Shown here: positions 1 to 64,000 of the stretch, one piece after another
Layout of the letters: the number at the start of each line of letters is the position of its first letter
Position numbering within the stretch: position 1 is the first letter of the stretch
Source of the DNA: a virus
Lineage: Duplodnaviria; Caudoviricetes
IMG/VR virus record: IMGVR_UViG_3300028833_005986
Coordinates: 1 to 64,000 of that record
Direction: 5' to 3' (one strand)
Length of the DNA: 64,000 nucleotides
The notes under the pieces: model-generated
Told to the model about the DNA's origin: nothing
Database searches by the model: none
What the model saw: the letters and a program-made list of their open reading frames with translations, nothing else
Position numbers and translations under genes: made by a program

Positions 1-3000
1 TTATTTTACAGCTTCTAAAACTTCTTGTAAATCATTTTTATTCTTTAATATTTTTTGCTGTTCTTTAAATAATTCTAATTCTTTACGCAGAGGATCTAAA
101 TAATCAGTATCTGCAGTATATTTATTTTTTTCAATAGATGCAATATATAAAGTCTTTTCTTTTTCTAAATTTTGTGGCTGAGAATAAAATAAAATTCGAT
201 TATTAGAATAAAATGTTACTGAACCACGATTATTTTTAGTTCCTGAATAATATATATAATTACCAACTATAAAATCTTTTTTATATTTATTAAATGTTGC
301 ATTATTAAAAGTTTGAGTAATAATTTCATATGGTGTAATAATTTCTACATGATATAAATGAACAATTTCTTTTATTACACCTTGTTCATCTTTTCTTGCA
401 TAATCGAAGGGTGCGATTTCTGTAATTAATCCACCTATATTACAAACTGTAGAAGCAGGAACCATTTGTACATGAGTAATTGATTTAGCTCCTACCATGG
501 GATGATATTTAAAGGATACTTTATCATTATTAAGTATATCATTTGCATACATTTGAAAATTAGTTAATTTACTATTTAAAATTGAATATTCATTATTAAT
601 AAATGGCTTTAATAATGAAGTAAGTTTATTATTTTCTTGAACTTTTTGCAATCGTCCTTTTGCTTTTTTTCTAGTAGAAATTAACTTAGCTAAATCATTT
701 TCATTAAATGTTTTATCAGCATTTGATCCATATATACCGAATTCATTTAATTTTGAAAATGGTACAATAATAGTATTATCTTTTTCAAATACTAATTGTC
801 TATCTTCTTGTAAAAATTTAGGTAATTGAATTTTTTCTAATATGTAATTTTTTTCAGCTTTTTGATTTTTATAATCATAATAAAATTCAAACCATGTAAG
901 TAATTCTCCTCGACTTAAATATATTGGCATTCTACCAAATAATTTATTTTCTTCAGTTAATGTTTTATCTTCGAAAATAATAGGTAATCCTTCAAAACAA
1001 TCATTATTAATTAATGTTTCAATTATTTTTTTATTAACTGCGCCTTTTGCCGCACGTGCAAAAAAATCATTAATGGAATCATAAGGTTGATTTTCTAAAA
1101 TAATCTGAATTGCTGCATTACCAATACCTTTTATTTGACCTAATCCAGTACGAATATAATCATCAGTAATAATAGCCTCAGATTGAGATAAATTTATATG
1201 AGGACCTAATATATTTATTCCTTTATGTTCTGCTTCTTGTTTATATAAAGCAAATTTAGAATTATCAAAAGTAATCATCGCTGCATAAAATGCGATCGGA
1301 TAATTAGCTTTTAACCAAGCCATTTGCATAGTTATTATTGAATATGCGTAAGCCGTTTAAAATATGGACTATATTTTAATATATATATTAAAGATTATTA
1401 GTCTCTGATATAATTTATTATATAAGTTAATAAGTATTAATTTAATTTATCATATAAAATATTACCTTTACGCAATATTCCAATATTATTATAATATATT
1501 TCATTTTTTAAAATTTGCATATTAGTAATTATACTTGTACTTAATTGATAAAATGGCATAGAATACTTTTTTCCTTGAATATTATGTAAATTTAAAGATT
1601 GCATATTAAACCAATTCTCTAATATATTTTTACACCAAGCTAAAAATTCTTTTGATGTACTTACAATATAAAATAACTTTCCATTATGTAATATGCAACC
1701 ATCACCATCAATAATGCCTTGAAATATATAAGGTAAAAATTGATATTCTTCAGGATATAAAATAGGTGGATATAAATTATATGTTTTATGATATACAATA
1801 CCAAATCGTCTTAGCTGTGATACTAATAATTGATTACCTAAAGTAAAATAATATATATTTTTTTTATACTTTATCAATTTATTAGATGAATTACAATTAT
1901 TATATGATCTGATTTTATACTTTATATTAAAATTATTAGCAAATAATATTACAGCTTCAAAATCAGTCATTCGTAAATCAATCTGATTTCTACAATTTAT
2001 ACAACCGTCAGTTAACATAATACCAATAAAATATGCTTTCCAAGCACAATCTAATAACGAAAAATCATAAGCATTATATATATATGTATTTAAATGATTT
2101 ATTGTTAACAAATATTTATTTACTTCATATGGTAATAAAATTTTTATAGGTGATACAATAGTTTCTAATTTATTTGAATGTCTAATAATATTACTATTAG
2201 TAATATTTTCATAGGTATGAATAATATTATATATACTATTACGTGTTTTATATTGATATTTTATACATAAATTTTTAACTGACATACCTGCTTTATAATC
2301 ATTAATAATATTTATAATCTTTTTATTTTGTAAAAATTCTTTATTTTGCATATTAATCCCATTCATTATATTAACTTATATAATTTTATTATATACTGAT
2401 TAATTTAAAATTATAAATTATTCCAGTAATTTTTCTTTTTAAGTCACACTAAATGACTTGCATTACTATAAATTATTATTAATTTTTTAAATTAATACTT
2501 TTTCATAAAAAGTATAGATTATATCATTATGTATATATTTAACAATTAATCGTTGATATTAATATATACTTGTATATATTAATATACTAATTATTACTAT
2601 TAAGTAATTTTTTAGTAAAATATTAAATCAAAAAAGTTCTAACAATTAAAACCATAACCTGATGATGCAAGAATAGTTTCTAACATATATTCTGCAACAT
2701 CTTTACTAAATCCGTTATTTATACTTTTTTCAACAAATGTATTAATAAAATCTTCATATTGTTCTGGAAATTTCTTCTTTTTTTCAATATATCGGCGTAA
2801 TTGATCTGCTTCGCCGAAGCTAATATTTAACATTGTACTTAATATTTGCATATATTTATATTTATAATTAATATTATATTAATTATATTAATTTTCATTA
2901 ATAATTTGGAATATATCTTTATCATTAATATTAAATATTTATTCTCTAGAGTAAATATATAATAATATATATTTACTTTGATATTAATATATATAATATA

Positions 3001-4748
3001 TTTCATCAAATTAAATTAATTAACAAAGTATATTATCTTTGTTCTTGAAATAAAATTACTCCGTAAGTACGATTTAAATAACGATCAATACGTGGATCTA
3101 TTTTTACTCTAAATTTCTGATCATTTTTTGCTTTAATATAAGTATCAACTTGACCTGAACCGGGGCGAATTAATGCTGTTACAGCTGCAACTTCATGAAT
3201 ATTATTAGGCTGTATTTTTCTTAGTATTGGTTTTGAAATTTTAATATTATCCATCTGAAAAATCCCAATAACATCTAAATCACATAATAAATTATAAGCT
3301 TTAGAATCATCTAATGGAATATTTTCTAATTTTATTTCGCCATGCATTTTTTGTGCAGCATCTACAGCATAATATTTTTTAATTAATTGAAGAACTAAAT
3401 CCATTTGGGATAAAGCCGAAAGTTTTAATCAATTATATATAGACTATATTTTTTTTCAATTATATATTTACTAAATATTAGTCGTTAAATACATATTAAT
3501 TTATGAATTAATATGTATTACTGATCTATTAATTCCAGTAATTAATAATATTAACCGACGCATAAACTTTACGTCTATCTTAACTAATCCAAAATTTTCA
3601 AAATTTTCTTTTTCTGCTTGAGCTAGATATCCTGGTTCAGTATCTGCATTAATTACTTTTGCTTGAGTAACTGGTAATAAATCTGTTACTGGTATTGGAG
3701 ATACTCCAACACCAGATGGATGCATTGATATTTGTCTAACTGTACCTTCTAATAATTTAGCATATTTTATTACATCTGGATATTTTTTAATAAATTCCTG
3801 TGCACCTGGTAATTTTTCTAAATTATCTATATGATCTATTGGATTTCCGTCTAAATCTCTATCAGGAATATTTTTAGTAAAATTATTTACTTCATCATAT
3901 GGTATACCTAATACACGACCAACATCTTTTATACATTGTTTCATTTGCATTTTCATAAATGTACATACATTGGCTACATATTCTTTCCCATATTTATCAA
4001 TTAAATGCTGAAATACTTGAGGACCTTTTAACATACAATAATCTGTATCTATATCCATTAACATTTATATTTTCATATAAAATTAGACTATCTCTTTTAA
4101 CTTTTATATAAAGCTAATTAAAACGCTTCGAATAGTAACTCATCTTCTATTCTACTAAAATTAGTCGTTACACATTTAATAAAGATAAACTTCAATAATA
4201 ATTCTTAAATAAACATTGATATTTAATAGTTTTATTTAATTGAGTATATTCTTTTAAATTTAAAAAATCTAATATTTTATTATTAATTGTCATATATCCA
4301 AATTTATCTTTATTATTTTGCACGGTATCACCAGCTATTTATTTTTTTTATATATAATATATTAAAAAAAAATAAACCTTAGGCTTTCTTAGTTAGCTAT
4401 TTATTATTTAATTATTAAGAATTAATTTTATTTTGCTAATACCGTTAGCAACAAAATTTAATATTTGTTACACTGCTGAGTTATGGCATTCATTTTAAAT
4501 GCCCAATATCGTTTAGGCAAATGCTTTCGAGTAGGATTTAAAAAACGTTCAAAAATAAGATCATAATCAATAGGATCCATTTTTGTTATTCCTAATAGAT
4601 TATTAACTACAGATCCTCCGCCAGAATTATGTACTACTAAGCCATCAATATTATATGAATGAATATCATCTATTTCTAAATCGTATACTTTACCTTTATA
4701 ATGATATTCTTTTTTATTGGTAATTTTAATTAATTTAATAAATATCAA
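1..4748 (-). CDS. dnaE: DNA polymerase III alpha subunit, C-terminal half, with N-terminal split-intein (IntC) leader; 6 exons (4748-4515, 4055-3571, 3429-~3041, ~2856-2644, 2460-2453, 1353-1), ~893 aa
   Basis: Removing five introns joins the DnaE motifs in frame: FERFLNP..LP|DIDTD, GLVKIDV|LKL, YGVILFQEQ|YMQI, GYGFN|SSH|AYAY..AWLKANYP, plus HhH GLGQIKGIG. The exon sum is 2682 nt, divisible by 3. The PHP/N-terminal half is absent from the window. Confidence 0.9.
1354..2452 (-). mobile_element. Group I intron dnaE-I5 (1099 nt) carrying a LAGLIDADG endonuclease ORF
   Basis: P1 AAGUCAU/GUGACUU with terminal U-G; AAUUACUGGAA P4-like element; P7 CAGAGACUA/AUAUAGUCC; ends AAACG before GCT TAC GCA TAT. 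Confidence 0.9.
1437..2366 (-). CDS. Intron-encoded LAGLIDADG homing endonuclease / possible maturase
   Basis: Two motifs, YFIGIMLTDG and IFQGIIDGDG, with an N-terminal HTH-like segment; lies inside dnaE-I5. Confidence 0.88.
   Translation of the reverse strand: MNGINMQNKEFLQNKKIINIINDYKAGMSVKNLCIKYQYKTRNSIYNIIHTYENITNSNIIRHSNKLETIVSPIKILLPYEVNKYLLTINHLNTYIYNAYDFSLLDCAWKAYFIGIMLTDGCINCRNQIDLRMTDFEAVILFANNFNIKYKIRSYNNCNSSNKLIKYKKNIYYFTLGNQLLVSQLRRFGIVYHKTYNLYPPILYPEEYQFLPYIFQGIIDGDGCILHNGKLFYIVSTSKEFLAWCKNILENWFNMQSLNLHNIQGKKYSMPFYQLSTSIITNMQILKNEIYYNNIGILRKGNILYDKLN
2461..2643 (-). mobile_element. Miniature group I intron dnaE-I4 (183 nt)
   Basis: Short P1 AAUU/GAUU; UCAACGAUUA...GAUAUAAUCU (P7 GAUUA/UAAUC); P9 hairpin AUACUUUUU-AUG-AAAAAGUAU; terminal G at 2461; restores GFN-SSH. 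Confidence 0.8.
2857..3040 (-). mobile_element. Miniature group I-like intron dnaE-I3 (184 nt, boundaries +/-2, non-canonical ends)
   Basis: 5' hairpin AACAAAG/CUUUGUU; CUAGAGAAUA...AAGAUAUAUUCC (P7 GAAUA/UAUUC). Removal restores FQEQ-YMQI, but the intron then ends in A. Confidence 0.7.
3430..3570 (-). mobile_element. Ultra-small group I intron dnaE-I2 (141 nt)
   Basis: P1 GACGU/GCGUC; P4 UUACUG/CAGUAA; 12-bp P6 hairpin; UUUAACGACUA...AUAUAGUCU; terminal G at 3430; GT|A restores KIDV-LKLSAL. Confidence 0.88.
4056..4514 (-). mobile_element. Group I intron dnaE-I1 (459 nt, ORF-less)
   Basis: P1 UGCCU/GGGCA; UGCUAACGGU; GUAACGACUA/GAGAUAGUCU; terminal G; restores HLP-DIDTD at the catalytic aspartates. 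Confidence 0.9.
4626..4748 (-). mobile_element. C-terminal fragment (IntC, 41 aa) of a naturally split intein
   Basis: KLIKIT...VYDLEIDDIHSYNIDGLVVHN followed by Ser+1 (SGGGS, the DnaE GRG-S site); no intein N-part or DnaE N-half upstream. Confidence 0.85.
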
Positions 4749-4754
4749 TCCCTT

Positions 4755-5786
4755 CTATAATAATTTATTTCGTAAATCAATACTATTTAAAATATCTAAT
4801 TCATCAGGTTCAAATGAAATATGACTTTTTACATATGCTATTTTTGATGCTCGAGTTTTCGCTTTTAATTTTTGAATTAATAATAACCTTTCTGATTTAT
4901 GTAACCATTTATTAAATGTTAAACAATTATAATAAAATTTTTTAAATGATGAAGTATCATTAAAAATATCATTATAAAATTTATTACAAATTAATTCTAA
5001 TTCAGATGAACTTAATTTACGTAATTGATTTTCCCAAAATTCAAAATCCATTGTATGTTCATATACATATTTAAATAAAATATCTCTAATTATATCTTTT
5101 ATTTCATTATTATAAAATTGTGCAAATAAATCATAATATAAATCAAAATGATCTTTGTATACAAATTGAAATATTTGTATACGAAATTCTAAGGGAATTT
5201 TCGTATTTAATATAGAACGTTGTGCTCGATAATTAGATATTAATAAATCTTGTAATATTATTCTTTTATGAATATTAGTTAACTTATCATAAAATTTTAT
5301 TAATACATCATCATAATAATAATTATCATTAATCGCATATAATAATATCTTATTTAATTCATCTGTTGTTAATTCAAGTAGTTCTATTAATCGTTCGCAG
5401 TTTAACAATTGCGTTCCATGAGTTGCACAATTATTAATAATACTTGTACGTAGCATTTTTTTATCTTCATTATTTATATATAATTTCTGTTCAAATAAAT
5501 CACAAGCTAACTCAAAATTTAATTTTGCAATATTCATATATGCATTATATAATTTTTGTTCATTTTTATCAAGTTGTAATGGCAATTTATGTAAATTTAT
5601 TAAATCAGCTCTAAGTATATATTTTAAAGTAGAACTTTGACATTGTGCTAATACTATAGTTGCTTTTTTGTTATTATCATAATAACCATATTGATATTCA
5701 TACGTAATTGTTTCATTACTATCTTTATATAATTTACATATTTGTGAAGAAAATATATCATATAATTTATCTAAATCATACCTCAA
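4755..5786 (-). CDS. Hypothetical protein (343 aa)
   Basis: Long ORF with GAGG RBS, abutting sppA; no recognisable motif. Confidence 0.75.
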   Translation of the reverse strand: MRYDLDKLYDIFSSQICKLYKDSNETITYEYQYGYYDNNKKATIVLAQCQSSTLKYILRADLINLHKLPLQLDKNEQKLYNAYMNIAKLNFELACDLFEQKLYINNEDKKMLRTSIINNCATHGTQLLNCERLIELLELTTDELNKILLYAINDNYYYDDVLIKFYDKLTNIHKRIILQDLLISNYRAQRSILNTKIPLEFRIQIFQFVYKDHFDLYYDLFAQFYNNEIKDIIRDILFKYVYEHTMDFEFWENQLRKLSSSELELICNKFYNDIFNDTSSFKKFYYNCLTFNKWLHKSERLLLIQKLKAKTRASKIAYVKSHISFEPDELDILNSIDLRNKLL

Positions 5787-6611
5787 TTATATCAATCCTT
5801 TCATATTATTAATAGCTGATAAATCTAACATTGATGTCATATTAATATTAAATAATTTAGATAATAATGATGCTTTTTTCGTATATGTTTTTATTTTTAC
5901 ATATTGTCTATTAGTTTTTAATAATTCTATTGCATATTCAACAGTATCATCAAAATCTTTATAATCATCAATTAAATTATTATTTAAAGCTATATTTGCT
6001 GTAACAAAACGCCCATCTAATAATTCGACATTATCTATTTTACGATATTTTGTTACCATTTTTATAAAAATATTATGTGAATATAATAACATCTGTTCAA
6101 TATATTCTTTTTCTTCAAGAGTCATATCTCTAAAAGCATTACCGATATCTTTCATTTTTCCTGATTTTAAATAATTAATTTTTATACCAATTTTATCGCT
6201 TAAATCTTTTACATTAGGTATTGGCATAATAACACCAATACTTCCAAGTAATGACATTTTATTAGCAAAAATATAATTACATTGACTTGCTATTAAATAA
6301 GCTGCAGAACAACCGATATCACCAATACTTGCAATAGTAATTATATTTTTTTGTCTAAGTTTATTAATTATGTTTGCAATTTCTTCACCTGCAGCTGCAG
6401 TACCACCTGGAGAATTAATTTTAAATATAACTAAATGCTGATTCGCAGAATCTTCTAATATATTTCTGCATTGTTTAACAATTTCTTGAGATACACAATT
6501 ATTATTAATATTATGATTATTGGCATAAGAAATATTACCAATTATATCAATAATATCAATAATTTTATTAGAAGATTTGAAAAAATTTAATTTAAACAAA
6601 ATAGAATTCAC
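5787..6611 (-). CDS. sppA: Signal peptide peptidase, S49 family
   Basis: INSPGG, SAAYLIAS, GSIGV, KSGKMKD motifs. Confidence 0.88.
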   Translation of the reverse strand: MNSILFKLNFFKSSNKIIDIIDIIGNISYANNHNINNNCVSQEIVKQCRNILEDSANQHLVIFKINSPGGTAAAGEEIANIINKLRQKNIITIASIGDIGCSAAYLIASQCNYIFANKMSLLGSIGVIMPIPNVKDLSDKIGIKINYLKSGKMKDIGNAFRDMTLEEKEYIEQMLLYSHNIFIKMVTKYRKIDNVELLDGRFVTANIALNNNLIDDYKDFDDTVEYAIELLKTNRQYVKIKTYTKKASLLSKLFNINMTSMLDLSAINNMKGLI

Positions 6612-6614
6612 TCC

Positions 6615-6857
6615 TTACTCTAATAAACCTACTTGAACTGCTTCTTCAATTGATAAATTATAAATTTTATGATTAACAATAATTGAATTAACTCTATGTA
6701 AGAATTTTTTATGATTTTTTTCTTCTTCTGTTAATTCATCTTCATCCCTTAATGATTTTAATAATCGCTGTACAGAATCTAATATAAGTCCGCCAGAATA
6801 AAATAATGGTCTATTAAAAGATAGTACTTCTGGTTCTTTAGGTAAAAAACTACTCAT
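6615..6857 (-). CDS. Hypothetical protein
   Basis: ORF with AAAGGA RBS in an operon-like run. Confidence 0.65.
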   Translation of the reverse strand: MSSFLPKEPEVLSFNRPLFYSGGLILDSVQRLLKSLRDEDELTEEEKNHKKFLHRVNSIIVNHKIYNLSIEEAVQVGLLE

Positions 6858-6875
6858 ATAATTAATATTTCCTTT

Positions 6876-7241
6876 CTATTTAATATTTGATATTGATGAT
6901 AAAGGTACTTCGATAATATCTAATTGATTATTATTACTAATTGCTACTTTAATTAATCCATTAATATCACTAACACCAATAATAATACCGTCTATTGTAT
7001 TAGTAGATAAATCATTAATATTTAAATCAGTAACTTGACAAAATTTACTAACTAAATTATGTTGTTTATTCTTATAAATATTAATTCCTTGTAATTGTAA
7101 TTGTTCATTAATAGTATCAAATAATTCATCGATTATATATTTATATTTATCAGCTAAAGCTACATCTTGATATATGGCTAAAGCTTCTAAAATATTAACA
7201 ATATGCTGAGGTGAAACTTCTAAAAATATTTTTTTTTCCAT
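6876..7241 (-). CDS. Hypothetical protein
   Basis: ORF with AAGGAG RBS. Confidence 0.7.
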   Translation of the reverse strand: MEKKIFLEVSPQHIVNILEALAIYQDVALADKYKYIIDELFDTINEQLQLQGINIYKNKQHNLVSKFCQVTDLNINDLSTNTIDGIIIGVSDINGLIKVAISNNNQLDIIEVPLSSISNIK

Positions 7242-7282
7242 ATTTATTACTCCTTTTTATTTAATTTATATTATTAATTAAA

Positions 7283-7325
7283 ATAAAATAAAGACTAGAT
7301 TTAAAAAATCTAATCTTTATTATTT
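7283..7325 (-). terminator. Probable intrinsic terminator
   Basis: Near-perfect hairpin AUAAAGAUUAGAUUU..AAAUCUAGUCUUUAU followed by a U-rich run, downstream of the 3D gene. Confidence 0.55.
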
Positions 7326-7370
7326 TATTATAAGAAAAAATTAATAAATTTTTCTTTCTCGTTGAAAAAT

Positions 7371-7853
7371 TTATAAAACTGTAACATAAATAGTTCTTCG
7401 TCCAAATTCATAACATTCATCAATATTATTCATTGCAATATCAATTATGCCATAACCCATTCCACCAGTATCTAATACTGTATAAGTACCATTTATCCAT
7501 GGAGCTGAAGGACATTCAATCCATAATTGTGTACCAATTGGAAAATCGTTTGAAGCTACTCCCCAGCCAATTACATCATATAAATTATGTCCTGATGCTG
7601 TATAAGATCCACCTTCATCCGGAGAATATGCAGTAGCTTCCATACATATTTCTGATGATACATATTGTATTGATAAGGTATTAGCTAAAGATGGTATATC
7701 ATCTGCAACATTTAAATTAGTATTAATAACATGTGCAGAAGATATATTAGGAATATAACAGAATATACTACAACTAACAATACTAGCTAAATATTTTAAA
7801 TTTTTTTTAAGATTATTTAAATTAACAATATTATTAAATTTTTCTTTAAACAT
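7371..7853 (-). CDS. 3D-domain (MltA-like) cell-wall protein with signal-like N-terminus
   Basis: MEATAYS, TASG, FPIGT, LDTGG, IDIAM motifs. Confidence 0.85.
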   Translation of the reverse strand: MFKEKFNNIVNLNNLKKNLKYLASIVSCSIFCYIPNISSAHVINTNLNVADDIPSLANTLSIQYVSSEICMEATAYSPDEGGSYTASGHNLYDVIGWGVASNDFPIGTQLWIECPSAPWINGTYTVLDTGGMGYGIIDIAMNNIDECYEFGRRTIYVTVL

Positions 7854-8218
7854 TTTTAGTGTTTAAACCGAGAAAATAAACATTCGCCTCTTCTTATTAT
7901 AAAATTATTAAATGATAATATTTTCCGTGATATTTTCACTTTTTAGAAAATATTTTATTTTAAGCAACTAAAGATTCGACTCTCGGTTATGTTATATATA
8001 TTTTAAGCATTACCAAAATTTATATATAACAGCCTACAATCTTATTTTCGTCACAAAAAATATCATTTAATTATATATATAATAAAAAAAGCTATAAAAA
8101 AAATTAATGATTAGATATTTAAATATCTAATCATTAATAATTCTTATTGATATAAAAGAATATTTTTCTCATATTAATTATATATTTATTTTATTTAATT
8201 TGATAATTAATTATATAT

Positions 8219-9004
8219 TTATTTTGATAATAAAGAACGCCATTTATTTCCTAAATTATATAAATTATTCCAACGCTCTTCCTGCGGATCATTAAAATTT
8301 TTCCAAGGTTTCCCACAGGTTAATTTACTTTCACTACATTTACCTGTACAAAAACAATTCGGGCCACTTAATTTAAATATTTCAGGACACTCTTTAACTA
8401 AAGCTTCTCTAATTTTATATGTAATATATCTAATTTCAGTAGTATTTCGGAAGCATATACGTAAAGCTATAAGATTTAACAGGGTGCGAATATTCGCAGT
8501 AATTAATAAGTTGTTTCTCATAGCTTGCGGTGTAACAGCTCTAGTAACATCATGAGTTAATTTATATTGATTTTGCATTTCTTGATATACATCATGCGCT
8601 TTATTACATATATTAAAGAAGTCTTTTAACGGCTCTATAGAATTTAATTCTTCACATTTTTCAAATATTTCTATTGGTACTACAAAATCTGGTTTTTTCC
8701 AGTTAGAATAATGTTGACTACCTGAAGAATATGAAATTCCTATACGCGATCTAGTAACTTGTGCTAAAAAAGCGCGTGAAGCACCAGATATTAATATTGA
8801 ATATGAACAATGTTCTAATGGAGAATGTTTGCATTTTATTAAATTAGTAATTATATTTAAATCTTTATCATCATGATTATTTAAATTAGAATTAATAAAA
8901 AAATCATCATTGGTTTTAAAATTTAATCTAGTAGAATTAGCAACAAATTTGATAGGATCTACATTTGGTTTTTGTATAATTTCAATTTTTATCTGATCCA
9001 TCAA
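8219..9004 (-). CDS. thyX: Flavin-dependent thymidylate synthase (divergent motif)
   Basis: HSPLEH, SRAFLAQVTRSR, SQHY, N-x-R..LR, CF..GKCSE motifs. Confidence 0.82.
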   Translation of the reverse strand: MMDQIKIEIIQKPNVDPIKFVANSTRLNFKTNDDFFINSNLNNHDDKDLNIITNLIKCKHSPLEHCSYSILISGASRAFLAQVTRSRIGISYSSGSQHYSNWKKPDFVVPIEIFEKCEELNSIEPLKDFFNICNKAHDVYQEMQNQYKLTHDVTRAVTPQAMRNNLLITANIRTLLNLIALRICFRNTTEIRYITYKIREALVKECPEIFKLSGPNCFCTGKCSESKLTCGKPWKNFNDPQEERWNNLYNLGNKWRSLLSK

Positions 9005-9557
9005 TTAACTTCCTTTCATAACCTAATTGATTTAATATATCATCATTAGTATAATTAATAATTTGCTTTAATTCAGTCCATGATATATTTTGATAATTAA
9101 AATTATCATTAAATTCTTTTTCTGGAATAAATTTATTAGGATTAATAGAAATTAAATTCAACATTGATAATTCTTCTTCAGATAATGAAAATAATATTTC
9201 AGCTAATTGATTAATAGTTAATGAGTTATTATAAAATGTCATATTTAATACGAATATTTCATTTATAATTGTTCCACAATCAAAACCGAATGTAAAATCA
9301 ATAACTTGTAATTTATATTGTTCAACAAAATTTATAAAATCAGATTCATTACCTTTAATAATTATTAAAGGATAAATTGTATAATTATTTTTTATAATAG
9401 CACCAATATATGGATATTTATTATTTATTAGCATATTTTTAATTTGTGATATCGATAAGTTTTGTTTTATTTTTGGTATACGATACATAGATACATCCTG
9501 CTTTCTATAAATTATATAAATCATTTTCTTGCTTGTATAAATCTTGTCTAATTGCAT
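8982..9557 (-). CDS. Hypothetical protein
   Basis: ORF between dCMP deaminase and thyX; start uncertain. Confidence 0.6.
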   Translation of the reverse strand: MQLDKIYTSKKMIYIIYRKQDVSMYRIPKIKQNLSISQIKNMLINNKYPYIGAIIKNNYTIYPLIIIKGNESDFINFVEQYKLQVIDFTFGFDCGTIINEIFVLNMTFYNNSLTINQLAEILFSLSEEELSMLNLISINPNKFIPEKEFNDNFNYQNISWTELKQIINYTNDDILNQLGYERKLIDGSDKN

Positions 9558-10077
9558 CTAATAATTGTATTTCTTGTATATTAGTATCTTTAAAGATATT
9601 TATTTTAGGCTCATGTACTTGATCATAAATTACTTTTATAATACCGCTATTAATAATAACTGCAGCACAATTAGAACAAGCTTGACAAGTTATATACATA
9701 GTAGCATTTTTTCTTTCTTCAGGAGTAGCAAATATGCAACTATTTACTTCAGCATGAATTGGAAATCTACCGCATTTACCATTTTCTAAAAGAATACAAT
9801 TATTATTTGTACAATTATCACAATTATTAGCTAATCCATTATATCCAGTCGATACTATCTTTTTATCTTGAACAATAATTGCGCCTACTTGTCTTTTAAT
9901 ACAAGTAGAACGAGATGCAACTTGATATGCAATATTCATAAAATATTGATGAATATGTTGTCTATTATAAATATCACGGTAATTCTTTATATCTTCATTA
10001 GTTAATTTTAAAGCAAAATGCGTCATATAAGCTGAAGGATGTTGTAAATTTTGATTAAATAATTCAATATTATTCAT
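9505..10077 (-). CDS. dCMP deaminase
   Basis: RSTC..RQVGA, STGYNG, HAE, CxxC zinc motifs. Confidence 0.9.
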   Translation of the reverse strand: MNNIELFNQNLQHPSAYMTHFALKLTNEDIKNYRDIYNRQHIHQYFMNIAYQVASRSTCIKRQVGAIIVQDKKIVSTGYNGLANNCDNCTNNNCILLENGKCGRFPIHAEVNSCIFATPEERKNATMYITCQACSNCAAVIINSGIIKVIYDQVHEPKINIFKDTNIQEIQLLDAIRQDLYKQENDLYNL

Positions 10078-10097
10078 ATAAAAACAAATCCTTTTTA

Positions 10098-10871
10098 TTA
10101 ATGTACAAATAAATAATCAGGAATATTTAATATATTAATATTATCTATGTTATTTGTATAAAAATATTTAGTATAATCTACTAATTCTACTGTTTTATCA
10201 TAATATACAATATAATCATTATCCAGATTAATTTCATCATTTTTAATTTTTAATTTATATTGAATATCTTGTTGATTTAAAAAATAATAATTATGCATAT
10301 TATGTATACTATTTAAATATACAATAGCTTTTTTAGCTTGAATATTTCCAAAATATTCACCTTGCAGATTATAATTATTAATTATCGATATACATGTATT
10401 AATATTTTTTTGTAAATCGGTAAATGAATTATTATTTAAAATAATAAAAGGTAATTGAATATTTTGCATATATTGTTCAAAATTATAACAAATTTGTTCA
10501 ACATCTTTAATACTGACTAATTCATCACCAACATCATTTATTCGTTGTTTTATAATATCTAAATCCGCGCGAACATAAATAAATAATACTTTTACTTTAT
10601 TGCGTAATAATTTATCAAAATCATAATTATATTGAATATTATAATTACGATATATTGGACCATATACTTTTTCACTTTCATAAAAACGGTCAATAATATA
10701 TAATTTATTAGGATTTAATTGATTAATAAAATTTAAATATTTATTATATGCTTCTTGCTCAGTTTTCGGTGCAGTAAAATGAATATATTCATAATTAATT
10801 AATTTAGATTTTAATTGATTACAAAAAGTAGTTTTTCCAGTTCGATCGCATCCAGAAATAATAATAACCAT
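10098..10871 (-). CDS. Thymidylate/dNMP kinase-like protein
   Basis: P-loop GCDRTGKTT; IIDRF..SEKVYG. Confidence 0.8.
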   Translation of the reverse strand: MVIIISGCDRTGKTTFCNQLKSKLINYEYIHFTAPKTEQEAYNKYLNFINQLNPNKLYIIDRFYESEKVYGPIYRNYNIQYNYDFDKLLRNKVKVLFIYVRADLDIIKQRINDVGDELVSIKDVEQICYNFEQYMQNIQLPFIILNNNSFTDLQKNINTCISIINNYNLQGEYFGNIQAKKAIVYLNSIHNMHNYYFLNQQDIQYKLKIKNDEINLDNDYIVYYDKTVELVDYTKYFYTNNIDNINILNIPDYLFVH

Positions 10872-10969
10872 TAATTAATTCTCCTTAATAATTATTTTTT
10901 TTATTTATATACTTATTAAAATTAGTAATTTTTTAATTAGATATTTTTAATAATATTAATTAAAATTAA

Positions 10970-11296
10970 TTATTTATTTCGATTTAATTGTTCATTAAAC
11001 CAAAGTCTTTCGTCTTTTGCTGAAGAATCATCCGTAATAATTTTATCAATATTTAATGATAATATATATTTTGATTCTTGTTTATCTTGAGACAAATTAT
11101 TTTGATATAAAAAATGTTGTAAAATTGTATCATTCCATTTGGAAAATTCATTAGCTATCCAATTTCTAAATAATTTTATATCTCCTTTCGCGTCTATATC
11201 ATCATTACTAATTACTTCAAAATCAAATTTTACTGTTAATTTTATTTCTTTTTTCTTTTTACGGGGTTTAGCAGTTAATCTTTTTATAATACTCAC
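10970..11296 (-). CDS. Hypothetical protein
   Basis: ORF only. Confidence 0.55.
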   Translation of the reverse strand: MSIIKRLTAKPRKKKKEIKLTVKFDFEVISNDDIDAKGDIKLFRNWIANEFSKWNDTILQHFLYQNNLSQDKQESKYILSLNIDKIITDDSSAKDERLWFNEQLNRNK

Positions 11297-11313
11297 CTCT
11301 ATAAAAAAATATT

Positions 11314-11997
11314 TTATTGTGAACGAGTATAAATTAGTTGTTGAATATATTTAGATGAATATATTATTGCTGATTTTTTTTTAGTAAAATTAATAGTACG
11401 ATTTAAATATTCATGAAATTTATATTGTACTTTTTTATTATTTCTTATTGATCTAATATGATTATATATTGTCATTATATTAACATTTAAAATATTACTT
11501 ATTTCATCAAATGTATAACCACATAAATATAATTTTATAATAGCAATATGAGTAGGCTTTAAATATTGATAAATGTCTGTTTCCAAAAAAGTATAAAATT
11601 CCATATCATTATTAAATTGTGCAATACGTTTATCTTCAATAATATCTATTAAATTAATCGTTTCATCTGAAGTATCTATAGGCTTATCTAAATAAGCTAA
11701 TGGCAAAGTTGGTATTCGTTTTTTTGCATTATTATAATATATAATTACATGAATATAATTTCGTGCTATTTTCCAAAAAAATGTATTAAATTTAATATTT
11801 AATAACGGATTATATTTATGTATTGCTTGAATTAATGCAATACATAATTCTTGAGATAAATCTTCATTATGAAATTTAAAAGCAATATAATTAAATTTAG
11901 GACGATAATATCGATAAATCTTGTTAAATATATCATTTTTTATAGTTTCATTATCTTCTTGCTGATATTGTATTACTAATTGATTAATATTATTCAT
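11314..11997 (-). CDS. Sigma-70 family (group 4/SigH-like) RNA polymerase sigma factor
   Basis: EDLSQE..AL..AIHKYNP..KFNTF region 2; GYTFDEIS.ILN..TIYNHI region 4 HTH. Confidence 0.82.
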   Translation of the reverse strand: MNNINQLVIQYQQEDNETIKNDIFNKIYRYYRPKFNYIAFKFHNEDLSQELCIALIQAIHKYNPLLNIKFNTFFWKIARNYIHVIIYYNNAKKRIPTLPLAYLDKPIDTSDETINLIDIIEDKRIAQFNNDMEFYTFLETDIYQYLKPTHIAIIKLYLCGYTFDEISNILNVNIMTIYNHIRSIRNNKKVQYKFHEYLNRTINFTKKKSAIIYSSKYIQQLIYTRSQ

Positions 11998-12154
11998 TAC
12001 TTTAGCCTTCTTTCATCTTAAAATTATTTTTATCATTAATATTTACTATATTTAAAATAGTATTTTAAAAAATATAAAAGTAAATAATTAGATTTAGATA
12101 AAAAAAATAATCCGCTAAAAAAATTTTAAAGGATTATTTTCTAATAAATAATTT

Positions 12155-12397
12155 TTAAATAGAATTTATTTTAAGGCATGCTTTACAATAGTTAACTTCA
12201 TTTTCTTGTAAAGCTTTATTACAGCAATTACATTTTTTTTCATTATATTTTGCTGCAGTTTTAGACATAAAATTATCTGGTATTATATCTTGTGATTCTT
12301 GTAATTTATTAAAAAAATCGTCATTCATCCAATTAGGAATTTTATCTTGAATATTATTTCCTTGTGTAAAAGAATATTTATTTGTATTATAAATCAT
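12155..12397 (-). CDS. Small protein with C-terminal zinc ribbon
   Basis: CNCC...CKAC; GAGG RBS. Confidence 0.6.
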   Translation of the reverse strand: MIYNTNKYSFTQGNNIQDKIPNWMNDDFFNKLQESQDIIPDNFMSKTAAKYNEKKCNCCNKALQENEVNYCKACLKINSI

Positions 12398-12418
12398 TAT
12401 ATTTTACCTCAAATAATA

Positions 12419-13186
12419 TTATTTTTCATCATTTTTTTCTTCTTCTAATAATGAATTTAAATTACCATTATCTTCATTTTCGTCCTCGTCTGCTTCATTC
12501 ATTTCTTTATCTATATTCGTATCAATGTCTTTATCTTCAAACATATCATCATCGTCATCAGTAAATAAATCAGATAAATCATCATTAAATTCATTTTCAT
12601 TATTTTCTTCTTCTGGATTATTATCTTCTGCTTCATTATTTAAATCTTCTTCATTTTGTTGATCTTCTTCTGCGTCATTAATAGTATCAACAGGTGTATA
12701 ATTTTCAACTACTTCGTTATCCGTTAATGCCTGTAATCCAGTATCATATGGAAGTTCTTTTTCGTCTTCGCTTTCAGTTTCATCAATTATTTCATCAATA
12801 TTTGGCAATGCAGGTATTTTAAAATCATTAAATTGCATGGACGGTTCCTCTGGTCTATCTCCCGGCATTTCTGCTAATAAATTATCATCAATTAATAAAT
12901 CGTAGATTTTATCCATGCGATAAGATCTAATTTCACCTGTATCTTTATAACACATTAATAAAATATTACCGTCTTTTGACGAATTCCAGCCATATGGTAA
13001 TATTGTTCTCCAACCGTTATTTTTATAATTAATTTGAACTGTAGCTCCATAAGACATTGCATCAGTTAATACTTGAATTGGATTGCCGGTTTTCATATCA
13101 ATTGGGTTCCAACGTGCAATTTTTTTTCGTAATAATCGTGTATTATAATTATTTATTTTTTTTAATAATCGAGTAAGTTTTAACAT
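12419..13186 (-). CDS. WYL-domain protein with long acidic tail
   Basis: INY..WRTILPY..LMCY..GEIRSYRMDKI fits the WYL pattern; D/E/N-rich C-terminus. Confidence 0.7.
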   Translation of the reverse strand: MLKLTRLLKKINNYNTRLLRKKIARWNPIDMKTGNPIQVLTDAMSYGATVQINYKNNGWRTILPYGWNSSKDGNILLMCYKDTGEIRSYRMDKIYDLLIDDNLLAEMPGDRPEEPSMQFNDFKIPALPNIDEIIDETESEDEKELPYDTGLQALTDNEVVENYTPVDTINDAEEDQQNEEDLNNEAEDNNPEEENNENEFNDDLSDLFTDDDDDMFEDKDIDTNIDKEMNEADEDENEDNGNLNSLLEEEKNDEK

Positions 13187-13203
13187 TCATAAATTCACTC
13201 TTT

Positions 13204-13545
13204 TTATTTGGATTTAATATAAATTTGCATTGAATCACGATATAAAAATCCATCATTTATATTTTTTAAATTAGGATCAATATATGCATCATTAAATTCA
13301 ATTATTCGAATATTACCATTATCTAGTGCAACAATTGCATATATTTTATTATTATTGTATTGAATATTTAATATTTTATATTTTTCTAGCGAATGCGGAA
13401 CAATATGAGTAATATTAATATCATCAGTATCATTAGCTACTGGGTCAATAATATGTATTAGTTCATAATTAATTAACAAATATATTCCCGCAACGATTGT
13501 AATAATTAATAATATTGCTACAAGAACTTTTTGCTTTAAACTCAT
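13204..13545 (-). CDS. Membrane-anchored hypothetical protein
   Basis: N-terminal hydrophobic helix. Confidence 0.65.
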   Translation of the reverse strand: MSLKQKVLVAILLIITIVAGIYLLINYELIHIIDPVANDTDDINITHIVPHSLEKYKILNIQYNNNKIYAIVALDNGNIRIIEFNDAYIDPNLKNINDGFLYRDSMQIYIKSK

Positions 13546-13918
13546 GGAATCTTCTATTATTATTCAACTCTTTATAAAAGTAATTTTTTAATAAAAAAAA
13601 TAATAAACATAAAATAATCAATTAATAGCTTTTATATAATATTTATTTATGTTTTTATAATCTTCGCAGAAAAATTATAAATAGCATTTTTATAATAAAA
13701 ATATATAAAATAGTTAATTCATTATTTATATTTATTATTTTTGTATTAAGTATTTTTATTATATGAATTTTAAACTACTTATGAATTGTCACTTTTATAT
13801 ATAATTTATATTCATTAATATATCATCTGCGATTAGCAATTTTAATATTAAAATGTTATACAAATATCAATAAACAGCTTACTTCTTTGTTCGTTTAAAA
13901 TCCATATAAATAATAATA

Positions 13919-15100
13919 TTATTTATTCAATTTATTAATATATTTTTTTGTGCATGAAATTATATTATCTACAATTTGATAAATATTATTTGATGCTATT
14001 ACTGCACCAGCAGCATGAGGAAAACCATTTCCGCCAAAATAAGACATGATTTCATTAACAAATATATTTCCCCGGCTACGGGCTTTAATTTTTGTATTAT
14101 TATTACTTTCGATAAAAAGAAATGCTACATCGGCTTCTTGTATATTTTTTAATTCTTCCATTAAATATTCTACTACATCATATGTAACATTATATTTTTT
14201 TAAATCTTCTTTCATTAATACTAAATATATAATATTATATTGATTATCATGAATAATATGTGTAAATGCATTATTAATTAGTTTTAATGCTGCTAACGGT
14301 TTTATTTTACATATTTGATTAATTATATTAAGATCTGCATTATTTTTTAATAATAATGATGCATAATATAATGCTAAAGCAGTAGTATTAGAATTTGTAA
14401 ATCCAGATCTAATAATTTATTAAAAAATCATTTTTAATATATTTTATATACCTCTTATAATAAGAGTAAAGACTAAATCATTAATAATATATTAACAATT
14501 TCAATAAATATTTACTATATATTAGCCGTTAATTTAGTATATATTATAATTAATATATGTTAAATATTGATAATATTCTTAAAGATTAAATACCAATAAT
14601 AAAATTAATTATGATATTAATTTAGTATCTCCAAAAATTCCTAAATATAAAGCTGTTGCGATTTGAGGAGTAATATTAATATTCATTTCTGATAAGAAAT
14701 CAAAAATTATCATTGTATTAGCAGGCCAAGAAATATTATAATAATAATTTCCAATTGATTCGTTATTATTATGATGATCTATAACAATTAATAATTTAGA
14801 TATGTTATCTAAATTAATTGTTCTATTCCGTGTAGAACAATCTACTAAAATGCATAAATCGTAATATTTTTTTGCTGTTTTTATTATATTAACATTTTTT
14901 AAAATTAAATTAAATATAGATGAATGTGAAGGCGCAATAATATCTACTTGCTTATTTAATGTTTGTAATGCTAAAGCTAATGCTACAGCAGATCCAATTG
15001 CATCGGCATCTGGAGAAAAATGGAAAGTTATTGCAATATTTTTAATTTGTTTATTATTAAATATATTTATAATTTTTTGCTTAATCTGAATTAAATCCAC
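13919..15100 (-). CDS. nrnA: DHH/DHHA1 phosphoesterase (NrnA-like), 2 exons (15100-14624, 14407-13919), ~321 aa
   Basis: H.SPDADAIGS, VD, IDHH, GIFGDT|SGFTNSNTT, GGNGFPHAAG; frame is open from 14407 to the stop. Confidence 0.85.
14408..14623 (-). mobile_element. Miniature group I intron in nrnA (216 nt, +/-1)
   Basis: P1 AGAUACU/GGUAUUU; UUAACGGCUA...GAUUUAGUCU; removal restores DT-SGF. Confidence 0.82.
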
Positions 15101-15229
15101 ATTAAATTATATATCTCCTTTTATTTATATATTCTCTTTAAAAAAATACAAAATTATTATATAATTATGTAAGAAATAAAAAATAGTAGATAAATGTTAA
15201 TTATTTATCTACTATAACATATTAATTAT

Positions 15230-15496
15230 TTAAGCAAATATTAATTGTATACATAAGCTTTGAGCATAATTATCTTTATCTAAATCAATAATATAATCAA
15301 AATCATTTTTATCATTATCAGATATAACATGAATATATGCTTTTTTTACGTTTGCATGCTTAGTAAGAAAATATACAATATCATCATTAATTTTTCGACA
15401 AAAATATTCACCAAATCGATTTTTATAATCTAGTGATTCATTACAATATTTTATAATTTCTTGTTTTGATAATTTTGAAAAATCTAAATTCTTCAT
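15230..15496 (-). CDS. Hypothetical protein
   Basis: ORF with AAGGA RBS. Confidence 0.6.
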   Translation of the reverse strand: MKNLDFSKLSKQEIIKYCNESLDYKNRFGEYFCRKINDDIVYFLTKHANVKKAYIHVISDNDKNDFDYIIDLDKDNYAQSLCIQLIFA

Positions 15497-15541
15497 ATAT
15501 TTTTTATCCTTTTTAATCTAAAAAAAATGTTATTATAAATT

Positions 15542-15808
15542 TTATTTTATCTCTCGATAAGTAAATTGAATTTCTTTAGTATTTAAAATATTTTTTATTC
15601 GTTTTTCAATTAATGCTAAATCATCAGTTAAAAGTAATATTAATCTTTGTTCATTATTAATAAATATATCAACATTAATTATTGATTTTCTATTTTGATT
15701 AATAATGTATGCATTATATTTTAATTTATATTCAAATAATAAAAATTTCAATTTATCATTTAAAGATATATTCTTCTTCCCAGATAACGATATAAATCCA
15801 CCCGTCAA
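15542..15808 (-). CDS. Hypothetical protein
   Basis: TTG-start ORF with GAGGT RBS. Confidence 0.55.
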   Translation of the reverse strand: MTGGFISLSGKKNISLNDKLKFLLFEYKLKYNAYIINQNRKSIINVDIFINNEQRLILLLTDDLALIEKRIKNILNTKEIQFTYREIK

Positions 15809-15835
15809 ATTATAATTACCTCTATATTAAAGAAT

Positions 15836-17563
15836 TTATTGATAAAAATTTATATCTAAAGTATTATTATTATCAATATTTACTGGATGAATATCTATAA
15901 TTTGTAATTGAATTGCATAATTATCTTTAGGCCATTCATTTAAATCAATTGAACAAATAATATCGATATTTCTCATATTTTCTTTATATATAGAAATGAT
16001 ATTATTAAATCCAATTGCTTTAATTTCTTTTCCGTTTTGTTCTAAAATAAACTTAATTGCATTTTCTCCAGTACCTATAATATAGGCTTCTTTTACAAAA
16101 ACATTATTTATAATAAATAACGGTTTAGAATTACCAAATCCAAATGGTTCCAATAACCGCAAATTATTTGCTAAATTCATATTAATAATATCAAAATTTA
16201 ATTCGCATAAAGCATATATACTTTTATCTAAATTATTACTATTAGCTTTTTTCCATTGCTGAAAATGTTTAATACAACGTTGACGTAATAAATCTAGATT
16301 TTCTTTTAAAATAGATATTCCACATGCTGCTTCATGTCCGCCACCGCGAACAAAATCTTTAGAATCTTGAATAAAGCTTAAAATTGGATATCCTAATGCT
16401 GAACGTCCACTGCCTGTTAATCGTACTTTAGAATCTTTATCTTCTTTCCCACTTAAAACAAAACAGGGCTTTTGATATTTTTCTGTGATTGCAGACGCAA
16501 TAGTTCCTAAAATGCCAGTAGTTACTGTAGGATCATATATTACAATAAATGGATCTTGTAAAATCTGTTCAGGAATATTATTCATTACTTCTTTTTGAAT
16601 TTTTCTTCGCTGACTATTTAATGAAATTAATCGTTTAGCTAATTTTTCGCATTCATTAATATCTTCCGCAATTAATAAATTAAAAGCTAAATATGGTGTT
16701 TCCATTCTACCTGCTGCATTTATAATTGGTCCAATTACATATGCTATACTTTCTACATTTAATGTAATAATTTCTGTTTTCTTAATTAACGTTTTTAATC
16801 CCAAATTTTTTGTATGTCGTAATTTTTGTAAACCTATTCCAACATAAAATCTATTTTCATCAGTAATTCGCATTACATCTGCAATTGTAGCAATTGCATT
16901 TAATGATAATAATTCATCATATAAATCTATATTATAATCTTTTAGTGATTGTTTAAAAGTTTCACTAAATAATTGTTCAATAAATTTAAAAGCTACACAA
17001 GCACCGCATATAGATTTATAAGGGTAATTATCTATTTGCGGGTCTATTATTAAGCAATCAGGTAATAATATTTGATTATTTACTGGATCAATTTGCGGCT
17101 GATGATGATCTGTAATTATTACATCAATTCCTAATGAATGTGCATAATTAACTGCATCAATAGCAGCTATTCCATTATCTACAGTTAATATTACATCCGC
17201 GTTTTTTTCTGCAGCTTGATCAATAATTTTTTTAGATAATCCATAACCATCTTGACGTAATGGAATAATATAATCTATATTAAAATGATAAAATTTAGAT
17301 AATTCTTGCAATCCTATATATAAAATAGCACAACCGCATACACCATCACAATCATAATCTGCGGCTATTACGATATTTTTATAATTTTTTATTTCTTGAA
17401 TTACTTCTTTCATATTATCCATTAAATATGGATCATGTGTTTTTACTCTACAGTTTAAATAATCTTTTAAATTCGCTTTATCAATATGTTTTTCTTTTAT
17501 TATATTTCTTAAAATTTCTTTTATATCAGTTGGTTTATTATATAATGATTTCCAAATAGACAT
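15836..17563 (-). CDS. recJ: ssDNA exonuclease RecJ
   Basis: DYDCDG, TVDNG, TDHH, TIAD, INAAGR, GSGRS, GGH motifs. Confidence 0.93.
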   Translation of the reverse strand: MSIWKSLYNKPTDIKEILRNIIKEKHIDKANLKDYLNCRVKTHDPYLMDNMKEVIQEIKNYKNIVIAADYDCDGVCGCAILYIGLQELSKFYHFNIDYIIPLRQDGYGLSKKIIDQAAEKNADVILTVDNGIAAIDAVNYAHSLGIDVIITDHHQPQIDPVNNQILLPDCLIIDPQIDNYPYKSICGACVAFKFIEQLFSETFKQSLKDYNIDLYDELLSLNAIATIADVMRITDENRFYVGIGLQKLRHTKNLGLKTLIKKTEIITLNVESIAYVIGPIINAAGRMETPYLAFNLLIAEDINECEKLAKRLISLNSQRRKIQKEVMNNIPEQILQDPFIVIYDPTVTTGILGTIASAITEKYQKPCFVLSGKEDKDSKVRLTGSGRSALGYPILSFIQDSKDFVRGGGHEAACGISILKENLDLLRQRCIKHFQQWKKANSNNLDKSIYALCELNFDIINMNLANNLRLLEPFGFGNSKPLFIINNVFVKEAYIIGTGENAIKFILEQNGKEIKAIGFNNIISIYKENMRNIDIICSIDLNEWPKDNYAIQLQIIDIHPVNIDNNNTLDINFYQ

Positions 17564-17583
17564 ATTTATTCCTCATTTTAATA

Positions 17584-19988
17584 TTATTTTAAAATTAAAT
17601 TGTTTGCTATTTTATCAGTAATAATTATAGAATTAATATCATTTCTATCTGGAATATCATATTCAATTTTTGATAAAGCAGAACTAATAATACTTTTTAA
17701 TCCTCTAGCATTTGTTTTTTTATTAATAGCAAGTTTAGCAATTAGTTGTAATACTTCAGTAGTAAATTGTAAATTAACCTTATCCATTTGAAATAATTCT
17801 TGATATTGCTTTATAATAGCATTATTAGGTTCTGTTAATATTTTTATTAAATCATTTTCAGTTAAATGATTATAAATTACTATTTGCGGAATACGCCCTA
17901 CTAATTCTGGAATTAATCCATAATTAATTAAATCATTAGTAGTAACTTGTTTTAATAATTCATCTACTGTATATTTTTTATCTTCATATCCAAAACCAAT
18001 ATGTTTTTTATTAATACGATTTTTAATAACTGTATCTAATCCTACAAATGCACCAGACAATACAAATAAAATATTACTTGTATCAATTTCTACAGTATTA
18101 TCTAATAATGGTGTATGTTTATTACCCAATTGCACTTGTATTTTATCGCCTTCTAATAATTTTAAAAATTCTTGTTGTAAAGCAACACCCGCGACATCTC
18201 TGCCACTAGTAGTTTGCATATTTCTAGCTGTTTTATCAAATTCATCAATTAATATAATTGCTTTTTCAGCCTGAGATATATCATTATTACATTCTTTAAT
18301 TGCATGTGCAAGAATATCAGTTATATCTCGTCCTACTATGCCTGATACTGTTACAGAAGTTATTGATTCTAATATTAACGGTCTATCTAATAATTTTGCG
18401 AGTGCTTTAAATGTCGCCGTATTATGTGTAACAATAAAATCTTTACATATATATGTATGAGTAGGAGAATCAACAGTTATACATTTCATTTCTGCTTTAG
18501 TATTTAATTTTTGAACATTTTTAATTTTTAATATATCATATGTATGTTTTTTATTAGGACATTTTCTTTGATTAAATCTTTCTTTATGTTTTTTAGAAGT
18601 AAATAATACATCACTATCAGAACATATATATATAATATATGCTTGATTATCATGTCTATTATCTACTCGTAATTTAACTCTATAACCTAACGAATAAATT
18701 AAAAATTTAAAATCTTCTGCTAATTGTTTCGATACAGTACAAAAACTAATATGTCCTTTATTATTAATATGGCCATCAGTATCAATTAATCCTCGTACTA
18801 ATTCCAATCTATCTTCTATTGAAGAATATTTATATTCATTAGGAATAAATTTATCTTTAGCTAAGCAATATCCAAATGTATTTTTTATATAATTTCTTAA
18901 TTTAGATGAATCTGTATTTCGATATGTATGTCTTAACGGATATTTAGGATTAGTAACAAATTCGCCTAAATCATTATCTACAGTTAAGCATTTTATTTTT
19001 TCAATTAAATCATTTTCCGGGTTCGTAAAAACAATATCTTTACCAAAATGTCCATCACCTAATAATAGACCTAATAAATAAGGCGGTATTTCTAAATCTT
19101 TTTTATCAAATTGAATTGGTTTATTAATAGGAATAGCAATATTATATGTATAAGATTTTTTAGATTGAACTTGTATCCGCTGAATTATATTTTTAATTGA
19201 ATCAACACACCATTTACTTAAATTAAATCCATTATGATATCGTGTTTTAAACATCCATAAATGATCTTCACAACATTTTATTGATGTATTATCAATAAAT
19301 GTAATAAGCCATTCTTGCTTTAATTCATTTTGTGGATATTCTGCAATTACAGTAGTTAATTGTCCCATACTATCATAAACTACTGATCCAACATGAATAT
19401 CTTTTAACTGAACAAATCCAGAAGGAGTTAAAATCGGCGTATCTATAGGTAAACATTTTCCAACGCCGCTTTCCCCAATACAAAACATATTAGTACGATC
19501 TAAAGCATCTTTTTCACCATCTAAATTACTATTATACTGTATTTGTTTTTGATGTTCATATAATAATGTTGCTACTGTTTTTTTAGCATCTTCTTGACTA
19601 ATAATATATTTATCTAACCAAGCTTTTATTTCACTGGGCTTTTTTAATTCGTTAGTATTGTAAATTTCTTCATCTTTTTCTTGACTAAGAATTGTATCTA
19701 TATATTTTACTTTATTTTTACATAAAGTATAGACTATATCTTTTATTTCAATTATTATAATTTACTGTATTATAGTCGTTGAATAATATTTATTACTAAT
19801 GAAATTTTATTAAAACTATCTTAGTAATTATTTTCACATACAAATGCAATTAATTTTTACATCATAGATATACAATCAGAACAAACGCAAACATCGGCTG
19901 TTAAATCCATACCTTGCGAGACAATCATTTTTTTACTATCATCATGAGATTTACCACAAAAACTACATACATATTTTTTCTTTTTCAT
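17584..19988 (-). CDS. clpX: ClpX ATPase; 2 exons (19988-19859, 19697-17584) plus intein; ~402 aa mature
   Basis: Unannotated exon 1 encodes the CSFCGK..CVCSDC zinc finger after an AAGGAG RBS. Exon 2 has PSEIKAWLDKYIISQ, Walker A, DEFDK, GRDV, IGF loop and PELVGR. Confidence 0.92.
18421..19455 (-). mobile_element. Intein (345 aa) with LAGLIDADG domain in the ClpX Walker A motif
   Basis: GVGK|CLPIDT...FIVTHN|T; LLGLLLGDG and VRGLIDTDG. Confidence 0.92.
19698..19858 (-). mobile_element. Miniature group I intron in clpX (161 nt)
   Basis: P1 GAUGU/GCAUU; UUACUAA/UUAGUAA; UUCAACGACUA...AAGAUAUAGUCU; terminal G; T|AT restores CISMM-Y-TIL. Confidence 0.9.
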
Positions 19989-20017
19989 ATTAGACTCCTT
20001 ATATTTTTTAATATTAC

Positions 20018-20168
20018 TAATTACTTTTTATTCTATAATGCTTTTTAATTAAAATAAAAAAAAAGACTAGATAAATTTTATCTATATTTTCTAATATTGT
20101 TAATTATTTTTTATTCTAAAATACTTTTTAATTAAAATAAAAAAAAATTAGATAAATTTTATTTATCT
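20018..20168. repeat. Imperfect tandem duplication (~80 bp unit) between gyrA and clpX
   Basis: taattac/tttttattcta..tttttaattaaaataaaaaaaa..tagataaattttat occurs twice. Confidence 0.6.
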
Positions 20169-20170
20169 CA

Positions 20171-23100
20171 TTAAAAATTAATAATTGCTGGTTCATAATT
20201 TAATTTTATCGGTTTTGAAATTTTCGTTCCTGATTCTAATTGCGCAGTATCAATTAATCTAATTCTCCCACGATTATCAAGATTAACATATTTATCTGCT
20301 ACAATTATCATTTTATGAACATATCCTGGATCTTTATTCGCAAATTGTACATAAGATGATCCTTTATTAATTCGAGATTTTATTCCTACAATAGTATTAT
20401 CTAGCATTTTATATCCAAATCCGCCATTAATCTGTTTAGTATATATAATTATTTTATAAGCCGCGTTATATTTAGTAATACTTACACTATTAACAATATC
20501 TTCGTTTTTTAATGAAATAGCCGGAATGCCTTTCTTATTTGCAGTTAATGATTCTTTAAATGATTGTTCATAAAACCGATTAATAATTCCCTTTTGCGAA
20601 ATTAATGTAATAATATTATCTTTATCACTATTAATTCGCTGCGCATGAATAATTTTATCTGAATTTTCAAAATTACTAAAAATTGGTGCTAATTTTTTAT
20701 TCCGAGCTTTAAAACCAGATTCATTAATTTTTAACATTAAACCATTTTGAGTAAAACATGTAATATATTGATTATTATTGTTTAAGATAAATATATATAT
20801 AATATTTTCTTTACTATTCCATGCTAATAAATCAGTAAATGTTAATTTTATATAATTATTATTTTCTAAAATAACTAAAAATAAATCATTAGTTTTACAT
20901 TGAATTATTTGCTTATATATTTCATTTTTTTCTTTTAATACACCTGAACGAAAATTACTATTATATATTTCTTGTGAAATAAGATATATATTATTTTTAT
21001 GAGTTAATATTAATAATGCATCTTGTACTTCAACTTTTTCTATTACTTCATTATTAATTAATTGCGTACGACGATTATCACCGAATCTTGTTTTTAAATC
21101 TTCTAATTGATTAATAATTTTTTGATCTACTAATGCTGGAGTATTTAATAATTGATTGGTATCAGCTATTTCTATAGTTAATTTTTTAATATTATTAAGA
21201 ATATCATTTTTATTTAATTTAGTTAATCGTCGTAATTTAAATTCTAAAATAGCTTCTGCTTGATTATCATCTAAATTAAAATAAGATTTTAATTGTTCTT
21301 TCGCATCTTTATCAGTTTCTGCTTGCTCAATTAATTTAATCGCCGTGGATAAAGAATTAACAATTATATTTATTCCATTTTGAATATGTAATTTATCATT
21401 TAATCTATTCAAAATAATTTTATTTTCTTTATTAATGCATTCTCTACGATGCTGTAAATAACAATTAAAATATTCTTTTAAAGAAAATACTTTCGGAGTA
21501 TTATCTAATATTGCTCTTATTATAAATGAACAATTTTTTATTAATTCAGTCTGATTAAATAATTCATTTATAGTCAGATCTATAATAGCATTTTTTGATA
21601 ATTCAATAATTATATTAGTATGTATAGTTGATAAATCTTTTATATTACTAACGCCAGGAATTTTTTTATCAATTAAACATAATTGTTGTAATTTTTCTAC
21701 TAATTTTTCTCTATTAACTTCTGGAGGCAATTCATTAATAATAATATTATTATTTTTTAACTCATATTTAGCCTTAAATGTTAATTTTCCTTGTCCAGTC
21801 TCATATAATTTTTTTATTTCGTTGTTATTAATTAATAATGAACCTGATGGAAAATCCGGACAAGGCATAATTTTCATTAATTCATCTAATGTAATATTAT
21901 TATTTTTTATATAAGCAATAATAGCATTACATAATTCATTTAAATTATGCGAGGGAATATTTGTAGAATATCCTACAGCAATGCCTTGGGTGCCATTAGC
22001 CAATAAATTAGGAAATATTCCAGGCAAAGTAATAGGTTCTTGTGTAATATCAGAATAATTAGATTTAAAATCAACAGCTTTATTATTAATTCCATCCATA
22101 TTAAATTCAGCTAATTTATTTAATTTTGCTTCGGTATTATGATTAATAAATCCATTAGCTGTAAATGAATGACATTCGCTATTTACTTTTATAGAATATA
22201 CGTGTTTTTCTTTAATTGATAATTTTTTATTAATAATTTTAGAATATACAAAATCTCTATTAGTAATTAAATCTTCATTATATAAATTAATTATTTCACG
22301 AAGTATATTTATTTTTTCGTCAGATATAAAATTAATATTTTTATAAAACCAATATAAATCTTGATATTGATTAATTTTTAATTTAAAGGTTTTCTTCTTC
22401 TTATTTGGTATTTCGTATACAGTTGATACAATTCCAAATTGTAATAATAATATTTGTATTTGTTGAAGAAAATATTTATATTTAGACGAATATAAAATAA
22501 AGCACTTTTTACCTTGTTTTGCATCATTAAAAATACTAACTTGTGCGTGATTTTCGAATAAATATAATAAGAATATTTTTTGAATATATTTTGACGATTT
22601 TAAAATAACAGACGGTATGGATATGTTATTAATAACATAATCATAATTTTCTCGTAAAAATTGATATAATATTTTACTATTAATAGTAATTTCATATAAA
22701 AATTGACGTTTTAACTTTCTAATTTTTACATTTAATTTGCTAGTAATATTTAAATCTATTATTAATCTTTGTAAATAATTAAATAAAAAATTATGTAAAT
22801 ATTGATTATAAGTTCGTATTTTACAATGCCAATATCCGCCATTAGGTAAATGTCTGATAGAAGAATTAGCTAAAAAAGTACCTATAAATTGAGCTTGTTC
22901 TTCATTAGCTATATCCCAATCTGCACTAATTTGATCTTGTTTACAATTGATTACTGCAATATCTCCTTCTTTAACTTCTTCTAATAATTTCCATTTATAT
23001 AAATTATTATCTAATACTAATATAGGATGATTATATGTACCTGATAATTCAAAACCATGTTCAGTATTTATAGTAAACACTGAATGCATATCTGAATCAA

Positions 23101-23632
23101 ACCATTTATTTGCTCTATTATGTTGATTAATTGATTCAACATATAATCCTCGATCTACATAATCTTGTAAATTTTGAATTGGAATTAAACCATAATTAGT
23201 ATTTACTAACGTACCTTCAACTACACAATAACGCATATGAGCAGCTGGATCTCCTACATCATTGCCAACATTTCCATGAAAAGAAATTAATGGATAACGA
23301 TTAGTCCAAGGCTGTGCCATAGCTACTAATGCTTGATATATTGAAGCATCACCATGGGGATGAAAATCACCCATTACATCACCGACATATTTAGCACATT
23401 TTATAAATGGACCATTATATAAATATTTTTTATTCCAACCAGTATATAAAATGCGTCGTTGAACAGGCTTCATACCATCATTGATTAATGGTAATGAACG
23501 ATCTTTTATTACTTCAATTGCATAATTTAACATTGCCAGTGATAATTCATCTGCTAAATCTACATCTTGTATATTTTCTTTTTTTAATAATTCATTTATA
23601 TTTATTTCTTTATGCTTCGATTTTTTACTCAT
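20171..23632 (-). CDS. gyrA: Type IIA topoisomerase subunit A (GyrA/ParC-like) with intein
   Basis: DGMKPVQRR, HPHGD, AHMRY|TEAK, GIAVG..TNIPSHN, PDFP motifs. Confidence 0.92.
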   Translation of the reverse strand: MSKKSKHKEININELLKKENIQDVDLADELSLAMLNYAIEVIKDRSLPLINDGMKPVQRRILYTGWNKKYLYNGPFIKCAKYVGDVMGDFHPHGDASIYQALVAMAQPWTNRYPLISFHGNVGNDVGDPAAHMRYCVVEGTLVNTNYGLIPIQNLQDYVDRGLYVESINQHNRANKWFDSDMHSVFTINTEHGFELSGTYNHPILVLDNNLYKWKLLEEVKEGDIAVINCKQDQISADWDIANEEQAQFIGTFLANSSIRHLPNGGYWHCKIRTYNQYLHNFLFNYLQRLIIDLNITSKLNVKIRKLKRQFLYEITINSKILYQFLRENYDYVINNISIPSVILKSSKYIQKIFLLYLFENHAQVSIFNDAKQGKKCFILYSSKYKYFLQQIQILLLQFGIVSTVYEIPNKKKKTFKLKINQYQDLYWFYKNINFISDEKINILREIINLYNEDLITNRDFVYSKIINKKLSIKEKHVYSIKVNSECHSFTANGFINHNTEAKLNKLAEFNMDGINNKAVDFKSNYSDITQEPITLPGIFPNLLANGTQGIAVGYSTNIPSHNLNELCNAIIAYIKNNNITLDELMKIMPCPDFPSGSLLINNNEIKKLYETGQGKLTFKAKYELKNNNIIINELPPEVNREKLVEKLQQLCLIDKKIPGVSNIKDLSTIHTNIIIELSKNAIIDLTINELFNQTELIKNCSFIIRAILDNTPKVFSLKEYFNCYLQHRRECINKENKIILNRLNDKLHIQNGINIIVNSLSTAIKLIEQAETDKDAKEQLKSYFNLDDNQAEAILEFKLRRLTKLNKNDILNNIKKLTIEIADTNQLLNTPALVDQKIINQLEDLKTRFGDNRRTQLINNEVIEKVEVQDALLILTHKNNIYLISQEIYNSNFRSGVLKEKNEIYKQIIQCKTNDLFLVILENNNYIKLTFTDLLAWNSKENIIYIFILNNNNQYITCFTQNGLMLKINESGFKARNKKLAPIFSNFENSDKIIHAQRINSDKDNIITLISQKGIINRFYEQSFKESLTANKKGIPAISLKNEDIVNSVSITKYNAAYKIIIYTKQINGGFGYKMLDNTIVGIKSRINKGSSYVQFANKDPGYVHKMIIVADKYVNLDNRGRIRLIDTAQLESGTKISKPIKLNYEPAIINF
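22136..23227 (-). mobile_element. Intein (364 aa) directly after the catalytic Tyr of GyrA; endonuclease motifs degenerate
   Basis: RY|CVVEGT...TYNHP...VYSIKV..FTANGFINHN|T. Confidence 0.92.
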
Positions 23633-23636
23633 ATTT

Positions 23637-23882
23637 TTAATCCTTTATAATTTGATAATATTTTGAATTTAATATATATGCTTTTTTATTTTTATCTGCT
23701 GCAGCAAAAATATCATTACGTAATGAATAAGCTTCTTTATTGGTAAAACAATAAAGATAAATATTTTCATTTATTAATTCAATAATCAATTGTGAATTAA
23801 TAACTCGAGTACCAATAGCATTATCAAAATTGCAAATTATTTGTTTATCTTTAGTCTTAACAATCATATTAATCACGCTCAT
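23637..23882 (-). CDS. Hypothetical protein
   Basis: ORF tightly packed upstream of gyrA. Confidence 0.6.
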   Translation of the reverse strand: MSVINMIVKTKDKQIICNFDNAIGTRVINSQLIIELINENIYLYCFTNKEAYSLRNDIFAAADKNKKAYILNSKYYQIIKD

Positions 23883-23883
23883 C

Positions 23884-24606
23884 TTATATATATCGTAAAA
23901 TTTCAGCTAAGCCTCTGGATATTTGTAAGTCTTTTAATATATATATATTATTCATAAAGACTTCAATAATATGATCTAAATCTGTAATACAATCTTGTAA
24001 TACATCATATTCACTAGATGAATATAATGTATCATATCTTAATAAATTATACTCATCTATATCTTTATATAATTTATTATATTGTAAATCTGTTCCTACA
24101 TTAATATTTCTTTTTCTACGCCAGTCAAAATGATCATATAAATTGTATTCAATTAAAGTATCTACAATATATAAAAATTCATTAATATGATTTTTAAAAT
24201 AATCATTTAATTCTTGTGCAATAATTGCTGGATTTTTACGTATAAATATGCGTAAATTTAATTCTTCTTCAATAATATTATTTAAATCAACTATATATTT
24301 TGCATTATTAGTAATAAAATATGGTATATCAGCTTGTTCTTCTGTTCCTATGAATAATACAATTATATCTTTTATATTGCATGAATTTAAATCATTTAAA
24401 GAATTCACAATTTTAATAATACTATTATAATAAGTAGTAGTAAATTCATTTACTGTTGAATATTTATTATATAACGCTAAATAATAATCCGTAAAATTAT
24501 AAATTTTACATTTTGTATCGATTGATTTATAAGCTTCTAATAAATCTTCATATTCATTAATAATAACAATTTGATTATTATCATTATACTTATATGTTTG
24601 ATACAT
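23884..24606 (-). CDS. Hypothetical protein
   Basis: ORF with GGAG RBS. Confidence 0.7.
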   Translation of the reverse strand: MYQTYKYNDNNQIVIINEYEDLLEAYKSIDTKCKIYNFTDYYLALYNKYSTVNEFTTTYYNSIIKIVNSLNDLNSCNIKDIIVLFIGTEEQADIPYFITNNAKYIVDLNNIIEEELNLRIFIRKNPAIIAQELNDYFKNHINEFLYIVDTLIEYNLYDHFDWRRKRNINVGTDLQYNKLYKDIDEYNLLRYDTLYSSSEYDVLQDCITDLDHIIEVFMNNIYILKDLQISRGLAEILRYI

Positions 24607-24786
24607 TAATATAAATCAACTCCATTTTATTAAAATTAACAATAAAAAATTATTTAAATATTTTTTATTCTTCAAAAAAATATATACTAATAATTGATAT
24701 TAATAATAAGAAGTAAAAAGATAAAAAAAAATAATTAGATTTAAAAAGCCTAATTATTTCTAAATAATAATTTATCTTAAAGTAAA

Positions 24787-25704
24787 TTATTTTTTTGTAG
24801 GATCATTATTATCTTTATTATTTTTCTTATTATTTGTATTATTATTTTTCTTTTTAGCTAATACTTCATTTAATTTATTCTGAAAATCTATATATAATTT
24901 ACTTTTTTTCTCAGCATTTACATTTTTAGATTTTTTTGCTTTATTTTTTAATATATCTTTAAAATCTATTATATTTTTATCTTCTTGAAAGTCTTCATTA
25001 GTTTGTGACTGAACTACATTTACCATTTGAGGCATTCTAATTGCAATTCCATTATTAGTAATTCCAGTAGTTAAAGATTCTAATTCTTGAGAAAAATCGA
25101 TATTTACACCAGCAGATTTATAAGCATCTAGAATTTGATGTATTACTGCCTTTAATCCATTAATATAACCATTATTATCAATAACGCCTTTAGATAATAA
25201 TTCAATTGTTAATACAGTAATAATTGCAGTATTCATTATACGTTCTTTAGTAAGCATTTCATTAAATGTATCAAACATATATCTAGTATTATATAAAGCT
25301 TGAAATAAAAGATTTTGGTCGTTAGATAATTCTTGTAAATGTTGATCAGCATGATGAAGCCAGTTTTCTATATTAATAGAGTCTTTAATTAAATCTTTAT
25401 TATCACGCTGTAATTGATCTATATTTTGTATCATATCTGCTTGATGTTGCTTTAATTGATCTATATCTTGTACCATATTGATATTTTGTACTTCTTGATT
25501 AACATAAGCTTGATTAACTTTATTACCGAATAAAATAAATTTTTGTAACTCATAGTTTTTAATATAATCTATATCACATATTATATTTTTTATTTGTTCT
25601 TTAATTTGATCGTCTTGTATTTGATTATTAAATAATATATTATCAATTTGCATTTTGAGATTTTGTAATTGCTCTTTTAATAAAGACAAATCATTATCTG
25701 ACAT
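24787..25704 (-). CDS. Coiled-coil hypothetical protein
   Basis: Heptad-like Q/L/I pattern; basic tail. Confidence 0.7.
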   Translation of the reverse strand: MSDNDLSLLKEQLQNLKMQIDNILFNNQIQDDQIKEQIKNIICDIDYIKNYELQKFILFGNKVNQAYVNQEVQNINMVQDIDQLKQHQADMIQNIDQLQRDNKDLIKDSINIENWLHHADQHLQELSNDQNLLFQALYNTRYMFDTFNEMLTKERIMNTAIITVLTIELLSKGVIDNNGYINGLKAVIHQILDAYKSAGVNIDFSQELESLTTGITNNGIAIRMPQMVNVVQSQTNEDFQEDKNIIDFKDILKNKAKKSKNVNAEKKSKLYIDFQNKLNEVLAKKKNNNTNNKKNNKDNNDPTKK

Positions 25705-25844
25705 ATATAAGTTTCACTTCTTCCTTTTTATTATTTAAAAAATTTTATATTAGCTTTAAAAAGACATATATAGAAAATAAAAAATATCCTTATTAAATAT
25801 TATATAATTTAATAAGGATATTTTAATTTTTTATTTAGATATTA

Positions 25845-28537
25845 TTAGATATTATTAATTAAATATGCGTTATCTTCAATAAATTTTTTACGTAATACTG
25901 TATCAGTTCCCATACAAATTTTTAATGTTTCTTCAGCTTTAAGTGCATCATTAATTGTTATACGTTTTAAAATGCGTTTTGCAGGGTCTAAAATCGTTTC
26001 TTTTATTTCGTCAACCGACATTTCACCAATCATATATTATATACTGACTATCTCTTCACTATTAATAATAATAGGTTAACTTTTTCAAAAAGCGTACTAA
26101 TAACTTTCTTACTTATAATTAGTCGATACAGATTTGATTCCAATTTATACCATACCAAATATTACTAAAATATTTTTAAATTGTCCAATATTATATTACT
26201 TAGTAATATTATTAGTAATTTTATAAATTCCACATTTCATTTTTAAATACTTCGCCTTAGGAATAATATAAAATTATGTATAAATTATAATCACTTTCCA
26301 CGGGATTAATATTATCATCTTCCCCGTTAGCATATATTATATTTTTTATATTTAATATATACCCTAATAGTAAATTAGAAAAATTAATACAGGCTGGTTT
26401 CTGTCAACCTTTGAAGCGCTGTAGTTCAAAATTTAATGTAAAATTTTTATTTTTCCATTGCTGTAAAGCATTATCATCTCTTAAATATATACTTTGATTT
26501 TTATTATAAATTGCTCTATATAATGGCGGAATCGCAGCATATAAATGTCCTCGATTTATTATATCACGCATATATTTATGTAATAGAACAATTAATAATG
26601 CTTTTATATGCAGGCCATCCGAATAATTATTATATTTATTATAATAAATATATTCATATTATAATATGAATTTAGATTATATCTTTTTTATATAAAAATT
26701 AATATATAATCGTTGAATTTATTTTATATTATAATATATAAAAATTACTAATTTAATTTATATAGAAATTATTCTTAGTAATTAAATAATTTTTTAATGT
26801 CAATAATCAACATCTGCGTCAGTTAAAATTATAATTTTATCATATCGTAATTTAGCAACATCAAAATTTTTTCCAAATCCTGTACCAAATGACTGAATAA
26901 TACGTTGAATAGAAGGCGAATTAACAATTTGTTCTAATGAAGCTTTTTCAACGTTTAAAACTTTACCTCTTAATGGTAATACAGCTTGAAATTCTGTACT
27001 TATTCTTCCTGCAACAGTTGATCCAGCTGCTGAATTCAATTTTATATTATATACTAATTTTTAGTATATTCTTAATTTTTGTATTAAGTTAAGATTATGT
27101 CTTTATTCTATATTTTTTTTATAATCGTTAAATTATTTTTCATAATTAAATTTTATTACATAAAAATTATTATGAAAATAAATTATAAGTATATATAATT
27201 TTATATATTTCTTATAATTAAAAAATTATAGGCAATTATTTACCTTCTACAATGAAAATTTCTGAATATTGATTAGTACCTGCATTAATACAATCAGATA
27301 ATTGTGCTGGTAATAATGATTTTTTAGTTACTTTATTACTAATTCTTTTTTCAATTCGAGCTTTTCTTGCAGCTTCATCCGCGTCTTTTAATTGAATTAC
27401 ATAATTTATAATATTTAAAATTAATTGTTTAAATTCGTTATTTTTTAATTGCTTTTTAAAATATTCATTTAATACATTTTCTATTACAGGTATTATTTCT
27501 ACAGAATTTAATTTAATTTTTGTCTGGCCTTCAAATGAAGGATTAGTCATTTTTATATTAATAATTAAATACATATTATCTAAATAATATTTTTGATCTA
27601 TCGGTGTTTTAAATAATTTATTTTTTATTCCAAAATTATTTAAAATTTCTACTAAACTTTTAATAGTAGTATTAACATGAGTTCCACCTGTATATGTATT
27701 TATATTATTACAAAATGATTTAATAAATGATAATGATTCCAATTCTTTATTTATTAAAAATATAATTTCTACATTATTACCATTAATATATATTGGTTCT
27801 TCAAATAATAATTTTTTATCTTTAACTAATTGCTTTATATAAGAATTTAATCCATCAGCATAACAAAATTGTTCTTTACTATTATTTAATTCATTAATAA
27901 AATTAATTGTTAATCCTGAATTTAAAGCTGCTAATTCTTGTAATCTATTTTTTATTTCATTACTAGGAAATATAGTTTGTTTAAATATAGACTTATCCGG
28001 TTTATAATAAATTTCTGTTCCAGTTATTTTATTATTATTTTCGTCTAATTCAGTTTGACCAATAACTTCTACATCTGTAATGGGAATACCTTTTTCAAAC
28101 TTTTGCTGATATATATTACCATCTCGATGTACTGTTACAATAAAAAAATCACTTAAAAAATTAACAGCAGATGATCCTACACCAAATTGACCAGAACTAA
28201 ATTTATATTGATCATTATTATATTTCCCACCTGCCATAAGTCGATTAAATGCTAGAGTCAAACTATTTATATCATTACCATCAGCGTCTTTAGTCATAGA
28301 ACATGGTACTCCTCGACCATAATCTCTAACTCGTACTGATCCATTTTTATATATATGTATATTTATAATATTACCATATCCAGCTAAAAATTCATCAATG
28401 GAATTATCAACTATTTCATATAATAATTGATTAATACCATGTTCATTAGTAGACGCAATATACATTGACGGTCGTAATCGAACATGCTCTCTATCCGTTA
28501 AAGCTTTTATAGATTCTGCATTATATTCATTGTTCAT
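25845..28537 (-). CDS. gyrB: Type IIA topoisomerase subunit B (GyrB/ParE-like); 4 exons (28537-27242, 27036-26809, 26619-26407, 26030-25845), 640 aa
   Basis: Splicing restores VEG|NSAAGS, PLRGK, TDADV|DGLHI and QRFKG|IGEM. Exon 3 is missing from the ORF track. Exon sum 1923 nt. Confidence 0.93.
26031..26406 (-). mobile_element. Group I intron gyrB-I3 (376 nt)
   Basis: P1 AGGUUG/CAGCCU; UGCUAACGGGGAA..CCCGUGGAAAG; GUAUCGACUA/GAGAUAGUC; terminal G. Confidence 0.9.
26620..26808 (-). mobile_element. Miniature group I intron gyrB-I2 (189 nt)
   Basis: P1 AUGUU/GACAU; UUCAACGAUUA...AAGAUAUAAUCU; ends AUUCG. Confidence 0.88.
27037..27241 (-). mobile_element. Miniature group I intron gyrB-I1 (205 nt)
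   Basis: P1 AGGU/GCCU; UUUAACGAUUA...AAGACAUAAUCU; ends AUUG. Confidence 0.88.
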
Positions 28538-28605
28538 TTAAGCTATTCCTTTCTTCAAAAAAATTTTTAAGAACTTTTAAAAAATTTTTATTTATAAATT
28601 AATAT

Positions 28606-29958
28606 TCAACTCCATATATATTTACCACACTTCTGTATCAACTCCACCTTCCTATACATAGGCCTTATTTCTCTACGCTTCTCTATCTTATCTCCTTTAC
28701 TCTTCCTCGGTATTCTTACCCATCTTTCCTGCCGCATTTTTAATGCTAATGGACCATCTTCCATCCTACCGTCTATATACCAATATCTATTCAGATATCT
28801 AACTATATCATAGCGCCTATATCTATTCTTCTCATAACTCTGTATATTTCTCTTCTTCACATTACCTTTTAAAATTTTATCTTTATATATCTTCCTATTA
28901 TGATTTCTTACTTTCTTCATATAATATACCTGAACATCATGTCTACTACGCTTATAGCAGTTATCTGCTATTATTCTCGCATCTATATGATGGTCTTTTT
29001 CTAGTCCTAATTGTATACGTTTCATTTTAGTTTCATATCCATATGTTTTCTCTATTTTCAGCTTTGCTGATACGCCTTCAGCGTCCGAGCGTGCTCGGAA
29101 ACCTACTTCATATCCTAATTTTTTTAATTCATTATATATTCTATCTTTCAAGATATTTAATTTTGTATCTTCTTTATATTCTTTTATTTTAAATGTTACT
29201 GTCTTATTTTTCTTTAAATATTCATGTACTTGTTTATGACAATGCTCACATAAAGTAACTAAATTATTAGGTACGTTAGTACCTCCTTGACTTCTAGGTT
29301 TTATGTGATGTACTTGTAATTGTATATTCTTTTTCTTTAAATCTTCTATATGTTTATTACATTTTTGACAAGTATAATTATCTCTTTTTCTTACATATAA
29401 TTTTATATTTTCTTCTTGATATAAATTACCTTGTTGATACTGTATACCTTGTATATTAGGATCTTTTAATTTTTGAATATCAAAAATATTATATTCATAT
29501 CTTACTTTATCTATATTTACATATTTATTAAAAAATTTAACAATATTAATATAAGTTAATAAACTAGCTTGTATAGATGGTGGAATCCATCCATCAACTT
29601 GCTTATTATATATTTTTCTTCTATTTTGCCACCTAGATGGTCTATATCTTAATCTATTTCTTCTTGTTCTGCGTGCACTTCTTCTAGCTTCTAGCAATTT
29701 AGGTATATCTGTTCTTTGTTCTAATTGTGCTTCTAAAAGCACACGTTGTTTAGTAGTAATAGAAATACCTATTGTTTTACCAGGATCTATGCCAATAGTA
29801 ACATCTTGAAATTTAGGATTATCAATTTGATAATTAAGTTTAATAGTGAAAGGAAAAGTTTTAACTATTTTTGCTTTTTTCTTTTTTAAGAGAATTCTAG
29901 CTTTAGCTGGGTGACAAGGCATAAGCCTTGTACCGTCTTTATTAAAAACCAAGACCAT
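28606..29958 (-). CDS. iscB: IscB RNA-guided nuclease (OMEGA), copy 1
   Basis: PLMP-like N-terminus (RLMPC), RuvC-I IGIDPG, Arg-rich bridge helix, HNH (HHIKPRSQGGTN..LC..CH), RuvC-III HHIDA. Confidence 0.92.
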   Translation of the reverse strand: MVLVFNKDGTRLMPCHPAKARILLKKKKAKIVKTFPFTIKLNYQIDNPKFQDVTIGIDPGKTIGISITTKQRVLLEAQLEQRTDIPKLLEARRSARRTRRNRLRYRPSRWQNRRKIYNKQVDGWIPPSIQASLLTYINIVKFFNKYVNIDKVRYEYNIFDIQKLKDPNIQGIQYQQGNLYQEENIKLYVRKRDNYTCQKCNKHIEDLKKKNIQLQVHHIKPRSQGGTNVPNNLVTLCEHCHKQVHEYLKKNKTVTFKIKEYKEDTKLNILKDRIYNELKKLGYEVGFRARSDAEGVSAKLKIEKTYGYETKMKRIQLGLEKDHHIDARIIADNCYKRSRHDVQVYYMKKVRNHNRKIYKDKILKGNVKKRNIQSYEKNRYRRYDIVRYLNRYWYIDGRMEDGPLALKMRQERWVRIPRKSKGDKIEKRREIRPMYRKVELIQKCGKYIWS

Positions 29959-29959
29959 T

Positions 29960-30300
29960 TAATATATACCTTCCTTTGTGAAAAGGATTTATAATCATAA
30001 TACTTATTTATATTAATTTAATACTTATATGAAATATTCATATTAAATTGCCATAAATAGTAAATAAACTCCCACGCTAAAGTTATCTCATGTTTTAATA
30101 TACCTTGTTAAGGGCATATATGACTATAACACTATTACTTTATATATTAAGAGATACTCAAGTAGGAATATATAAAATAACTGTTTAATTATAATCCGTA
30201 GTGTTTTAAGCTGGAAGAACACTTAAAAGTACCTATGATATAATGAGATAACGTAGTCTACAGGGTAGACTTAAGCTGGTAGGTTAATTGAGTATTAGCC
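29960..30300 (-). ncRNA. omega-RNA (HEARO-like) of IscB copy 1
   Basis: Non-coding region conserved in front of both iscB copies, with typical elements CCAGCUUAAG, CUACGUU, AUAGGUAC, CCAGC, CUACGG. Confidence 0.82.
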
Positions 30301-30614
30301 TATAAATTATGTAATAATTGATATGCTGAAACGCAATCTTTTATGTAATCATTTATTTCTTGACTATTAGATATATATTCTTCAGCTCCAATATGAACAG
30401 AAATATCACTTTCACTATAAAAACAAGGATATGCAAAAATATATATAAATAAATGACTTTTATTAATATATAACTGATGTATACGGTATAACTCATTTCG
30501 TATTTCTTCACGCAATTCTTTATTAATTATACAATTATAATAATGTGATAATATTGAATCAATATCATTAATATATTTATTAATTAATTCCTTATCTTTT
30601 TCCGTTATATACAT
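30300..30614 (-). CDS. Hypothetical protein between the IscB loci
   Basis: ORF with GAAAGG RBS. Confidence 0.65.
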   Translation of the reverse strand: MYITEKDKELINKYINDIDSILSHYYNCIINKELREEIRNELYRIHQLYINKSHLFIYIFAYPCFYSESDISVHIGAEEYISNSQEINDYIKDCVSAYQLLHNL

Positions 30615-30659
30615 GCTTTTTTCCTTTCATAATGCATATAATAATTTATATATTAATAC

Positions 30660-31961
30660 TCAATTCCATATATATTTTCCACATCTCTGTATCAACTTCA
30701 CCTTACTATACATAGGCCTTATTTCTCTACGTAATTCTATCTTATCTCCTTTACGCTTACTCGGTATTCTTATCCATCTTTCCTGTCGCATTTTTAATGC
30801 TAATGGGCCGCTTTCTGCCCTACCATTCACATACCAGTATCTATTCAGATATCTCACTATATCATAGCGCCTATATCCATTCTTCTCATAACTCTGTATA
30901 TTCCTCTTCTTCACATTGTCTTTTAAAATTTTATCTTTATATATCTTTCTATTATGATTTCGCACTTTCTTCATATAATATACTTGACTATCATGCTTAC
31001 TTCGCTTATAGCAGTTATCTGCTATTATTCTTGCATCTATATGATGGTCTTTTTCTAATTCCAACTGTACTCTTTTTATTTTAGTTTCATATCCATATGT
31101 CTTCTCTACGTCATATCCTAATTTTATTAGTTCCTTATATATTCTATCCTTAAGTATATTTAATTTTGTATCTTCTTTATATTCTCTTATATTAAATCTT
31201 ACTGTCTTATTTTTCTTTAAGTATTCATGTACTTGTTTATGACAATGTTCACATAAAGTAACCAAATTTTCTGGTACATTAGTACCTCCTTGGCTTCTAG
31301 GCTTTATGTGATGTACTTGTAATTTTATATTATTCTTTTTTAAATCTTCTAAAGATTTTTTACATCTTTGACAAGTATACTTATCTCTTTTTCTTGCATA
31401 AGATTTTGCATTTTCTTCTTGATATAAATCACCTTGTTGATACTGTATACCTTGTATATTAGGATCTTTTAATTTTTGAATATCAAACTTATTATATTCA
31501 TATTTCATTTTATCTATATTAATATATTTATTAAAAAATTTAACAATATTAATATAAGTTAATAAGCTAGCTTGTATAGATGATGGTATCCACCCATCAA
31601 CTTGTTTATTATATATTTTTCTTTTATTTTGCCACCTAGATGGTCTATATCTCAATCTATTTCTTCTTGTTCTACGTGCACTTCTTCTAGCTTCTAGTAA
31701 TTTAGGTATATCAGTCCTTTGCTCTAATTGAGCCTCAAAGAGGACGCGTTGTTTAGTAGTAATAGAAATACCTATTGTTTTGCCAGGATCTACGCCTATA
31801 GTAGCGTCTTGAAGTTTAGGATTATCAATTTGGTAATTAAGTTTAATAGTAAAAGGAAAAGTTTTAATGATTTTAGCTTTTTTCTTTTTTAATAATATTC
31901 TAGCTTTAGCAGGATGAGTAGGCATTAATGCCTTACCATCTTTATTAAAAACGAAAACCAT
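30660..31961 (-). CDS. iscB: IscB RNA-guided nuclease (OMEGA), copy 2
   Basis: Close paralogue of copy 1 with the same motifs; start moved to MVFVF at 31961 (AAAGGAG RBS, alignment to copy 1). Confidence 0.92.
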   Translation of the reverse strand: MVFVFNKDGKALMPTHPAKARILLKKKKAKIIKTFPFTIKLNYQIDNPKLQDATIGVDPGKTIGISITTKQRVLFEAQLEQRTDIPKLLEARRSARRTRRNRLRYRPSRWQNKRKIYNKQVDGWIPSSIQASLLTYINIVKFFNKYINIDKMKYEYNKFDIQKLKDPNIQGIQYQQGDLYQEENAKSYARKRDKYTCQRCKKSLEDLKKNNIKLQVHHIKPRSQGGTNVPENLVTLCEHCHKQVHEYLKKNKTVRFNIREYKEDTKLNILKDRIYKELIKLGYDVEKTYGYETKIKRVQLELEKDHHIDARIIADNCYKRSKHDSQVYYMKKVRNHNRKIYKDKILKDNVKKRNIQSYEKNGYRRYDIVRYLNRYWYVNGRAESGPLALKMRQERWIRIPSKRKGDKIELRREIRPMYSKVKLIQRCGKYIWN

Positions 31962-31962
31962 C

Positions 31963-32323
31963 TTTAATACTCCTTTGTGAAAAGGATTTATAATCATAAT
32001 ACTTATTTATATTAATTTAATACTTATTTATATTAATTTAATACTTATATGAAATATTCATATTAAATTGCTATAAATAGTAAATAAACTCCCATGCTAA
32101 AGTTATCTCATGTTTTAATTTTACCTACATAGTAGGTAAAATATGACTATAACACTGTTACTTTATATATTAAGAGATACTCAAGTAGGAATATATAAAG
32201 TAACTGTTTAATTATAATCCGTAGAGTTTTAAACTGGAAGAACACTTAAAAGTACCTATAATATAATGAGATAACGTAGTCTACTCTGTAGACTTAAGCT
32301 GATAGGTTAATTGAGTATTAACC
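31963..32323 (-). ncRNA. omega-RNA of IscB copy 2
   Basis: Near-identical to 29960-30300, with one swapped hairpin and a 21-nt tandem duplication near the 3' end. Confidence 0.82.
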
Positions 32324-32350
32324 TATAATTCCTCATACATATTTTTCTCC

Positions 32351-32626
32351 TTATAAAATATTTAATAAATACTTAGATTCATATACAATTTTTAATATTT
32401 TATATACATATTCTGCACGAATATGTTCTACTTTAATTATTAATTCAATATTATTATCTTCATGTATACATTTTAATGCTGTAAATAAAGAATTTTTTTT
32501 AACATAAATTTTAAGTAATTTATTTATTCTATCAGTTAAATCATACATATCTATATATTTACATTTACTTTTCATTATTTCTATTTCATTTAAGAATATT
32601 GTCATATCTTTTATATCTTTATCCAT
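32351..32626 (-). CDS. Hypothetical protein
   Basis: ORF with GAGGA RBS. Confidence 0.6.
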   Translation of the reverse strand: MDKDIKDMTIFLNEIEIMKSKCKYIDMYDLTDRINKLLKIYVKKNSLFTALKCIHEDNNIELIIKVEHIRAEYVYKILKIVYESKYLLNIL

Positions 32627-32641
32627 AATTTTAATATTCCT

Positions 32642-33466
32642 CTATACTTTTTTAATTGCTTCGCGAATTGATATTATATAATCATCAAAATATATTTGTC
32701 CTTTATCAAAATTTATTTTTATATAATTAATATTATTATAAAATTTATGTTTAGCGAATATAAATAATTTCCTTAATACAAAATTATTACTAATATTATC
32801 ATCTTTTGATATTAATACTAATAATTTCCAACCATTAGATAATAAAAAATTTTTTCTATTATTTTCATGAATTATAAATTCTTCTTCTGTCATACGATTT
32901 TTTTGCACATTTAAATCATGACCACTTCCATTATATTCTATCGCAATTTTTTCATCAATTAATGCTATATCTATTGCTAAACTATCATATACATAATTTA
33001 AAATTCCTCCAAATAATTTATGTAATCGCTTCTGCTGTTTACTAGCAGGAATATAATTATGTTTTTTAGAAGTGACTTGTATTTTTTCATAAATTCCTGG
33101 TATATCACTAATTTTATCTACACCATATTTTTGTTTTATAATGTCAACAATTTTTTGTTTTACTTGCTTAGCTTGAAATACATGCTTCACACCATATTTT
33201 TTTAAATTAGTTAATTCTTTGCGTTTTTGAATACATTCTTTATCATTACAATTACATATATCAATACATCTACAATAAGATTTTTTTAAAATCTTATTAC
33301 AAAAATCACATTGAATAATAACTTCATGAGTTGATTCTGAAGATAAATCTTTAACTAATACTTTAAATGAATCATGAAATTCAGTAAAAGTATAACCTTT
33401 ATCTTCATAATATTCTTTATTTTTTAATGTCCATTGAATTCTAGTTACTTGTTGTAATATAGGCAT
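32642..33466 (-). CDS. Putative free-standing endonuclease (Zn ribbon, KKYGV repeats, Vsr/PD-(D/E)xK-like domain)
   Basis: CDFC; KKYGV/QKYGV repeats; DIAL..KIAIEYNGSGH; GWKLLVL. Confidence 0.68.
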   Translation of the reverse strand: MPILQQVTRIQWTLKNKEYYEDKGYTFTEFHDSFKVLVKDLSSESTHEVIIQCDFCNKILKKSYCRCIDICNCNDKECIQKRKELTNLKKYGVKHVFQAKQVKQKIVDIIKQKYGVDKISDIPGIYEKIQVTSKKHNYIPASKQQKRLHKLFGGILNYVYDSLAIDIALIDEKIAIEYNGSGHDLNVQKNRMTEEEFIIHENNRKNFLLSNGWKLLVLISKDDNISNNFVLRKLFIFAKHKFYNNINYIKINFDKGQIYFDDYIISIREAIKKV

Positions 33467-33539
33467 TTTTTCTCCTTTCTATAATTAATTTATAATATTA
33501 ATTATTTTTATTTTAAAAAATAGATTAAAAAAACCTATC

Positions 33540-33580
33540 ATTATAAAATAAAAAAGACTAATTAATATAATTAGTCTTTT
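33540..33580 (-). terminator. Probable intrinsic terminator
   Basis: AAAAGACUAAUUA-UAU-UAAUUAGUCUUUUUU hairpin just after a stop codon. Confidence 0.6.
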
Positions 33581-33722
33581 ATGCAAGTCTAATAGCCAAA
33601 CGCTGTTTTTTGGTACGTAATTTAGAATTTAAATCAGCTAAAGCTTTAGCTTCAATTAATAAAGTTTCTTTATTAATTTCTTTCTTATTATTTTTATCAA
33701 TTTTCTTTTTATTTTGTTCCAT
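33579..33722 (-). CDS. Small basic protein (47 aa), absent from the ORF track
   Basis: AGGAGA RBS, ATG GAA CAA...AGA CTT GCA TAA, followed by a terminator. Confidence 0.65.
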   Translation of the reverse strand: MEQNKKKIDKNNKKEINKETLLIEAKALADLNSKLRTKKQRLAIRLA

Positions 33723-33732
33723 TATTTTTCTC

Positions 33733-34161
33733 CTAACCTATTCGTTTCTTTTTTACTATACTCTTATTATCATGTTTAAAACATGATTGATATAAATAAT
33801 CCAAAATATTAATTGTTTCTGGCGAATCTATAATTATGTTTATTATTTCGTTAATTTGTTCTTTATTTAAATAATCATATAAATTTAATGAAATATTTAA
33901 ATTATTAGCATCATTTTGTATAGTTTGTATTTTATTTAATATAAATGATTTTATTTTATTTTTATCATTACTTTTTAATAACGAATATAATTGATAATCT
34001 TGACAAATATATTCATATGCTGAAATTTTACCAAAAATATTTTTATATTCTCCATATTTTTCTTCAAATTGAATATTATTTTCTGCATTATCTTCATCAA
34101 TTTTAAATATACGCATTAATTGTAAATTCTTATGTCTTTTTCTAGAAATAATAGTAATCAT
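33733..34161 (-). CDS. Hypothetical protein
   Basis: ORF with AAAGGA RBS. Confidence 0.65.
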   Translation of the reverse strand: MITIISRKRHKNLQLMRIFKIDEDNAENNIQFEEKYGEYKNIFGKISAYEYICQDYQLYSLLKSNDKNKIKSFILNKIQTIQNDANNLNISLNLYDYLNKEQINEIINIIIDSPETINILDYLYQSCFKHDNKSIVKKKRIG

Positions 34162-34182
34162 TTATATTATCCTTTCTTGTAT

Positions 34183-37100
34183 TTATTGATCTTCTTCAAA
34201 CATTTTTTCGCTTACTAAATCATTATACAGTTTATTTTCAAGTTTTTTTCTAGCGTCTCCGTCCTCAACGGTATTTTGCTTTTCAATAACCCATTTAGGC
34301 GGATATTTATATATAGAAGTTTTTATTCCATTAGCATATTTAGTTTTAGCAGCTTGTCCCATAGATGCTTGCATAAAATTTATATATGTTTCCATTATAC
34401 CTTCTATAGTAATTCCTGTATCTCCGTTTCTTCGTTCTTTCCCGCGTTCATTAGCAGCCATATTATACCACTTAGATATAAATGATTTAGGAGTTCTAAT
34501 ATAAGCTAAACCATGACACAATTTAGCATCTGAACTTTTTAAATATCGTTTTACTTCTTCTTTTATGTCTGATAAATCTTGTAAAGCAGCTAATCCAATT
34601 GAAGATAATAAAGTATTAGCATCACTTACAGCATCTGCGATATACTGTAATTCTTCATCAATATTTATATTTTTAAATACTGTAAGTTTTCCCTTAAAGC
34701 CTTCTGCTTCTGCTTCTACTTGTTCCTTTTCCATTTCTGTATGAAGTTTATTAAAACGATTACTAATATTATATTTACCAGTTCCAAAAAATGCTACAGC
34801 AAATGGAGAAATCCTACCATATTGATCACAACAGCCTTCAATATAAGGCTCGACTCGAGCATGAATTGCTTTTATTTTTTGTAAACCTTCGTCAGTATTA
34901 ATATCAATATTATATAAAGTATTTATAAAATAAAATAATACTGATTGTCGTTTTTTATTATCTAATTCTAATATCGTATTACGTAATCTTTTTTGTATTC
35001 CTAATAAAATTTGTTCTTGTATTTTACCTAATTGATTTATTTTAATTAACCAATTTTTATTTAATTGGTGTAAATCTTTATCATAATAATCGTCTTCATA
35101 TTCTTTTTGAGTATCATATAATTGATTAAATATATTATTATATATCTGTTTTGCGGTACATTTTCCCCATACCGAATCTTTATATATAATATCAATAGAA
35201 TTCGCAATATTAAAACGCTTAAATGTTTTCCATAAATTTATATTTTCTCCGTATTTTATTAATAAGCATGTTTGAGTTTTTGTGCTATTATAAATTTTTA
35301 TATAGAATTGAGTATTTTCTTCTTCTCCAAAATTTTGCATTATTGAATTATTAGCTTCATTTTCATTGTTATCTGGATTTCTTGCTGCTATATTTTGATT
35401 TGATATCCATGTTTGAATTAAGCTATAAATATTATGCGGGTGATTACCGGATTTATTATTTTTTAATAATTTTCTGAATAAATATTAAAATTATATTTTT
35501 AATATTAAAATAAAATATTTTTAATATCTTTTAAAATAGATTTTAATATATTATACTTATATTTATGTATAAGCATAGATTATATCTTTATATAAAAATT
35601 ATATAAATAAAATTCAACAAAAATATTTACTATATATAATCGTTATATTATTTATTATAAATTTATAATGAATAATTATGAATTTTAATATAATTATTAT
35701 ATTTTCATAAATTATATTAATTATGCTACTTTATATATAAATAGCTTCATTAATATCATTAATTCTTTCGGTTGAGCATAATTCATTTATTTGATTTATG
35801 AAACTACCAATACTCGTACGATAGCTAGTTAATAAATTTGATATACGCTGTTTAGGATGCAGTTCTTCCCATGTTGCTATATTATCTTTAATAATTTGTG
35901 TACTAGATTTTAAACTGCATAAATCATCAATCATTTTTCGAAGATATTTTATAACTGTATGCCATCTTTCTGGAGAAAACTTTTTTTTAGCTTGTGCAGA
36001 ATTAGAATCGCGCTTTTTCATATATACGTCATTTAATTTTTGTAAAGTTTCTTCTAACGATGAAAATCCGCCATGTGATAATTCTAAAAAATCATCTAAT
36101 TTTTGATTATTAATTACATTTATAATTTCTCCAAAAGACTGATTCGTTACAGGTGTAATAAAATTATTTTTAGAATTTAAGGCCTTATATTTATTATTAA
36201 AGCATGTGTTACGGTATCTTTGTAATTTACTAGTATTATTTTTAATAGCATCAGTTAATTCTTTTAAAGTAGTAATATCATTTAATATAGGATTATTACT
36301 AAATGTTGAAGCTAAATTTAATGCTAATTGTCTAGCTCGTAAAAAGACATTATTATCGAATTCTTCTAATTTAGCATTTTCTTCAATAGTTAAATTCAAA
36401 TTTAATAAATTACGGCGTATATTAACTATACTACGTAATTGAGAAATAATAATATCAGCTTGTTTTGAAGTTAACTCCTTATCTTTTACGCGTTGATATA
36501 ATTTTTCAATTATATCATTACCAAAATATCTATGACATTCTTCTAAATTAAATTGCTCAATACCTTGTGGATCTAATAATATTTTACGATTATTAACCTT
36601 TTTAATAACATCTGGATCTGTTAATGCTGATTCGTCATATTTATCATAAATATTTGAATTTTTTAAAATTGTATCAAAAATAGCTCTTTTTAAATTATCA
36701 AATAATTGTTGATATTTATTTATATTAATAGATGCAAAGGAATTTAAACCTTCAACTATAGCTTTACGTAATTCGGTATACTGTTCAGATGCCAATGAAT
36801 TAACTTGTACTTGTTGATATTTTTTAAAAAAAATTTCAATTCGTCTTATTAAGGCAAAAAAACCATATACTTTGTTAAGCGTAGCTTCGCTATCTTGTGA
36901 ATCTTTTACGCCTTCTTTATAAATTTTATATATCTGATTAACAATACGTTCTTTATTAACATTAGTATATTCATTATGCGCACGATTTAACCAAGAAAAA
37001 GATGTAGCATAAATTGAATCTTTAATAATTGGTAGTAAATCAGCATAATATTTAGCTTGTTTTAAAAATTGCCTTATAAATCGAGCGAATCGCAATTGAA

Positions 37101-37488
37101 ATATTTCAGGCTTAAATTGCGCTATAGTATCATACCACACTGAAATTACGAACCCACTAACTGCAGAAATATATACATTTCTAAATGCTTTATATTTATC
37201 GTTATTTTTAATATCATTTATAAATTGAAGAACTTTAGAAAATATATTTTTATTATATTTGATTATATTAGCAACATTTAAATTTATATCTGAATTTTCT
37301 TTCGTTGCTTTTATGTAGCTATCAAATAATAATTTTTCTGTTCGCTGCCAATCAACTGGAAATGTATTATTATCAATACCTATATCTTTACTATCTGCTT
37401 TTAATTGTTCAACAATACTTTTTATTTTTTTTCTAATTTCTAAATCAGTATCTTTAATTTTTGAATCAGTTGCCATATTTTTATTCAC
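34183..37488 (-). CDS. Large hypothetical protein, 2 exons (37488-35741, 35473-34183), ~1012 aa
   Basis: The 585-aa and 385-aa ORFs join in frame (GCT AT|A AAA) after intron removal; the downstream frame is open ~45 codons before its ATG. Confidence 0.78.
35474..35740 (-). mobile_element. Small group I intron (267 nt) in the hypothetical gene
   Basis: P1 GCUAU/GUAGC; UAACGAUUA...AAAGAUAUAAUCU; ends UUCAG. Confidence 0.8.
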
Positions 37489-37526
37489 TTCTCCTATATA
37501 AATTTATAAATTTTTTAAAATTATAA

Positions 37527-40500
37527 TTATGTCATTGCAGATTCAAAAATTTTATTTAATTCATAAGTAATATTCGCACGCGTCCATTGAATATTTAATT
37601 CTGGAATATCTTTATAATTATCTTCATTAACAGGATTATAATCTTTTTTTGCGCCGCCATATTTATTAATCATATTTTCTAATAAATCTATACAATATGC
37701 AACATTAAAATTTTTATATGATTTTTTATCAATACGTGCTTGTATCACTCTAACCATTTGATTTAAATATCTTTGCCAATTAGCTGGATTTTCTATAAGT
37801 GCACGAGTAACGCCGAGTTTATCATTATCTTTTACTTCTGCTAACATATCACCGAAAAAATTAACATGATCAATAAAAGCATTAACAATTTGATTTAATT
37901 TTACTGTACGATCTATTAAAGTAGTTTGATATAATTTATCTTTTTCTTTATCAAATTCTTTAAATAGATTTTCAAAGACATTTTCATATTTATTATGCAG
38001 TTGCTGAATTTGAGCTAATCTATAATCTTTATCTATTGTTTCATTTCGTATTGAAGCTATATCTATGCCCAGCATTTGTTTAATAAAACGTTTTTTATCT
38101 ATTTCGGAAATATTATTATCTATTGATAAATTATTAATATCAGTCATTATATTATTTTTTAAATTTTGAACACGATTATTAAATTCTTGCTTAGTTTTCA
38201 TTAATTGTTGTTTAATTGTATTTAATCGCTTATACCAATCTTCTCTCTGAGCATTATATTTATGATAATATTCAGCCCAAGTAATCATAATTGGATCAAT
38301 TTTTTTATGAAAATTTTTATATATATCATAATCATATTTTGCGACAATTTTCATATTTGTTGTAGGATTTGAATTCATTAAATTATTAATTCTATCAATA
38401 TTATTTACATTGCGATTATATAATTGTTCATTTATGAATTCATTAGAATTAGCTTTAACATATTTACCAATAATAGCTAACGTTATCTTATCAGCATTTA
38501 ATTGAGCATTATTTATTGAAATAGCTTTTATAAAATTATCAAATTTATTTTTCCATTGATCATCAATAATATCTTTTTTGGGATCTGCATCATCAATCAT
38601 TTTTATCCATTTTACATAATTTTTTAAATCATAAAGGAAATGATTTACATTTTCTTTTGTATCTTCTACATTTGCATATTTTTCGCGTAAATAAGTTACT
38701 ATAATAGGATCAATATATCCGTCTTTATTATAATATTGTTTTTTTACTAATTGTCTGGTAAAAGATAATATTCTACCATCAGCAAAATAAGAATCATTTT
38801 TATTTGATGAATTATCAGATTGGACTCGAACAAAATTCCCCCCCTCGGGAGCATACTCGTATCGTTTAGTAGTTGCATTATATATATAATTTCCTTTTCC
38901 AGATTCTACTTGCTTAAATATATAGTTATTACTGCTTCCAAAACTTTGTTCTAATTGATGCCTAAAATTATTATTATTTTCTAATACTGTTACACGTTTA
39001 TACATATCTTTAGATACTTTATGAAAATTTCCATTAGATATTTTTTGATATTCACCTGAGGGTAATTGCATATAATCGCCACGAGCATCTTGTTTATATT
39101 GATTTGTCGTAGAATCATAACTATATTTATATTTTGCTGGAATATAAATATAATCTCCTTTTGGATTTAATTTATATTTTTTAGTAGATTCATCATATTC
39201 ATATCTATCCATAGGCATTGGCATAGAAAACTGAGTATGAGCATTTAATGGTTTAATTTCACGCGTAAAATTACCATTTTCATCATAAATATAAGTTTTA
39301 GTTTCATCATCATAAGTATAATTTCCCTCACCAGGTTTAGTTGGTGTATATGTTACTACCTGAATATTATTATACTGATAATTTGTAGGATCAAAATCTT
39401 TATTAAATGCAGGATATCGACTATATTTATCATAAATATCATCTATAATTTCGCGATAAATACTAGGCATTGCATTAGATAAAATATTTAGAGCTTGCTG
39501 AAATGTGTGCAATTTATTATATTGATATGTTGGTGATTGATTTACTTTAATAGTATCTGATATATTAGCAACTTTACCACATTTATTCTGAATAAATTCA
39601 CAAGCATATGCATATGGGCAATATTGTTCATATAATCCATTATCAATTAATTTATGTAATAAAGCACGTGTATCAGTCTTTCGACGTTTTTCTCGATCAT
39701 TTTTTACTTGTACTATTTTTTTATTTAAATCGGATATTTTTTGCTCTAATACTTGTTTAACTGTATTATATTCTTCCATTGATTTACGTTCATCTTCAGG
39801 TATATTATCTATATTGTTTGTTGCTAATTGCTGCATATAAAAATCTATTTTTTTTAATTCTTTATCTGTTTCGTCTATTTTAATTTTAATTTTATCTATT
39901 ACTTTTGTAAATGCGTCAGCTTGTGTATTTTGATTATTAAACATATCTTCATCAAATATATTACTATTATCATTATATCGTGAAAGAGTATATCTAATTT
40001 GTCGATCAAACGGAGATCCTTGCTCTTGTAAAATTCTTAAATCTTTTTTCAACTGTTTGCGTTGTTTTATTAATTCATTAATTTTTTCTCGACTATTTAC
40101 CAAGCTTGTACGTGTTATTTGGTTACGTTCACTAATTAATAATCTAAATTTTCTAAGTTCATTTTCTAATATGCGTTTTTTTGCTTGTGTTTGTTCAGAT
40201 TGATCTCCACTATCATGTATTTGCTTTAATTGCTGTGTTAATACTTCTTCATAATCAGGAACTTTATTAGAAGTATCTTCGTCAGATGTATCTTCATCTT
40301 CATTATTTTGTCGATTTTTTAATTTGCTTAATTCTTTTACAAATTTATCAGCAAATTCTTTTGAATCTATATCATTTTCAATATCATTTTCATTTGAATT
40401 ATTAATATTAGTTGCATTAGGATTACTCATTTTATTAATTTGTGTTGTAATAATAGCTAATCTATTATTAATAGCAGTAAATTCGCGTTCCGCTTTTGCT

Positions 40501-41075
40501 ATAGCTTTTTGAAGATCTTTTAAAGCATCTTCTAATGCTTGCTTTTTATCCTCATATCTTTTATTAGTATTACGACGTACCTTATGCATTACAAAATCTA
40601 ATGCATCAATATCGTCAACAGAATAATTATCATTATCGACAATATCTGTATTTACTTGATTTGCTTGCACTTGTAAATCATTATATATGTGATTAAAAAA
40701 TTCGTATAATTCATTTTTAGTTTTTTCATGATTTAATCTACTTTTAGCTTTTAATGCTGAAATAAAATTATCATAAGTCATATAAGGAACTAATTTCATT
40801 AATTTTAATAATATTTCATTATCTTGACCGGGAAATACTGCAGTACCCATTTTAGGACTTTTACTAGAATCCCAATTTGCAGCTTTATCCTCGTTTGCTG
40901 CTGCTAAAATAGATTTTAATCTTGGATTTTGAAATGAATTAATGAGTAAAATTCGATTCAATATACTATTCAAATATTTTTCACCCTTTTTATAATTCAT
41001 TTTGTAATAATTTATTTTTTTATTAAAAAATAAAAATATATAATAAAAAAAGAATTCATATATTTTAAGATACAT
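37527..41075 (-). CDS. Large coiled-coil protein with internal Tyr-rich repeats (possible virion protein); true start probably ~100 nt downstream
   Basis: 1182-aa ORF; repeated YxYD..T..Y....G[DN][YF] units. Confidence 0.75.
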   Translation of the reverse strand: MYLKIYEFFFYYIFLFFNKKINYYKMNYKKGEKYLNSILNRILLINSFQNPRLKSILAAANEDKAANWDSSKSPKMGTAVFPGQDNEILLKLMKLVPYMTYDNFISALKAKSRLNHEKTKNELYEFFNHIYNDLQVQANQVNTDIVDNDNYSVDDIDALDFVMHKVRRNTNKRYEDKKQALEDALKDLQKAIAKAEREFTAINNRLAIITTQINKMSNPNATNINNSNENDIENDIDSKEFADKFVKELSKLKNRQNNEDEDTSDEDTSNKVPDYEEVLTQQLKQIHDSGDQSEQTQAKKRILENELRKFRLLISERNQITRTSLVNSREKINELIKQRKQLKKDLRILQEQGSPFDRQIRYTLSRYNDNSNIFDEDMFNNQNTQADAFTKVIDKIKIKIDETDKELKKIDFYMQQLATNNIDNIPEDERKSMEEYNTVKQVLEQKISDLNKKIVQVKNDREKRRKTDTRALLHKLIDNGLYEQYCPYAYACEFIQNKCGKVANISDTIKVNQSPTYQYNKLHTFQQALNILSNAMPSIYREIIDDIYDKYSRYPAFNKDFDPTNYQYNNIQVVTYTPTKPGEGNYTYDDETKTYIYDENGNFTREIKPLNAHTQFSMPMPMDRYEYDESTKKYKLNPKGDYIYIPAKYKYSYDSTTNQYKQDARGDYMQLPSGEYQKISNGNFHKVSKDMYKRVTVLENNNNFRHQLEQSFGSSNNYIFKQVESGKGNYIYNATTKRYEYAPEGGNFVRVQSDNSSNKNDSYFADGRILSFTRQLVKKQYYNKDGYIDPIIVTYLREKYANVEDTKENVNHFLYDLKNYVKWIKMIDDADPKKDIIDDQWKNKFDNFIKAISINNAQLNADKITLAIIGKYVKANSNEFINEQLYNRNVNNIDRINNLMNSNPTTNMKIVAKYDYDIYKNFHKKIDPIMITWAEYYHKYNAQREDWYKRLNTIKQQLMKTKQEFNNRVQNLKNNIMTDINNLSIDNNISEIDKKRFIKQMLGIDIASIRNETIDKDYRLAQIQQLHNKYENVFENLFKEFDKEKDKLYQTTLIDRTVKLNQIVNAFIDHVNFFGDMLAEVKDNDKLGVTRALIENPANWQRYLNQMVRVIQARIDKKSYKNFNVAYCIDLLENMINKYGGAKKDYNPVNEDNYKDIPELNIQWTRANITYELNKIFESAMT

Positions 41076-41128
41076 GAATTCTTCATAATTATATATTAAC
41101 CTCTATTTAATAGAAGACTTTTTAAAAT

Positions 41129-41419
41129 TTACACTTCAGCAGTTTTATTATTAAGGTCTGCCTTAAATGCATTACTTAATTTTAATTTAATTGTCTTTTT
41201 AGGCTCAATCCATAAAGTTTCGCCCGTAATAGGAGAACGTCCATTTCGTCCAGCTCGCATAACTGGTGTAAATGTACAAAAACGACTAATAGAAAATGTT
41301 TCATCATTTAATAATGTCTTTTTAAGATTATCAAATACTGCATTTACAGCTGCAGCGGCATCATGTTGAGTTAAATCTGCATCACGAGCTACATTTTTAA
41401 TGAATTCTGCTTTTGTCAT
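41129..41419 (-). CDS. hup: HU-like DNA-binding protein
   Basis: MTKAEFI..VA; F.TF; R.GRSPITGE; K.K.S..FK. Confidence 0.9.
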   Translation of the reverse strand: MTKAEFIKNVARDADLTQHDAAAAVNAVFDNLKKTLLNDETFSISRFCTFTPVMRAGRNGRSPITGETLWIEPKKTIKLKLSNAFKADLNNKTAEV

Positions 41420-41576
41420 AATTGGTATATATCATCATTAATAACAATGATAATATACTACACTTCCTTTCATAATATAATTATTTTTATTTTAATAATA
41501 TAACTTAATAAATAATTTTATCACTGCACAGTTAATAAATTATTTTCTTTATTAATAATATAATAATTTTATAAAT

Positions 41577-43598
41577 TTATTTTAATAGATTATTAAAATC
41601 TTGCTCCGTAATGATCTGAGCTTGATATTTTTTAGCTTTATCTATTTTAGGTTGTTTAGCACCATTACCAATAATTAAATAATTCAATCCTTGCTTAATA
41701 GATGAATTAATACCGCCATTTTCTTCAATTAATTCTTGAATTTTTTTGCGAGAAATAGATAATGCTCCAGTAAAAGCAAATGTTTTATTCATTAATTTGC
41801 CTATATGATTATTATCATTATCATTACCTAAATTCAATGCAATTAATTGATCTAATAAATTATTATTTTGATTAATCCAATTAATAATATTATTAGCTAC
41901 TGTAGATCCAATATTATTAATCAATATTAATTCTTGATATTTAGCATTTTTAAAATTACTTAATGACTTATAAAATTTTGCTAAATCTTTACCTGCAATT
42001 TCACCAATATTAGCAATTCCTAAGCCTGCAATAATTTTTGCTAAAGATGTTTTTTTTGATTTTTCAATATGATCAATTACTTTATTAGCTGATACTAAAC
42101 CCTGTTTATCTAATACTGATATATCACTAACTTTTAAATAATATATATCTGCAATATTATTTAAAACATTTCTATTAACTAATGCAGTAATTAATTTTTC
42201 GCCAAAATCTTTAATATCTAATTTAGTAACAAAATCTACAATTTTACCTATAATACGACCTTTACAATTGCTATTATTGCAGCGAATATAAACTTCTTCA
42301 AATTTTAATTTACTACCACATACTGGACAAGTTTTAGGAATTACTATATCTTGTTCATTACCTGTACGTAAATCAGTTAATACATTAATAATTTTTGGTA
42401 TTACATCACCGCGACGAGTTACTGTTATATGATCACCAATTTTAATATTTAATCTATTAATTTCTTCAATATTATGTAAAGTCACGTTACTAATATCTGC
42501 GCCTAAAATATTTACTGTTTCAATAATAGCTACAGGTGTTAACGTACCTTTAGAACCTAAATCCCATCTAACATTCTTTAAAATTGATACTTTTTCTTCT
42601 TGTGGAAACTTATAAGCTATAGCCCAATTAGGAACAGTTTGCTTATTACCTAATTTTTTTTGTTCTGCATAATAATATACTTTTATTACTAATCCATCAA
42701 TTTCAAAATCTAAACTATCACGCATATCATTAATATCTGTTAATTTCTTTTTTAACTTAGCCATTAATGTATTAAAATTTTTTCCATAAAAATCAATAAT
42801 AAAATTAGTAACAAAATCATTAGTTATTTTAAATCCCAATTCTTTTAAAAATTGCATAGAAGCTTTATGGTTTAAACATTCATTATCTAATGACATATAT
42901 GCTGCAAATTGTAAATATTTAGATTTTTCAGCATTGGGATTTTTATCATTTAATAATCCACTCGCTGCATTTCTTACATTCTTTTTTATTAATTCTTTAG
43001 GAGAATATTTCTTTATATATTCATTAATTTTTTCTAATCCAGATTTAGTTAAAAAAATTTCTCCACGTACTTCTAAATCTTTTTTATAATCTATTATTTT
43101 CGGGATAGAATCTATTTGCCAGCATATTTTAGTTACATCTTTACCTACTAAACCATTTCCACGAGTAGCAGCTTGTATAAATCTTCCTTGTGAATAATGT
43201 AATACACAAGCTAATCCGTCATGTTTAGATTCAACAAAGAATGTATTAATTCCGAAATTATTTAAATTCTTTAACCATTTTTGTAATTCATCAAAATTCA
43301 TAGCTTTAGCTAAAGATAAACACGGTATTTTATGAGTTATTTCTTTATCAGTTGTATTAATAGATCCCATAATTCGTTTTGTAGGTGAATCTTCACGTAT
43401 CCAGTCTTTATGGTTTTGTTCTATAAATTGAGCTTCATAATATAATGAATCAAATTCAGCATCTGTTAAATCTATTAATTCGGAATTGTAATATTGATTT
43501 TCATATTTTATTAACTGATCTATTAATAAATTATATTTTTCACGCGCAGTTAACTCTGACTGAATCTCTACATCTTTTGCTTCTGCTGGTAACGTCAT
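41577..43598 (-). CDS. ligA: NAD-dependent DNA ligase
   Basis: KHDG, ATRGNG..G.DVT, EVRGE, DGLVIK, WAIAYKF, Zn finger, BRCT. Confidence 0.95.
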   Translation of the reverse strand: MTLPAEAKDVEIQSELTAREKYNLLIDQLIKYENQYYNSELIDLTDAEFDSLYYEAQFIEQNHKDWIREDSPTKRIMGSINTTDKEITHKIPCLSLAKAMNFDELQKWLKNLNNFGINTFFVESKHDGLACVLHYSQGRFIQAATRGNGLVGKDVTKICWQIDSIPKIIDYKKDLEVRGEIFLTKSGLEKINEYIKKYSPKELIKKNVRNAASGLLNDKNPNAEKSKYLQFAAYMSLDNECLNHKASMQFLKELGFKITNDFVTNFIIDFYGKNFNTLMAKLKKKLTDINDMRDSLDFEIDGLVIKVYYYAEQKKLGNKQTVPNWAIAYKFPQEEKVSILKNVRWDLGSKGTLTPVAIIETVNILGADISNVTLHNIEEINRLNIKIGDHITVTRRGDVIPKIINVLTDLRTGNEQDIVIPKTCPVCGSKLKFEEVYIRCNNSNCKGRIIGKIVDFVTKLDIKDFGEKLITALVNRNVLNNIADIYYLKVSDISVLDKQGLVSANKVIDHIEKSKKTSLAKIIAGLGIANIGEIAGKDLAKFYKSLSNFKNAKYQELILINNIGSTVANNIINWINQNNNLLDQLIALNLGNDNDNNHIGKLMNKTFAFTGALSISRKKIQELIEENGGINSSIKQGLNYLIIGNGAKQPKIDKAKKYQAQIITEQDFNNLLK

Positions 43599-43623
43599 TG
43601 TAAAATCCTTTCATTAACAATAA

Positions 43624-43974
43624 TTATAATTGTTGTAATAGCAAATAACTATTATATTTAACATTAGGAAATTTTTGACATAATTTTTGTAAAATTTCAC
43701 AAGCCATATATTTATAATATATATCAATAAATATTAATTCATTAGGAGTTAACATATCTTTATTCAATAAATAAAAATATGTTACATTATTAACAAACAT
43801 ATCTTTACAATCAATATATGAAGTTATATCTGCAACTTCAAACTCATAAGTAGATACAATTAATTGATCATTAATATAAATAGCATCTGCTGATAAATAT
43901 TCATTATTAATTTTTACTATTGATATATTAAAATATTGTTTAAACTCCTGATATAAATCCTTCATAATTGTCAT
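43624..43974 (-). CDS. Hypothetical protein (shared C-terminal motif family)
   Basis: LTPNELIFI ... NSYLLLQQL*. Confidence 0.65.
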   Translation of the reverse strand: MTIMKDLYQEFKQYFNISIVKINNEYLSADAIYINDQLIVSTYEFEVADITSYIDCKDMFVNNVTYFYLLNKDMLTPNELIFIDIYYKYMACEILQKLCQKFPNVKYNSYLLLQQL

Positions 43975-43998
43975 ATATATGCTCCTATTAAATAAAAA

Positions 43999-44385
43999 TT
44001 ATAATTGTTTTAATAATAATTTACCACATATATTATGATAAAAATCGGAAATAAAATTATTATACTGCTGAAAAGACATTATATCAGATACAAATTTAAA
44101 TGTAGACTGTATAAACGATTTTAATGATACTTTTGATATAGTCTGATTATAATAATTAAATATTAGACTGACTTGATTTATGTCTTTTATATATAATAAG
44201 CATATAGATTTAAATTGATTAATAACTAATTTATATTGATATATATTATTAGTTAATTCACATACTTGATATTTATCCATTTCTAACAAATTTATTAATA
44301 TATTCTCGATCTTTAGCAAATACCGGAATATCATAGTCAATAACCCAACGATAGCGTTGAATATCTTCATTTTTATATTCATCAT
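43999..44385 (-). CDS. Hypothetical protein; likely true start near 44280 (MDKYQ)
   Basis: The annotated start overlaps the Thg1-like gene by >100 nt; ends GKLLLKQL*. Confidence 0.55.
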   Translation of the reverse strand: MMNIKMKIFNAIVGLLTMIFRYLLKIENILINLLEMDKYQVCELTNNIYQYKLVINQFKSICLLYIKDINQVSLIFNYYNQTISKVSLKSFIQSTFKFVSDIMSFQQYNNFISDFYHNICGKLLLKQL

Positions 44386-45070
44386 GTACTATATATCCTT
44401 CTTTTTTAGTACACACTCCACGTTTAAAAAATGTAGGATATTCATTCCAATTAATTCCTATATTTTTTAATTTTTCTTGAATATTAGTATTACTTAAATT
44501 TCTTATTTTTTCAGAGCTAAAATAATAATTACCTGCTAATTGAACTGAATTTTTAGCACATTCAGTTTGTCTATAAAGAAAATAATTAATAACTTCACTT
44601 TCAGGAATATTAAATACTACAGATTCGAATGACATTCGATTAATATTAGATGAATATTGATTTGTTGCTTCTGCATCTAATTCTGCATGATTTAAAATCG
44701 CATGAGTATATGCGGCATTAAATGCTATAGTAGCAATTGAAGAGGATATTGACGCAATTTTTTGTACATTACCATTTTGCCATTGACCTAAAGTAATTTT
44801 TTTATAATCAGTTAATAATAAATTAATTTCATCTGCTTGAATATATGCGAATTCTACATTAGTTAATTGTTCACATAAAGTCAAAGCAGTATTATGCATA
44901 CTTTCCATAAAAAGTGGATCAAACGGTTTTTTCATAAAAGACATAAAATTATGAGCATTTAACATATCAATACGAATAATAACAGGAGTACGCTTAGTAA
45001 GAAAAAAACGATATGGAAATTCATAATTTTGACGCATTCTTTCGCCTAATAAATCTTTATTATTTTGCAT
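44273..45070 (-). CDS. tRNA(His) guanylyltransferase Thg1-like protein
   Basis: PVIIRID, KKPFD, YIQADEI, QKIAS, YFLYRQ..C.KNS, GINWN.YP..FKRG. Confidence 0.88.
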   Translation of the reverse strand: MQNNKDLLGERMRQNYEFPYRFFLTKRTPVIIRIDMLNAHNFMSFMKKPFDPLFMESMHNTALTLCEQLTNVEFAYIQADEINLLLTDYKKITLGQWQNGNVQKIASISSSIATIAFNAAYTHAILNHAELDAEATNQYSSNINRMSFESVVFNIPESEVINYFLYRQTECAKNSVQLAGNYYFSSEKIRNLSNTNIQEKLKNIGINWNEYPTFFKRGVCTKKEGYIVHDEYKNEDIQRYRWVIDYDIPVFAKDREYINKFVRNG

Positions 45071-45098
45071 AATTAATAAATTTACTCCTTAAAAATCA

Positions 45099-45524
45099 TT
45101 ATTTTTGCCAATATAAGGCTGATAAATAAATACAATGACTTAATGCAATACTAGCTTTAGTAGGATAATCATTTAATTTGTATAATAATAAATAACTTTC
45201 TATTTCATTTTTATAATCATTATTTAATAACGCACATAAAATTTTATTTAAAATAGAAATACCACAATATTTATAATTTTTATAAATAAAATCTTGTTCT
45301 TCAATTGTTAAAGCTTTACAATTGTTACATAAATATAATACAATTTTATTAATAGTCATAATATATAATGGTTTAAACGTCCAATTACAAGTACATATTT
45401 TTTTTTCATTATATATTAATTTAAAATTATAATATAAGCCTTTTTCCCAATTAACAGATATATAACGAAAATTAGGTAATTGCTTAGATATACTTTTATA
45501 CATTTTTTGAAAATGCTTATTCAT
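45099..45524 (-). CDS. Hypothetical protein (shared motif family)
   Basis: LTIEEQDFI ... ESYLLLYKL. Confidence 0.65.
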   Translation of the reverse strand: MNKHFQKMYKSISKQLPNFRYISVNWEKGLYYNFKLIYNEKKICTCNWTFKPLYIMTINKIVLYLCNNCKALTIEEQDFIYKNYKYCGISILNKILCALLNNDYKNEIESYLLLYKLNDYPTKASIALSHCIYLSALYWQK

Positions 45525-45534
45525 AATTTTTTCC

Positions 45535-45999
45535 TTATAATGTATATAACAAAATTAAACTATTAATATGAAATTGATATTTTTCAATAAAATATTTTTT
45601 AAAATCTTTTAAAAATTGAATTTTATCATCATTATTATTGATTTTATTTAAAAATAAATCTATATGTTCTAAAATAAATAACTGTTCAAATTCATCAGAA
45701 GTATTATTTACTACATAAAACAAAAATCTTTCAGCTAATTCTTTAATAATATAATCTTCACTAATATTAATTACGTATTTTTTATTATATGGAAAAAACC
45801 ATGAAAGAAATCCTTTTTGTCTATAAAAAACTTCAAATAATATTCCAATTTGAGGCTTTTTATTTTGTAAAGTATATTCATTAATAATAAATATTATCTT
45901 ATCATTATTAACATATTTTAAAATAATCATTTGTGCTTCATGTATTATATCTAATATATCATTTTTAACTAAACATTGAGATAATTTTTTCTTTCTCAT
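45535..45999 (-). CDS. Hypothetical protein (shared motif family)
   Basis: EFEQLFI ... NSLILLYTL*. Confidence 0.65.
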   Translation of the reverse strand: MRKKKLSQCLVKNDILDIIHEAQMIILKYVNNDKIIFIINEYTLQNKKPQIGILFEVFYRQKGFLSWFFPYNKKYVINISEDYIIKELAERFLFYVVNNTSDEFEQLFILEHIDLFLNKINNNDDKIQFLKDFKKYFIEKYQFHINSLILLYTL

Positions 46000-46436
46000 T
46001 ATATTAATTTATGAATTGCTTGCTGAATTTTTTGCGGTAAAAAATAATAATATTTTAATATTGTATCTGTATAAACATTTTTAGAATAATTATATATAAA
46101 TTGTAAAATATAGTTTTCTTCATTTTCTGTTAATATATCATTTTTTGCCTGTTCGCAAACAATATAGCATAATATTTTATGTATATCATTAAGATAAATA
46201 TGTATATCTATTAGATCATCTATATTATTAATAGAATATTTTAATAATATATTTTGTCTATATAAACATAATACTTTATATTCATTATTAAAATATAATG
46301 TATAATTAAAAAATCGTTTATCTGGAATAATTTTTAATAAAATTTCTTTTTCTTGCTGACAAAATTTTTGAATTGCTTCTTTATCCAATTGTATATTTTT
46401 TTCTATTTTTTTTATTTTAAGCACAATTTTTATCAC
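45999..46436 (-). CDS. Hypothetical protein (shared motif family)
   Basis: LTENEENYI; coupled stop/start with the next gene. Confidence 0.6.
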   Translation of the reverse strand: MIKIVLKIKKIEKNIQLDKEAIQKFCQQEKEILLKIIPDKRFFNYTLYFNNEYKVLCLYRQNILLKYSINNIDDLIDIHIYLNDIHKILCYIVCEQAKNDILTENEENYILQFIYNYSKNVYTDTILKYYYFLPQKIQQAIHKLI

Positions 46437-46890
46437 CTAGTCTTTCAATTGATTTAATCCAATTAGTATTAAACCACACAGTAGATTCACAATCCCAACC
46501 ATAAAGTTGCGGAAGTGTATAATCAATACAATGAATTCCATCGAATAATTTAGAAACTTTATTAAAATTAATCATATATTTGCCAAGAAATGAATCAAAT
46601 TGTTTCGGTAAAGAATTTAAATCCTCTTCATTATTAATTTCAAAAACTTTTAAATTATTTTTAGGTATAATTTTATATTTAATTTTATGATTTTTAATAT
46701 TAAATTCATTAATTTGGCACCACAAATCCCACTGACTACTATTTGTATCAATTAATGTTGATGTCCATAAAGCTTTATATGGTTTATTTAAGCTATTAAC
46801 AAAATTAAATTTTACCTTAGAAATACAAAAATCAGATGAATGAATTAATAATTGAGTATTAATTTTATTAGTAATCATTTTGTACCTCAA
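46417..46890 (-). CDS. Hypothetical phage protein
   Basis: Trp-rich motifs LWTST, FDGIH, YGWDCES. Confidence 0.65.
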   Translation of the reverse strand: MRYKMITNKINTQLLIHSSDFCISKVKFNFVNSLNKPYKALWTSTLIDTNSSQWDLWCQINEFNIKNHKIKYKIIPKNNLKVFEINNEEDLNSLPKQFDSFLGKYMINFNKVSKLFDGIHCIDYTLPQLYGWDCESTVWFNTNWIKSIERLGDKNCA

Positions 46891-46950
46891 TTTCTAAAAT
46901 ACTCTTTATTAAAAATATTTTAATATATTAAAAATTAAATAAAAAATAAA

Positions 46951-47274
46951 TTAGATTTTATTTAATAATAGATACGCTTTTAATTTATCTTGATATACTT
47001 CAGAAAATTGAGATAAATTACGTTCTAAATGAATATAATCAATTCGATGTTTATATTTATAAATGAATTGCTGCTCTATATTTGTAAATTTAAAACTGAA
47101 AAATAAATATAATAATAATTCATTAATTGCATACTTTAATGAATTATTATTTTCAACAGCTATATTAAAATCAAATACAACATTAGATTTATTGTAGCAG
47201 AAATATTCTTCCTTTAATTCTAATAAAGGAAGATCTCGATGTAAAATATTAAAAATATGATTAATTTTAATCAC
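46951..47274 (-). CDS. Hypothetical protein (shared motif family)
   Basis: AAGGAGG RBS; FTNIEQQFI ... KAYLLLNKI*. Confidence 0.68.
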   Translation of the reverse strand: MIKINHIFNILHRDLPLLELKEEYFCYNKSNVVFDFNIAVENNNSLKYAINELLLYLFFSFKFTNIEQQFIYKYKHRIDYIHLERNLSQFSEVYQDKLKAYLLLNKI

Positions 47275-47332
47275 TAAAATTCCTCCTTAAAAAAATTAAA
47301 AAAACATTAATTAATAATGTTTTTTTTTATTG

Positions 47333-48934
47333 CTATACAAGAGTACTTCGTATAAATGCATCAAATAATGGCTCAGAATTAATAGGAGTACTTAATAATT
47401 CAGGGTGTCCTTGAATTCCTATATAAAATTTATTTTTATCATATTCTATAATTTCTACTAATTCATTGTCATTATCATTTTTATTATATGATGATGTTCC
47501 GACAATTTTCATTCCATAATTAGTAAATAATTCTCGATATTGATTATTAAATTCATATCTATGCCGATGACGAATATTAATAACATCTTTTTTATAAATA
47601 TTATATATTTGTGAATTTTTTTCTAATTTACAAATATAATCACCGAGCCTTAAAGTTTGGCACATTTCGGTTAAATTACGCTGTTGTTCCATTAAATGAA
47701 CTATTAAATTATTACTACTTTGTTTAGTCTCACTAATAATTTCTTCTGAGTTAGCATCCGATAAATTTAATACATTTCTAGCAAATTCAACGAACATTGC
47801 TTGTGCACCAAAACATATACCTAAACACGGAATATTATTTTCTCGTGCATATTTAGCTGCTAAAATTTTTCCCTCAAAGCCTCTGCTACCAAATCCGCCA
47901 GGAATTAATATCCCATCTGATTCTGATAATTCATTAATATTAACTGCTTCAGCATTAATCCATTTAATATTAATATTAACATTATTTTTCCATCCAGCAA
48001 ATCTTAAAGCTTCAGTAATAGATATATATGAATCTTTTAATTTTAAATATTTGCCAACAATTCCAATTGTAACAGTATTATCGCATTGATTAAATATAAT
48101 ATTATTCCATGGATCATCTTGATAATTAAATTTTAACTTTAATTTATATTCTAATGCAGGAATAATATTTTCTTTAATTAACATAGACGGAACATAGTAT
48201 ATAGAATTTGCATTTAAATTTTTAATAATAAATTTAGATTTTATATTAGTAAATAAAGATAATTTATTCTTTATAGCATCATCAAAATCTTGATCCGCTC
48301 GGCAAATTAAAATATCTGGATTTATACCCAATGATTTACAAGATTCAACGCCTTGTTGAGCAATTTTAGTTTTTATTTCTTGCGTAGTTTGCAAAAAAGG
48401 TAAATATACTAATAAACAAATTAAACAATTATTAACTGATAATTCATATTGTAATTGTCTAATTGATTCAATATATGGCAAAGCTTCTATATCTTTTATA
48501 TTTCCACCAATTTCATGAATAACAATATCATATTGATTATTAAATAATTTAATATATCTTTTTATCTCATTAGTAATATGTGGAATCATTTGAATAGTTT
48601 CTCCGAGATATTTACCTTGTTTTTCATTAGTTAATATATTATCATATATTACTCCAGAAGTAATAGAATTATTTTTTTCTAATAAATATGGATCATTTAA
48701 AAAATTAGCATAATTTAATAGATCCATATCACCTGTCCAGCCATCTTTTAATGGAATACTTTCTCCATGAGATTCAGGATTAATATTGCTCGCGGAAATA
48801 TTATAGTACGGGTCAAATTTTTGAATTGTAACTGTATAACCGCAAGATTTTATAATATGTGCTAAACTAGCAGAAATAATACCTTTACCTAATCCGCTTA
48901 AAGACGCGGATAAAACAAATATATGTTTAGTCAA
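47333..48934 (-). CDS. pyrG: CTP synthase
   Basis: SGLGKG, KFDPY, GKYLG.T.Q.IPH, PGGFG.RG.EGK, GICFG.Q, RHRHRYE, HPE. Confidence 0.95.
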   Translation of the reverse strand: MTKHIFVLSASLSGLGKGIISASLAHIIKSCGYTVTIQKFDPYYNISASNINPESHGESIPLKDGWTGDMDLLNYANFLNDPYLLEKNNSITSGVIYDNILTNEKQGKYLGETIQMIPHITNEIKRYIKLFNNQYDIVIHEIGGNIKDIEALPYIESIRQLQYELSVNNCLICLLVYLPFLQTTQEIKTKIAQQGVESCKSLGINPDILICRADQDFDDAIKNKLSLFTNIKSKFIIKNLNANSIYYVPSMLIKENIIPALEYKLKLKFNYQDDPWNNIIFNQCDNTVTIGIVGKYLKLKDSYISITEALRFAGWKNNVNINIKWINAEAVNINELSESDGILIPGGFGSRGFEGKILAAKYARENNIPCLGICFGAQAMFVEFARNVLNLSDANSEEIISETKQSSNNLIVHLMEQQRNLTEMCQTLRLGDYICKLEKNSQIYNIYKKDVINIRHRHRYEFNNQYRELFTNYGMKIVGTSSYNKNDNDNELVEIIEYDKNKFYIGIQGHPELLSTPINSEPLFDAFIRSTLV

Positions 48935-49076
48935 TTTTATTACCGACCTTGATATAAAAATTCTGTATAATTATACTTTTTATTTATCAATTATTTAATA
49001 AATTAATATCAAATAAGTAAAATTCAATAATAAGTTTAATCATTCTGTTGAGTAAAAATCTATATAAAAAATACTT

Positions 49077-49775
49077 TTATAGTTTTAATAAAAGTTGTAA
49101 AGCTTTCCACTGTTCATTATTAAATGAAATCCGTACTGAAGAACTATTTAAATATTCTGCAATATAACCACGATTATATAAACTGCTATGTAATTTTTTA
49201 TACATAGATTGTATAAAAGTTGTAATCATTTCCGCCGTAAAATATTCTTGAAATAAAAGAAAAAATACAAACATTTTATTATATCCACGCTTACATTTTT
49301 TATATAATTGATCTCCCCAACGATTAAATATATCTTCTAAATGCGGTTCAAGTAAAAATAAATGCTCTGATTTAATTAATTTATTTGCATCTTTCTTTTT
49401 ATAATATAAAGCTGGATATACCAAATACCAATAATTTGATTTAAACAAACAAATATATAAATATTCTATATTATTAGATAATTTATTAATCATAAGCGGA
49501 AAATATTTTTGATATAATTCATTCTGTCGTGCATCTTGCGAAGATAAAGAAGAACAATATAAAAATGCGATTTCGTCATTTGCATTTATTAAATATTGTT
49601 CTATTTGTTCTTCAGATAATCCTTGTTCTTGAGCAATCACAAAAAATCTATCAAAATGACCATATAAACTAATACTTTGTCTATATTTATTACGTAATTT
49701 TTGCTTAGATAAATATACATTCATTAATGTAGAATTAAAATCTAATATATCTTTCATATAAAAATCACCTTTCAT
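49077..49775 (-). CDS. Hypothetical protein
   Basis: ORF; start probably at the second Met (AAAGGTGA RBS); ends LQLLLKL*. Confidence 0.68.
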   Translation of the reverse strand: MKGDFYMKDILDFNSTLMNVYLSKQKLRNKYRQSISLYGHFDRFFVIAQEQGLSEEQIEQYLINANDEIAFLYCSSLSSQDARQNELYQKYFPLMINKLSNNIEYLYICLFKSNYWYLVYPALYYKKKDANKLIKSEHLFLLEPHLEDIFNRWGDQLYKKCKRGYNKMFVFFLLFQEYFTAEMITTFIQSMYKKLHSSLYNRGYIAEYLNSSSVRISFNNEQWKALQLLLKL

Positions 49776-49868
49776 TATTTTTTTTATAATAACGAAAGGC
49801 TAATATATTTTTTTATAATATAGATTTTATTTATCTATCAATAAAAATTTTTACAATAAAAGAATTAA

Positions 49869-50585
49869 TTAAAGATCACGTAATAAATATTTACTATTAA
49901 ATTCATGTTTATATTCATTAGGACATGTAGAATCATTAATATATTGTTTTATTAATTGTATACGATCTAAATTTATATCATTTTTAATTAATTTATCATA
50001 ATAACGAATCATTTTATCAATTAAAAGTTGATATTGATCGCTAGTAAAAAAAGGTTCAAAATATATAAAATATATAAATGTATCTATGCTTCGTTGTTGT
50101 GCTCTCGTCCAATAATCTTGTCCATATTGATTATAAATTTTTATTAAAAATGAATATAATAAATCAAAAAAACGTTCTCTTAATAAAAATTTTTTAAGTG
50201 ATTCATTATGATATATAATAGTTAAATTATTCATAAATAATATATTATAATTAGTAAATAATAAATCATATAAAGTACGTTCAAAATATAATAATTGCTT
50301 TAAACAATATATAAAATATTCACGATATGTATTATATGTACTAGATATAATTTTCTGATTATTCATCATATTATATGGTACTTTTTTTAACTTTACTTCT
50401 GTATTAATAACTAATTCATTTTCGGTAAAATCTTTATTAAAAAAATTGCAAAAATATAAACAATATAAATAATAATCTTGTTTAGAAAACTTTTTAATTA
50501 TTACAGGATTTATTTTTAATAAAAAACATAATTCATTAAAAATACTGTCATAATTAATAGTACTAATTGCTGGAAATACTGCCAC
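49869..50585 (-). CDS. Hypothetical protein
   Basis: GGAGG RBS; ends NSKYLLRDL*. Confidence 0.68.
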   Translation of the reverse strand: MAVFPAISTINYDSIFNELCFLLKINPVIIKKFSKQDYYLYCLYFCNFFNKDFTENELVINTEVKLKKVPYNMMNNQKIISSTYNTYREYFIYCLKQLLYFERTLYDLLFTNYNILFMNNLTIIYHNESLKKFLLRERFFDLLYSFLIKIYNQYGQDYWTRAQQRSIDTFIYFIYFEPFFTSDQYQLLIDKMIRYYDKLIKNDINLDRIQLIKQYINDSTCPNEYKHEFNSKYLLRDL

Positions 50586-51183
50586 TTAATTTTCGCCTCC
50601 TCTCCTTTAATTTTTTTTGTATTGTATTATACAATATATCCGCTTCATAATTATTGCAATTAGGCATTATATAATCTATAAATCTATAATAATGATCAAT
50701 TAAATTTTTTTCATATTCATAATATGACGGTAATTTATATTTTATATATTCTAAATGCTTTCGGCATATTATAGAAATTAATAAATTAATTTCAGAAAAT
50801 GATAATAAATTAATAGATCTATTATATATTCTTTTTAATTCATTTTGTAATAAAGAAATATTAATATTATCTGGATTAATTCCAAATTCATTTTCTAATC
50901 TAATAATCGCTTCTTCGCGCGATACATGATTTAATAATTCATAAAATTTTATTATATCGCCGCCAGCATTACAGCCAAAGCAATAAAACGAATCATGATC
51001 TTGCGGACCTAATTGAGTCATAAAGCCTTTAGGATAAATAGTAAATGATGGAGTTTTTTCATTATGAAACGGACAACAAGCTTTATAACTAGTTCCAACT
51101 TGTTTAATATTAGTTACATATTTTGATATATAATCTACTCCATCAATATAATTATATAATTTTTGAATTCTTAACTTATTCAT
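50563..51183 (-). CDS. Stand-alone primase-type CHC2 zinc-finger protein
   Basis: CPFHNEKTPSF, FYCFGC..GGD; no TOPRIM domain. Confidence 0.85.
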   Translation of the reverse strand: MNKLRIQKLYNYIDGVDYISKYVTNIKQVGTSYKACCPFHNEKTPSFTIYPKGFMTQLGPQDHDSFYCFGCNAGGDIIKFYELLNHVSREEAIIRLENEFGINPDNINISLLQNELKRIYNRSINLLSFSEINLLISIICRKHLEYIKYKLPSYYEYEKNLIDHYYRFIDYIMPNCNNYEADILYNTIQKKLKERRRKLSGSISSN

Positions 51184-51215
51184 TTAATCGCTTTCATATA
51201 AAAAAAATAATGAAA

Positions 51216-52619
51216 CTAAATTAATACTTTTCCCCAAGTAGTTTCATTATTAATATTTTCAGCTACTGGAATCATTTGCATCATTGCATAATTCTTTTTA
51301 AAAGGAATTGAAAATGGTGCAGCATCCCTTGTTTTAAAACTTTCTAATATAGCATAATCTGATTCGGGATTTACAATTTTTATAGAAATACCCCAATCAA
51401 TATGATCGCCTACTTGATCAGATTCAGCTATATAAGCAGATTCTGCATGTCCTCCCTTCTGTTGCATATCATTTTTTCCTTGCCTACTCATTTGGGCAGC
51501 TGAATATACTACACAATTTCGCTTTCTAGCAATACGTTTTAAACTTAACGCAATATTACCTTGTTGATGACGTTTTTCTGGTACATCTATATCAGGCATC
51601 ATTAATCCTGCATAATCAATTACTACAATGTCAAATTGTATATTTCGTTTTGTCTGTTCTAACGCTAAAGTCGAATCTATAAATGCAGGTTTACATTGAT
51701 TAGGTACGTCTATAATTACAAATGCTCCCATTTGATTTCCATCAATAGTTTTATTATGTTTTAAATTATCGATATATTGTTCAAAACGTTTATAATCTGC
51801 AGTATTTAAAGTAGCGCGTTTTAAATTATTAGATGAAATAGAACAAGCACAGGCAGCTAAACGTCTTTCATAATCTTCTTTAGAAATTTCTAATGAAAAT
51901 AATAATACATTATAACCTACTTTACAAGCATTATAAGCAAGATTTAATAATAATATAGATTTACCAGTACCTTTACGCCCAATAACATAAACTAATTCAG
52001 TACGTCTAAACCCGCCTTCTACTTGATCAATAGCTTCGAATCCTGATGGTATATATTCAATACTATCAGGATGATCACGAAGATAATTATATCTTTCTAA
52101 TTGTTCTTTAGCTGATTCTTGAAGTGATCCGCTTTTTAAAATAATGTTATTATCAATAGATAAATCTGTCAACTTCGTTAATAATTCAGTGTTTAATGTA
52201 TCTACTTCAGCTTCACTTAAAGTAGTATTAGATTTTTCAGTAATTTCTTGCGCGATATGTGTTAATTCTTCTCGTTTATATTGATATTTTAATATTTGTA
52301 TAGTTTGTTTAAAACTAGCTTCATCAGGCTCTATTTCAATTAAATCATCATTATACAATGAATTATATATAACCATATCGTCATCTGAAATATATTGACT
52401 ATATATTTCACTATAAAATATATTTGATAAAGTAGTGGGAATTAATACATCATTATTATGATGATAATAAAATTTTAATAATTTAAATATTCTTTGATAT
52501 TTTTTTGAAAAATATTTAGAATGTAATTCATTATCACTTAATTCTAAGTATTTTTTGTCAGTTAATAAATATTTTAATATTTTTTGTTCATTTTGTAATT
52601 TTAGTTCAGCTAAAGTCAT
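51216..52619 (-). CDS. dnaB: Replicative DnaB-like helicase
   Basis: IPSGF..ID..GG, GRKGTGKS, FSLE, VIDY..LM, Q.SR. Confidence 0.9.
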   Translation of the reverse strand: MTLAELKLQNEQKILKYLLTDKKYLELSDNELHSKYFSKKYQRIFKLLKFYYHHNNDVLIPTTLSNIFYSEIYSQYISDDDMVIYNSLYNDDLIEIEPDEASFKQTIQILKYQYKREELTHIAQEITEKSNTTLSEAEVDTLNTELLTKLTDLSIDNNIILKSGSLQESAKEQLERYNYLRDHPDSIEYIPSGFEAIDQVEGGFRRTELVYVIGRKGTGKSILLLNLAYNACKVGYNVLLFSLEISKEDYERRLAACACSISSNNLKRATLNTADYKRFEQYIDNLKHNKTIDGNQMGAFVIIDVPNQCKPAFIDSTLALEQTKRNIQFDIVVIDYAGLMMPDIDVPEKRHQQGNIALSLKRIARKRNCVVYSAAQMSRQGKNDMQQKGGHAESAYIAESDQVGDHIDWGISIKIVNPESDYAILESFKTRDAAPFSIPFKKNYAMMQMIPVAENINNETTWGKVLI

Positions 52620-52637
52620 TCAAATCACCTAAAATAT

Positions 52638-53249
52638 TTACACTGAAGAACAAATTAATTTACAATTACGTTGTATAATATCATTTATTGACTTAGTATA
52701 AATATTACTAATTTCATTTATATCTATATTAGTAGTAATCCAAGTTAATTTTCCTGACATTTCACGATTACGTAAAATATTATCTAATAAAGACACAGAT
52801 GATCTAGCTTGTGTATATAAACCAGTTTCACTACCAATATTATCTAACACTAATATTTCTGGTAATTTAATTATTGTTTCTAATATAGTAAATGATTTAT
52901 CACTTAATGATAAACGTACTAAATCATCATATAAAATAAATCGTATACAATATAAATTTAATAATAAAGGATTTTTAGCTCGATATATATTTTTAGCTAA
53001 TGTATGCACAGCAATAGTTTTACCTGTATTTGCTTTACCAAAAATAAATAATCCTTTACCTTGCCGTTCATATTCAAGAAAATTATTAAAATATTCTTGA
53101 ATAAATTTTTGTAAATGTGAATTATTCATTTGCTTATTTAAATAAGCTCTACCAAATCCATTTAATTCACATTCAACTAATGCATTTATTAATGTTTCAT
53201 CTTTATATAAATTAGACCAATATATATATTTTTCATCATTTTTAGTCAT
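52638..53249 (-). CDS. DnaC/IstB-like helicase loader ATPase
   Basis: GLFIFGKANTGKT, LVLDNIG.E, TWITTN; adjacent to dnaB. Confidence 0.8.
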   Translation of the reverse strand: MTKNDEKYIYWSNLYKDETLINALVECELNGFGRAYLNKQMNNSHLQKFIQEYFNNFLEYERQGKGLFIFGKANTGKTIAVHTLAKNIYRAKNPLLLNLYCIRFILYDDLVRLSLSDKSFTILETIIKLPEILVLDNIGSETGLYTQARSSVSLLDNILRNREMSGKLTWITTNIDINEISNIYTKSINDIIQRNCKLICSSV

Positions 53250-53287
53250 GTTTATATTTTCCTTTTAAAAATAATTTAAATAAAAAC

Positions 53288-54487
53288 CTATACTTCAAAT
53301 TTTTGTTTATAATTTTTTAACCAAGATTTAAAATTTTGAATATCTATATCATTAGTAAAATGATATAATTTACCATTAATATTAGATTTAGCTAATAAAT
53401 ATAAATCTTTTGTTAGTGGTACTTTTATATTATATAGCCATTCAATTGCTGAATATTGTTGATTGAATTGATTATCTTTTAAAGCTTGTATAATTGATGA
53501 AATAAATATATCTTGTATTCCATATATATTTATGAGATCAATATATGTCATTTCTCCGCGCTTTAATTGATCAATTGCAGAAGATAAATAATTTTTTTCT
53601 GCTGTCGCTTGTTTAATTTCTTTTGCTTGATATGACGATAGAATTGTAATAATTTTACTTTGAATATATGTTAATGGTATAACTTTTTTATTAATTGCAT
53701 ATTGTAATATAAATTGTATTTGTTCTTCATTTAATTTATAAGCTGATTTAATTTTTTGTACGAATTGATAATCTTTAATTGTTTGATATATAGGTATATG
53801 TAAATTTAAACTATCATAATATTGTGTTATAAAATATGGAATAGTATTTTTTTCTTGTAAAAATGGTTTTATTTCTTCTAAATATATTTTTGCATCATGT
53901 GCTTTAAAATTACTCACACCTTTTATATTACATTTTCCCTCTTCTACTTGCATTAACAATGCAGTTTTAACGCATTCATAAGAATAATTATGTAATATAT
54001 TTTTTATAATCACTACTTCTATTCTATAATTATTACATTCTTTATTAATACTATTATAAAATTCTTGTAATAACTGTTTTGCTTGATGATTAATATTTAA
54101 TTGTATTTTATGTAATTTAGCTTTTCCTTTTTTATATATATTATATTCTAATTTAATACAATCATTAATAAATTGACAATTATAGCATTTATATTTATCA
54201 CAGCCTAAACACTGTAATTCTTGAATAGTATCAATATCATTATATGTTTTTTCTAATAAATCAATTTTTTCTCTATATTTATTATGTAATTCATCTTTTT
54301 TCAATCGTAAATGCGCTTTTGCTTTCGCTTTTGTTTCAAATACTTGATTACATATATGACATTTGTATACTATTGTAGGCTTTATTTTATGACTATCCAT
54401 TACATCATCAATATGTTTAATCACATTAATCACCAATCCTATTAATCTGTTATATATTGAAAATAAATTCTTCTCACTTTTATACAT
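53288..54487 (-). CDS. C2H2 zinc-finger protein, possible replication initiator
   Basis: YKCHICNQVF...HLR; additional Cys cluster; upstream of loader and helicase. Confidence 0.55.
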   Translation of the reverse strand: MYKSEKNLFSIYNRLIGLVINVIKHIDDVMDSHKIKPTIVYKCHICNQVFETKAKAKAHLRLKKDELHNKYREKIDLLEKTYNDIDTIQELQCLGCDKYKCYNCQFINDCIKLEYNIYKKGKAKLHKIQLNINHQAKQLLQEFYNSINKECNNYRIEVVIIKNILHNYSYECVKTALLMQVEEGKCNIKGVSNFKAHDAKIYLEEIKPFLQEKNTIPYFITQYYDSLNLHIPIYQTIKDYQFVQKIKSAYKLNEEQIQFILQYAINKKVIPLTYIQSKIITILSSYQAKEIKQATAEKNYLSSAIDQLKRGEMTYIDLINIYGIQDIFISSIIQALKDNQFNQQYSAIEWLYNIKVPLTKDLYLLAKSNINGKLYHFTNDIDIQNFKSWLKNYKQKFEV

Positions 54488-54569
54488 ATTATTACTGAAT
54501 AAATAAATTCATTTATTTATTTATAGCAAAAGGATTTTATAAAAATTTTAAAATTAGATTTAAAAATAG

Positions 54570-54596
54570 ATAAAAAAAAGACATTAATGTCTTTTA
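54570..54596 (-). terminator. Probable intrinsic terminator
   Basis: AAAAGACAU-UA-AUGUCUUUUUUUU after the helicase stop. Confidence 0.5.
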
Positions 54597-54616
54597 CTAA
54601 AGATAAGCAAAAAATA

Positions 54617-56972
54617 TTAATGCCTCAACGGCTTTAAATTATAATCTAATAAATTCATAGGAAACATTTTTATATTAAACGCTGGTTCTTGCTTATATAA
54701 TCTATTACGTACTTGAGCTTGCCGTAATAACATTGGAGTAGAATCTCTAAAATCATACACAAATGCTCTATTTTTACCTTCGCATTTACGAAGTACACGG
54801 CCAATTCTTTGTAGAGCACGTGTAGATGATTTTCCTCCTCCTGCAAGAATCAGACAATCAGCTGATGGAATATCCAAACCTTCATCTGCAATAGTAGTAC
54901 AAATTAGAATTTTGCATAATTTTTCTCTGAAAGCTTGAATAGTAGCATTTCGTTTTAAAGAAGCATCACTACCTGATAAAAATTCTATTTCACTAACTTT
55001 AGCTGGTAATTTTTTATTACTACCAGTTTTTGATGCTTCAATCATAAATGCTTCATTACTAATATATTGTTGTAATAATCTTAAAATCATTTCACCATGT
55101 TCTATACGCTGAACTAAGATTAATATAGTTGCATTCTTTGCTTTACGCATTTGATAAGCAATTTTTACTATATCCATATTACGTTCACGATTACAAACAA
55201 TAGCTTCACGATATAGATCATTATAATTTTTTTGTGGAAATACTCGTTGATGCTTTACCCAAAAAATATCACAAGGCGTTATATAGCCTTGATTTATTAA
55301 TTCACTAGCTGTAACTTTATTATTAGGCAGCGGCCGGGCACATATAGCATCAATTAATAAATCAGAATTATCTGACCTCCACGGAGTGGCAGAAACTCCA
55401 ATACGATAATAAGCATTTACACACCATTTACTTACATCATTTAAAGTATTACATGGTAAATGATGACATTCATCAAATAATAATAATTTAGTATCTTTTA
55501 CCATTTCTTCTGTAGCTGATTGTGCAGAAAAAACAGTAATATCTTGTACATCTCTTGTTCCACCACCAACTAGACCAATCGGTTCGCCTAAAAATTTTTC
55601 AAATTCACTTTTTAATTGAGTACATAAACTAATTTGATTTGCAAAAATTGAAACTGGCTTTACATTAAATTTTGCAACTAATCCTGCCATCATTAATGTA
55701 TTATGTGTAACAATAAAATCTTTACATATAAATGTATGCTTAGGAGAATCAACAGTAATACATTTCATTTCCTTTTTTATATTTAATTTTTGAATATTAA
55801 CAATTCTTAAAGTATTAATATTTAATATTTGAAATATATTATTACCTTGTTTAGAAACACGATATCCTAATGAATATAATAAAAACTTAACATAATTCAT
55901 TAAATTATCATTATAAATATAAACATGATTTTCATCTATATAATGTGCTTGCATTAATCCTTTTAAAAAAGCTGTTCGTTCATCAACAGATGAATAAAGA
56001 TAATTTTTAATATTATATTGTTTTAATATATCGCGATTATTTTCTCTATTAACTAAAAATCCAAAATCATATGGAGATAATATAAAATATCTTCGATAAT
56101 ATTGAATTGGCTTATTAACTGGAATTTGCATATCTATAACTAAATCTTTACATGCAATAATTTGTTCTTCTGATCCATTAATAACTTTCCATAAATGATC
56201 TTGACAACATTCTATTTTAGTTGCATCAGCAAAAGTAATTTCATATATTTCTTTTTCGCCTTGATAAAATTCTTTTAATACTCTTGTTTGGTTGCCATCT
56301 TCATCATATACTATACTACCAGGATGAATATCTTCTAACTTAACCCACCCGTTGGGTGTAAGAATATTCGTATCTAATGGCATTGCTTTACCCAAATTTA
56401 TTATTATAAATAAAATTTATACTATTTATTAAAATATTTTAAAATAAATAGGTTAGTATATATCTTCTTTATTAAAGTTATAATTAATATACGTTGATAT
56501 ATTAATAAAAATTTTTATTAATATATTCTGATTATTATATTTTTCAGAAATAATTATAATTAAGTAGCAATAAATTACTACTAGTTGCAGCTTGAATAAT
56601 ATCTCTCGGACGACAATTATCTATAATTTTTTGCTGATAATCTCTAACTTTTAATTCTTGAGTTCTTTCTTTATCTAAATATTTAACTAATGAATAATCA
56701 GCATTCGGTTGCCAAGCAACTCTTTTATCAATAATTTTATATTCTTCTTTATTTTCTTCTAAAATTTCAATAATATAATCTAATAATCCGGTATAACTCT
56801 TTTTTGTAATACGATTAAATAAATGTCTAACTTGTGGAATTGAATTGGGATTATATTCTTGTATTTCAAAAGATAATTTATCCCAAATTTTAAATTCTAT
56901 ATTATTACTTGCATATTTTACTTCTACATATACATTATCTATGTGCAATTCAATCAAATTCATCACTTCCAT
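54617..56972 (-). CDS. SF2 DEAD/H helicase (UvsW-like); 2 exons (56972-56577, 56392-54617) plus intein; ~494 aa mature
   Basis: RDYQ, AATSS|GK-[intein]-T, DECH, SATP, EGLDIP, QRIGRVLR. Confidence 0.9.
55700..56386 (-). mobile_element. Class 3-type intein (229 aa, Ala1) in the helicase Walker A motif
   Basis: GK|AMPLDT...DHLW...MKCITV...VTHN|T, giving the W/C/T signature; endonuclease eroded. Confidence 0.88.
56393..56576 (-). mobile_element. Miniature group I intron in the helicase (184 nt)
   Basis: P1 AGUAGU/GCUACU; UCAACGUAUA...AAGAUAUAUACU (P7 GUAUA/UAUAC); ends UUUG. Confidence 0.87.
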
Positions 56973-56975
56973 TTT

Positions 56976-57359
56976 CTATTTCATCAATATTTTTTCATTT
57001 ATATCATTTTCATTTATAATTGGATCAATATCAATTTGCGGATCAAAATCAAAATATAAATTAATTTTATTTTGTTTCACATTAATAAAATTTAATGGTT
57101 TAAACATACTTTTATGAACAGATATTTTTAACCAAATCGGTAATTGTAAATTTCGTATACTATATAATTGATCTAATACTTGTTCCGCTAAAAGAAATTT
57201 TTTATTAATAGAAAAATTAGATTCTAATATGATTTTATCATTTATTATTTGAATTGATTTAATTGCACGATGCATATAATTGATATTTAAATAAACATAA
57301 TCATTGAAATCAAATATATTCTGATCGATATAATCGATTATTTTCTTTATAAAAATCAT
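56976..57359 (-). CDS. Hypothetical protein
   Basis: ORF only. Confidence 0.6.
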   Translation of the reverse strand: MIFIKKIIDYIDQNIFDFNDYVYLNINYMHRAIKSIQIINDKIILESNFSINKKFLLAEQVLDQLYSIRNLQLPIWLKISVHKSMFKPLNFINVKQNKINLYFDFDPQIDIDPIINENDINEKILMK

Positions 57360-57365
57360 AAAATA

Positions 57366-57497
57366 TGCACGGCAGATTCCCCCTCACTTTAACTGTGGGC
57401 AGGAACCGTGCTCCTCCTTTCCGCTAAATATGTCTTGCGCCTAGAAATTAGAAAGAGCTTGTATGAGCTCACATTTTTAGGCGTGGGATTACTGGCT
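57366..57497 (-). mobile_element. Miniature non-autonomous IS200/IS605(IscB)-type element
   Basis: GC-rich island with left-end-like GCCAGTAATCCCACGCCTAAAAATGTGAGC and right-end-like GAAAGGAGG-GCACGG..CCCACAGTTAAAGTGAGG..CCGTGC palindromes; no ORF. Confidence 0.65.
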
Positions 57498-57546
57498 AAA
57501 ACTATTCACCAAGTTTTAAATAAATCTTAATCAATATTTAATTTTT

Positions 57547-58803
57547 TTACAAGAATTTTTCTTTAATTTTATAATATGCTTTAATAATATTACTAGGATC
57601 TATTTGATTAATACAATGTGCTTCAGTTGATATACATCCATTATATGTATTATATTCTAAGCATTCGCCTAATGAACTATCGGGCTGTAAAAGAATATAT
57701 TTATTATGTGTTGGATGAAATCTTGCTTTAGCTGATAATGATCCAGTATGTATATTATTTTTATCTTTTGCCTGCGGTAAATAATAAATTATCGGTTTAT
57801 TAAAAACTTCTGCTATATGCATTAATCCAGTATCATTACCAATATATAAATCGCTTTGCTGAATTACCGCTATACTTTCTAATACTGAAGTTTTATTAAC
57901 TAAATTAATACATTCTATATGCTTATTTAAATATTCCGCATCTTTTTTTTCTTGTTCTCCTGCCCCAAGTAAAATAAATGTATTATTATCTTTTACTATT
58001 TCTTTTAAAGCAATTAATAATTTTCGAGCCGAATATCGTTTAGTATTATTACTACTAGCTAAACCAATAATTATTTTTCTTTTTGCATCTTTTAAAATAT
58101 TTTTTGCATATATTATACTTTTTTGATCAAGAAATAATTCTAACTTTTTACTAGTTACTTTTAATCCGCAAGCTTCTAATATATACATTTTTCTATCTAA
58201 TTCATGATACATATAAAAAGGATTAACTATTGGTTTAGTTAATATAAATTTATCTATTTGAATTAAATCTAAAAAACTTTGTAAACTAAAATCTTTATGA
58301 TAATATTGTCTTTCTGCTTCAAAAGAATATCCAATATTTTCTTTTGTTATACTTAACCATTGTATAATTGATCCTATAAATACATTACAACTAAAATGTA
58401 AATTAATTGCTAAATCATATGTTCTATTCCATAAATATTTATAACAAAAATTTATAGAATGTAATAAAAAATTTAATAAATTAATATGTGATATATTTGA
58501 TGGAATAAATTCATCAACATATGGCAAATATTTAACTATATCTTTAAATGTTTCAAAATAAACTAAAGTAATATGTGCATCTGGATAATTTTTTCTTATT
58601 TCTCTAATTGCTGGTATAGCTAAAATTAAATCACCCATTGCATTTAATTGAGTTAATAATATATTTTTACGCTTATTTTCCTTTTTATAAGAATTTAATA
58701 TTTTATTAATATTATTAATAGTATTATCTAAATCATTAGATGTTAATATAGTATTAATAATTTCTTGTTTTAATTTATCTTTATTAATCATTATATTTAC
58801 CAC
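57547..58803 (-). CDS. Glycosyltransferase family 9 (ADP-heptose:LPS heptosyltransferase-like)
   Basis: MGDLIL..PAIREIRKNYPDAHIT, INLVNKTS, YIGNDTGLMHIA. Confidence 0.88.
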   Translation of the reverse strand: MVNIMINKDKLKQEIINTILTSNDLDNTINNINKILNSYKKENKRKNILLTQLNAMGDLILAIPAIREIRKNYPDAHITLVYFETFKDIVKYLPYVDEFIPSNISHINLLNFLLHSINFCYKYLWNRTYDLAINLHFSCNVFIGSIIQWLSITKENIGYSFEAERQYYHKDFSLQSFLDLIQIDKFILTKPIVNPFYMYHELDRKMYILEACGLKVTSKKLELFLDQKSIIYAKNILKDAKRKIIIGLASSNNTKRYSARKLLIALKEIVKDNNTFILLGAGEQEKKDAEYLNKHIECINLVNKTSVLESIAVIQQSDLYIGNDTGLMHIAEVFNKPIIYYLPQAKDKNNIHTGSLSAKARFHPTHNKYILLQPDSSLGECLEYNTYNGCISTEAHCINQIDPSNIIKAYYKIKEKFL

Positions 58804-58837
58804 TAAAAACTAAAAAAACCAGAAAAAATTTCTGGAA

Positions 58838-59095
58838 TTATAGTTTTTCTTTCGCTTCATTAAATAATTCATTAAAAGCATTTTGTAATTTATTAATATC
58901 TTCTAAAGAAGTAATTTGAGTAATAAAACCATTTTTAGTAGGTCCATCATAATCTGCCGTTTTTTTAAATAATCTTGCAGAAGCATGTAATGTTCCGCGC
59001 TTTTTATGTTCTTCCAATCTAAACTGCCAAGTAAATACTTCATCAACAGGTAATTCTTTCACATAAATTTGATTGTAATTATCGGACCAAGCCAT
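58838..59095 (-). CDS. Small conserved-looking protein (possibly PC4-like)
   Basis: AAAGGA RBS; R.F......GPTKNG motif. Confidence 0.55.
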   Translation of the reverse strand: MAWSDNYNQIYVKELPVDEVFTWQFRLEEHKKRGTLHASARLFKKTADYDGPTKNGFITQITSLEDINKLQNAFNELFNEAKEKL

Positions 59096-59188
59096 TAAAA
59101 ATCAATTCCTTTCAATAATATTAATTAAAAATACTTTCAACAAATCTTTAATAAAATATAAAAACTTAAATAATATATAATTTATAAA

Positions 59189-62100
59189 TTAGATTTTTAT
59201 AGTAGGTAATCCAGATAATTTAAATAAATCACCATATACCGGTTCAATTATATTATGTGTAGTTTTATTATTATATGTTAATTGATTATTATTAATAGAT
59301 CCAATAATAAATAATAATAATTGTCCTAATTCATCAACTACTATACACGCCATTCCTGTATATTTACTAATTCCTACTAATGAATCCGGTAAATATACTT
59401 TAAAATTATTAAATGTATATTTTAAAGTATCATCTTGGTACCCTATAGTTTGTTTATTAATTTCAAATGAAGTATCTAATTCAAAGAAATAATCATCAAA
59501 TTTATGATCCACAGAAGTAAATAATGCATCATTTAAAAATCTTAATTCATAATTGCCATCAGATTTTAAATATTTTTTAATCTTATCCGCAATATTTATT
59601 TCTACATCTGTATTATTATTTAAAACTAAATTTAATTCATCAATACTATCAATATCATCATTTAATTCTTGATTAGTCATTATATAATTATTATATAAGT
59701 TTTGTGATTGTCCTATAGGTATATCCGTGTTAAAAATAATTTTTTCTCCTGTTAAATATGATGCATAAGTATTACCACCTGGTAATCTATTTACTAAATT
59801 ATTTAGCGAATTAACATTATCATATTTAGCTGATAAAGCTTCTCCACCTGAAGATAAAGTAGTAATAAAATATTTCCAATCAGTTAAGCGTTTTAATTTT
59901 TTAGTATTATTACTTAATATTCCTTGATATGGCGTATATGTATACCAAAGTGATAATACATCATATTGAGTTGGTTGATAACTAACCAATATAGGAATTT
60001 CAACTTTTGCATTTTCTGCGGGAGTATAATTAAAAGTAATTTTTAAAAATGGCGTATGCCATGAAGTATTATTAATACTTAATTGAGCTAATTGATATGC
60101 GCCTATTGATGTTTGATATTCTTGCGAATTATCCTGTATAGGATCTGTTGATACATTTACAGATTCATCTGCATTCCTTATAGCACGAAATGGATACATT
60201 TCTCCATCAACATAACAAGCATATTTAAATATTTCATTGCCTTCATCATCAATATCAATTATACTACAAACTGATTGTAATACACCGCCATTTTGTGTAT
60301 AAATAGGTAATAAATATTGATTATGAATTCCATCAGTATTAAAAGAAATAATTTGCGTACGTAATATATTCGAAACTAAAGTTTTAGTATGCACATCATA
60401 ATCAAAAGTAGTTCCACCTAGTGCTAAAACGAATTCGATATTTTCTCCTAATGTAACAGATTGTTGTAAATATACAATAAATTGTCCACTTTTTTCTTCT
60501 GTATCATTTATCTTTTTTATATTTCTTACTTGTTTATTAGATACATATAATACATATAATACTGGATAACCATATAATTTATTAGGAATAAAATATTCAT
60601 TTGTGCCATTACCAATTTTATGATAATATAATATACGTGCAAAACTTTGATGCGTAGTACGATCAGTATGATAGTCATATAATTGATCTATACTATCTTC
60701 TAATACTGTAGAATGAAAATAATTTACTAATCTAAAATTAGTATCATTTTTTCTTGCAAATGAACATTCTTCATAAATATCTGAATCCGTAACATATCCT
60801 GCTGCTAAAATTTCCTCTGGCATATCACTAACGCCATTTCCAGCAGGAACTTCAATAGTATACTGCACTACTACTGAAGTAATAGTAATATCATCTGCTT
60901 GAAAAATCCATTCTTCATCAAATGAATACCATGTACCTGATACTGTTAAAATATTACCATCTAAATCGACTTCACCAGTAGATTTATAAACAATTGGCTC
61001 TGTATTAATTTTAATATCTATAGATATAGGTAATGAAAATAATCCATTTTCACCATTTAATACTTGAATTATTTCATTTTGTTCTAACCTAATATCGCCA
61101 AATCCACGATATAATGAATTAAATGATGGTAATATTTTAGCTGATCCTTTAATAAAATCATTAGGTAAACCAGGCCAATATTCATTAATAAAATATGCTG
61201 TATTATCTGTAGTAATATTTTGTTCGTATGTATTATTATATAATACTAATTCTTCAATTATAAAGCCATAATTATGATTAACACGCTTTTGATTAATTTT
61301 TTGTAAATATATCTTTTTTTCATTCTTTCTAAAATTTTTTAAACGATTTAATAATAATATTCGTGTTTTTTCATTATTTAATAATGAATTAATATCATTA
61401 TCTGTTAAATTATCTACATCTAATTGTAAATCATTATTATCTTCATCACTACTATGTATATCATTATTAATATTTTCTGCGTTTGTATTATTAGATTCTT
61501 CATCAGTCACATCAATAGTACCAATAGGATATCGTTGCCCAGCAATATTCGCAAATACAATATTATCATTTAATAATAACTTACCTGTTAATTGCTGAAT
61601 TTGTTCTTCAGATAAATCACTTATATCTATATCTTGATTATTAGTTATATAAAAATTTTGATCTTCTTCTTTTTCTTCATCAGTAATAATTAAATTAGCA
61701 TAATTTTTAGCGTCATTTTTATCTCCAATAATTAAAGCATGTGGAATTAATACTGAACCAATATAAGAAATTCTAGCAATAAATGAGCCATTAATATAAA
61801 AAATTATATAGCTTTTTGATGGATCACTATCCCATGCAATACGGAATATATTAATTTGCTTAGCAAAAATTAAAGTATTTTTTAAATCTATAATTAAACT
61901 ACCGTCTTTATTATTATCATCATTTAATATATCATATGTTCTATTAACTTTTAATATTAATTGATCATTTTCTTTTATACATTTAAATATAATATTACCA
62001 TTCACATCAACGATAGTAAATAATGTTTGATTAATATCAGTATGGCCATTATATAAAAATTGTGTATAAAAATCTAATGTACCTTTATTAATATTACAAG

Positions 62101-63424
62101 CATCAATAATATATTTATATTCAGCTCGACCATCTATATATAGTCCTTTCGCAATAACTGCATCCTTATATATTGGTTCATATAATATTTCATTAGATTC
62201 CATAGATACTGTAGAAGAATAATCATCTAATTCATCAGGGTCAATATTACCATCAAATTCCACATGCAATATAACATTATCATTTTCAGAATAATCTACA
62301 TATTGTCTACCGAATTGTACACGTCGTACTTGTGCTTTATCTTTAGTACATAATTTTCCCGTAAATAATTCTTTCAATCCTTGATTTAAATAATGTGTAT
62401 ATGAAACATTATTTAATACTGTTTTTCTTAAATCAACTATATCATTTTCTGCAATAACATCATAATAATAATGATCAGGACGGATATTATTTAATAAATC
62501 ACCATATGCCGATGACGGAATATCATTATATTGATATATAATAGTTCGTGATCCGTTATAATTTTGTAATGAATATGCTTGTTTATTACGGCGTTTAATA
62601 CGAAACATTGGTAATGCAAAAATAAAATTACCAATTACTTTATTACTATTTAAATCATGATTGGGTAATCCTGCTATATATAAATTATTATCTTTATAAA
62701 ATGGTTGATCTCTAAAAGCTAAAAAATCAGCTGGTTTATAAATTAATTCTCGATGATATGTATTAAATTCACCATTAGCTGTAGCTTGTATATTAGAAAA
62801 ATCGTTAATGCTATTATATCCAAATCCATTAGGAAATTTATTAAAATTTATATTTTGTGCGACTTTTATCGAATAATGTACTATTACGCGGCGAGAAGTT
62901 TCATCTTGTACTCGAGAATCTAAAATATTATAATTAACATAATTACCATTAATATTACCTTCAAATTTAAAAGTATCTTTATATGATGCACGTTCTAACC
63001 ACATTTCTAAATATACTAAATCTTCTCTCGTACCCGTTTCAGGCGCTTCACCTAAATTTAACAATAAATAATTACCTGCTTGTTGTGTGGTAAAATTACC
63101 TACTAAATTAACAGGTATACCATTAATTATGGCTTTACAGGGTGCAATAGCGATAGAATTTAATATTACATTATTTAAATTATCTGTTGGCTGATATATA
63201 ATAGCCGATGATAAAAAACTTTTATCCACTAATTCAATAAATCCGCTAGGAATTAATATTCTAGCTAAATTTTGACGATTTTTATTTTGTATATCTTGTA
63301 ATTCATTTAATTCTAACTCTAATAATGGAGAATTATTAGAAAAAATTATACTTTGTAAATTAACATGATCATTAAAAGCACTAAAATAACGAAATCTTTC
63401 AGCATCTTGTGACAATTTATTCAC
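59189..63424 (-). CDS. Large probable virion structural protein (tail/baseplate-like, LamG-like middle)
   Basis: 1411 aa; ELELNELQDIQ, REDLVYLEMW, beta-rich region with FYING. Confidence 0.65.
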   Translation of the reverse strand: MNKLSQDAERFRYFSAFNDHVNLQSIIFSNNSPLLELELNELQDIQNKNRQNLARILIPSGFIELVDKSFLSSAIIYQPTDNLNNVILNSIAIAPCKAIINGIPVNLVGNFTTQQAGNYLLLNLGEAPETGTREDLVYLEMWLERASYKDTFKFEGNINGNYVNYNILDSRVQDETSRRVIVHYSIKVAQNINFNKFPNGFGYNSINDFSNIQATANGEFNTYHRELIYKPADFLAFRDQPFYKDNNLYIAGLPNHDLNSNKVIGNFIFALPMFRIKRRNKQAYSLQNYNGSRTIIYQYNDIPSSAYGDLLNNIRPDHYYYDVIAENDIVDLRKTVLNNVSYTHYLNQGLKELFTGKLCTKDKAQVRRVQFGRQYVDYSENDNVILHVEFDGNIDPDELDDYSSTVSMESNEILYEPIYKDAVIAKGLYIDGRAEYKYIIDACNINKGTLDFYTQFLYNGHTDINQTLFTIVDVNGNIIFKCIKENDQLILKVNRTYDILNDDNNKDGSLIIDLKNTLIFAKQINIFRIAWDSDPSKSYIIFYINGSFIARISYIGSVLIPHALIIGDKNDAKNYANLIITDEEKEEDQNFYITNNQDIDISDLSEEQIQQLTGKLLLNDNIVFANIAGQRYPIGTIDVTDEESNNTNAENINNDIHSSDEDNNDLQLDVDNLTDNDINSLLNNEKTRILLLNRLKNFRKNEKKIYLQKINQKRVNHNYGFIIEELVLYNNTYEQNITTDNTAYFINEYWPGLPNDFIKGSAKILPSFNSLYRGFGDIRLEQNEIIQVLNGENGLFSLPISIDIKINTEPIVYKSTGEVDLDGNILTVSGTWYSFDEEWIFQADDITITSVVVQYTIEVPAGNGVSDMPEEILAAGYVTDSDIYEECSFARKNDTNFRLVNYFHSTVLEDSIDQLYDYHTDRTTHQSFARILYYHKIGNGTNEYFIPNKLYGYPVLYVLYVSNKQVRNIKKINDTEEKSGQFIVYLQQSVTLGENIEFVLALGGTTFDYDVHTKTLVSNILRTQIISFNTDGIHNQYLLPIYTQNGGVLQSVCSIIDIDDEGNEIFKYACYVDGEMYPFRAIRNADESVNVSTDPIQDNSQEYQTSIGAYQLAQLSINNTSWHTPFLKITFNYTPAENAKVEIPILVSYQPTQYDVLSLWYTYTPYQGILSNNTKKLKRLTDWKYFITTLSSGGEALSAKYDNVNSLNNLVNRLPGGNTYASYLTGEKIIFNTDIPIGQSQNLYNNYIMTNQELNDDIDSIDELNLVLNNNTDVEINIADKIKKYLKSDGNYELRFLNDALFTSVDHKFDDYFFELDTSFEINKQTIGYQDDTLKYTFNNFKVYLPDSLVGISKYTGMACIVVDELGQLLLFIIGSINNNQLTYNNKTTHNIIEPVYGDLFKLSGLPTIKI

Positions 63425-63432
63425 CTCGGTAT

Positions 63433-64000
63433 TTAAAAAATTCGTTTAGCTAGTCGTGCTTGTTTTAATATTCCGCTTTGATTTCTTGGAGCGGAAGAAA
63501 TAAATACTTTTAATATATTTGGTTCTTCTCTTTTAATAATATCTGCTACTTCTTGTAAAGAATTATATCCATTATGTTCATTAGTTGATAAAATAGCTAT
63601 TAACCCATGTAAATATGCACAATTAAATACTTCAACACCATCTTTATTTTTACAATTATTTCTTAATTCTGGATATTGATTCAATACATCATTATGATGC
63701 TGTCCATAATCGCCAATTAATACATGATCAGTATTATCCTTAAAATTGTGTATAACAACAATTGGTGCATCACGTAAAAACGGTATTTGTGGGTCAAAAT
63801 CAATATATTCTTTTCCATTATTCGAATCTTCTAACTTATTTATTTTTAATCTATGGTTTCTACGTTTATTTATTATATTGTTATTTTTTTCTTTTATGTA
63901 ATTTTGCAAAATACTATTAATTTGTGCAAATGTCTTATTCCAATTAAATTTTTTATATAATGTATTAATTCCAAAATTAACATATCTTAGCTTTTTATAA
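63433..64000 (-). CDS. Hypothetical protein, truncated by the window edge
   Basis: The frame stays open upstream of 63909 to the window end. Confidence 0.65.
   Translation of the reverse strand, partial: YKKLRYVNFGINTLYKKFNWNKTFAQINSILQNYIKEKNNNIINKRRNHRLKINKLEDSNNGKEYIDFDPQIPFLRDAPIVVIHNFKDNTDHVLIGDYGQHHNDVLNQYPELRNNCKNKDGVEVFNCAYLHGLIAILSTNEHNGYNSLQEVADIIKREEPNILKVFISSAPRNQSGILKQARLAKRIF

Follow-up and report, generated by a model that had tools for sequence, protein, structure and literature searches.

Comparative analysis makes it highly probable that true group I introns account for the twelve insertions found in essential genes of an uncultured, phage-G-like jumbo phage from the rumen. 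They are best explained as selfish elements which, with good confidence from sequence comparison, would be removed by standard two-step splicing. The window, a stretch of 64,000 nucleotides, carries all twelve on its minus strand in six genes, with a summed length of 3,664 nt, and belongs to a 167-kb fragment (34%-complete) of a genome of roughly 490 kb; the fragment contains at least 41 such intron cores. The insertions, the host genes and all twelve sizes proposed in an earlier note were confirmed at the following positions, the exception being a short exon between two dnaE introns.

4056..4514, minus strand: dnaE intron I1, 459 nt, full-size IA2-like (P7.2, P3, P8, P9), no ORF
3430..3570, minus strand: dnaE intron I2, 141 nt, 17% GC
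2853..3036, minus strand: dnaE intron I3, 184 nt, 8% GC
2466..2648, minus strand: dnaE intron I4, 183 nt, 12% GC
2453..2465, minus strand: dnaE micro-exon between I4 and I5, 13 nt, completes the GFNxSH motif
1354..2452, minus strand: dnaE intron I5, 1099 nt, ORF between P4 and P7
1437..2366, minus strand: LAGLIDADG-like endonuclease ORF in dnaE-I5, 309 aa
14409..14624, minus strand: nrnA (DHH) intron, 216 nt, 12% GC, IA2-derived subtype
19698..19858, minus strand: clpX intron, 161 nt, 15% GC, 4-bp P6
27037..27241, minus strand: gyrB intron I1, 205 nt, 10% GC, between EG and NS
26620..26808, minus strand: gyrB intron I2, 189 nt, 8.5% GC, between DV and DG
26031..26406, minus strand: gyrB intron I3, 376 nt, full-size IA2-like, between KG and IG
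35474..35740, minus strand: intron in a large gene of unknown function, 267 nt, 8% GC
56393..56576, minus strand: SF2 helicase intron, 184 nt, 10% GC, inside Walker A (between SS and GK)

In-frame stops occur inside every insertion. Once the introns are removed, the reading frames of dnaE, gyrB, nrnA, clpX and the SF2 helicase gene are open from start to stop and their junctions align gap-free to intron-less relatives, which bears out the proposal that excision restores frame and conserved motifs in the five named genes. The gene of unknown function has no such relative; only frame, P1 and the closing G place its junction, and homology does not set the exact join. Both flanks match, weakly, one continuous 899-aa protein of the relative L331. 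Intron sizes are reported only where homology, or P1 together with frame, sets the boundaries, because automatic boundary calling is unreliable in AU-rich DNA. In a search with a profile derived from an anchored alignment of sequences, which the members used to train it match by construction, 11 window cores outscored the best match in the reversed genome, and the twelfth, gyrB-I3, was recovered by a P7 scan; neither search revealed further introns in the window. P4-anchored pattern scans gave matches mostly at chance level, and a search of viral contigs for loci related to dnaE or gyrB returned no match.

The elements of a group I core could be tested individually. P1 pairing scored 10.9 with each intron's own partner against 4.0 with swapped partners (16 introns, p 5e-5), the boundaries having been partly picked with P1 in view, yet pinned to 1-2 nt by protein homology. 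In P7, both variable positions were paired in 34 of 34 cores and in six combinations, from a search that did not demand pairing and that found no core in the reversed genome; the bulge and closing pair of this helix covaried in 45 of 49 cores. The P3 score was 11.7 against 8.8 for swapped partners in 29 short cores (p 5e-5), and P3 directly after P7 was not detected in 20 longer cores (p 0.71). P4 comprises 6 bp, with 28 distinct sequence pairs among 49 cores selected by a finder that required pairing, and shows compensatory changes among orthologs. These results support the P1 and P7 helices that the earlier note assigned to each insertion. The canonical U.G pair at the 5' splice site is not universal, being present in 10 of the 12 introns and replaced by C.A in nrnA and by G-C in dnaE-I3, which is also the only one of the twelve not to end in G.

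The periphery, in turn, is strongly reduced in the ORF-less members, where P2 is absent, P8 often absent and P9 sometimes absent, although many retain a GNRA-capped P9. The distance from the 5' site to P4 is only 25-32 nt and thus leaves no room for P2. P8 measures 3-7 bp in most members, and about ten have only 0-2 bp with 3-9 nt at its place. By eye, dnaE-I1 and gyrB-I3 have both P7.1 and P7.2, the long subtype shows them in eroded form and the short subtype has neither. The ORF-less members have 8-21% GC (mean 13%), and half of the window introns are 141-189 nt long and 83-92% A/U; the smallest member seen, a gyrA intron of the relative L334, is 120 nt. Six of the twelve window introns fall below 200 nt, and dnaE-I1 and gyrB-I3 are of full size and IA2-like, which qualifies the description of the whole set as miniaturised. 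Whole-intron folding barely exceeds that of shuffled sequences (z -0.5 to -1.9), with energies of approximately -0.13 to -0.18 kcal/mol for each base, where a Jug-type intron reaches -0.25, and P1, P4 and P7 are comparatively GC-rich in the smallest members. Comparison with Rfam, as suggested earlier, gave no full group I match and missed all of these introns: the best RF00028 score was 17 bits against a cut-off of 50, confined to a J8/7-P9 fragment. Since the full-size dnaE-I1 and gyrB-I3 were missed as well, this reflects the sensitivity limit of one model.

Besides its five introns, dnaE also holds a split intein. The junctions of the dnaE introns are fixed by near-identical alleles that each miss single introns (e.g. 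P0136, P0139), the kind of intron-less allele for which a search had been proposed. I1 splits LP from DID; it is missing from P0136 and P0139, and a shorter near-identical copy occurs in L009. I2 lacks P2 and P9 (12-nt tail), has a P5 region of 10 nt and an ambiguous P3/P8 assignment, and is absent from alleles P0139, P0141 and P0001; it is 96% identical to its ortholog in L348, where synonymous sites diverge by 34%. In I3, P7 position 3 is switched to A-U, and the final base is A in this genome and G in L348 and L349; removal yields Q-S-M, matching the intron-less P0002. Ending I3 at the G of the downstream ATG was rejected, as this would delete a conserved residue and the terminal G of the relatives immediately precedes the T-ATG exon start. 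I4 has no P2, a vestigial P8 and a GNRA-capped P9. Its 3' end is set by L348, which lacks I5 and shows that the micro-exon is 13 nt long and not 8 nt, as first proposed. I5 is optional among relatives, and its ORF matches Pfam LAGLIDADG_3 at E 1.5e-4 (just under the cut-off) and a PHROG endonuclease at E 4e-23. It is the sole intact intron ORF in the window, as had been noted, to which gyrB-I3 adds what reads as a decayed GIY-YIG-like remnant.

Orthologs of gyrB-I1 (188-244 nt) occur in L331, L334, L337 and L340 and show compensatory changes in P3 and P4; in P3, T-A has been exchanged for C-G, and L334 carries a compensatory G-C pair. The site of gyrB-I2, in which P8 is absent or 1 bp, holds an intron of 177 nt in L331 and one of 186 nt in L334 and is contiguous in phage G and L337; blastn of gyrB-I2 against annotated phages gave no match. 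gyrB-I3 is missing from L331 and L334. The nrnA junction is gap-free against the intron-less L011 protein, the P3/P8 assignment of the clpX intron is ambiguous, and the SF2 helicase intron adjoins an intein and has a P7 variant with two compensatory changes.

Downstream exons have dN/dS values of 0.03-0.48, including in pairs that have the introns in common. These values point to purifying selection in place of the disabling exon mutations that the earlier note expected of dead genes and indicate, at the sequence level, that the intron-bearing genes are not pseudogenes. As the genes are still under selection and intron-less alleles exist, we infer that the introns are spliced out of the mRNA. 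Orthologous introns diverge by 2-11% where synonymous sites diverge by 34%, and this high conservation could stem partly from recent homing instead of selection. Such introns also occupy tail, baseplate-region and capsid genes, and on a related contig nine of them interrupt a single capsid gene, whose 10 exons show 60-95% identity apiece to gp27 of phage G. These locations, together with the varying presence of introns among near-identical alleles, are the behaviour expected of mobile parasites. Outside the window, TnpB is encoded by five or six elements, but none of the 12 window introns encodes it, which are thus not IStrons by this criterion.

A textbook small group I intron, that of the Azoarcus tRNA-Ile gene, is GC-rich, self-splicing and 205 nt long and keeps P2, P8 and P9; the present members have P5 and P6 regions of comparable length, fall short of it by 20-85 nt and consist mostly of A/U. 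Closer parallels exist in phages. The report on Jug (jumbo gut) phages describes swarms of small group I introns, most of them without an ORF, in essential genes, with 18.5 introns per genome, model hits of ~206 nt and RNA support for 37 of 76 (PMC12880540), and to that extent the two systems are alike. Our profile also matched loci of 230-400 kb gut phages, probably Jug-type, with trains of roughly 160-210-nt introns and micro-exons. The Jug-type introns we inspected keep a small P2 and mostly P8, with GC near 28%, whereas those described here are P2-less, often with a vestigial P8 and sometimes without P9, have a variable P7 and reside in a phage-G-like phage. In Staphylococcus jumbo phages, the gyrB introns of MarsHill (~155 nt) and AH12 (144 nt) share the miniature design, having no P8 and little or no P2, and are likewise missed by Rfam, but they have 22-25% GC and a canonical P7 and belong to AR9-like phages; the introns of MarsHill, Madawaska, Machias and AH12 have been published as exon boundaries from protein alignment only (Korn et al., bioRxiv 10.1101/2020.12.14.422802). 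Given these precedents, the ORF-less members are a reduced, AU-rich variant of group I introns and not a new class, and the novelty first attached to them was overstated. The open-access literature, which misses most subscription journals, yielded no description of this intron architecture.

Individual features recur more widely. A subset of myxomycete L1949 introns lacks P8, does not self-splice in vitro and needs host factors, and Diderma S529 and L2066, which have a G:C 5' pair and a terminal A, respectively, each self-splice (PMC3679873); dnaE-I3 combines both features. The myxomycete introns lie in nuclear rDNA, and L1949, which has large insertions in its periphery, is inherited vertically, in contrast to the miniature, optional introns in mRNA studied here. 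As judged by eye, the P7.1/P7.2 layout of dnaE-I1 and gyrB-I3 resembles phage IA2 introns of the T4 td type (PMC3984707), and this layout looks to be the source of both the longer of the miniature subtypes and the copies that carry TnpB. Compared with IA2 introns and IStrons, most members here have lost the ORF and peripheral helices, and TnpA was absent from both genome fragments searched.

We propose that selfish group I introns would have colonised conserved motifs of these phage genes and would be excised from mRNA by the standard chemistry. Free guanosine bound at the invariant P7 G-C pair would cut the 5' site marked by P1; the last base of the intron would then occupy the same pocket, with P10 aligning the exons for ligation. 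ORF-less members would have shrunk to a P1-P3-P4-P5-P6-P7 core: P2 and the P8 helix on which it docks would have been lost jointly, the smallest members would have shed P9 as well, and base composition would have drifted to its present state. Spread might be driven by homing in trans by the many endonucleases, and new sites might occasionally be reached through TnpB-carrying IStron-like relatives or by reverse splicing with a borrowed reverse transcriptase.

That the insertions are dead remnants or assembly artefacts in pseudogenes would fit the failed Rfam match and the lack of a terminal G in dnaE-I3 in this genome. We regard this as barely credible and largely refuted: independent assemblies recover the identical intron layout, the introns carry compensatory changes, the downstream exons are under purifying selection and an essential capsid gene with nine insertions retains every exon. 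The suggestion that the introns are domesticated post-transcriptional gates timing replication genes draws on the five introns and split intein of dnaE and on the block that every intron places on translation until its removal. It is improbable, as the same introns occupy structural genes and differ in presence among near-identical alleles, no ligand-binding or common regulatory module was seen, and conserved motifs are the usual targets of parasites.

If the selfish introns are indeed spliced, the remaining question is with what help. Engineered miniribozymes without peripheral helices remain active, every catalytic-core element is retained here, and the comparatively GC-rich P1, P4 and P7 of the smallest members and the GNRA-capped P9 of many could allow splicing as naked RNA; at 120-141 nt, no natural group I ribozyme would then be smaller. 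The low GC content, the weak folding energies and the failure of natural P8-less introns to self-splice in vitro (PMC3679873) make this a doubtful though serious prospect, and a need for a trans-acting helper, as the earlier note suggested, is plausible. T4 introns are assisted by the ribosome, StpA and S12 (PMC3984707), and we lean slightly towards efficient splicing only with general helpers of this sort (translating ribosomes, host or phage RNA-binding proteins) and not a dedicated maturase. The uniform loss of P2 and P8 over dozens of copies, and a load of 41 introns in 167 kb, with nine in a single capsid gene elsewhere, that would favour a shared helper, could instead point to one dedicated phage-encoded factor that replaces P2, P8 and P9 and makes a G-C pair or a terminal A tolerable at the splice sites, forming an obligate RNA-protein machine. 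Because the fragment is 34%-complete, with two-thirds of the genome outside it, such a gene may exist, but this reading is unlikely: unrelated Staphylococcus jumbo phages share the design, no candidate gene was identified in the fragment, and the I5 protein, which would be the first to come to mind, is not present in all relatives. L348 keeps dnaE introns I2, I3 and I4 while lacking I5; the endonuclease is therefore unlikely to be an obligatory helper and was rejected as an obligatory maturase, though L348 may encode an I5-like protein elsewhere in its genome.

Swarms of small group I introns are already published for Jug phages, and the P2/P8-less design also occurs in cultured Staphylococcus phages, which offer a possible bench system. 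As Rfam misses all of these introns, annotation splits the polymerase, gyrase, capsid and tail genes of phages like these into fragments. Natural introns of 120-190 nt without P2 and P8 in indispensable phage genes would set a new lower size bound for functional group I introns, and raise the question, now directly testable, of what the minimal core is and what proteins or ribosomes supply once the periphery is lost. Either outcome would be useful, whether it yields a ribozyme of very small size or a factor that helps splicing, and an obligate RNA-protein machine, if true, would give bacterial viruses their own counterpart of the early stages on the way to splicing in trans.

All twelve insertions were placed to single-base resolution in the window, and every size listed in the earlier note matches this mapping. 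Each contains in-frame stops (12 of 12), and excision yields open frames for the C-terminal half of DnaE (893 aa), NrnA, ClpX, GyrB and the SF2 helicase. The spliced DnaE shows 41-88% identity to seven relatives and is gap-free at every junction, NrnA and ClpX align through their junctions with intron-less proteins of locus L011, and gyrB of phage G is uninterrupted at the I2 site. Intron-less alleles, which the earlier note had proposed seeking in related phages, do exist: I1, I2 or both are missing from dnaE alleles of more than 90% identity, whose joins are as predicted. Locus L348, without I5, sets the dnaE micro-exon between I4 and I5 at 13 nt. For the join in the unknown gene, the evidence consists of P1, frame, the terminal G and the weak similarity of its two pieces to a single protein.

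On the evidence of their sequences, the insertions are group I introns. In a search without any pairing requirement, both variable positions of P7 were paired in all 34 genome cores, in six combinations, and the reversed genome searched in the same way gave none; the invariant P7 element is the guanosine-binding G-C pair. In permutation tests, the P1 exon-guide pairing scored 10.9 for true partners versus 4.0 for swapped ones, and P3 of 29 short cores scored 11.7 versus 8.8 (p 5e-5), the p values being optimistic because such tests ignore relatedness among the introns. Compensatory changes in P3, P4 and P7 were found among the orthologous gyrB introns of four relatives. A comparison with Rfam group I models, also proposed earlier, was run and detected none of the introns.

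Only 25-32 nt lie between the 5' splice site and P4 in the nine compact window introns, so P2 is absent. The interval from P3 to J8/7 is 3-9 nt with at most 2 bp in about ten members, in which P8 is therefore effectively gone; other members retain a P8 of 3-7 bp. Since P2 and P8 dock onto one another in canonical group I introns, their joint loss is coherent. P9 is also missing in the smallest introns, which are dnaE-I2 (141 nt), a 131-nt and a 138-nt intron outside the window, and a gyrA intron of a relative:

L334 14,374-14,493: intron of the gyrA active-site region; at 120 nt the shortest observed, ending just 4 nt past P7

The ORF-less members with defined ends (n = 26) have a median size of 187 nt and a mean GC content of 13%. 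A longer subtype looks like eroded introns of subgroup IA2 (T4 td type); P3 adjoining P7 was sought in this subtype and not found (p 0.71). The assignment of P3 versus P8 is ambiguous in the dnaE-I2 and clpX introns, and dnaE-I1 and gyrB-I3 are ordinary, full-size introns. A decayed GIY-YIG-like ORF remnant can be read in gyrB-I3 (window about 26180-26250, minus strand).

Some splice sites are non-canonical. The 5' site of dnaE-I3 has a G-C pair, which is kept in L348 although the P1 loop there is much longer. The last base of this intron is A here versus G in L348 and L349, and its nearest kin in the set, a 189-nt intron of the whole record G000 (159,148-159,336; L005 15,148-15,336), likewise ends in A, at a join set by intron-less homologs. 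With two such cases in one subfamily, sequencing error is a less likely source of the A ends. In Diderma introns, each such deviation is singly compatible with self-splicing (PMC3679873).

The interrupted genes are alive. Exons 3' of shared introns have dN/dS values of 0.14 and 0.33 in gyrB and 0.11 and 0.19 in dnaE, with 0.03 for the short exon that separates I3 from I4 of dnaE; such values speak against the dead genes that the earlier note named as the alternative. Orthologous I2, I3 and I4 diverge by 4%, 11% and 2% versus 34% at synonymous sites, which indicates constraint, recent homing or both. In the related contig G001, the major capsid gene comprises ten exons, each 60-95% identical to phage G gp27:

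L262 3,846-7,346, minus strand (= L195): nine-intron major capsid gene

Intron 5 of this gene (about 436 nt) may contain a nested or second core.

Removal from the transcript would very probably proceed by standard guanosine-dependent splicing. Folding calculations indicate that the introns fold weakly, P8-less myxomycete introns require host factors (PMC3679873), and T4 introns are aided by ribosomes and RNA chaperones (PMC3984707); on these grounds, assistance by general factors is, on balance, the somewhat favoured expectation. Since L348 has I2-I4 without I5, an obligatory helper function of the I5 endonuclease is unlikely. A regulatory role for the introns as gates on replication genes, suggested earlier, was not supported.

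The source record, of which the window makes up the initial 64 kb, spans 166,990 nt (23% GC; 34% complete by CheckV). Among annotated phages, its structural proteins are nearest to those of Bacillus phage G, and the record thus belongs to a phage-G-like jumbo phage with a genome of about 490 kb, of which it is a fragment. Its relatives derive from gut metagenomes, and we infer a ruminant origin from sample names. The identical gene layout recurs across independent assemblies, which rules out local mis-assembly. G001 may represent a different segment of this phage or of one very close to it, as its TnpB element is as like this genome's as those are to each other.

At least 41 cores were counted in the 167 kb, 12 of them in the window, in replication, tail and unknown genes. 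Five mini-introns of differing P7 types, one of 131 nt, split a single small gene (G000 91,395-92,930; L002 7,395-8,930). The presence of similar introns at unrelated sites points to ectopic spread or exchange of cores. Some members bear TnpB, and the genome also has two IscB elements and several endonucleases; no TnpA was found in this fragment or G001. These and other elements lie at:

G000 70-72, 78-80, 108-112 and 164-167 kb (L001, L003, L006): five or six IStron-like elements (core plus TnpB)
L350 2,851-5,053 (G001 about 24.3-26.6 kb): phage-borne group II intron with reverse transcriptase ORF
Window 28606-30303 and 30660-32326, minus strand: two tandem IscB-like HNH genes directly upstream of gyrB
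Window 17584-23632 and 54617-56395, minus strand: inteins in three genes, namely clpX, the SF2 helicase and gyrA, with a LAGLIDADG domain in the last

Shorter IStron-like derivatives without TnpB lie at G000 73.2 and 118.4 kb, and each IscB-like gene is preceded by a HEARO/omega-RNA-like element. The SF2 helicase intein starts two codons past the intron. A trans-splicing intein divides DnaE: the window gene opens with the intein C-part (4515-4748, minus strand), and in the relative L010 the PHP half stands as its own gene and ends with the N-part (20233-21786). The N-terminal half of DnaE is absent from both this fragment and G001.

Small phage introns have precedents. In Jug phages, small group I introns number 18.5 per genome, with RNA support for half of those tested (PMC12880540). 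Large gut phages contain trains of introns of roughly 160-210 nt, which differ from the present set in that P2 and P8 are mostly kept:

L141 12,300-13,560 (with similar loci in L130-L209): five or six group I introns in a row, set apart by micro-exons, in 230-400-kb gut phages

The gyrB introns of the Staphylococcus jumbo phages MarsHill (about 155 nt) and AH12 (144 nt) lack P8, as about ten members do here; the introns of Staphylococcus jumbo phages are in print as exon boundaries only (10.1101/2020.12.14.422802). The miniature design extends beyond this phage and, as far as our literature search reached, is undescribed in print. The present lineage is its extreme form, with sizes down to 120 nt, 8-21% GC, variable P7 and non-canonical ends.

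What the first reader, a model, noticed from the sequence alone, without database searches (positions are those of the whole stretch)
2453..2460. 8-nt micro-exon between two back-to-back introns supplies a conserved DnaE His
The GFNxSHAxAY motif is complete only if CAAGTCAT is spliced between AAT T (ends 2644) and GCT TAC (starts 1353), giving N-S-S-H-A-Y-A-Y. The micro-exon is preceded by a terminal G, and seven of its eight bases form P1 of the next intron (AAGUCAU/GUGACUU). This implies ordered splicing and a possible exon-skipping route (inference).
Basis: partly seen in the sequence, partly recalled or inferred. Interest (0 to 1): 0.82.

Follow-up and report, generated by a model that had tools for sequence, protein, structure and literature searches.

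The report
Tiny exon between two phage introns
A giant phage's DNA polymerase gene has two self-splicing introns so close together that only about 13 bases of coding sequence (not 8, as first read) lie between them; this tiny exon is real and encodes a conserved Ser-His, but such exons are already known from mitochondria and other phages.

Summary
The micro-exon is real. An intronless relative (P0006) aligned to the window leaves exactly three residues (x-S-H) uncovered between the exon ending ...GYGFN and the exon starting AYAY.... Three relatives (91, 82 and 70% identical) carry only the first 183-nt intron. In them the window's CAAGTCAT, or a synonymous version, runs straight into GCTTAYGC.

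Two site pairs obey the U(-1) and terminal-G rules and both keep the frame. Six lines of evidence favour exon 4 ending at U2649, intron D at 2648-2466, and a 13-nt micro-exon TAATGCAAGTCAT (2465-2453) giving N-A-S-H. In that model D's P10 and E's P1 use separate bases of the micro-exon, so ordered splicing is not implied.

A relative has an independent 15-nt micro-exon, and four intron sites lie within 18 nt of this motif. This scan has already found 4- to 11-nt micro-exons between tandem group I introns in other phages. No RNA data exist for this gene.

The parts
   Evidence: Pfam DNA_pol3_finger positions 122-162. tblastn to P0006 residues 267-335. The 5' end at 2852 is set by comparison with intronless L015, L017 and L007.
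2466..2648 (-). Intron D: 183-nt ORF-less group I intron. P1 is GGUUU|UAA-UUG-UUAGAACU, P4 UACUAA/UUAGUA, P5 UUACU/AGUAA, P6 a 12-bp hairpin, P7 GAUUA/UAAUC, and the terminal G is G2466.
   Evidence: RNAalifold on four homologues, P1 energies, alignment to paralogue gyrB intron 2. Present in L012, L010 and L007; absent from L013, L019, L015 and L017.
2453..2465 (-). Micro-exon TAATGCAAGTCAT (13 nt), encoding the last base of Phe plus Asn-Ala-Ser-His.
   Evidence: Contiguous with the downstream exon in L012, L010 and L007. Fills residues 336-338 of P0006. In-silico joins translate to ...GYGFNASHAYAY (favoured) or ...GYGFNSSHAYAY (reader).
1354..2452 (-). Intron E: 1099-nt group I intron. P1 is AAGUCAU/GUGACUU (2459-2453 with 2447-2441), P10 GCU/AGU, P4 UACUGG/UCAGUA, P6 a 15-16-bp stem holding the ORF, P7 GACUA/UAGUC, and the terminal G is G1354.
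   Evidence: Folding. Exact insertion relative to L012. Core is homologous to the introns of L017, L018 and L015, with an A-U to G-C change in P4.
1437..2366 (-). Intron-encoded double-motif LAGLIDADG-type homing endonuclease, 309 aa (motifs FIGIMLTDGCI and FQGIIDGDGCI)
   Evidence: PHROG 4645 'endonuclease' E 3.9e-23 and PHROG 11023 'homing endonuclease with LAGLIDADG motif' E 3.6e-5. Pfam LAGLIDADG_3 scores 22.4 bits against a cut-off of 22.5. 50% identical to the ORF in the L017 intron.
1..1353 (-). dnaE last exon (AYAYSIITMQMAWLKANYP..., HHH_6 domain, stop at 3-1)
   Evidence: Pfam HHH_6 E 4e-19. Homologues P0001-P0009.
2853..3036 (-). Intron C (184 nt), non-canonical ends in this genome (5' exon ends in G, intron ends in A)
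   Evidence: Comparison with intronless L015, L017 and L007 and with the L010 and L013 copies.
3430..3570 (-). Intron B (141 nt). P1 is GACGU/GCGUC with a U.G pair; terminal G is G3430.
   Evidence: Read from the sequence and from the exon join D-V-L-K-L-S-A-L-S-Q compared with P0006 and L007.
4056..4514 (-). Intron A (459 nt). P1 is UGCCU/GGGCA with a U.G pair; terminal G is G4056. The join gives HLP|DIDTDYC.
   Evidence: Sequence. The Pfam DNA_pol3_alpha profile runs 66-102 then 103-258 across the join.
4626..4748 (-). Int-C half of a split intein (...GLVVHN|SGGGS) at the start of this dnaE piece
   Evidence: Pfam Intein_splicing positions 120-155, E 0.0023 (below cut-off). No DNA_pol3_alpha positions 1-65 anywhere in the 167-kb record.

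Best explanation
The C-terminal dnaE piece of this AT-rich giant phage is interrupted by five miniature group I introns. Two of them, D (2648-2466, 183 nt, no ORF) and E (2452-1354, 1099 nt, with a LAGLIDADG homing endonuclease in P6), are independent ribozymes that flank a 13-nt exon, TAATGCAAGTCAT.

D is the older resident, because it is shared with relatives down to 70% protein identity. E is a later insertion, presumably by endonuclease-driven homing, into a D-bearing allele 13 nt downstream of D's 3' splice site.

Each intron picks its own sites with its own guide. D's guide 5'-UUA|GAACU-3' pairs GAACU with exon 4 (GGUUU, U2649.G2639) and UUA with the first three bases of the micro-exon (P10). 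E's guide 5'-AGU|GUGACUU-3' pairs GUGACUU with the last seven bases of the micro-exon (U2453.G2447) and AGU with GCU of the last exon.

The two splicing events restore ...G-Y-G-F-N-A-S-H-A-Y-A-Y.... The helices on the micro-exon do not overlap, so neither intron needs the other to go first.

Shown here: the insertion points, the helices and the homologies. Inferred: self-splicing, homing, and the choice of 13 over 8 nt.
For: (1) Exactly three residues are missing between the flanking exons. Intronless relatives read GFNQSH, GFNRSH and FNASH.

(2) L012, L010 and L007 carry D only, followed by contiguous ...CAT GCT TAT... Their differences there are all synonymous: AGT/TCT/TCA for Ser, GCA/GCT, AAT/AAC.

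(3) E's P1 folds at -6.6 kcal/mol, z -3.25. The fold with the ORF removed gives P1, P4/P5 and a long P6 stem around the ORF. P7 (GACUA/UAGUC) was not in that fold; I read it from the sequence, and it fits the genome-wide covariation in (5).

(4) For D, RNAalifold on four homologues predicts P1, P4, P5 (one compensatory C-G to U-A), P6 and P7.

(5) Across the 167-kb record, R-like and S-like core motifs covary in P7: C with G 15 times, U with A 17 times, mixed 5 times, although the A form of S is six times commoner in the background.

(6) For 13 nt rather than 8 nt:
- The P1 hairpin with U2649.G2639 scores -2.0 to -2.9 kcal/mol in all four genomes, with a G.U/G-C swap at its base in L007.
- P10 lies contiguous with P1 on the guide, as in gyrB introns 1 and 2 and in L015 intron 1.
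- The paralogous gyrB intron 2 aligns its terminal G with G2466.
- D-less relatives read AAT GCN TCN CAT, that is N-A-S-H.
- A 16-nt fossil, TATGGTTTTAATGCAA, inside the L017 intron equals the 13-nt-model join.
Against: - There is no RNA evidence of any kind.
- Rfam's group I model does not reach its threshold for any intron here. It gives only a 16-17-bit 3' fragment match in intron C.
- Only four D-bearing sequences exist, 88% alike, so covariation is thin.
- In 78% A+T RNA, alternative helices are easy to find.
- Other introns in this genome, such as intron C, seem to break the U.G and terminal-G rules, so rule-based choice of sites is not fully safe.
- The residue that differs between the two models (Ala or Ser) is variable in the family (A, Q, R; E. 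coli has K, from my own knowledge).
Confidence: 0.75

Rival explanations
1. One reading: intron D runs 2643-2461 and the micro-exon is the 8-nt CAAGTCAT. The product is N-S-S-H. Seven of the eight bases are also E's P1, so D's 3' exon recognition and E's P1 compete and splicing may be ordered.
For: - U2644 precedes the 5' site and G2461 the 3' site, and the frame is kept.
- A weak P1, UUUAAUU/GAUUUAA with one mismatch, can be drawn in three of the four genomes.
- The residue x of GFNxSH is variable, so Ser is acceptable.
Against: - The best exon-guide duplex is >= 0 kcal/mol in all four genomes.
- The guide G is an A in L007.
- The proposed guide overlaps the strand that best serves as P3.
- No P10 can be drawn.
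- gyrB intron 2 aligns its terminal G to G2466, not G2461.
- No relative has N-S-S-H.
- The TAAT repeat at both ends, and the synonymous-looking AAT to AAC change in L007, would be coincidences.
Confidence: 0.17
2. The gene is not restored in this genome. E, or the non-canonical intron C, does not splice, and this dnaE copy is a decaying pseudogene or is used as fragments.
For: Intron C lacks both the U.G pair and the terminal G in the window. No N-terminal dnaE half is present in the 167-kb record.
Against: - All six exon frames are open.
- Exon changes among relatives are largely synonymous at the junctions.
- E keeps P1, P10, P4, P6, P7 and an intact 309-aa ORF.
- The record is only about 34% complete, so the N-half may lie elsewhere.
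Confidence: 0.05
3. Twintron: E sits inside D, so the 8-13 nt belong to an intron, not an exon.
For: The two introns are nearly adjacent.
Against: In E-less relatives the bases after D's terminal G are needed to encode (A/S)-S-H and are in frame with the rest of the gene. Without them the frame shifts.
Confidence: 0.02

Closest known systems
Mini-exons between group I introns in mitochondrial genes (fungal cox1 and others; MFannot paper, PMC10352661)
   Same: Exons shorter than about 4 codons, flanked by self-splicing introns, carry highly conserved residues and are missed by ordinary gene callers. They are found by noticing missing conserved residues.
   Different: Here the host is a phage replication gene (dnaE), the introns are stripped-down 140-190-nt cores, and E-less and D-less alleles are available that fix the insertion points.
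[quoted passage not shown]
   Same: Several self-splicing group I introns lie in one phage gene with short internal exons. Those cases are documented by cDNA, including joining of the first intron's 5' site to the second intron's 3' site.
   Different: Those cases have RNA evidence and this one has none. The size of the phiNIT1 exon is not given in the main text. Skipping here would shift the frame.
Intron-rich huge gut phages (Jug phages, PMC12880540)
   Same: They carry about 18 small (about 206 nt) group I introns per genome, plus homing endonucleases and inteins, in replication and packaging genes. Splicing was supported by metatranscriptomes for about half of those tested.
   Different: This is a different phage: 22% G+C, a DnaE-type polymerase, and no close match in the phage collection. 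No micro-exon turned up in my keyword look at that paper (searched only for 'group I intron').
Cyanobacterial split DnaE intein (PMC2677866 and its references)
   Same: A mobile element has targeted the same GY|xFNxSH motif of DnaE. L015 intron 1 sits at Y|G, which is the equivalent point.
   Different: It is a protein-splicing element, not an RNA intron. This phage's own split intein lies at another site (VVHN|SGGGS).

Membership tests
Group I intron (intron E) | P1 between the 5' exon end and an internal guide, with a U.G pair at the splice site | tested here: met
   AAGUCAU/GUGACUU with U2453.G2447, -6.6 kcal/mol, z -3.25.
Group I intron (intron E) | Terminal G before the 3' splice site, with P10 to the 3' exon | tested here: met
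   G1354 is the last base. The insertion point is fixed by L012. P10 GCU/AGU lies next to P1 on the guide, read from the sequence.
Group I intron (intron E) | Conserved core (P4/P6 and P3/P7/P8 with P, Q, R, S elements) | tested here: inconclusive
   P4, P5 and P6 are found by MFE. P7 GACUA/UAGUC and P8 were read by eye. P4 shows an A-U to G-C change versus the L017 intron. P3 is weak. P7 covaries genome-wide.
Group I intron (intron D) | P1 with a U.G pair at the 5' splice site | tested here: met
Met for the site after U2649: RNAalifold pairs columns 19-26 with 30-38, U.G in all four sequences, and the base of the helix swaps G.U/G-C in L007; energies.
Group I intron (intron D) | Terminal G and conserved core | tested here: met
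   G2466 is conserved in all four and aligns with the terminal G of gyrB intron 2. P4, P5 (one compensatory pair), P6 and P7 are predicted by RNAalifold.
Group I intron (both) | Match to Rfam RF00028 at its gathering score | tested here: not met
   No hit at E <= 1 in 1-12000. The own-genome search gives only 6-17-bit matches to model positions 219-251, none in D or E. I take this as a limit of the model on 140-190-nt, 80% A+T introns.
Group I intron (both) | Guanosine-initiated self-splicing | not testable with these tools
   Needs in vitro transcription and a splicing assay, or cDNA.
LAGLIDADG homing endonuclease (ORF 2366-1437) | Two LAGLIDADG motifs and a family profile match | tested here: inconclusive
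   Motifs FIGIMLTDGCI and FQGIIDGDGCI are visible. PHROG 11023 E 3.6e-5 and PHROG 4645 E 3.9e-23. Pfam LAGLIDADG_3 scores 22.4 bits, just under the 22.5 cut-off. No PDB sequence match. The fold was not predicted.
DnaE (DNA polymerase III alpha) | Pfam DNA_pol3_alpha, finger and HHH_6 domains in order across the exons | tested here: met
   Profile positions continue across each join. The PHP domain and DNA_pol3_alpha profile positions 1-65 are absent from the record.

The most novel reading that the evidence does not exclude
The 18 nt that encode G-F-N-x-S-H of phage dnaE are a homing hot spot with four distinct group I intron sites:
- Y|G in L015/L016;
- TT|T for intron D;
- S|H in L015/L016, L017 and L018;
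- H|A for the window's intron E.

One intron-endonuclease lineage (endonucleases 50% identical, cores alignable) has moved its site by exactly 3 nt and rebuilt its guide sequence to match. Micro-exons (13 nt here, 15 nt in L015/L016) arise whenever two occupants coexist. A 16-nt fossil copy of the ancestral exon join inside the L017 intron would be a scar of such a retargeting event.
Probability: 0.45. Interest if true: 0.55.

Novelty: new member of a known kind. Interest (0 to 1): 0.4.

Why it matters
For annotation: this dnaE can only be translated correctly if a 13-nt (or 8-nt) exon carrying the conserved Ser-His is recognised. Gene callers split the gene into four ORFs and lose those residues.

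For intron biology: the locus offers natural alleles with neither intron, with D only, and with D plus E. Relatives also carry a related intron-endonuclease pair 3 nt away. That makes it a compact system for asking how a homing endonuclease and its ribozyme guide shift target together, and whether neighbouring introns interfere.

It is not a new principle. Mini-exons between group I introns are routine in mitochondria, have been seen by cDNA in Bacillus phages, and have been found repeatedly in this scan.

Tried and rejected
- Rfam at E <= 1 on 1-12000 found nothing. RF00028 on the whole record gave only tiny 3' fragments.
- Stop-codon recoding as an explanation of the gaps was rejected by eye: the intervening sequences contain TAA, TAG and TGA together.
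- The search for related loci in viral contigs with the last exon found no relative.
- The same search with an alignment in JGI metagenomes found only 31-36% relatives, which were useless for the junction.
- A D-intron pattern scan of viral contigs gave 0 hits.
- A search for more D-bearing alleles through the 70-aa exon-4 ORF returned only the window's own cluster.
- A look-up of the identical protein P0001 on other contigs returned nothing.
- A junction-spanning 66-aa query, meant to catch spliced transcripts, found no spliced close relative. It found only the intronless P0012 and P0013.
- A PDB sequence search with the endonuclease found no meaningful hit.
- Other slides of intron D's borders that keep the frame (exon 4 ending at 2645, 2646, 2647 or 2648) were rejected, because each puts U or A as the intron's last base or A before the 5' site.
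- The twintron reading was rejected, because E-less alleles need the 13 nt as coding sequence.

Full report
**Setting.**
- The window is the first 64 kb of a 166,990-base IMG/VR virus record. It has about 22% G+C, and CheckV rates it about 34% complete.
- On the minus strand at 4748-1 lies the C-terminal part of a DnaE-type polymerase.
- Pfam places DNA_pol3_alpha positions 66-102, then 103-258, then finger positions 10-120 and 122-162, then HHH_6, on successive ORFs separated by stop-rich gaps.
- The first ORF begins with an Int-C-like segment (...GLVVHN|SGGGS).
- No known phage is close: the best match is 27% identity, to Bacillus phage G.

**Is there a micro-exon?** Yes.
- Homologues of the last exon include three intronless forms at this point: P0005 (...GYGFNQSHAYGY...), P0006 (...NYGFNRSHAYAY...) and later P0012 (...YSFNASHAYGY...).
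- tblastn of P0006 against the window ends one block at N335 and starts the next at A339, so exactly three residues, x-S-H, are missing.
- The contigs of three closer relatives were fetched: L012 (91%), L010 (82%) and L007 (70%).
- All three have only a gap of about 183 nt here. After it the sequence reads TAATGCAAGTCATGCTTATGC (L012), TAATGCTTCTCATGCTTATGC (L010) and TAACGCTTCACATGCATACGC (L007).
- The window has TAATGCAAGTCAT, then 1099 nt, then GCTTACGC.
- The 1099-nt element E is therefore an insertion exactly between T2453 and G1353. The bases on the two sides differ, so the borders cannot slide.
- The bases just before the insertion are coding sequence in the E-less alleles, and they vary only synonymously (Ser AGT/TCT/TCA).

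**What the two intervening sequences are.**
- Rfam does not recognise them.
- Both carry the classical group I core elements, which I read against textbook consensus (my own knowledge).
- E has the following features:
  - P1 AAGUCAU/GUGACUU, with U2453.G2447 at the splice site;
  - P4 UACUGG/UCAGUA enclosing a P5 hairpin;
  - a 15-16-bp P6 stem whose loop is the 309-aa ORF;
  - an R element AUCAGAGACUAAUA and an S element AAUAUAGUCC, forming P7 GACUA/UAGUC;
  - a terminal G at 1354.
- The ORF has two LAGLIDADG-like motifs. It matches PHROG endonuclease families and sits just under the Pfam LAGLIDADG_3 cut-off.
- For D, RNAalifold on the four homologues predicts P1, P4, P5 (with one compensatory pair), P6 and P7 (GAUUA/UAAUC).
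- Across the whole record I counted R-like motifs followed by S-like motifs. The variable P7 base covaries: C with G 15 times, U with A 17 times, mixed 5 times. This holds although the A form of the S hexamer is six times commoner overall.
- The genome thus holds about 30 such cores.

**Where exactly does intron D end?**
- The sequence TAAT occurs at both ends of D, so several border pairs keep the frame.
- Only two pairs have U before the 5' site and G as the last intron base:
G2461|C2460, giving an 8-nt exon and N-S-S-H;
  - a pair 5 nt upstream, U2649|U2648 ... G2466|U2465, giving a 13-nt exon and N-A-S-H.
- I favour the second pair, for six reasons:
1. Both RNAalifold and single-sequence folding give the hairpin GGUUU|UAA-UUG-UUAGAACU, with U2649 paired to G2639. 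It scores -2.0 to -2.9 kcal/mol in all four genomes (z about -3), and L007 swaps G.U/G-C at its base.
  2. The guide then reads 5'-UUA|GAACU-3'. GAACU pairs with exon 4 and UUA pairs with the first three bases (UAA) of the 3' exon. This contiguous P1/P10 layout also appears in gyrB introns 1 and 2 and in L015 intron 1.
  3. gyrB intron 2 (26808-26620) is a paralogue of D. Its borders are fixed by the DADV|DG motif plus the terminal-G rule. MAFFT places its terminal G opposite G2466.
  5. D-less relatives read AAT GCN TCN CAT, that is N-A-S-H (L015, L017, P0012, P0013). None reads N-S-S-H.
6. The L017 intron begins with a 16-nt exact copy, TATGGTTTTAATGCAA, of the join predicted by the 13-nt model.
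- None of these is RNA evidence. I put about 0.8 on 13 nt, given that the micro-exon exists.

**Consequences for mechanism.**
- With a 13-nt exon the layout is: bases 1-3 form D's P10, bases 4-6 are free, and bases 7-13 form E's P1.
- The two ribozymes therefore use separate parts of the micro-exon, and nothing in the anatomy forces an order of splicing.
- Skipping the micro-exon would join GGUUU to GCUUAC and shift the frame.
- Exon 4's end does not fit E's guide, so I see no structural invitation to skip.
- Exon skipping by phage group I introns is nevertheless documented elsewhere (PMC11878797, citing Landthaler and Shub 1999).

**History.**
- D is shared by relatives down to 70% identity, and its copies are 88% identical on average (mean column identity of the alignment, which includes short exon flanks). 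E is found only in the window.
- L017 and L018 carry a related intron. Their endonucleases are 50% identical to the window's (E 6e-85), and the cores are alignable, with an A-U to G-C change in P4.
- That related intron is inserted 3 nt upstream, between the Ser and His codons.
- L015 and L016 carry an ORF-less copy at that S|H site, plus another intron at Y|G. This leaves an independent 15-nt micro-exon, GGATTTAATGCATC(A/T).
- Four intron sites therefore fall within 18 nt of this motif.

**Comparison and novelty.**
- Mini-exons under 4 codons between self-splicing introns 'occur regularly' in mitochondrial genes (PMC10352661).
- A small exon between two introns has been seen by cDNA in phage phiNIT1 (PMC11878797).
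- This scan has already reported 4- to 11-nt micro-exons between tandem group I introns in other phages.
- This finding is therefore a new member of a known kind.
- Its extra value lies in the set of natural alleles and in the 3-nt retargeting of an intron-endonuclease pair.

Noticed in passing
L015:5744-5758 (and L016, same coordinates): This is a second, independent micro-exon in a 48%-identical relative. The 15-nt GGATTTAATGCATCA (G-F-N-A-S) lies between an intron at Y|G (P1 AGGCUAU/GUAGCCU, P10 GGAUU/AAUCU) and an ORF-less intron at S|H. L015 ends the micro-exon in A, so there is no U.G pair. L016, from another sample, ends it in T.
   Followed up: partly
L017:2426-2441; L015:5759-5772: The S|H intron begins with a copy of the upstream exon. 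L017 has TATGGTTTTAATGCAA, a 16-nt exact match to the window's predicted exon join. L015 has the decayed GGGTTTCAACGCAA. It may be a fossil 5' exon left by imprecise homing or repair, or a P1 mimic for the guide GGGAUGCA.
   Followed up: partly
window 3036-2853 (-): dnaE intron C: comparison with intronless relatives forces a 5' exon ending in G (a G-C pair in P1) and an intron ending in A. The L010 copy ends in G. The L013 copy is canonical (CAGGU|...AAUG|A) and carries two ORFs in the loop of P1.
   Followed up: partly
whole record G000 (167 kb); in the window at about 35645, 26715, 19781, 4170, 3487, 2555 and 1407 (-): About 30 group I-like cores were found by R/S motif pairs with covarying P7 (GACUA/UAGUC or GAUUA/UAAUC). 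None is recognised by Rfam at its threshold.
   Followed up: partly
window 26808-26620 (-): gyrB intron 2 (189 nt) is a paralogue of dnaE intron D. Its first three bases (GAU) are repeated at the start of the 3' exon, just as D repeats UAAU. This looks like a family habit linked to P10.
   Followed up: partly
window 4748-4626 (-): This dnaE piece starts with an Int-C-like 41 residues ending VVHN|S. The PHP domain and DNA_pol3_alpha profile positions 1-65 are absent from the whole 167-kb record, so a split intein with a distant N-half is likely.
   Followed up: no
window 4755-5786 (-): A 343-aa ORF lies directly upstream of the dnaE piece and has no Pfam or PHROG match. It is conserved in position in L007-L009 (341 aa).
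   Followed up: no
L013:707-1480, 2502-3299: The relative L013 has a SegE-like GIY-YIG ORF upstream of its dnaE piece, plus HTH-containing ORFs inside its copy of intron C. Different endonuclease families therefore occupy the same gene in different relatives.
   Followed up: no

What the first reader, a model, noticed from the sequence alone, without database searches (positions are those of the whole stretch)
2855..3041. dnaE-I3 appears to lack both the U-G 5' splice pair and the terminal G
The in-frame join that gives FQEQ-x-MQI leaves the intron ending in A, and P1 is fully Watson-Crick (C-G at the likely site). The nearest upstream G (2896) is blocked by an in-frame TAA, and using the G of the ATG deletes a residue or shifts the frame. 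P7 is still kept by a compensatory change. This suggests relaxed splice-site rules or assisted splicing (inference).
Basis: partly seen in the sequence, partly recalled or inferred. Interest (0 to 1): 0.72.

Follow-up and report, generated by a model that had tools for sequence, protein, structure and literature searches.

The report
Phage intron lacking both splice-site hallmarks
A 184-base self-splicing-type (group I) intron in a giant rumen phage's DNA polymerase gene has neither the U-G pair nor the final G that such introns almost always use to mark their ends, and a sister intron in a tail gene also ends in A, so these introns probably find their splice sites another way; no RNA data exist yet.

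Summary
The third insertion in dnaE is a stripped-down group I-type intron at 2853-3036 on the minus strand (184 nt).

- **Junction fixed by intron-less relatives.** One relative (P0071) is 97% identical over the upstream exon and 100% over the downstream exon. It reads FQEQ-S-MQILSTML. Only one join of the window's DNA gives Ser: CAA AG|A...A|U AUG.
- **Splice-site nucleotides.** The last exon base is G3037, Watson-Crick paired to C3028. The last intron base is A2853. The last G inside the intron is G2896, 43 nt upstream, in the GAAA loop of P9.
- **Guide pairing.** Intron bases 3032-3022 pair without a break with the joined exons (7 bp P1 plus 4 bp P10). Only 43 of 5000 shuffles reach this. 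The five other in-frame joins give at most 6 pairs.
- **Repeated intron-plus/intron-less pairs.** Two more dnaE lineages have the insertion (QEQ-R...) alongside near-identical intron-less alleles (QEQ-S-M).
- **Sister intron.** A 76%-identical intron in a tail gene of the same phage keeps U.G at the 5' site but also ends in A.
- **Canonical neighbours.** Six other introns I checked in this phage use the usual sites.
- **G pocket.** The G-binding G-C pair of P7 is intact, so ATP use is not predicted.

Splicing itself is unobserved. This scan has also noted a nearby nrnA intron and C-G-paired 5' sites in another gut phage.

The parts
3037..3429 (-). dnaE exon upstream of the intron, ending ...UUU CAA GAA CAA AG
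   Evidence: It lies in an ORF in frame with DnaE homologues. Its first base follows the terminal G3430 of the 141-nt intron upstream. It is 97% identical to residues 1-122 of the intron-less P0071.
2853..3036 (-). Group I-type intron 'dnaE-I3', 184 nt, starting AUAAUAUAC and ending AAAUA
   Evidence: This is the only excision that gives Ser (AGU) as in P0071, P0072, P0003 and P0006. It is also the only one with an 11-bp P1+P10 guide. It is 76% identical to a sister intron at G000:159148-159336.
3037..3043 (-). P1, exon strand AACAAAG; G3037 is the last exon base
   Evidence: It pairs with 3028-3022. All seven pairs are Watson-Crick.
3022..3032 (-). Internal guide UAUACUUUGUU; 3028-3022 form P1 and 3032-3029 form P10
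   Evidence: It is complementary, with one G.U pair, to the joined exons AACAAAG^UAUG. Only 43 of 5000 shuffles reach 11 contiguous pairs.
2849..2852 (-). First four bases of exon 2 (UAUG), the exon strand of P10
2978..3009 (-). P4 (UUGAUG/UAUCAA) enclosing the P5 hairpin
   Evidence: It appears in the minimum-free-energy fold. It has the same length in the sister intron, with one A-U to G-C compensatory change in P5.
2950..2977 (-). P6 hairpin, 12 bp
   Evidence: The sister intron forms a hairpin at the same place with a different sequence.
2940..2946 (-). P7 5' strand GAGAAUA, with bulged A and the G of the guanosine-binding G-C pair
   Evidence: It has the same layout as the canonical Id2 intron (GAGACUA/UAGUCC).
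2908..2913 (-). P7 3' strand UAUUCC, preceded by J8/7 AAAGAUA
   Evidence: A local match to Rfam Intron_gpI covers 2921-2888: 16.4 bits, E 0.057 in a 301-nt search, below the gathering score of 50.
2882..2905 (-). P9 hairpin with GAAA loop; G2896 is in the loop and is the last G of the intron
2863..2878 (-). Extra 3' hairpin (UAUAAU-AUUA-AUUAUA), followed by the tail AAUAUAAAUA
2642..2852 (-). dnaE exon downstream of the intron (U AUG CAA AUA ... GYGFN)
   Evidence: It is 100% identical to residues 124-193 of P0071. There is no Shine-Dalgarno-like motif before the ATG.

Best explanation
This is a genuine, much reduced group I-type intron in the split-intein C-half of the dnaE gene of a huge AT-rich rumen phage. 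To restore the protein made by its intron-less relatives, it must be removed exactly as CAA AG|A...A|U AUG.

The 5' cut follows a G in a G-C pair at the loop end of P1, and the intron ends in A. I infer that the splice sites are set by position: an 11-nt internal guide holds both exon ends side by side (P1 plus P10). The U.G wobble and the terminal G are therefore not what marks the sites.

The guanosine pocket of P7 is intact, so the first step most likely still uses GTP. How the terminal A is handled in the second step is unknown.

What is shown: the anatomy, the junction, the intron-plus/intron-less pairs and the sister intron that also ends in A. What is inferred: that splicing happens and how.
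For: **Junction**
- P0071 (97% and 100% identical to the two exons) reads FQEQ-S-MQI.
- P0072, P0003 and P0006 also read QEQ-S-M.
- Distant DnaE homologues have exactly one residue at this position.
- Of the six in-frame joins, only G3037|...A2853| encodes Ser and gives 11 contiguous guide pairs. The others give at most 6, and 43 of 5000 shuffles reach 11.

**The 5' side in relatives**
- P0002 (89% identical) reads FQEQRN-stop and P0004 (66% identical) reads YQEQRNKILC-stop. P0004 is identical to the intron-less P0072 up to QEQ.
- Arg after QEQ fits AG + A in all three lineages. A U at that position would give Ser.

**Group I character**
- P7 and J8/7 resemble the canonical introns of the same gene.
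- A local Rfam match covers J8/7, P7' and P9 with its GAAA loop.
- P4/P5 and P6 hairpins are kept in the sister intron, with compensatory changes in P5 and P7.
- DNA similarity to the sister intron has E 3e-22. Similarity to a canonical intron of the tail gene has E 3e-12.

- The sister intron, G000:159148-159336, must end in A. Three intron-less homologues place Tyr between K and SNSV, which requires AAG U|...A|AU UCU. The next G downstream would delete SNSV.

**Method control**
- Ia, Ib and Id2 of dnaE, the clpX intron and the other two tail-gene introns all have U.G and a terminal G by the same tests.
Against: - No RNA data exist, so neither splicing nor the exact junction has been seen.
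- A terminal A facing an unchanged G-C pocket is expected to be a very poor substrate for the second step. This rests on my knowledge of Tetrahymena ribozyme work; no paper was read here.
- Rfam's full model does not reach its threshold, and P8 is nearly absent, so catalytic competence cannot be taken for granted.
- The DNA of the intron-less relatives could not be fetched, so their Ser codon (AGU) is inferred and not read.
- The guide pairing of the sister intron is not significant on its own.
Confidence: 0.6

Rival explanations
1. Assisted or different chemistry. The RNA fold only brings the exon ends together. The second step, or both cuts, depends on a protein helper, or on hydrolysis at the 3' site followed by an RNA ligase that uses the P1/P10 guide as a splint.
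For: - The terminal A does not fit the intact G pocket.
- The core is heavily reduced, with P8 almost absent and no P2.
- Group I introns often need protein helpers in vivo (PMC3984707).
- The hexacoral ND5-717 intron also ends in A (PMC8146996).
Against: - No RNA ligase family (PF09414, PF01139, PF09511) was found in the 167 kb held. That is only about a third of the genome, and the PF09511 control matched nothing in any control genome.
- No candidate helper has been identified.
Confidence: 0.17
2. Canonical 3' end with a shorter protein. G2849 (the G of ATG) is the terminal G and exon 1 runs to A3036, giving FQEQ-R-QILSTML.
For: - This restores a terminal G.
- Arg follows QEQ in all three intron-bearing alleles.
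Against: - It removes the Met and shortens the protein by one residue. The spacing is fixed in every homologue checked. The Met is kept in nearly all of them and is Ile in L031.
- The last exon base would still not be U, and it would face A3029.
- Guide pairing drops to 4 contiguous pairs.
- It cannot explain the sister intron.
Confidence: 0.08
3. The intron is not spliced. It is either a dead intron in a decaying gene, or DnaE is made in pieces (...FQEQR-stop, then a new start at MQILS...).
For: - A stop codon follows the junction directly, and an ATG sits at the start of exon 2.
- Phage enzymes assembled from separately made pieces are known (my own knowledge).
Against: - There is no Shine-Dalgarno-like motif before ATG 2851, although such motifs precede 34% of long ORFs against a 5% background.
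- The sister intron's downstream exon has no start codon at its junction.
- The exons are intact and 97-100% identical to an uninterrupted allele.
- The insertion is present in three diverged lineages.
- The 11-bp guide to the joined exons would have no reason to persist.
Confidence: 0.1
4. Assembly or sequencing error hides canonical bases.
Against: - At least three substitutions would be needed: 3036 to U, 3029 to G and 2853 to G.
- Two runs of the source sample hold all sampled 31-mers of the stretch in independently built contigs.
- Relatives from other assemblies also read Arg, not Ser, after QEQ.
- The sister intron shows the same A end.
Confidence: 0.03

Closest known systems
Phage group I introns (T4 td and nrdB, Twort orf142; bacterial and phage introns reviewed in PMC3984707)
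   Same: - It interrupts a conserved motif of a phage replication gene.
- It has a P1 internal guide, P4-P6, P7 with a G-C guanosine site and bulged A, AAGAUA-type J8/7, and P9 with a GAAA loop.
- Canonical relatives sit in the same gene.
   Different: - There is no U.G pair at the 5' splice site and no terminal G.
- It is only 184 nt, with no P2 and almost no P8.
- It does not reach Rfam's threshold.
ND5-717 group I intron of sea anemones and other hexacorals (PMC8146996)
   Same: It is a natural group I intron whose last base is A where a G is otherwise considered universal. It sits in an essential gene and yields ligated mRNA.
   Different: - ND5-717 is mitochondrial, large and carries genes in P8.
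- Nothing read here says that it lacks the U.G pair.
- The phage intron is tiny and is present or absent among close relatives.
Compact (~206 nt) group I introns of huge gut phages (Jug phages, PMC12880540)
   Same: Many small introns break essential genes of huge gut phages, together with inteins and homing endonucleases. RNA reads supported splicing for 37 of 76 predicted introns.
   Different: Those introns were found with standard group I models. The passages read do not report unusual splice-site bases.
Engineered Tetrahymena ribozyme with the guanosine-site pair changed to A-U and a terminal A (Been and Perrotta, Science 1991; my own knowledge, not read here)
   Same: It is a group I intron that splices at a terminal A.
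   Different: There the pocket was changed to match A. Here the pocket keeps G-C, so the same explanation does not apply.

Membership tests
Group I intron | P7 helix with a G-C guanosine-binding pair next to a bulged base, flanked by conserved J6/7 and J8/7 sequences | tested here: met
   P7 is GAGAAUA/UAUUCC with J8/7 AAAGAUA. A local Rfam alignment covers J8/7, P7' and P9.
Group I intron | Score above the Rfam RF00028 gathering threshold | tested here: not met
   There was no hit at gathering score or at E<=10 over 9 kb. A 301-nt search gave only a local match of 16.4 bits against a threshold of 50. The canonical neighbouring introns also fail, so the model is insensitive to these AT-rich mini-introns.
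Group I intron | P4-P6 scaffold domain | tested here: met
   P4, P5 and P6 hairpins appear in the fold. They are kept in the sister intron, with one compensatory change in P5 and a different P6 stem sequence.
Group I intron | P3-P8 pseudoknot part of the core | tested here: inconclusive
   A 6-bp P3 (AUUAAU/AUUAAU) is possible, and 7 bp in the sister intron. The registers differ in the alignment, and P8 has at most 2-3 bp.
Group I intron | Internal guide pairing with the 5' exon (P1) and the 3' exon (P10) | tested here: met
   There are 7 + 4 contiguous pairs with the joined exons. Only 43 of 5000 shuffles reach this.
Group I intron | U.G wobble pair at the 5' splice site | tested here: not met
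   The last exon base, G3037, pairs with C3028. There is no G.U pair in P1 and no usable U in the exon end.
Group I intron | Terminal guanosine at the 3' end of the intron | tested here: not met
   The intron ends in A2853, and the last G is 43 nt upstream. All six in-frame joins end in A or U.
Group I intron | Self-splicing started by an exogenous guanosine | not testable with these tools

The most novel reading that the evidence does not exclude
A lineage of phage group I ribozymes (dnaE-I3 and its tail-gene sister) joins exons at a terminal adenosine although the guanosine pocket is unchanged. In dnaE-I3 it also cuts after a Watson-Crick paired G. Both splice sites would then be chosen only by the P1-P10 guide. 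This would be a natural departure from the two most conserved nucleotides of group I catalysis. Alternatively, it would be a new helper-dependent route, such as 3' hydrolysis followed by ligation.
Probability: 0.35. Interest if true: 0.8.

Novelty: new variant of a known kind. Interest (0 to 1): 0.66.

Why it matters
The U.G pair and the terminal G are the two nucleotides that define where a group I ribozyme cuts and joins. Intron finders, databases and ribozyme engineering all assume them.

A natural intron pair in essential phage genes that lacks the terminal G, with one member also lacking the U.G pair, would show how far splice-site choice can be handed to the guide helices. These introns are small (184-189 nt), so they are easy to test in vitro.

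There is also a practical consequence. Huge-phage genomes contain dozens of such mini-introns. Gene models that insist on U...G boundaries will give wrong proteins.

Tried and rejected

- Rfam over the whole window and over 9 kb found no group I hit.
- Single-sequence nhmmer searches found only the query itself.
- RNAalifold on two sequences returned no pairs, and my second coordinate range was cut short.
- Folding-energy z-scores were not significant: -1.5 for dnaE-I3 and -0.1 for the sister intron.
- No RNA holder is listed for the stretch. The holders are sheep and goat gut DNA runs.
- Scans of IMG/VR, metagenome contigs and species genomes for close dnaE relatives gave at most 40% identity.
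- Two pattern scans for more members of this intron family returned only chance or coding matches.
- A scan for the joined 20-mer found seven unrelated phage dnaE-like genes reading QEQSMQIA with AGT. The pattern was built from my join.
- RNA ligase families were not found in the 167 kb held. That is about a third of the genome, and one control matched nothing anywhere.

**Alternatives considered and rejected**
- G2896 as the terminal G: an in-frame UAA follows, it lies in the P9 loop, and it would add about 15 residues that no relative has.
- A 5' cut after U3048-3050: this would delete the QEQ codons.
- A nested or twin intron: whatever remains after the first excision still carries stop codons.
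- Translational bypass: the gap is 184 nt and there are no matching take-off and landing codons.
- Stop-codon recoding: the blocking codons are UAA, and relatives have no insertion at this point.
Full report
**Context**

The window is the first 64 kb of a 166,990-bp IMG/VR virus record. CheckV estimates it at about 34% complete, and GC is about 22%. Near-identical DNA is held by sheep and goat gut runs.

On the minus strand, the C-terminal half of a DnaE-type polymerase starts with a split-intein C-piece near 4748 and runs to position 1. Five insertions break it. The finding concerns the third.

**The observation**

- Exon 1 ends ...UUU CAA GAA CAA AGA UAA. Exon 2 begins AUG CAA AUA at 2851.
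- Distant phage and metagenome DnaE proteins align up to ...QEQ (window 3039) and resume at M (2851), with exactly one residue between.
- Inside the insertion the last G is G2896, 43 nt before exon 2. It is followed in frame by UAA and lies in the GAAA loop of a hairpin that Rfam's group I model aligns as P9.
- The G of the ATG can be the terminal G only if the conserved Met is dropped.
- The exon end has no U later than 3048.

**Is it a group I intron?**

Rfam finds nothing at its thresholds, either here or in the neighbouring introns. A search of 301 nt gives only a local match to J8/7, P7' and P9 (16.4 bits, E 0.057).

The case therefore rests on anatomy and on relatives within the same genome:
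- P7 is GAGAAUA/UAUUCC, preceded by AAAGAUA. This is the same layout as the Id2 intron of the same gene (GAGACUA/UAGUCC).
- P4/P5 and P6 hairpins and P9 with a GAAA loop are present.
- A 76%-identical sister intron lies at G000:159148-159336 (E 3e-22). It keeps these helices, with compensatory changes in P5 (A-U to G-C) and P7 (A-U to U-A).
- P8 is nearly absent and P3 is ambiguous.

I therefore call it a reduced group I-type intron and not a textbook member. The compensatory change in P7 is not at the guanosine site, where the G-C pair and the bulged A are kept.

**Where exactly is the junction?**

The protein search found both interrupted and uninterrupted relatives, and the cluster look-up added two more.
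- P0071 is 97% identical to the upstream exon and 100% to the downstream exon. It reads FQEQ-S-MQILSTML.
- P0072 is identical to the interrupted P0004 up to YQEQ and continues S-M-Q, whereas P0004 continues RNKILC-stop.
- P0002 (89% identical) reads FQEQRN-stop. P0069, whose longest contig has the same length, supplies the exon that starts MQILS.

So three lineages have an insertion after QEQ with Arg as the next read-through codon, and each has an intron-less sibling with Ser. This fits a Ser codon AGU split as AG|U, with A as the first intron base.

Of the six in-frame excisions of the window's DNA, only 3036..2853 encodes Ser. The same excision is the only one in which the intron's 5' region (3032-3022, UAUACUUUGUU) pairs without a break with the joined exons AACAAAG^UAUG: 7 bp of P1 plus 4 bp of P10. 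The other joins reach at most 6, and 43 of 5000 shuffles of the guide region reach 11.

The result is that the last exon base is G3037, paired with C3028 at the loop end of P1, and the last intron base is A2853. The boundaries cannot slide, because the flanking bases differ.

**Is it a one-off?**

The sister intron interrupts a homologue of phage G gp184, the gene next to the tape-measure gene.
- Intron-less homologues at 79-83% identity read DAQ(K/R)-Y-SNSVIM.
- The genome encodes ...CAG AAG U|UU AUA UAG upstream and ...UUUCAA|AU UCU AAU UCU GUU GUC AUG downstream.
- Tyr is obtained only from U + AU. The 5' site then has a normal U.G pair (AAGU/GCUU), and the intron ends in A.
- The next G downstream would delete SNSV, even though those codons are present in frame.

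Both members of this small lineage therefore lack the terminal G, and dnaE-I3 also lacks the U.G pair.

The same tests give canonical sites for six other introns:

| Intron | 5' site | 3' site |
|---|---|---|
| Ia (dnaE) | CCU\| | AAUG\|GAU |
| Ib (dnaE) | GACGU\| | AAUUG\|A |
| Id2 (dnaE) | AAGUCAU\| | AACG\|GCU |
| clpX | GAUGU\| | UAUAG\|AU |
| tail gene, second | AUGGU\| | UUAG\|GAA |
| tail gene, third | GGAU\| | UUUG\|CCU |

I confirmed that its U.G site and its terminal G together shift the frame and run into a stop codon. It too needs either an A end or a cut after a paired C.

**Mechanism**

What is shown:
- a conserved, precisely placed insertion;
- a guide complementary to both exon ends;
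- an intact G pocket;
- intron-plus/intron-less pairs in three lineages.

What is inferred:
- The intron is removed at RNA level. The exons are intact, the genes are essential, there is no ribosome-binding motif before exon 2, and the sister intron's downstream exon has no start codon.
- The sites are set by position in the P1/P10 stack.
- GTP is still the first nucleophile.

The terminal A is unexplained. It may be tolerated at a low rate because P10 is strong, or a helper may act. No RNA ligase was found in the third of the genome that is held.

**Comparison with known systems**

- A terminal A is documented for the hexacoral ND5-717 intron (PMC8146996).
- Many small group I introns are known in huge gut phages (PMC12880540).
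- The canonical mechanism is as reviewed in PMC3984707.
- I found no report of a phage or bacterial group I intron lacking the terminal G, or lacking both hallmarks, in the searches made. These searches cover open-access literature only.

**Limits**

- No RNA evidence was available.
- Only two family members are known.

Noticed in passing
G000:159148-159336 (+), outside the window; held as L002:1521-1709: This is the sister of dnaE-I3: a 189-nt intron in a gp184-like tail gene. It has a canonical U.G pair at the 5' site but ends in A. The same gene holds two further introns, at about 159677-159888 and 160393-160574, both with canonical ends.
   Followed up: yes
window 14408-14624 (-): In the nrnA (DHH phosphoesterase) intron, the U.G site (ACU|) and the terminal G (UUAG|) together give a +1 frame and an early stop. 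An in-frame DT-SGF needs either an A end or a cut after the paired C. Protein comparison cannot decide, because Thr is encoded either way.
   Followed up: partly
window about 2441-2460 (-): Two back-to-back introns lie between GYGFN and AYAYS, with a tiny exon that encodes the Ser-His. Homologues require three residues here. An 8-nt reading (U|CAAGUCAU) and a 13-nt reading (UU|UAAUGCAAGUCAU) both fit, and both have canonical ends.
   Followed up: partly
G000 71.8, 73.2, 79.7, 108.0, 110.3, 118.4, 164.1 and 166.3 kb (outside the window): At least eight near-identical introns (AACGAUUAAU...GAUAUAAUCUAUGCUUUAAUUAAA) are inserted after ...P-x-x-G codons of different genes. Most of those whose downstream frames were readable are followed by a similar ORF beginning LTVKQQVS.YKYKQLYILFKKLCKYSKNLYNSALYNIRQYFF. 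This looks like a recently spreading intron family with a cargo gene.
   Followed up: no
window 4458-4754 (-): The dnaE C-half starts with a roughly 40-residue split-intein C-piece (...DGLVVHN|SGGGS). It is preceded by AAGGGA and a TTG start. The N-half is not in this window.
   Followed up: no
window 3430-3570 (-): A 141-nt intron with canonical ends (GACGU|...AAUUG|A). It is smaller than dnaE-I3 and shows how far these introns are reduced.
   Followed up: partly
dnaE-I3 site in relatives (proteins P0071/P0002, P0072/P0004, P0003): The 184-nt intron carries no endonuclease gene, yet it is present or absent among alleles that are 96-100% identical in their exons. This suggests recent gain or precise loss, through homing by a nuclease acting in trans, reverse splicing, or recombination with intron-less phages.
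   Followed up: partly

Follow-up and report, generated by a model that had tools for sequence, protein, structure and literature searches.

The guanosine-binding helix P7 of group I introns contains a G-C pair that forms a base triple with the guanosine cofactor and, at a later stage, with the terminal G of the intron itself; this pair hence cannot change. Michel et al. are said to have reported in 1989 that converting this pair (G264-C311 in Tetrahymena) to A-U switches the site to the use of 2-aminopurine. The IA2-type introns of phages (T4 td, nrdB and sunY, and Twort orf142) measure at least 240 nt without their ORFs and are found by standard models; several occur per gene in Twort, and the sunY core reportedly tolerates drastic trimming in experiments. 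A sandwich of base triples at the guanosine site has been described (PMC2588497). Swarms of small group I introns have likewise been published for jumbo phages: those of the Jug jumbo gut phages (Sci Adv 2026, PMC12880540) have a mean length of about 206 nt, number 18.5 per genome, and fragment essential genes beside inteins and homing endonucleases, and their splicing was confirmed by metatranscriptome reads.

We analysed a window of 64,000 nt (positions 1 to 64,000 of IMGVR_UViG_3300028833_005986, Caudoviricetes) from a 167-kb contig belonging to a huge phage very rich in A+T; a 159-kb contig, G001, is related to it. The window carries 12 group I-type mini-introns and the whole contig about 40; many short introns thus fragment essential genes as in the Jug phages, at a density about five times higher. 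The original prediction had named twelve complementary pentamer pairs as P7 strands, and all 12 are present as described, on the minus strand, each within an insertion; with the insertion taken out, DnaE, GyrB, ClpX, NrnA or a helicase regains a conserved protein motif. The range 2461-56576 proposed for them holds for the other cores, but that of dnaE-I5 lies outside it (1403/1367, the first base of the 5' strand and the last base of the 3' strand). We conclude that the motifs are very probably the two strands of P7 in very small group I introns.

These introns resemble the Rfam group I model RF00028 and the Tetrahymena intron in having a UUCA(A/C)-GACUA 5' box and an AAGAUA-UAGUC 3' box, a G-C pair at the same place, and one more pair beyond a single bulged base; the IA2-type phage introns share the J6/7 and J8/7 boxes. 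P7 is preceded by (U/C)AAC or CAGA and P7' by (A/G)AUA, and these flanks agree with the RF00028 consensus line, as do the boxes UUCAAC-GACUA and AAGAUA-UAGUC; the motifs are homologous P7 strands. The first G and last C of P7 here are equivalent to G264-C311, and the varying pairs to 265:310, 266:309 and, beyond the bulge, 262:312, where the Tetrahymena counterpart is a bulged A263 followed by C262-G312. Unlike in RF00028 and Tetrahymena, P5 is only a loop, P2 is missing, P8 and P9 are vestigial in many copies, length goes down to 141 nt, and over half of the copies have U-A, A-U or C-G as inner P7 pairs. The pair adjoining the G-C pair takes part in a base triple in the solved structures, whereas here it changes (U-A, C-G).

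Intron boundaries were set by homology, because an automatic solver for splice sites, working from U at -1, a terminal G, an open frame and a P1 score, gave many false solutions within exons. Genetic code 4 was rejected because it did not heal the fragmented ORFs, and Bacillus phage G DnaE was ruled out as a reference, being itself interrupted. As in the Tetrahymena-type core, a P1 with U.G at the splice site is seen in 10 of the 12 introns, dnaE-I3 and nrnA being the exceptions; a terminal G (omega-G) fitting reading frame and homology is likewise seen in 10, and is ambiguous in the same two.

Five introns interrupt dnaE. Intron 1 (4056..4514, minus strand; 459 nt, full size) has P7 GACUA 4166-4162/UAGUC 4090-4086, P1 UGCCU/GGGCA with U.G and a terminal G at 4056, and its join RKHLP-DIDTD (hyphens mark junctions) matches DnaE. 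Intron 2 (3430..3570, minus; 141 nt) has P7 GACUA 3483-3479/UAGUC 3446-3442, P1 GACGU/GCGUC with U.G and a terminal G at 3430; the join IDV-LKLSALS is a gapless match to Salmonella and phage Evy DnaE. Intron 3 (2852..3038, minus; about 187-190 nt, ends uncertain) has P7 GAAUA 2944-2940/UAUUC 2913-2909 with a sixth pair G[A]G...C-C. Its flanks ...FQEQ (ending at 3039) and MQIL... (starting at 2851) both align to DnaE, and no combination of U at -1 and terminal G yields a conserved protein join; A at -1 would be required. In intron 4 (2461..2643, minus; 183 nt; P7 GAUUA 2551-2547/UAAUC 2521-2517) the exon ends in ...GYGFN plus U at 2644, the terminal G lies at 2461, and P1 is weak (4 bp). Intron 5 (1354..2452, minus) contains a LAGLIDADG ORF (2366..1437) and has P7 GACUA 1403-1399/UAGUC 1371-1367, again with a sixth pair G[A]G...C-C, P1 AAGUCAU/GUGACUU with U.G and a terminal G at 1354; the exon from 1353, AYAYSI, matches DnaE.

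The nrnA intron (14409..14624, or 14408..14623 in an alternative placement, minus; about 216 nt; P7 GGCUA 14527-14523/UAGUC 14475-14471, with G.U at pair 2) separates the DHH half from the DHHA1 half. Its join GDT-SGF requires either C-G at the 5' site plus a terminal G or U.G plus a terminal A, and U at -1 plus a terminal G cannot yield a conserved join. The clpX intron (19698..19858, minus; 161 nt, or 149 nt with the alternative end 19710; P7 GACUA 19777-19773/UAGUC 19736-19732) lies between the zinc-finger and AAA+ exons, with P1 GAUGU/GCAUU and a terminal G. Three introns interrupt gyrB. Intron 1 (27037..27241, minus; 205 nt; P7 GAUUA 27126-27122/UAAUC 27097-27093; P1 AGGU/GCCU) gives the join IVEG-NSAAGS, matching LVEGDSAGGS of GyrB; intron 2 (26620..26808, minus; 189 nt; P7 GAUUA 26711-26707/UAAUC 26679-26675; P1 AUGUU/GACAU with U.G; terminal G) gives TDADV-DGLHI, matching TDADVDGSHI; and intron 3 (26031..26406, minus; 376 nt, full size; P7 GACUA 26124-26120/UAGUC 26050-26046; P1 AGGU/GCCU) gives QRFKG-IGEMS, matching QRYKGLGEMN of E. 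coli GyrB. An intron in a gene of unknown function (35474..35740, minus; 267 nt; P7 GAUUA 35641-35637/UAAUC 35582-35578; P1 GCUAU/GUAGC) connects ORF 37488..35731 to ORF 35340..34183, its 3' end being placed by ORF continuity only. The helicase intron (56393..56576, minus; 184 nt; P7 GUAUA 56492-56488/UAUAC 56460-56456; P1 AGUAGU/GCUACU with U.G; terminal G) restores on joining the Walker A run AATSS-GK.

The predicted minimum free energy folds of dnaE-I2 and the helicase intron, with P7 held open, have P3 enclosing P4 and P6 together with the 5' P7 strand, as in the Tetrahymena core. A P3 at the same position in gyrB-I2 (AAAAAUUA/UAAUUUUU) was spotted by eye and is not given by the MFE fold. 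P3 self-versus-cross complementarity was weakly positive (7.74 vs 7.36, p = 0.03), P4 shows a compensated change between paralogues, and additional hairpins follow P7 in dnaE-I1 and gyrB-I3. For a G+C-rich stretch elsewhere in the window (57365-57530), folding did not improve on shuffles (z = -1.4).

The two P7 strands were then compared among introns. In the alignment of the 12 window introns (A1) the 5-bp helix is paired in 60 of 60 cells: the G-C pair is present in 12/12, pair 2 is A-U in ten and G.U and U-A in one each, and pair 3 is C-G in six, U-A in four and A-U in two. Beyond a bulged C or A there is a sixth pair, either A-U or G-C, which covaries as well. The covariation score was 0.394 against 0.118 ± 0.038 in shuffles, none of 500 reaching it, and pairing fell to 26-50% when the 3' partner was slid. 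Over 41 introns, pair 3 is C-G in 18, U-A in 16 and A-U in 7, pair 2 is A-U in 32, U-A in 5, C-G in 2 and G.U and U.G in one each, and the sixth pair is A-U in 32 and G-C in 5, although these cell counts run higher than the number of independent events, since many copies (the IStron family) arose by recent duplication. A sequence-only model, containing no pairs, gathered 55 distinct copies from the two related contigs, of which 96.1% of cells were paired (score 0.273 vs 0.075, 0/500 shuffles). The G-C pair was present in 49/49 of these; beyond the window, however, many entries of the catalogue came from patterns or a profile that required G and C as the end bases of P7, so that this invariance is there partly by construction and is bias-free only for the twelve gene interruptions. 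The strands change in step, and the helix is therefore kept by selection. The original prediction that every change keeps pairing, that the G-C binding pair is invariant and that structure is under selection is thus borne out.

Short A+T-rich complementary words are common, and loose regexes for the R and S boxes returned mostly noise, with many non-intron matches; the pentamers might accordingly be chance pairs, or arms of unrelated inverted repeats in an A+T-rich spacer. We regard this as practically negligible. A regex fixing the flanks only (AAC-G..UA and GAUA-UA..C, inner bases free) gave complementary strands in 20/20 cases in the 167-kb contig, slid partners paired at only 25-50% over all alignments, and the boxes match the RF00028 core consensus, each pair occupying a fixed position after a P1 with U.G and before a terminal G.

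It was also considered whether the insertions no longer splice, being either relics in decay or spacers that separate the parts of split genes, with a P7 that has not yet eroded. The irregular nrnA intron, the AUG that begins the piece downstream of dnaE-I3 together with the lack of a canonical splice-site pair there, and the fact that Rfam scores none of the 12 could be read in this way. Erosion would, however, leave mismatches such as C.A, whereas changes on both sides are found at three pairs with zero mismatch in 39 to 41 copies from this genome. Moreover, the exons of the interrupted genes are intact and include an 8-nt micro-exon, several junctions fall inside codons or motifs that are non-functional unless joined (Walker A, TDADVDG), and no ribosome-binding site was found before the downstream gene pieces. 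The similar small introns of the Jug phages are spliced in metatranscriptomes (PMC12880540). Relics or spacers are hence a very unlikely explanation. The original prediction that the introns are not decaying relics stands for the 10 that have a U.G P1 and a terminal G and rebuild a motif, and is weakened for dnaE-I3 and nrnA, which lack a canonical join. Judged by sequence, the introns probably splice in vivo. For insertions this small, and invisible to Rfam, the covariation is good computational evidence of working ribozymes, and read in this way, the fragmented dnaE, gyrB, clpX, nrnA and helicase genes count as intact.

To see how P7 behaves elsewhere, 116 loci were fetched from other phage contigs, and the sequence-only model was run on 100 of them. 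All 40 distinct copies with both strands aligned were GACUA/UAGUC, and flank-defined cores had this form in 144/151 and 336/375 cases in two scans; P7 is thus near-invariant in comparable phage introns, as the original prediction had presumed in calling the helix normally conserved. In contrast, GACUA/UAGUC accounts for 17/40 copies in the 167-kb contig and 11/23 in G001, and six P7 versions exist, indicating that P7 has diversified in this lineage specifically. Jug-type phages may be the source of the 360-400 kb IMG/VR contigs matched by the pattern scan. Searching the phage collection by megablast with 20 kb gave no match, and a query with the N-terminal half of GyrB found no relatives in IMG/VR.

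Could each P7 type instead mark a separate intron lineage, acquired with its P7 already fixed, with no compensatory evolution within the phage? The introns do fall into several architectural families, GAUUA/UAAUC is common to all seven IStron-type copies, and an intron with this P7 is present in an unrelated giant-virus contig (L164). Against this, every family except IStron contains several P7 types, and three closely related copies, among them nrnA at pair 2, show A-U, G.U and A.C at one P7 pair, which are single-step differences. Variant P7 is also nearly missing from the other sampled phage contigs: the IMG/VR scans for the GAUUA and GUAUA types gave almost only chance matches, with no enrichment of G before the S box, the exceptions being the L164 intron and G001. 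Separate acquisition therefore appears improbable. When the P7 columns are left out of the tree, the six types require at least 11 changes, a count that is indicative only, as no more than 2 of 36 inner branches are well supported; it suggests that P7 changes arose repeatedly inside this phage lineage. The P7 variation is a real diversification under pairing constraint.

This covariation is textbook group I behaviour, not a new mechanism, and the known working of group I introns is unchanged by it. Pairs 265:310, 266:309 and 262:312 need only pairing and have drifted in this lineage, mostly toward A-U/U-A, each change being compensated on the opposite strand, with close paralogues still showing G.U and A.C intermediates. 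The reported switch of the guanosine site explains why the G-C pair is the sole P7 pair that never changes, and its natural replacement by A-U was seen in none of the copies here. The roughly sixty paralogous copies in the two contigs thus form a natural mutational series in which those three positions vary and 264:311 is fixed. We infer that A+T mutation pressure drives the shift, yet such pressure alone is insufficient, because all 17 cores from external loci below 26% G+C retain GACUA.

The diversification might also be adaptive. Many of the introns share a transcript and are separated by only a few hundred bases, and a 5' P7 strand pairing with the 3' strand of a neighbour would misfold both introns or skip the exon between them, so that unlike neighbours would avoid cross-pairing. 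Neighbouring introns within 600 nt differ in P7 in 18/21 pairs (permutation p = 0.07; p = 0.04 at 800 nt and 0.25 at 450 nt), which is not significant after allowing for the choice of cut-off. In a related reading, the changed pair adjoining the guanosine site and the non-canonical splice sites point to a relaxed or protein-assisted active site. We consider adaptation in either form unlikely, and drift under pairing constraint remains the preferred explanation.

Finally, RF00028 gave no match over the window at the gathering threshold (50 bits) and none at E <= 10. With lax filters on the 3.3-kb dnaE stretch it still missed all five dnaE introns, including dnaE-I1, which has the canonical GACUA/UAGUC. 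Since copies with a canonical P7 are missed too, the change in P7 is not the cause of the Rfam miss, and the suggestion that it lets the introns escape sequence-based searches did not hold. The main cause is probably the lost P4-P6 consensus together with the extreme A+T content. RF00028 treats both P7 strands as unpaired consensus sequence; compensated changes are thereby penalised and cost some score, which makes a case for pseudoknot-aware or subtype models in huge-phage annotation. Related external phage introns score 53-91 bits against RF00028.

RF00028, the Rfam group I intron model, matched related introns of one external phage locus with 53-91 bits, and its consensus there, UUCAaAGACUAAA and gAAGAUAUAGUCu, falls exactly where the flagged boxes stand. 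These boxes flank a variable spacer and read (U/C)AAC or CAGA followed by GNNUA, and (A/G)AUA followed by UANNC. We take the G of GNNUA to be G264 and the C of UANNC to be C311 in Tetrahymena numbering, in agreement with the RF00028 consensus; the base preceding this G is the bulged A263, and the base before the bulge, pairing with the base after the C of UANNC, gives C262-G312. P7 pairing and the guanosine-binding G-C pair were reportedly both described by Michel et al. in 1989. When dnaE-I2 and the helicase intron were folded for minimum free energy with P7 held open, P3 enclosed the P4 hairpin, the P6 hairpin, J6/7 and the 5' P7 strand, a predicted arrangement that is group I topology. For gyrB-I2, P3 was spotted by eye at the corresponding position and is absent from the fold. 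The dnaE-I2 stretch AAUU-ACUGG-AAU...GAUCAGUAAU also mirrors the P4 consensus AAUUGCGGGAAA...AAUCCGCAGC.

Using uninterrupted DnaE (Salmonella; Streptomyces phage Evy), E. coli GyrB and E. coli ClpX as tblastn queries, we found dnaE, gyrB and clpX to be interrupted at conserved motifs, and the insertions in the window genes are predicted introns. Removal of dnaE-I1 (4514..4056, minus strand, 459 nt; P1 UGCCU/GGGCA with U.G, terminal G) joins RKHLP to DIDTD, and that of dnaE-I2 (3570..3430, minus, 141 nt; P1 GACGU/GCGUC) joins IDV to LKLSALS without a gap. In gyrB, VEG|NSAAGS, TDADV|DGLHI and QRFKG|IGEMS are restored by removing gyrB-I1 (27241..27037, minus, 205 nt), gyrB-I2 (26808..26620, minus, 189 nt) and gyrB-I3 (26406..26031, minus, 376 nt), respectively. 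The helicase intron (56576..56393, minus, 184 nt) splits a Walker A run that its removal restores, and the clpX intron (19858..19698, minus, 161 nt) separates the zinc finger from the AAA+ body. The rule of U.G plus terminal G is kept in 10 of the 12 window introns. dnaE-I3 (2849-3047, minus) directly adjoins the conserved QEQ and MQIL codons, which no combination of U(-1) and terminal G can join, and in nrnA (14408-14625, minus) the join GDT|SGF requires either a terminal A or C-G at the 5' splice site; for these two introns one would have to assume A-U or C-G at the 5' splice site, or an intron ending in a base other than G. An 8-nt micro-exon, CAAGUCAU (2453-2460, minus), lies between dnaE-I4 and dnaE-I5; it supplies the S-H of the DnaE GFNxSH motif, and seven of its bases take part in P1 of the next intron.

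The original prediction held that P7 varies in a compensatory manner and that this reflects selection on pairing. When the twelve window introns were aligned, the 5-bp P7 helix was paired in 60/60 cells and the G-C pair was present in 12/12. Pair 2 was AU in 10 introns, GU in one and UA in one, pair 3 was CG (6), UA (4) or AU (2), and the sixth pair was AU (9) or GC (2), with one unpaired. The covariation score was 0.394 against 0.118 ± 0.038 in shuffles (0/500), and sliding the 3' P7 strand out of register left 26-50% pairing. Among 41 cores from the whole contig, pair 3 was CG in 18, UA in 16 and AU in 7, pair 2 was AU in 32, UA in 5, CG in 2, GU in 1 and UG in 1, and the sixth pair was AU in 32, GC in 5, UA in 1 and other in 3. 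Since selection of the 29 copies beyond the window had used a regular expression requiring inner complementarity, two further tests were added. A flank-only expression with the inner bases free gave complementary pairs in 20/20, and a sequence-only model without base pairs recovered 55 distinct rows across the source contig and a related contig; among these 96.1% of pairs were kept, G-C was present in 49/49, and the score reached 0.273, compared with 0.075 ± 0.013 in shuffles (0/500). The only exceptions among its confident matches, one A.C and one terminal A.A, are both in the related contig. The observed variation is correct and statistically solid, and selection on pairing is a sound inference. 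Covariation of this kind is what group I introns ordinarily show, their P7 helix and its G-C guanosine site being long-established knowledge (PMC2588497).

That P7 is normally conserved proved true for comparable phage introns. In other phage contigs GACUA/UAGUC occurred in 144/151 matches to a strict flank-only expression and in 336/375 to a wider one. A pattern leaving GAYUA and UARUC free yielded 113 distinct C/G, 2 C/A and 1 U/A matches over 116 IMG/VR loci. On 100 of these 116 loci the sequence-only model, trained on the mixture of P7 types from the source genome, found GACUA/UAGUC in 40/40 distinct matches with both strands aligned. The source contig, in contrast, has this type in only 17/40 cores. 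The related contig, the sole relative found (158,834 bp, 22.5% G+C), shows the same spread (11 GACUA, 6 GUAUA, 4 GAUUA, 1 GCAUA, 1 GGCUA). Because these spreads match while other phage contigs mostly keep GACUA/UAGUC, P7 diversification is a lineage trait, and its confinement to the lineage of these two contigs is the new aspect. A+T pressure is a plausible driver of the shift, but against its acting alone, GACUA is kept in 17/17 cores of external loci below 26% G+C. In two external huge-phage loci (L034:2547-2590 and L044:380-422) only about 20 nt separate the P7 strands, so extreme P3'/P8 trimming is not limited to the source genome. In Jug jumbo phages, small group I introns average 18.5 per genome and about 206 nt in length, with splicing seen in metatranscriptomes (PMC12880540).

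A tree built with the inner P7 columns masked, although poorly resolved, required at least 11 changes among six P7 types. Clearer evidence of independent events comes from three copies in three different genes, roughly 75-85% alike by eye in the alignment, which carry A-U, G.U (nrnA) and A.C at one pair, G.U and A.C being the only two one-step intermediates possible towards G-C. The nrnA-type intron occurs in three unrelated genes on two contigs (nrnA, window 14409-14624, minus; about 117600-117790 of the whole contig, minus; locus L279, about 8800-9000, minus), a distribution implying that this intron moved recently although it has no endonuclease ORF of its own; its copies also show a compensated P4 change from C-G to U-A. 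Repeats of about 1.7-1.9 kb in which a transposase ORF (phrog_506) accompanies a group I core lie at 70035-71930, 77900-79825, 107914-109834, 110179-111901 and 164068-165786 of the whole contig and look like IStrons. Their cores are all GAUUA/UAAUC and mostly IStron-type, the two ~1.7-kb copies holding a core of another family, and copies share 84-90% identity with the related contig.

RF00028 gave no match in the window at the gathering threshold or at E <= 10, and lax filters brought out none in the 3.3-kb stretch of dnaE. Of six scanned external loci, all rich in pattern matches, five also lacked an RF00028 match. The proposal that altered P7 lets the introns escape sequence-based searches is unsupported as stated, as copies with canonical P7, including the 459-nt dnaE-I1, were missed too. 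Compensated P7 changes do lose score, because the structure line of RF00028 leaves both P7 strands unpaired; the main loss probably comes from the reduced, A+T-shifted P3-P6 region.

The source is a single IMG/VR virus record of 166,990 bp, whose first 64 kb make up the window; CheckV estimates the record's completeness at 34%, its G+C is 22.8%, no tRNA genes were found in the contig and no close relatives in the phage collection. The minus strand carries every window gene, and the Pfam matches outline a module for replication and nucleotide metabolism: DnaE pieces, GyrA carrying an intein, GyrB, ClpX carrying a LAGLIDADG intein, RecJ, a two-piece NrnA-like DHH protein, LigA, PyrG, DnaB, DnaG, ThyX, dCMP deaminase and a sigma factor. 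Beyond the window, one ORF is RNA polymerase beta-like, others are transposase ORFs, and two uninterrupted ORFs of 4,426 and 4,394 aa (131873-145150 and 145214-158395 of the whole contig, plus) lie side by side. In the region 4458-5786 (minus), dnaE homology begins at residue ~346, after a 36-aa intein C-terminal piece; a 343-aa ORF just upstream, in the same frame and one stop codon away, has neither a Pfam match nor DnaE similarity, and the PHP/N-terminal half of DnaE was found nowhere in the 167-kb contig. The intergenic stretch 57360-57546 (minus), which separates a glycosyltransferase gene from a small ORF, is unusually rich in G+C; it had no Rfam match and a fold no more stable than shuffles (z = -1.4). 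Another relatively G+C-rich segment with hairpin-like repeats (7880-8050, minus), inside a gap of 365 nt that precedes a 3D-domain ORF, had neither an Rfam match nor group I boxes. Inteins (LAGLIDADG or splicing domains) occur in ClpX (17584-19488, minus; at Walker A GK|C), GyrA (20171-23632, minus) and the helicase (54617-56395, minus), so that in several genes protein splicing is needed in addition to RNA splicing. Just upstream of gyrB, two tandem IscB-type genes (RRXRR plus HNH; 445 and 450 aa; 28606-32326, minus) each follow a HEARO/omega-RNA-like match, at 57.6 and 55.6 bits and short of the 83-bit gathering score, and the related contig also has a homologous copy.

What the first reader, a model, noticed from the sequence alone, without database searches (positions are those of the whole stretch)
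3430..3570. 141-nt group I intron with essentially no P2, P5 or P9
The whole intron reads as P1, P3, P4 (UUACUG/CAGUAA closed by a 12-nt loop), one P6 hairpin, P7 (GACUA/UAGUC), a weak P8, and only ~11 nt to the terminal G. J8/7 is AAAAUA rather than AAGAUA. It sits in the GLVKIDV motif of DnaE, so it must be removed precisely if the polymerase works. It is a candidate natural minimal ribozyme core.
Basis: partly seen in the sequence, partly recalled or inferred. Interest (0 to 1): 0.88.

Follow-up and report, generated by a model that had tools for sequence, protein, structure and literature searches.

The report
Stripped-down intron in phage polymerase
A 141-base self-splicing-type (group I) intron interrupts a giant phage's DNA polymerase gene right after a catalytic residue; it has lost five helices and possibly a sixth that textbooks count as core, but it is one of dozens of such shrunken introns in this phage group and not the smallest.

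Summary
Real intron, minus strand, 3570 to 3430, 141 nt, 17% GC. Intron-less alleles of close relatives give exactly the predicted junction (880 nt ungapped, 93% identical). It sits in the codon after the Asp matching E. coli DnaE D555. P1, P4, P6, P7 and terminal G are supported, P1, P6 and P7 by compensatory changes. P2, P5 and P9 are absent.

Corrections: the 'weak P8' is the P7.2 module of phage subgroup IA2 introns (T4 td, nrdB). P7.1, P8 and the homologous 3' strand of P3 are deleted, and no P3 pairing beats shuffles. A 7-bp P10 probably replaces P9; a 162-nt ortholog keeps P9. The J8/7 variant is common. The genome holds more than 20 such introns, and relatives reach 122 to 131 nt.

Most likely it splices by group I chemistry with protein help; the phage encodes a rare HrpA-like RNA helicase. 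No RNA evidence was obtained. This scan has noted miniature, P8-less and P9-less phage introns on other DNA, and intron-rich jumbo phages are published. The open point here is whether P3 exists.

The parts
3430..3570 (-). Group I-type intron, 141 nt, dnaE intron 2; terminal G at 3430
   Evidence: intron-less alleles
3571..3575 (-). 5' exon strand of P1; U at 3571 pairs with G at 3561
   Evidence: the C-G pair at -3 is U-A in ortholog L018
3564..3570 (-). P10, intron strand (7 nt)
   Evidence: -3.9 kcal/mol, shuffle p 0.01
3419..3425 (-). P10, 3' exon strand (+5 to +11)
3557..3561 (-). Internal guide sequence (P1 3' strand)
3541..3556 (-). Single segment between P1 and P4: no P2; holds the 5' strand of P3 (partner unresolved) and J3/4
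3519..3540 (-). P4 (3540-3535 with 3524-3519) closed by a 10-nt loop; no P5
   Evidence: family variants
3489..3518 (-). P6 hairpin, 13 bp
   Evidence: 3 pairs change on both sides and 1 on one side, all 65 cells paired
3479..3488 (-). J6/7 and P7 5' strand (R element; guanosine site)
3472..3478 (-). Collapsed P7.1 position (7 nt); possible relocated P3 3' strand
   Evidence: not significant
3455..3471 (-).
   Evidence: comparison with T4 td/nrdB and phage IA2 introns
3442..3454 (-). 8-nt J8/7 and P7 3' strand (S element); canonical P3' and P8 deleted before it
3430..3441 (-). 12-nt tail to terminal G; no P9
   Evidence: ortholog L018 has a 33-nt tail with a hairpin
3571..4055 (-). dnaE exon 2 (palm; ends two bases after the Asp matching E. 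coli D555)
3037..3429 (-). dnaE exon 3
4515..4748 (-). dnaE exon 1; begins with the C half of a split intein (about 4748-4626)
4056..4514 (-). dnaE intron 1, 459 nt, larger IA2-type with P7.2, P3' and P8
2853..3036 (-). dnaE intron 3, 184 nt, non-canonical ends
2466..2648 (-). dnaE intron 4, 183 nt, followed by a 13-nt exon (2465-2453)
1354..2452 (-). dnaE intron 5, 1099 nt, with a LAGLIDADG-like ORF (1437-2366) in P6
19698..19858 (-). Sibling intron in clpX, 161 nt, with the same deletion of P3' and P8 after P7.2

Best explanation
A functional, heavily reduced group I intron descended from phage subgroup IA2, spliced from the dnaE mRNA by normal group I chemistry but probably with protein help. 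Shown: exact boundaries, restored frame, P1, P4, P6, P7, terminal G, P7.2 homology, absence of P2, P5, P7.1, P8 and P9. Inferred from group I biochemistry: a free guanosine bound at the G-C pair of P7 attacks at the U-G pair of P1; the terminal G then enters the same site and the exons are ligated. Inferred here: a 7-bp P10 replaces P9 in bringing in the 3' splice site. A weak AU-only P3 forms in a shifted register, using the collapsed P7.1 position, so that the P7.2 hairpin stands where P8 normally stands. Folding of a 17% GC core is assisted in the cell by host RNA chaperones or the ribosome, or by phage proteins (candidates: an HrpA-like DExH RNA helicase, or the LAGLIDADG protein of intron 5). 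The intron has no ORF, so it spreads or persists passively, through endonucleases encoded nearby.
For: Junction. All five introns removed give one 893-codon frame with every DnaE motif. Exons are under purifying selection in intron-bearing alleles (for example 43 synonymous against 7 non-synonymous codon changes versus L003). The intron is more conserved than its exons: 4-6 changes in 141 nt, none in P1, P4, P7 or the last 72 nt, against about 12% exon divergence from L016. It is present in at least six independent assemblies. Covariation: P1, P6, P7. A profile built without this intron or its orthologs finds it at E 1.5e-8. P10 is significant in the P9-less dnaE introns (window, L016, L011, L121: p 0.01-0.03) and not in the P9-bearing ortholog L018 (p 0.54). 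In vivo splicing of short introns of other jumbo gut phages is published (PMC12880540). Some phage introns splice only in vivo (PMC11878797). Protein help for group I introns is established (PMC3984707). Helicase.
Against: P3 is not statistically supported and its register differs between orthologs. The 131-nt P9-less intron has no significant P10 (p 0.38), the P9-bearing tail-sheath intron has a strong one (p 0.01), and the P10 tests are few and uncorrected. The helper proteins are only co-resident; no link to splicing is shown. The Rfam group I model does not detect the intron.
Confidence: 0.55

Rival explanations
1. Self-sufficient natural minimal ribozyme: the 141-nt RNA folds and splices alone.
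For: All guanosine-site nucleotides of P7, J6/7 and J8/7 are kept and conserved. P1 and P10 are comparatively strong. The intron encodes no maturase. From memory, not checked here: engineered td and sunY derivatives lacking large parts retain activity.
Against: 17% GC. P7.2 and its neighbourhood do not fold on their own, and the best P3 is about -2.7 kcal/mol. Every peripheral brace (P2, P5, P8, P9) is missing at once. The global fold does not recover P4 or P7 in its centroid.
Confidence: 0.2
2. A P3-less degenerate class: the P3/P7 pseudoknot is lost, and a dedicated trans factor (phage protein or another RNA) holds P1, P4-P6 and P7 together, as group III introns of Euglena plastids relate to group II introns (analogy from memory).
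For: The homologous P3' strand is deleted: 8-10 nt follow P7.2 in four introns at two sites, against 13-41 nt in siblings and 30-34 nt in T4. No alternative P3 is significant or conserved. Other introns of the clade break splice-site rules. The phage carries an RNA helicase almost unseen in cultured phages.
Against: A 5-7 bp AU-rich P3 can be drawn in three of the four short-gap introns, and with one G-C pair in the clpX intron. At 85% AU the test has little power: long-gap siblings also fail it. A related subfamily has a clear P3 (L011, p 0.01).
Confidence: 0.2
3. Not spliced: a dead insertion in a decaying provirus, or DnaE made as separate polypeptides from the flanking ORFs.
For: IMG/VR classes the record as a provirus. 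Exon 3 has its own ATG. Intron 3 of this copy ends in A.
Against: The eight codons between the junction and that ATG are conserved as coding sequence. Exons show purifying selection, and the intron core is more conserved than the exons. The same intron occurs in many independent assemblies, with compensatory changes in P1, P6 and P7.
Confidence: 0.05

Closest known systems
Phage subgroup IA2 group I introns (T4 td and nrdB; record NC_000866; IA2 features as given in PMC4227781)
   Same: R and S elements, P7, and the P7.2 hairpin flanked by GUA and GAAA; insertion beside a conserved motif of a DNA-metabolism gene.
   Different: No P2, P5, P7.1 hairpin, P8 or P9; P3' deleted from its homologous place; no ORF; 141 nt and 17% GC.
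Short group I introns of Jug jumbo gut phages (PMC12880540)
   Same: Swarms of ORF-less introns (18.5 per genome) splitting essential genes of giant phages; splicing supported by RNA reads for 37 of 76 tested.
   Different: Reported mean about 206 nt and found by standard covariance models; no analysis of lost helices in the passages read. This intron is shorter and is missed by RF00028.
Intron-split genes of Staphylococcus jumbo phages MarsHill, Madawaska, Machias (10.1101/2020.12.14.422802) and crAss-like Delta/Zeta phages (PMC7886860)
   Same: Several introns and inteins in polymerase and gyrase genes.
   Different: Predicted from protein alignments or endonuclease domains; RNA structure not described in the passages read.
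Small degenerate group I-like introns of Phialophora rRNA, 63-75 nt (PMC3160393)
   Same: Extreme reduction; reliance on P1, P7 and P10.
   Different: Fungal nuclear rRNA, IC1-derived, without P4-P6. This intron keeps P4, P6 and a canonical P7. These published cases also mean 141 nt is not a size record.
Azoarcus tRNA-Ile intron (about 200 nt; size from memory, called unusually small in papers)
   Same: Compact intron without large peripheral domains.
   Different: From memory: GC-rich, keeps P2, P3, P5, P8 and P9, and self-splices.

Membership tests
Group I intron | [quoted passage not shown] | tested here: met
   compensatory change in L018
Group I intron | Terminal G; precise removal restores the host gene | tested here: met
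Group I intron | P7 from R and S elements with the G-C guanosine site | tested here: met
   45 of 45 complementary in the clade
Group I intron | P4 and P6 | tested here: met
   (P6 covaries; P4 invariant among orthologs, variable and paired across the family, where pairing was a search condition)
Group I intron | P5 | tested here: not met
   10-nt loop only
Group I intron | P3 (pseudoknot with P7) | tested here: inconclusive
   best pairing p 0.34-0.47, register not conserved
Group I intron | P8 | tested here: not met
   8 nt between P7.2 module and P7 3' strand, against 30-34 in T4
Group I intron | P9 | tested here: not met
   12-nt tail; ortholog L018 keeps a hairpin
Group I intron | P10 | tested here: met
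   7 bp, shuffle p 0.01; no clean covariation
Group I intron | Match to Rfam RF00028 | tested here: not met
Group I intron | Guanosine-initiated two-step splicing | not testable with these tools
Subgroup IA2 | P7.2 hairpin between P7 and P3' | tested here: met
   same flanks as T4 td/nrdB; stem only 3-4 bp and not stable alone
Subgroup IA2 | P7.1 hairpin | tested here: not met
   7 unpaired nt
Subgroup IA2 | Extended domain 9 (P9.0, P9.1, P9.2) | tested here: not met
   definition in PMC4227781. Hence IA2-derived, not filed as IA2
IStron | IS200/IS605 or IS607 component downstream of P9.2 | tested here: not met
   no ORF or inverted-repeat stem in 141 nt; some siblings in the genome lie next to TnpB-like genes

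The most novel reading that the evidence does not exclude
A natural group I-derived intron that splices an essential mRNA without the P3/P7 pseudoknot, P8 or P9, keeping only P1/P10, P4-P6, P7 and P7.2, and scaffolded by a phage-encoded DExH RNA helicase or another trans factor: a group I counterpart of degenerate, protein-dependent group III introns.
Probability: 0.2. Interest if true: 0.82.

Novelty: new variant of a known kind. Interest (0 to 1): 0.52.

Why it matters
The clade supplies a natural deletion series at defined sites in an essential gene: the same intron with and without P9 (162 against 141 nt), and siblings with 41 down to 8 nt left where P3' and P8 belong. That makes two old questions directly testable with short synthetic RNAs: how little of the group I fold is needed, and whether P3 is dispensable or movable. 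It also shows that standard models (RF00028) miss this class, so replicative polymerase genes of such phages are annotated as fragments. If a phage helicase is the splicing factor, it would be a phage-encoded trans-acting splicing helper, which I did not find described in the papers searched. The broad phenomenon (tiny introns in jumbo phages) is already published and was seen repeatedly in this scan, which caps the score.

Tried and rejected
Rfam at gathering and E-value thresholds, and RF00028 on the genome: no hit on this intron. Folding the plus strand: wrong strand. The search for related loci in viral and metagenome contigs: no relatives; relatives came from the protein collection. BLASTN against cultured phages: only chance matches. 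Pattern scans for the short-gap architecture outside the clade: none, or chance hits without an R element; these exact-match scans are insensitive. 'P8' reading of the hairpin: rejected after comparison with T4. 'J8/7 variant is special': rejected. 'Smallest intron': rejected (PMC3160393). A helix between the orphan P3 strand and the 3' splice junction looked attractive by eye in three introns but is not significant (p 0.09-0.80). A compensatory change in P10 between window and L018 depends on register and is not claimed. My first intron-finding script had a bug (fixed). A paper on the loop E motif of td was not held, so 'loop E' for the GUA/GAA flanks rests on memory. Helicase relatives were not found in IMG/VR or in the related fragment G001, so its correlation with intron load is untested. 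I could not confirm a recalled 142-nt lower bound for fungal mitochondrial introns.

Full report
Setting. The window is the first 64 kb of a 167-kb, 22.8% GC virus record, estimated 34% complete. Its closest cultured DnaE relative is Bacillus phage G at 40% identity. The dnaE C half lies on the minus strand, 4748 to 1, begins with a split-intein C part, and is broken into Pfam DNA_pol3 fragments.

Observation. The element runs from 3570 to 3430 on the minus strand, 141 nt, 17% GC, ending in G. Its removal fuses exons 2 and 3 in a stop-free frame. The fused exons align ungapped over 880 nt at 93.4% identity to an intron-less allele, L117, and P0002, P0009 and P0011 read through the same motif. 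The junction lies in the Val codon right after the Asp that aligns with E. coli DnaE D555 (its catalytic role is established knowledge). Removing all five introns gives one 893-codon frame with all motifs. The same intron is in L003, L016/L017, L120 and L121, and by ORF spacing in two more assemblies. A diverged 162-nt ortholog sits at the same site in L018-L021. Exons of intron-bearing alleles change mostly synonymously. The intron differs by 4-6 bases, all in loops, in the segment after P1, or keeping pairs, and its last 72 nt are invariant.

Anatomy. P1 has 5 bp with U-G at the splice site; the exon's synonymous third base at -3 changes together with the guide sequence in L018. P4 is closed by a 10-nt loop. 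P6 is a 13-bp hairpin with three double-sided changes among five orthologs (few, related sequences, so indicative only). P7 is canonical. In a test that left the middle base of R and S free, 45 of 45 cores in the clade were complementary, and the genome had 22 cores against 0-2 in shuffles. A sequence profile from 20 siblings, excluding this intron and its orthologs, finds it at E 1.5e-8, while Rfam does not. P2, P5 and P9 are absent.

The main correction. Between the P7 strands T4 td and nrdB read P7.1, GUA, P7.2, GAAA, P3', P8, J8/7, and GC-richer phage introns from IMG/VR read the same. This intron has 7 unpaired bases, GUA, a 3-bp hairpin, GAA, and then only 8 bases before P7. So the 'weak P8' is P7.2, and P7.1, P8 and the homologous P3' strand are gone. 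Siblings keep 13 to 41 bases there. The short form (8-10) occurs in this intron, in L018, and in the clpX introns of the window and of L142. Two sites in diverged phages share it, so it is not an assembly error. A 7-position AU-only P3 can be drawn with the collapsed P7.1 position (3554-3548 with 3478-3472, one U-U mismatch), which would put P7.2 in the place of P8. It is no better than shuffles (p 0.34-0.47) and its register differs in L018 and L142. The test is weak in such AU-rich RNA, so P3 is unresolved, not disproved. The J8/7 A-for-G change also occurs in full-size IA2 introns.

3' splice site. The first seven intron bases pair perfectly with exon bases +5 to +11 (p 0.01). P10 is also significant in the P9-less 122- and 123-nt relatives but not in the P9-bearing ortholog L018. 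The 131-nt intron does not fit, and the P9-bearing tail-sheath intron also has a strong P10.

Mechanism. Shown: boundaries, frame, helices P1, P4, P6, P7, and the losses. Inferred from established group I chemistry (PMC3984707): guanosine bound in P7 attacks the U-G site, then the terminal G replaces it and the exons ligate. Inferred: a relocated weak P3 and protein-assisted folding, because isolated helices are weak (P7 -3.4, P4 -4.6, P3 -2.7 kcal/mol) and all tertiary braces are missing. Host chaperones and ribosomes assist T4 introns, and some phage introns splice only in vivo (PMC11878797). This phage also encodes an HrpA-like DExH RNA helicase that is practically absent from cultured phage records. 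That is co-occurrence only. No RNA data could be examined.

Comparison with what is known. It works like a group I intron and descends from subgroup IA2, but it fails the IA2 features P7.1 and extended P9 (PMC4227781) and the textbook core features P5, P8 and P9, so I call it IA2-derived. Jumbo gut phages with about 18 short introns each (mean about 206 nt, splicing seen in RNA) are published (PMC12880540), as are intron-rich crAss-like and Staphylococcus jumbo phages. Smaller degenerate group I-like introns are reported in fungi (PMC3160393). Within this clade 122-, 123- and 131-nt introns exist. Earlier, unchecked notes of this scan record miniature, P8-less and P9-less phage introns in other genomes. 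In the papers searched I found no description of an intron lacking the homologous P3' strand; the search covers open literature only.

Verdict. Observation partly confirmed (intron, junction and losses yes; P8 no; P3 open). Interpretation partly supported. New variant of a known kind, interest 0.52. The P3-less, helper-dependent reading has probability about 0.2 and would deserve about 0.8.

Noticed in passing
G000:C1:122837-126781 (+); L143:238-4182: Phage-encoded HrpA-like DExH RNA helicase (motif II DEIH) with an intein, among virion genes. tblastn finds only 3 matches in 50,697 phage records, all to annotated HrpA/HrpB genes in records that look bacterial. Candidate splicing chaperone.
   Followed up: partly
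window 2853-3036 (-), dnaE intron 3: The 5' exon ends in G paired to C (P1 covaries with L005), as in group B IStrons (PMC4227781). Relatives L005, L016 and L017 end the intron in G, but this copy ends in A, apparently after a 6-nt deletion; using the next G would break the frame. Two other assemblies have the same ORF spacing.
   Followed up: partly
window 2453-2465 (-): 13-nt exon between back-to-back introns 4 and 5.
   Followed up: partly
window 4626-4748 (-): DnaE C half starts with the C part of a split intein; the PHP-bearing N half is not in the 34%-complete record.
   Followed up: partly
L018:3838-4030 (also L019-L021): Intron in the D-I-D catalytic motif of DnaE whose simplest reading has a U-A pair in place of U-G and no terminal G, whereas L005 at the same site is canonical.
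   Followed up: no
L011:718-840, L121:5637-5758, G000:C1:92233-92363: Smaller introns, 123, 122 and 131 nt, of a second subfamily without P7.1/P7.2 and with little or no P8 or P9; P3 is clear in L011.
   Followed up: yes
L004:4335-6208 and L011:1332-3153: Related compact introns inserted 15 nt upstream of this site carry an endonuclease-like ORF after P7 (HNH_repeat domain); a possible trans source of mobility for this region.
   Followed up: partly
G000:C1 about 70200-80000, 108000-112000, 164000-167000: Several family introns lie directly before TnpB-like ORFs (OrfB_IS605): probable IStrons.
   Followed up: no
window 28606-29958 and 30660-31997 (-): Two IscB-like ORFs (RRXRR + HNH, confirmed for the first) upstream of gyrB.
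   Followed up: no
window 14470-14614, 19698-19858, 26620-26808, 35575-35702 (-): Further small introns of the same kind (clpX, gyrB, a DHH-family gene and an unknown gene).
   Followed up: partly
L121:5800-5990 and G000:C1 near 117780 (-): Introns whose 5' exon seems to end in C rather than U.
   Followed up: no
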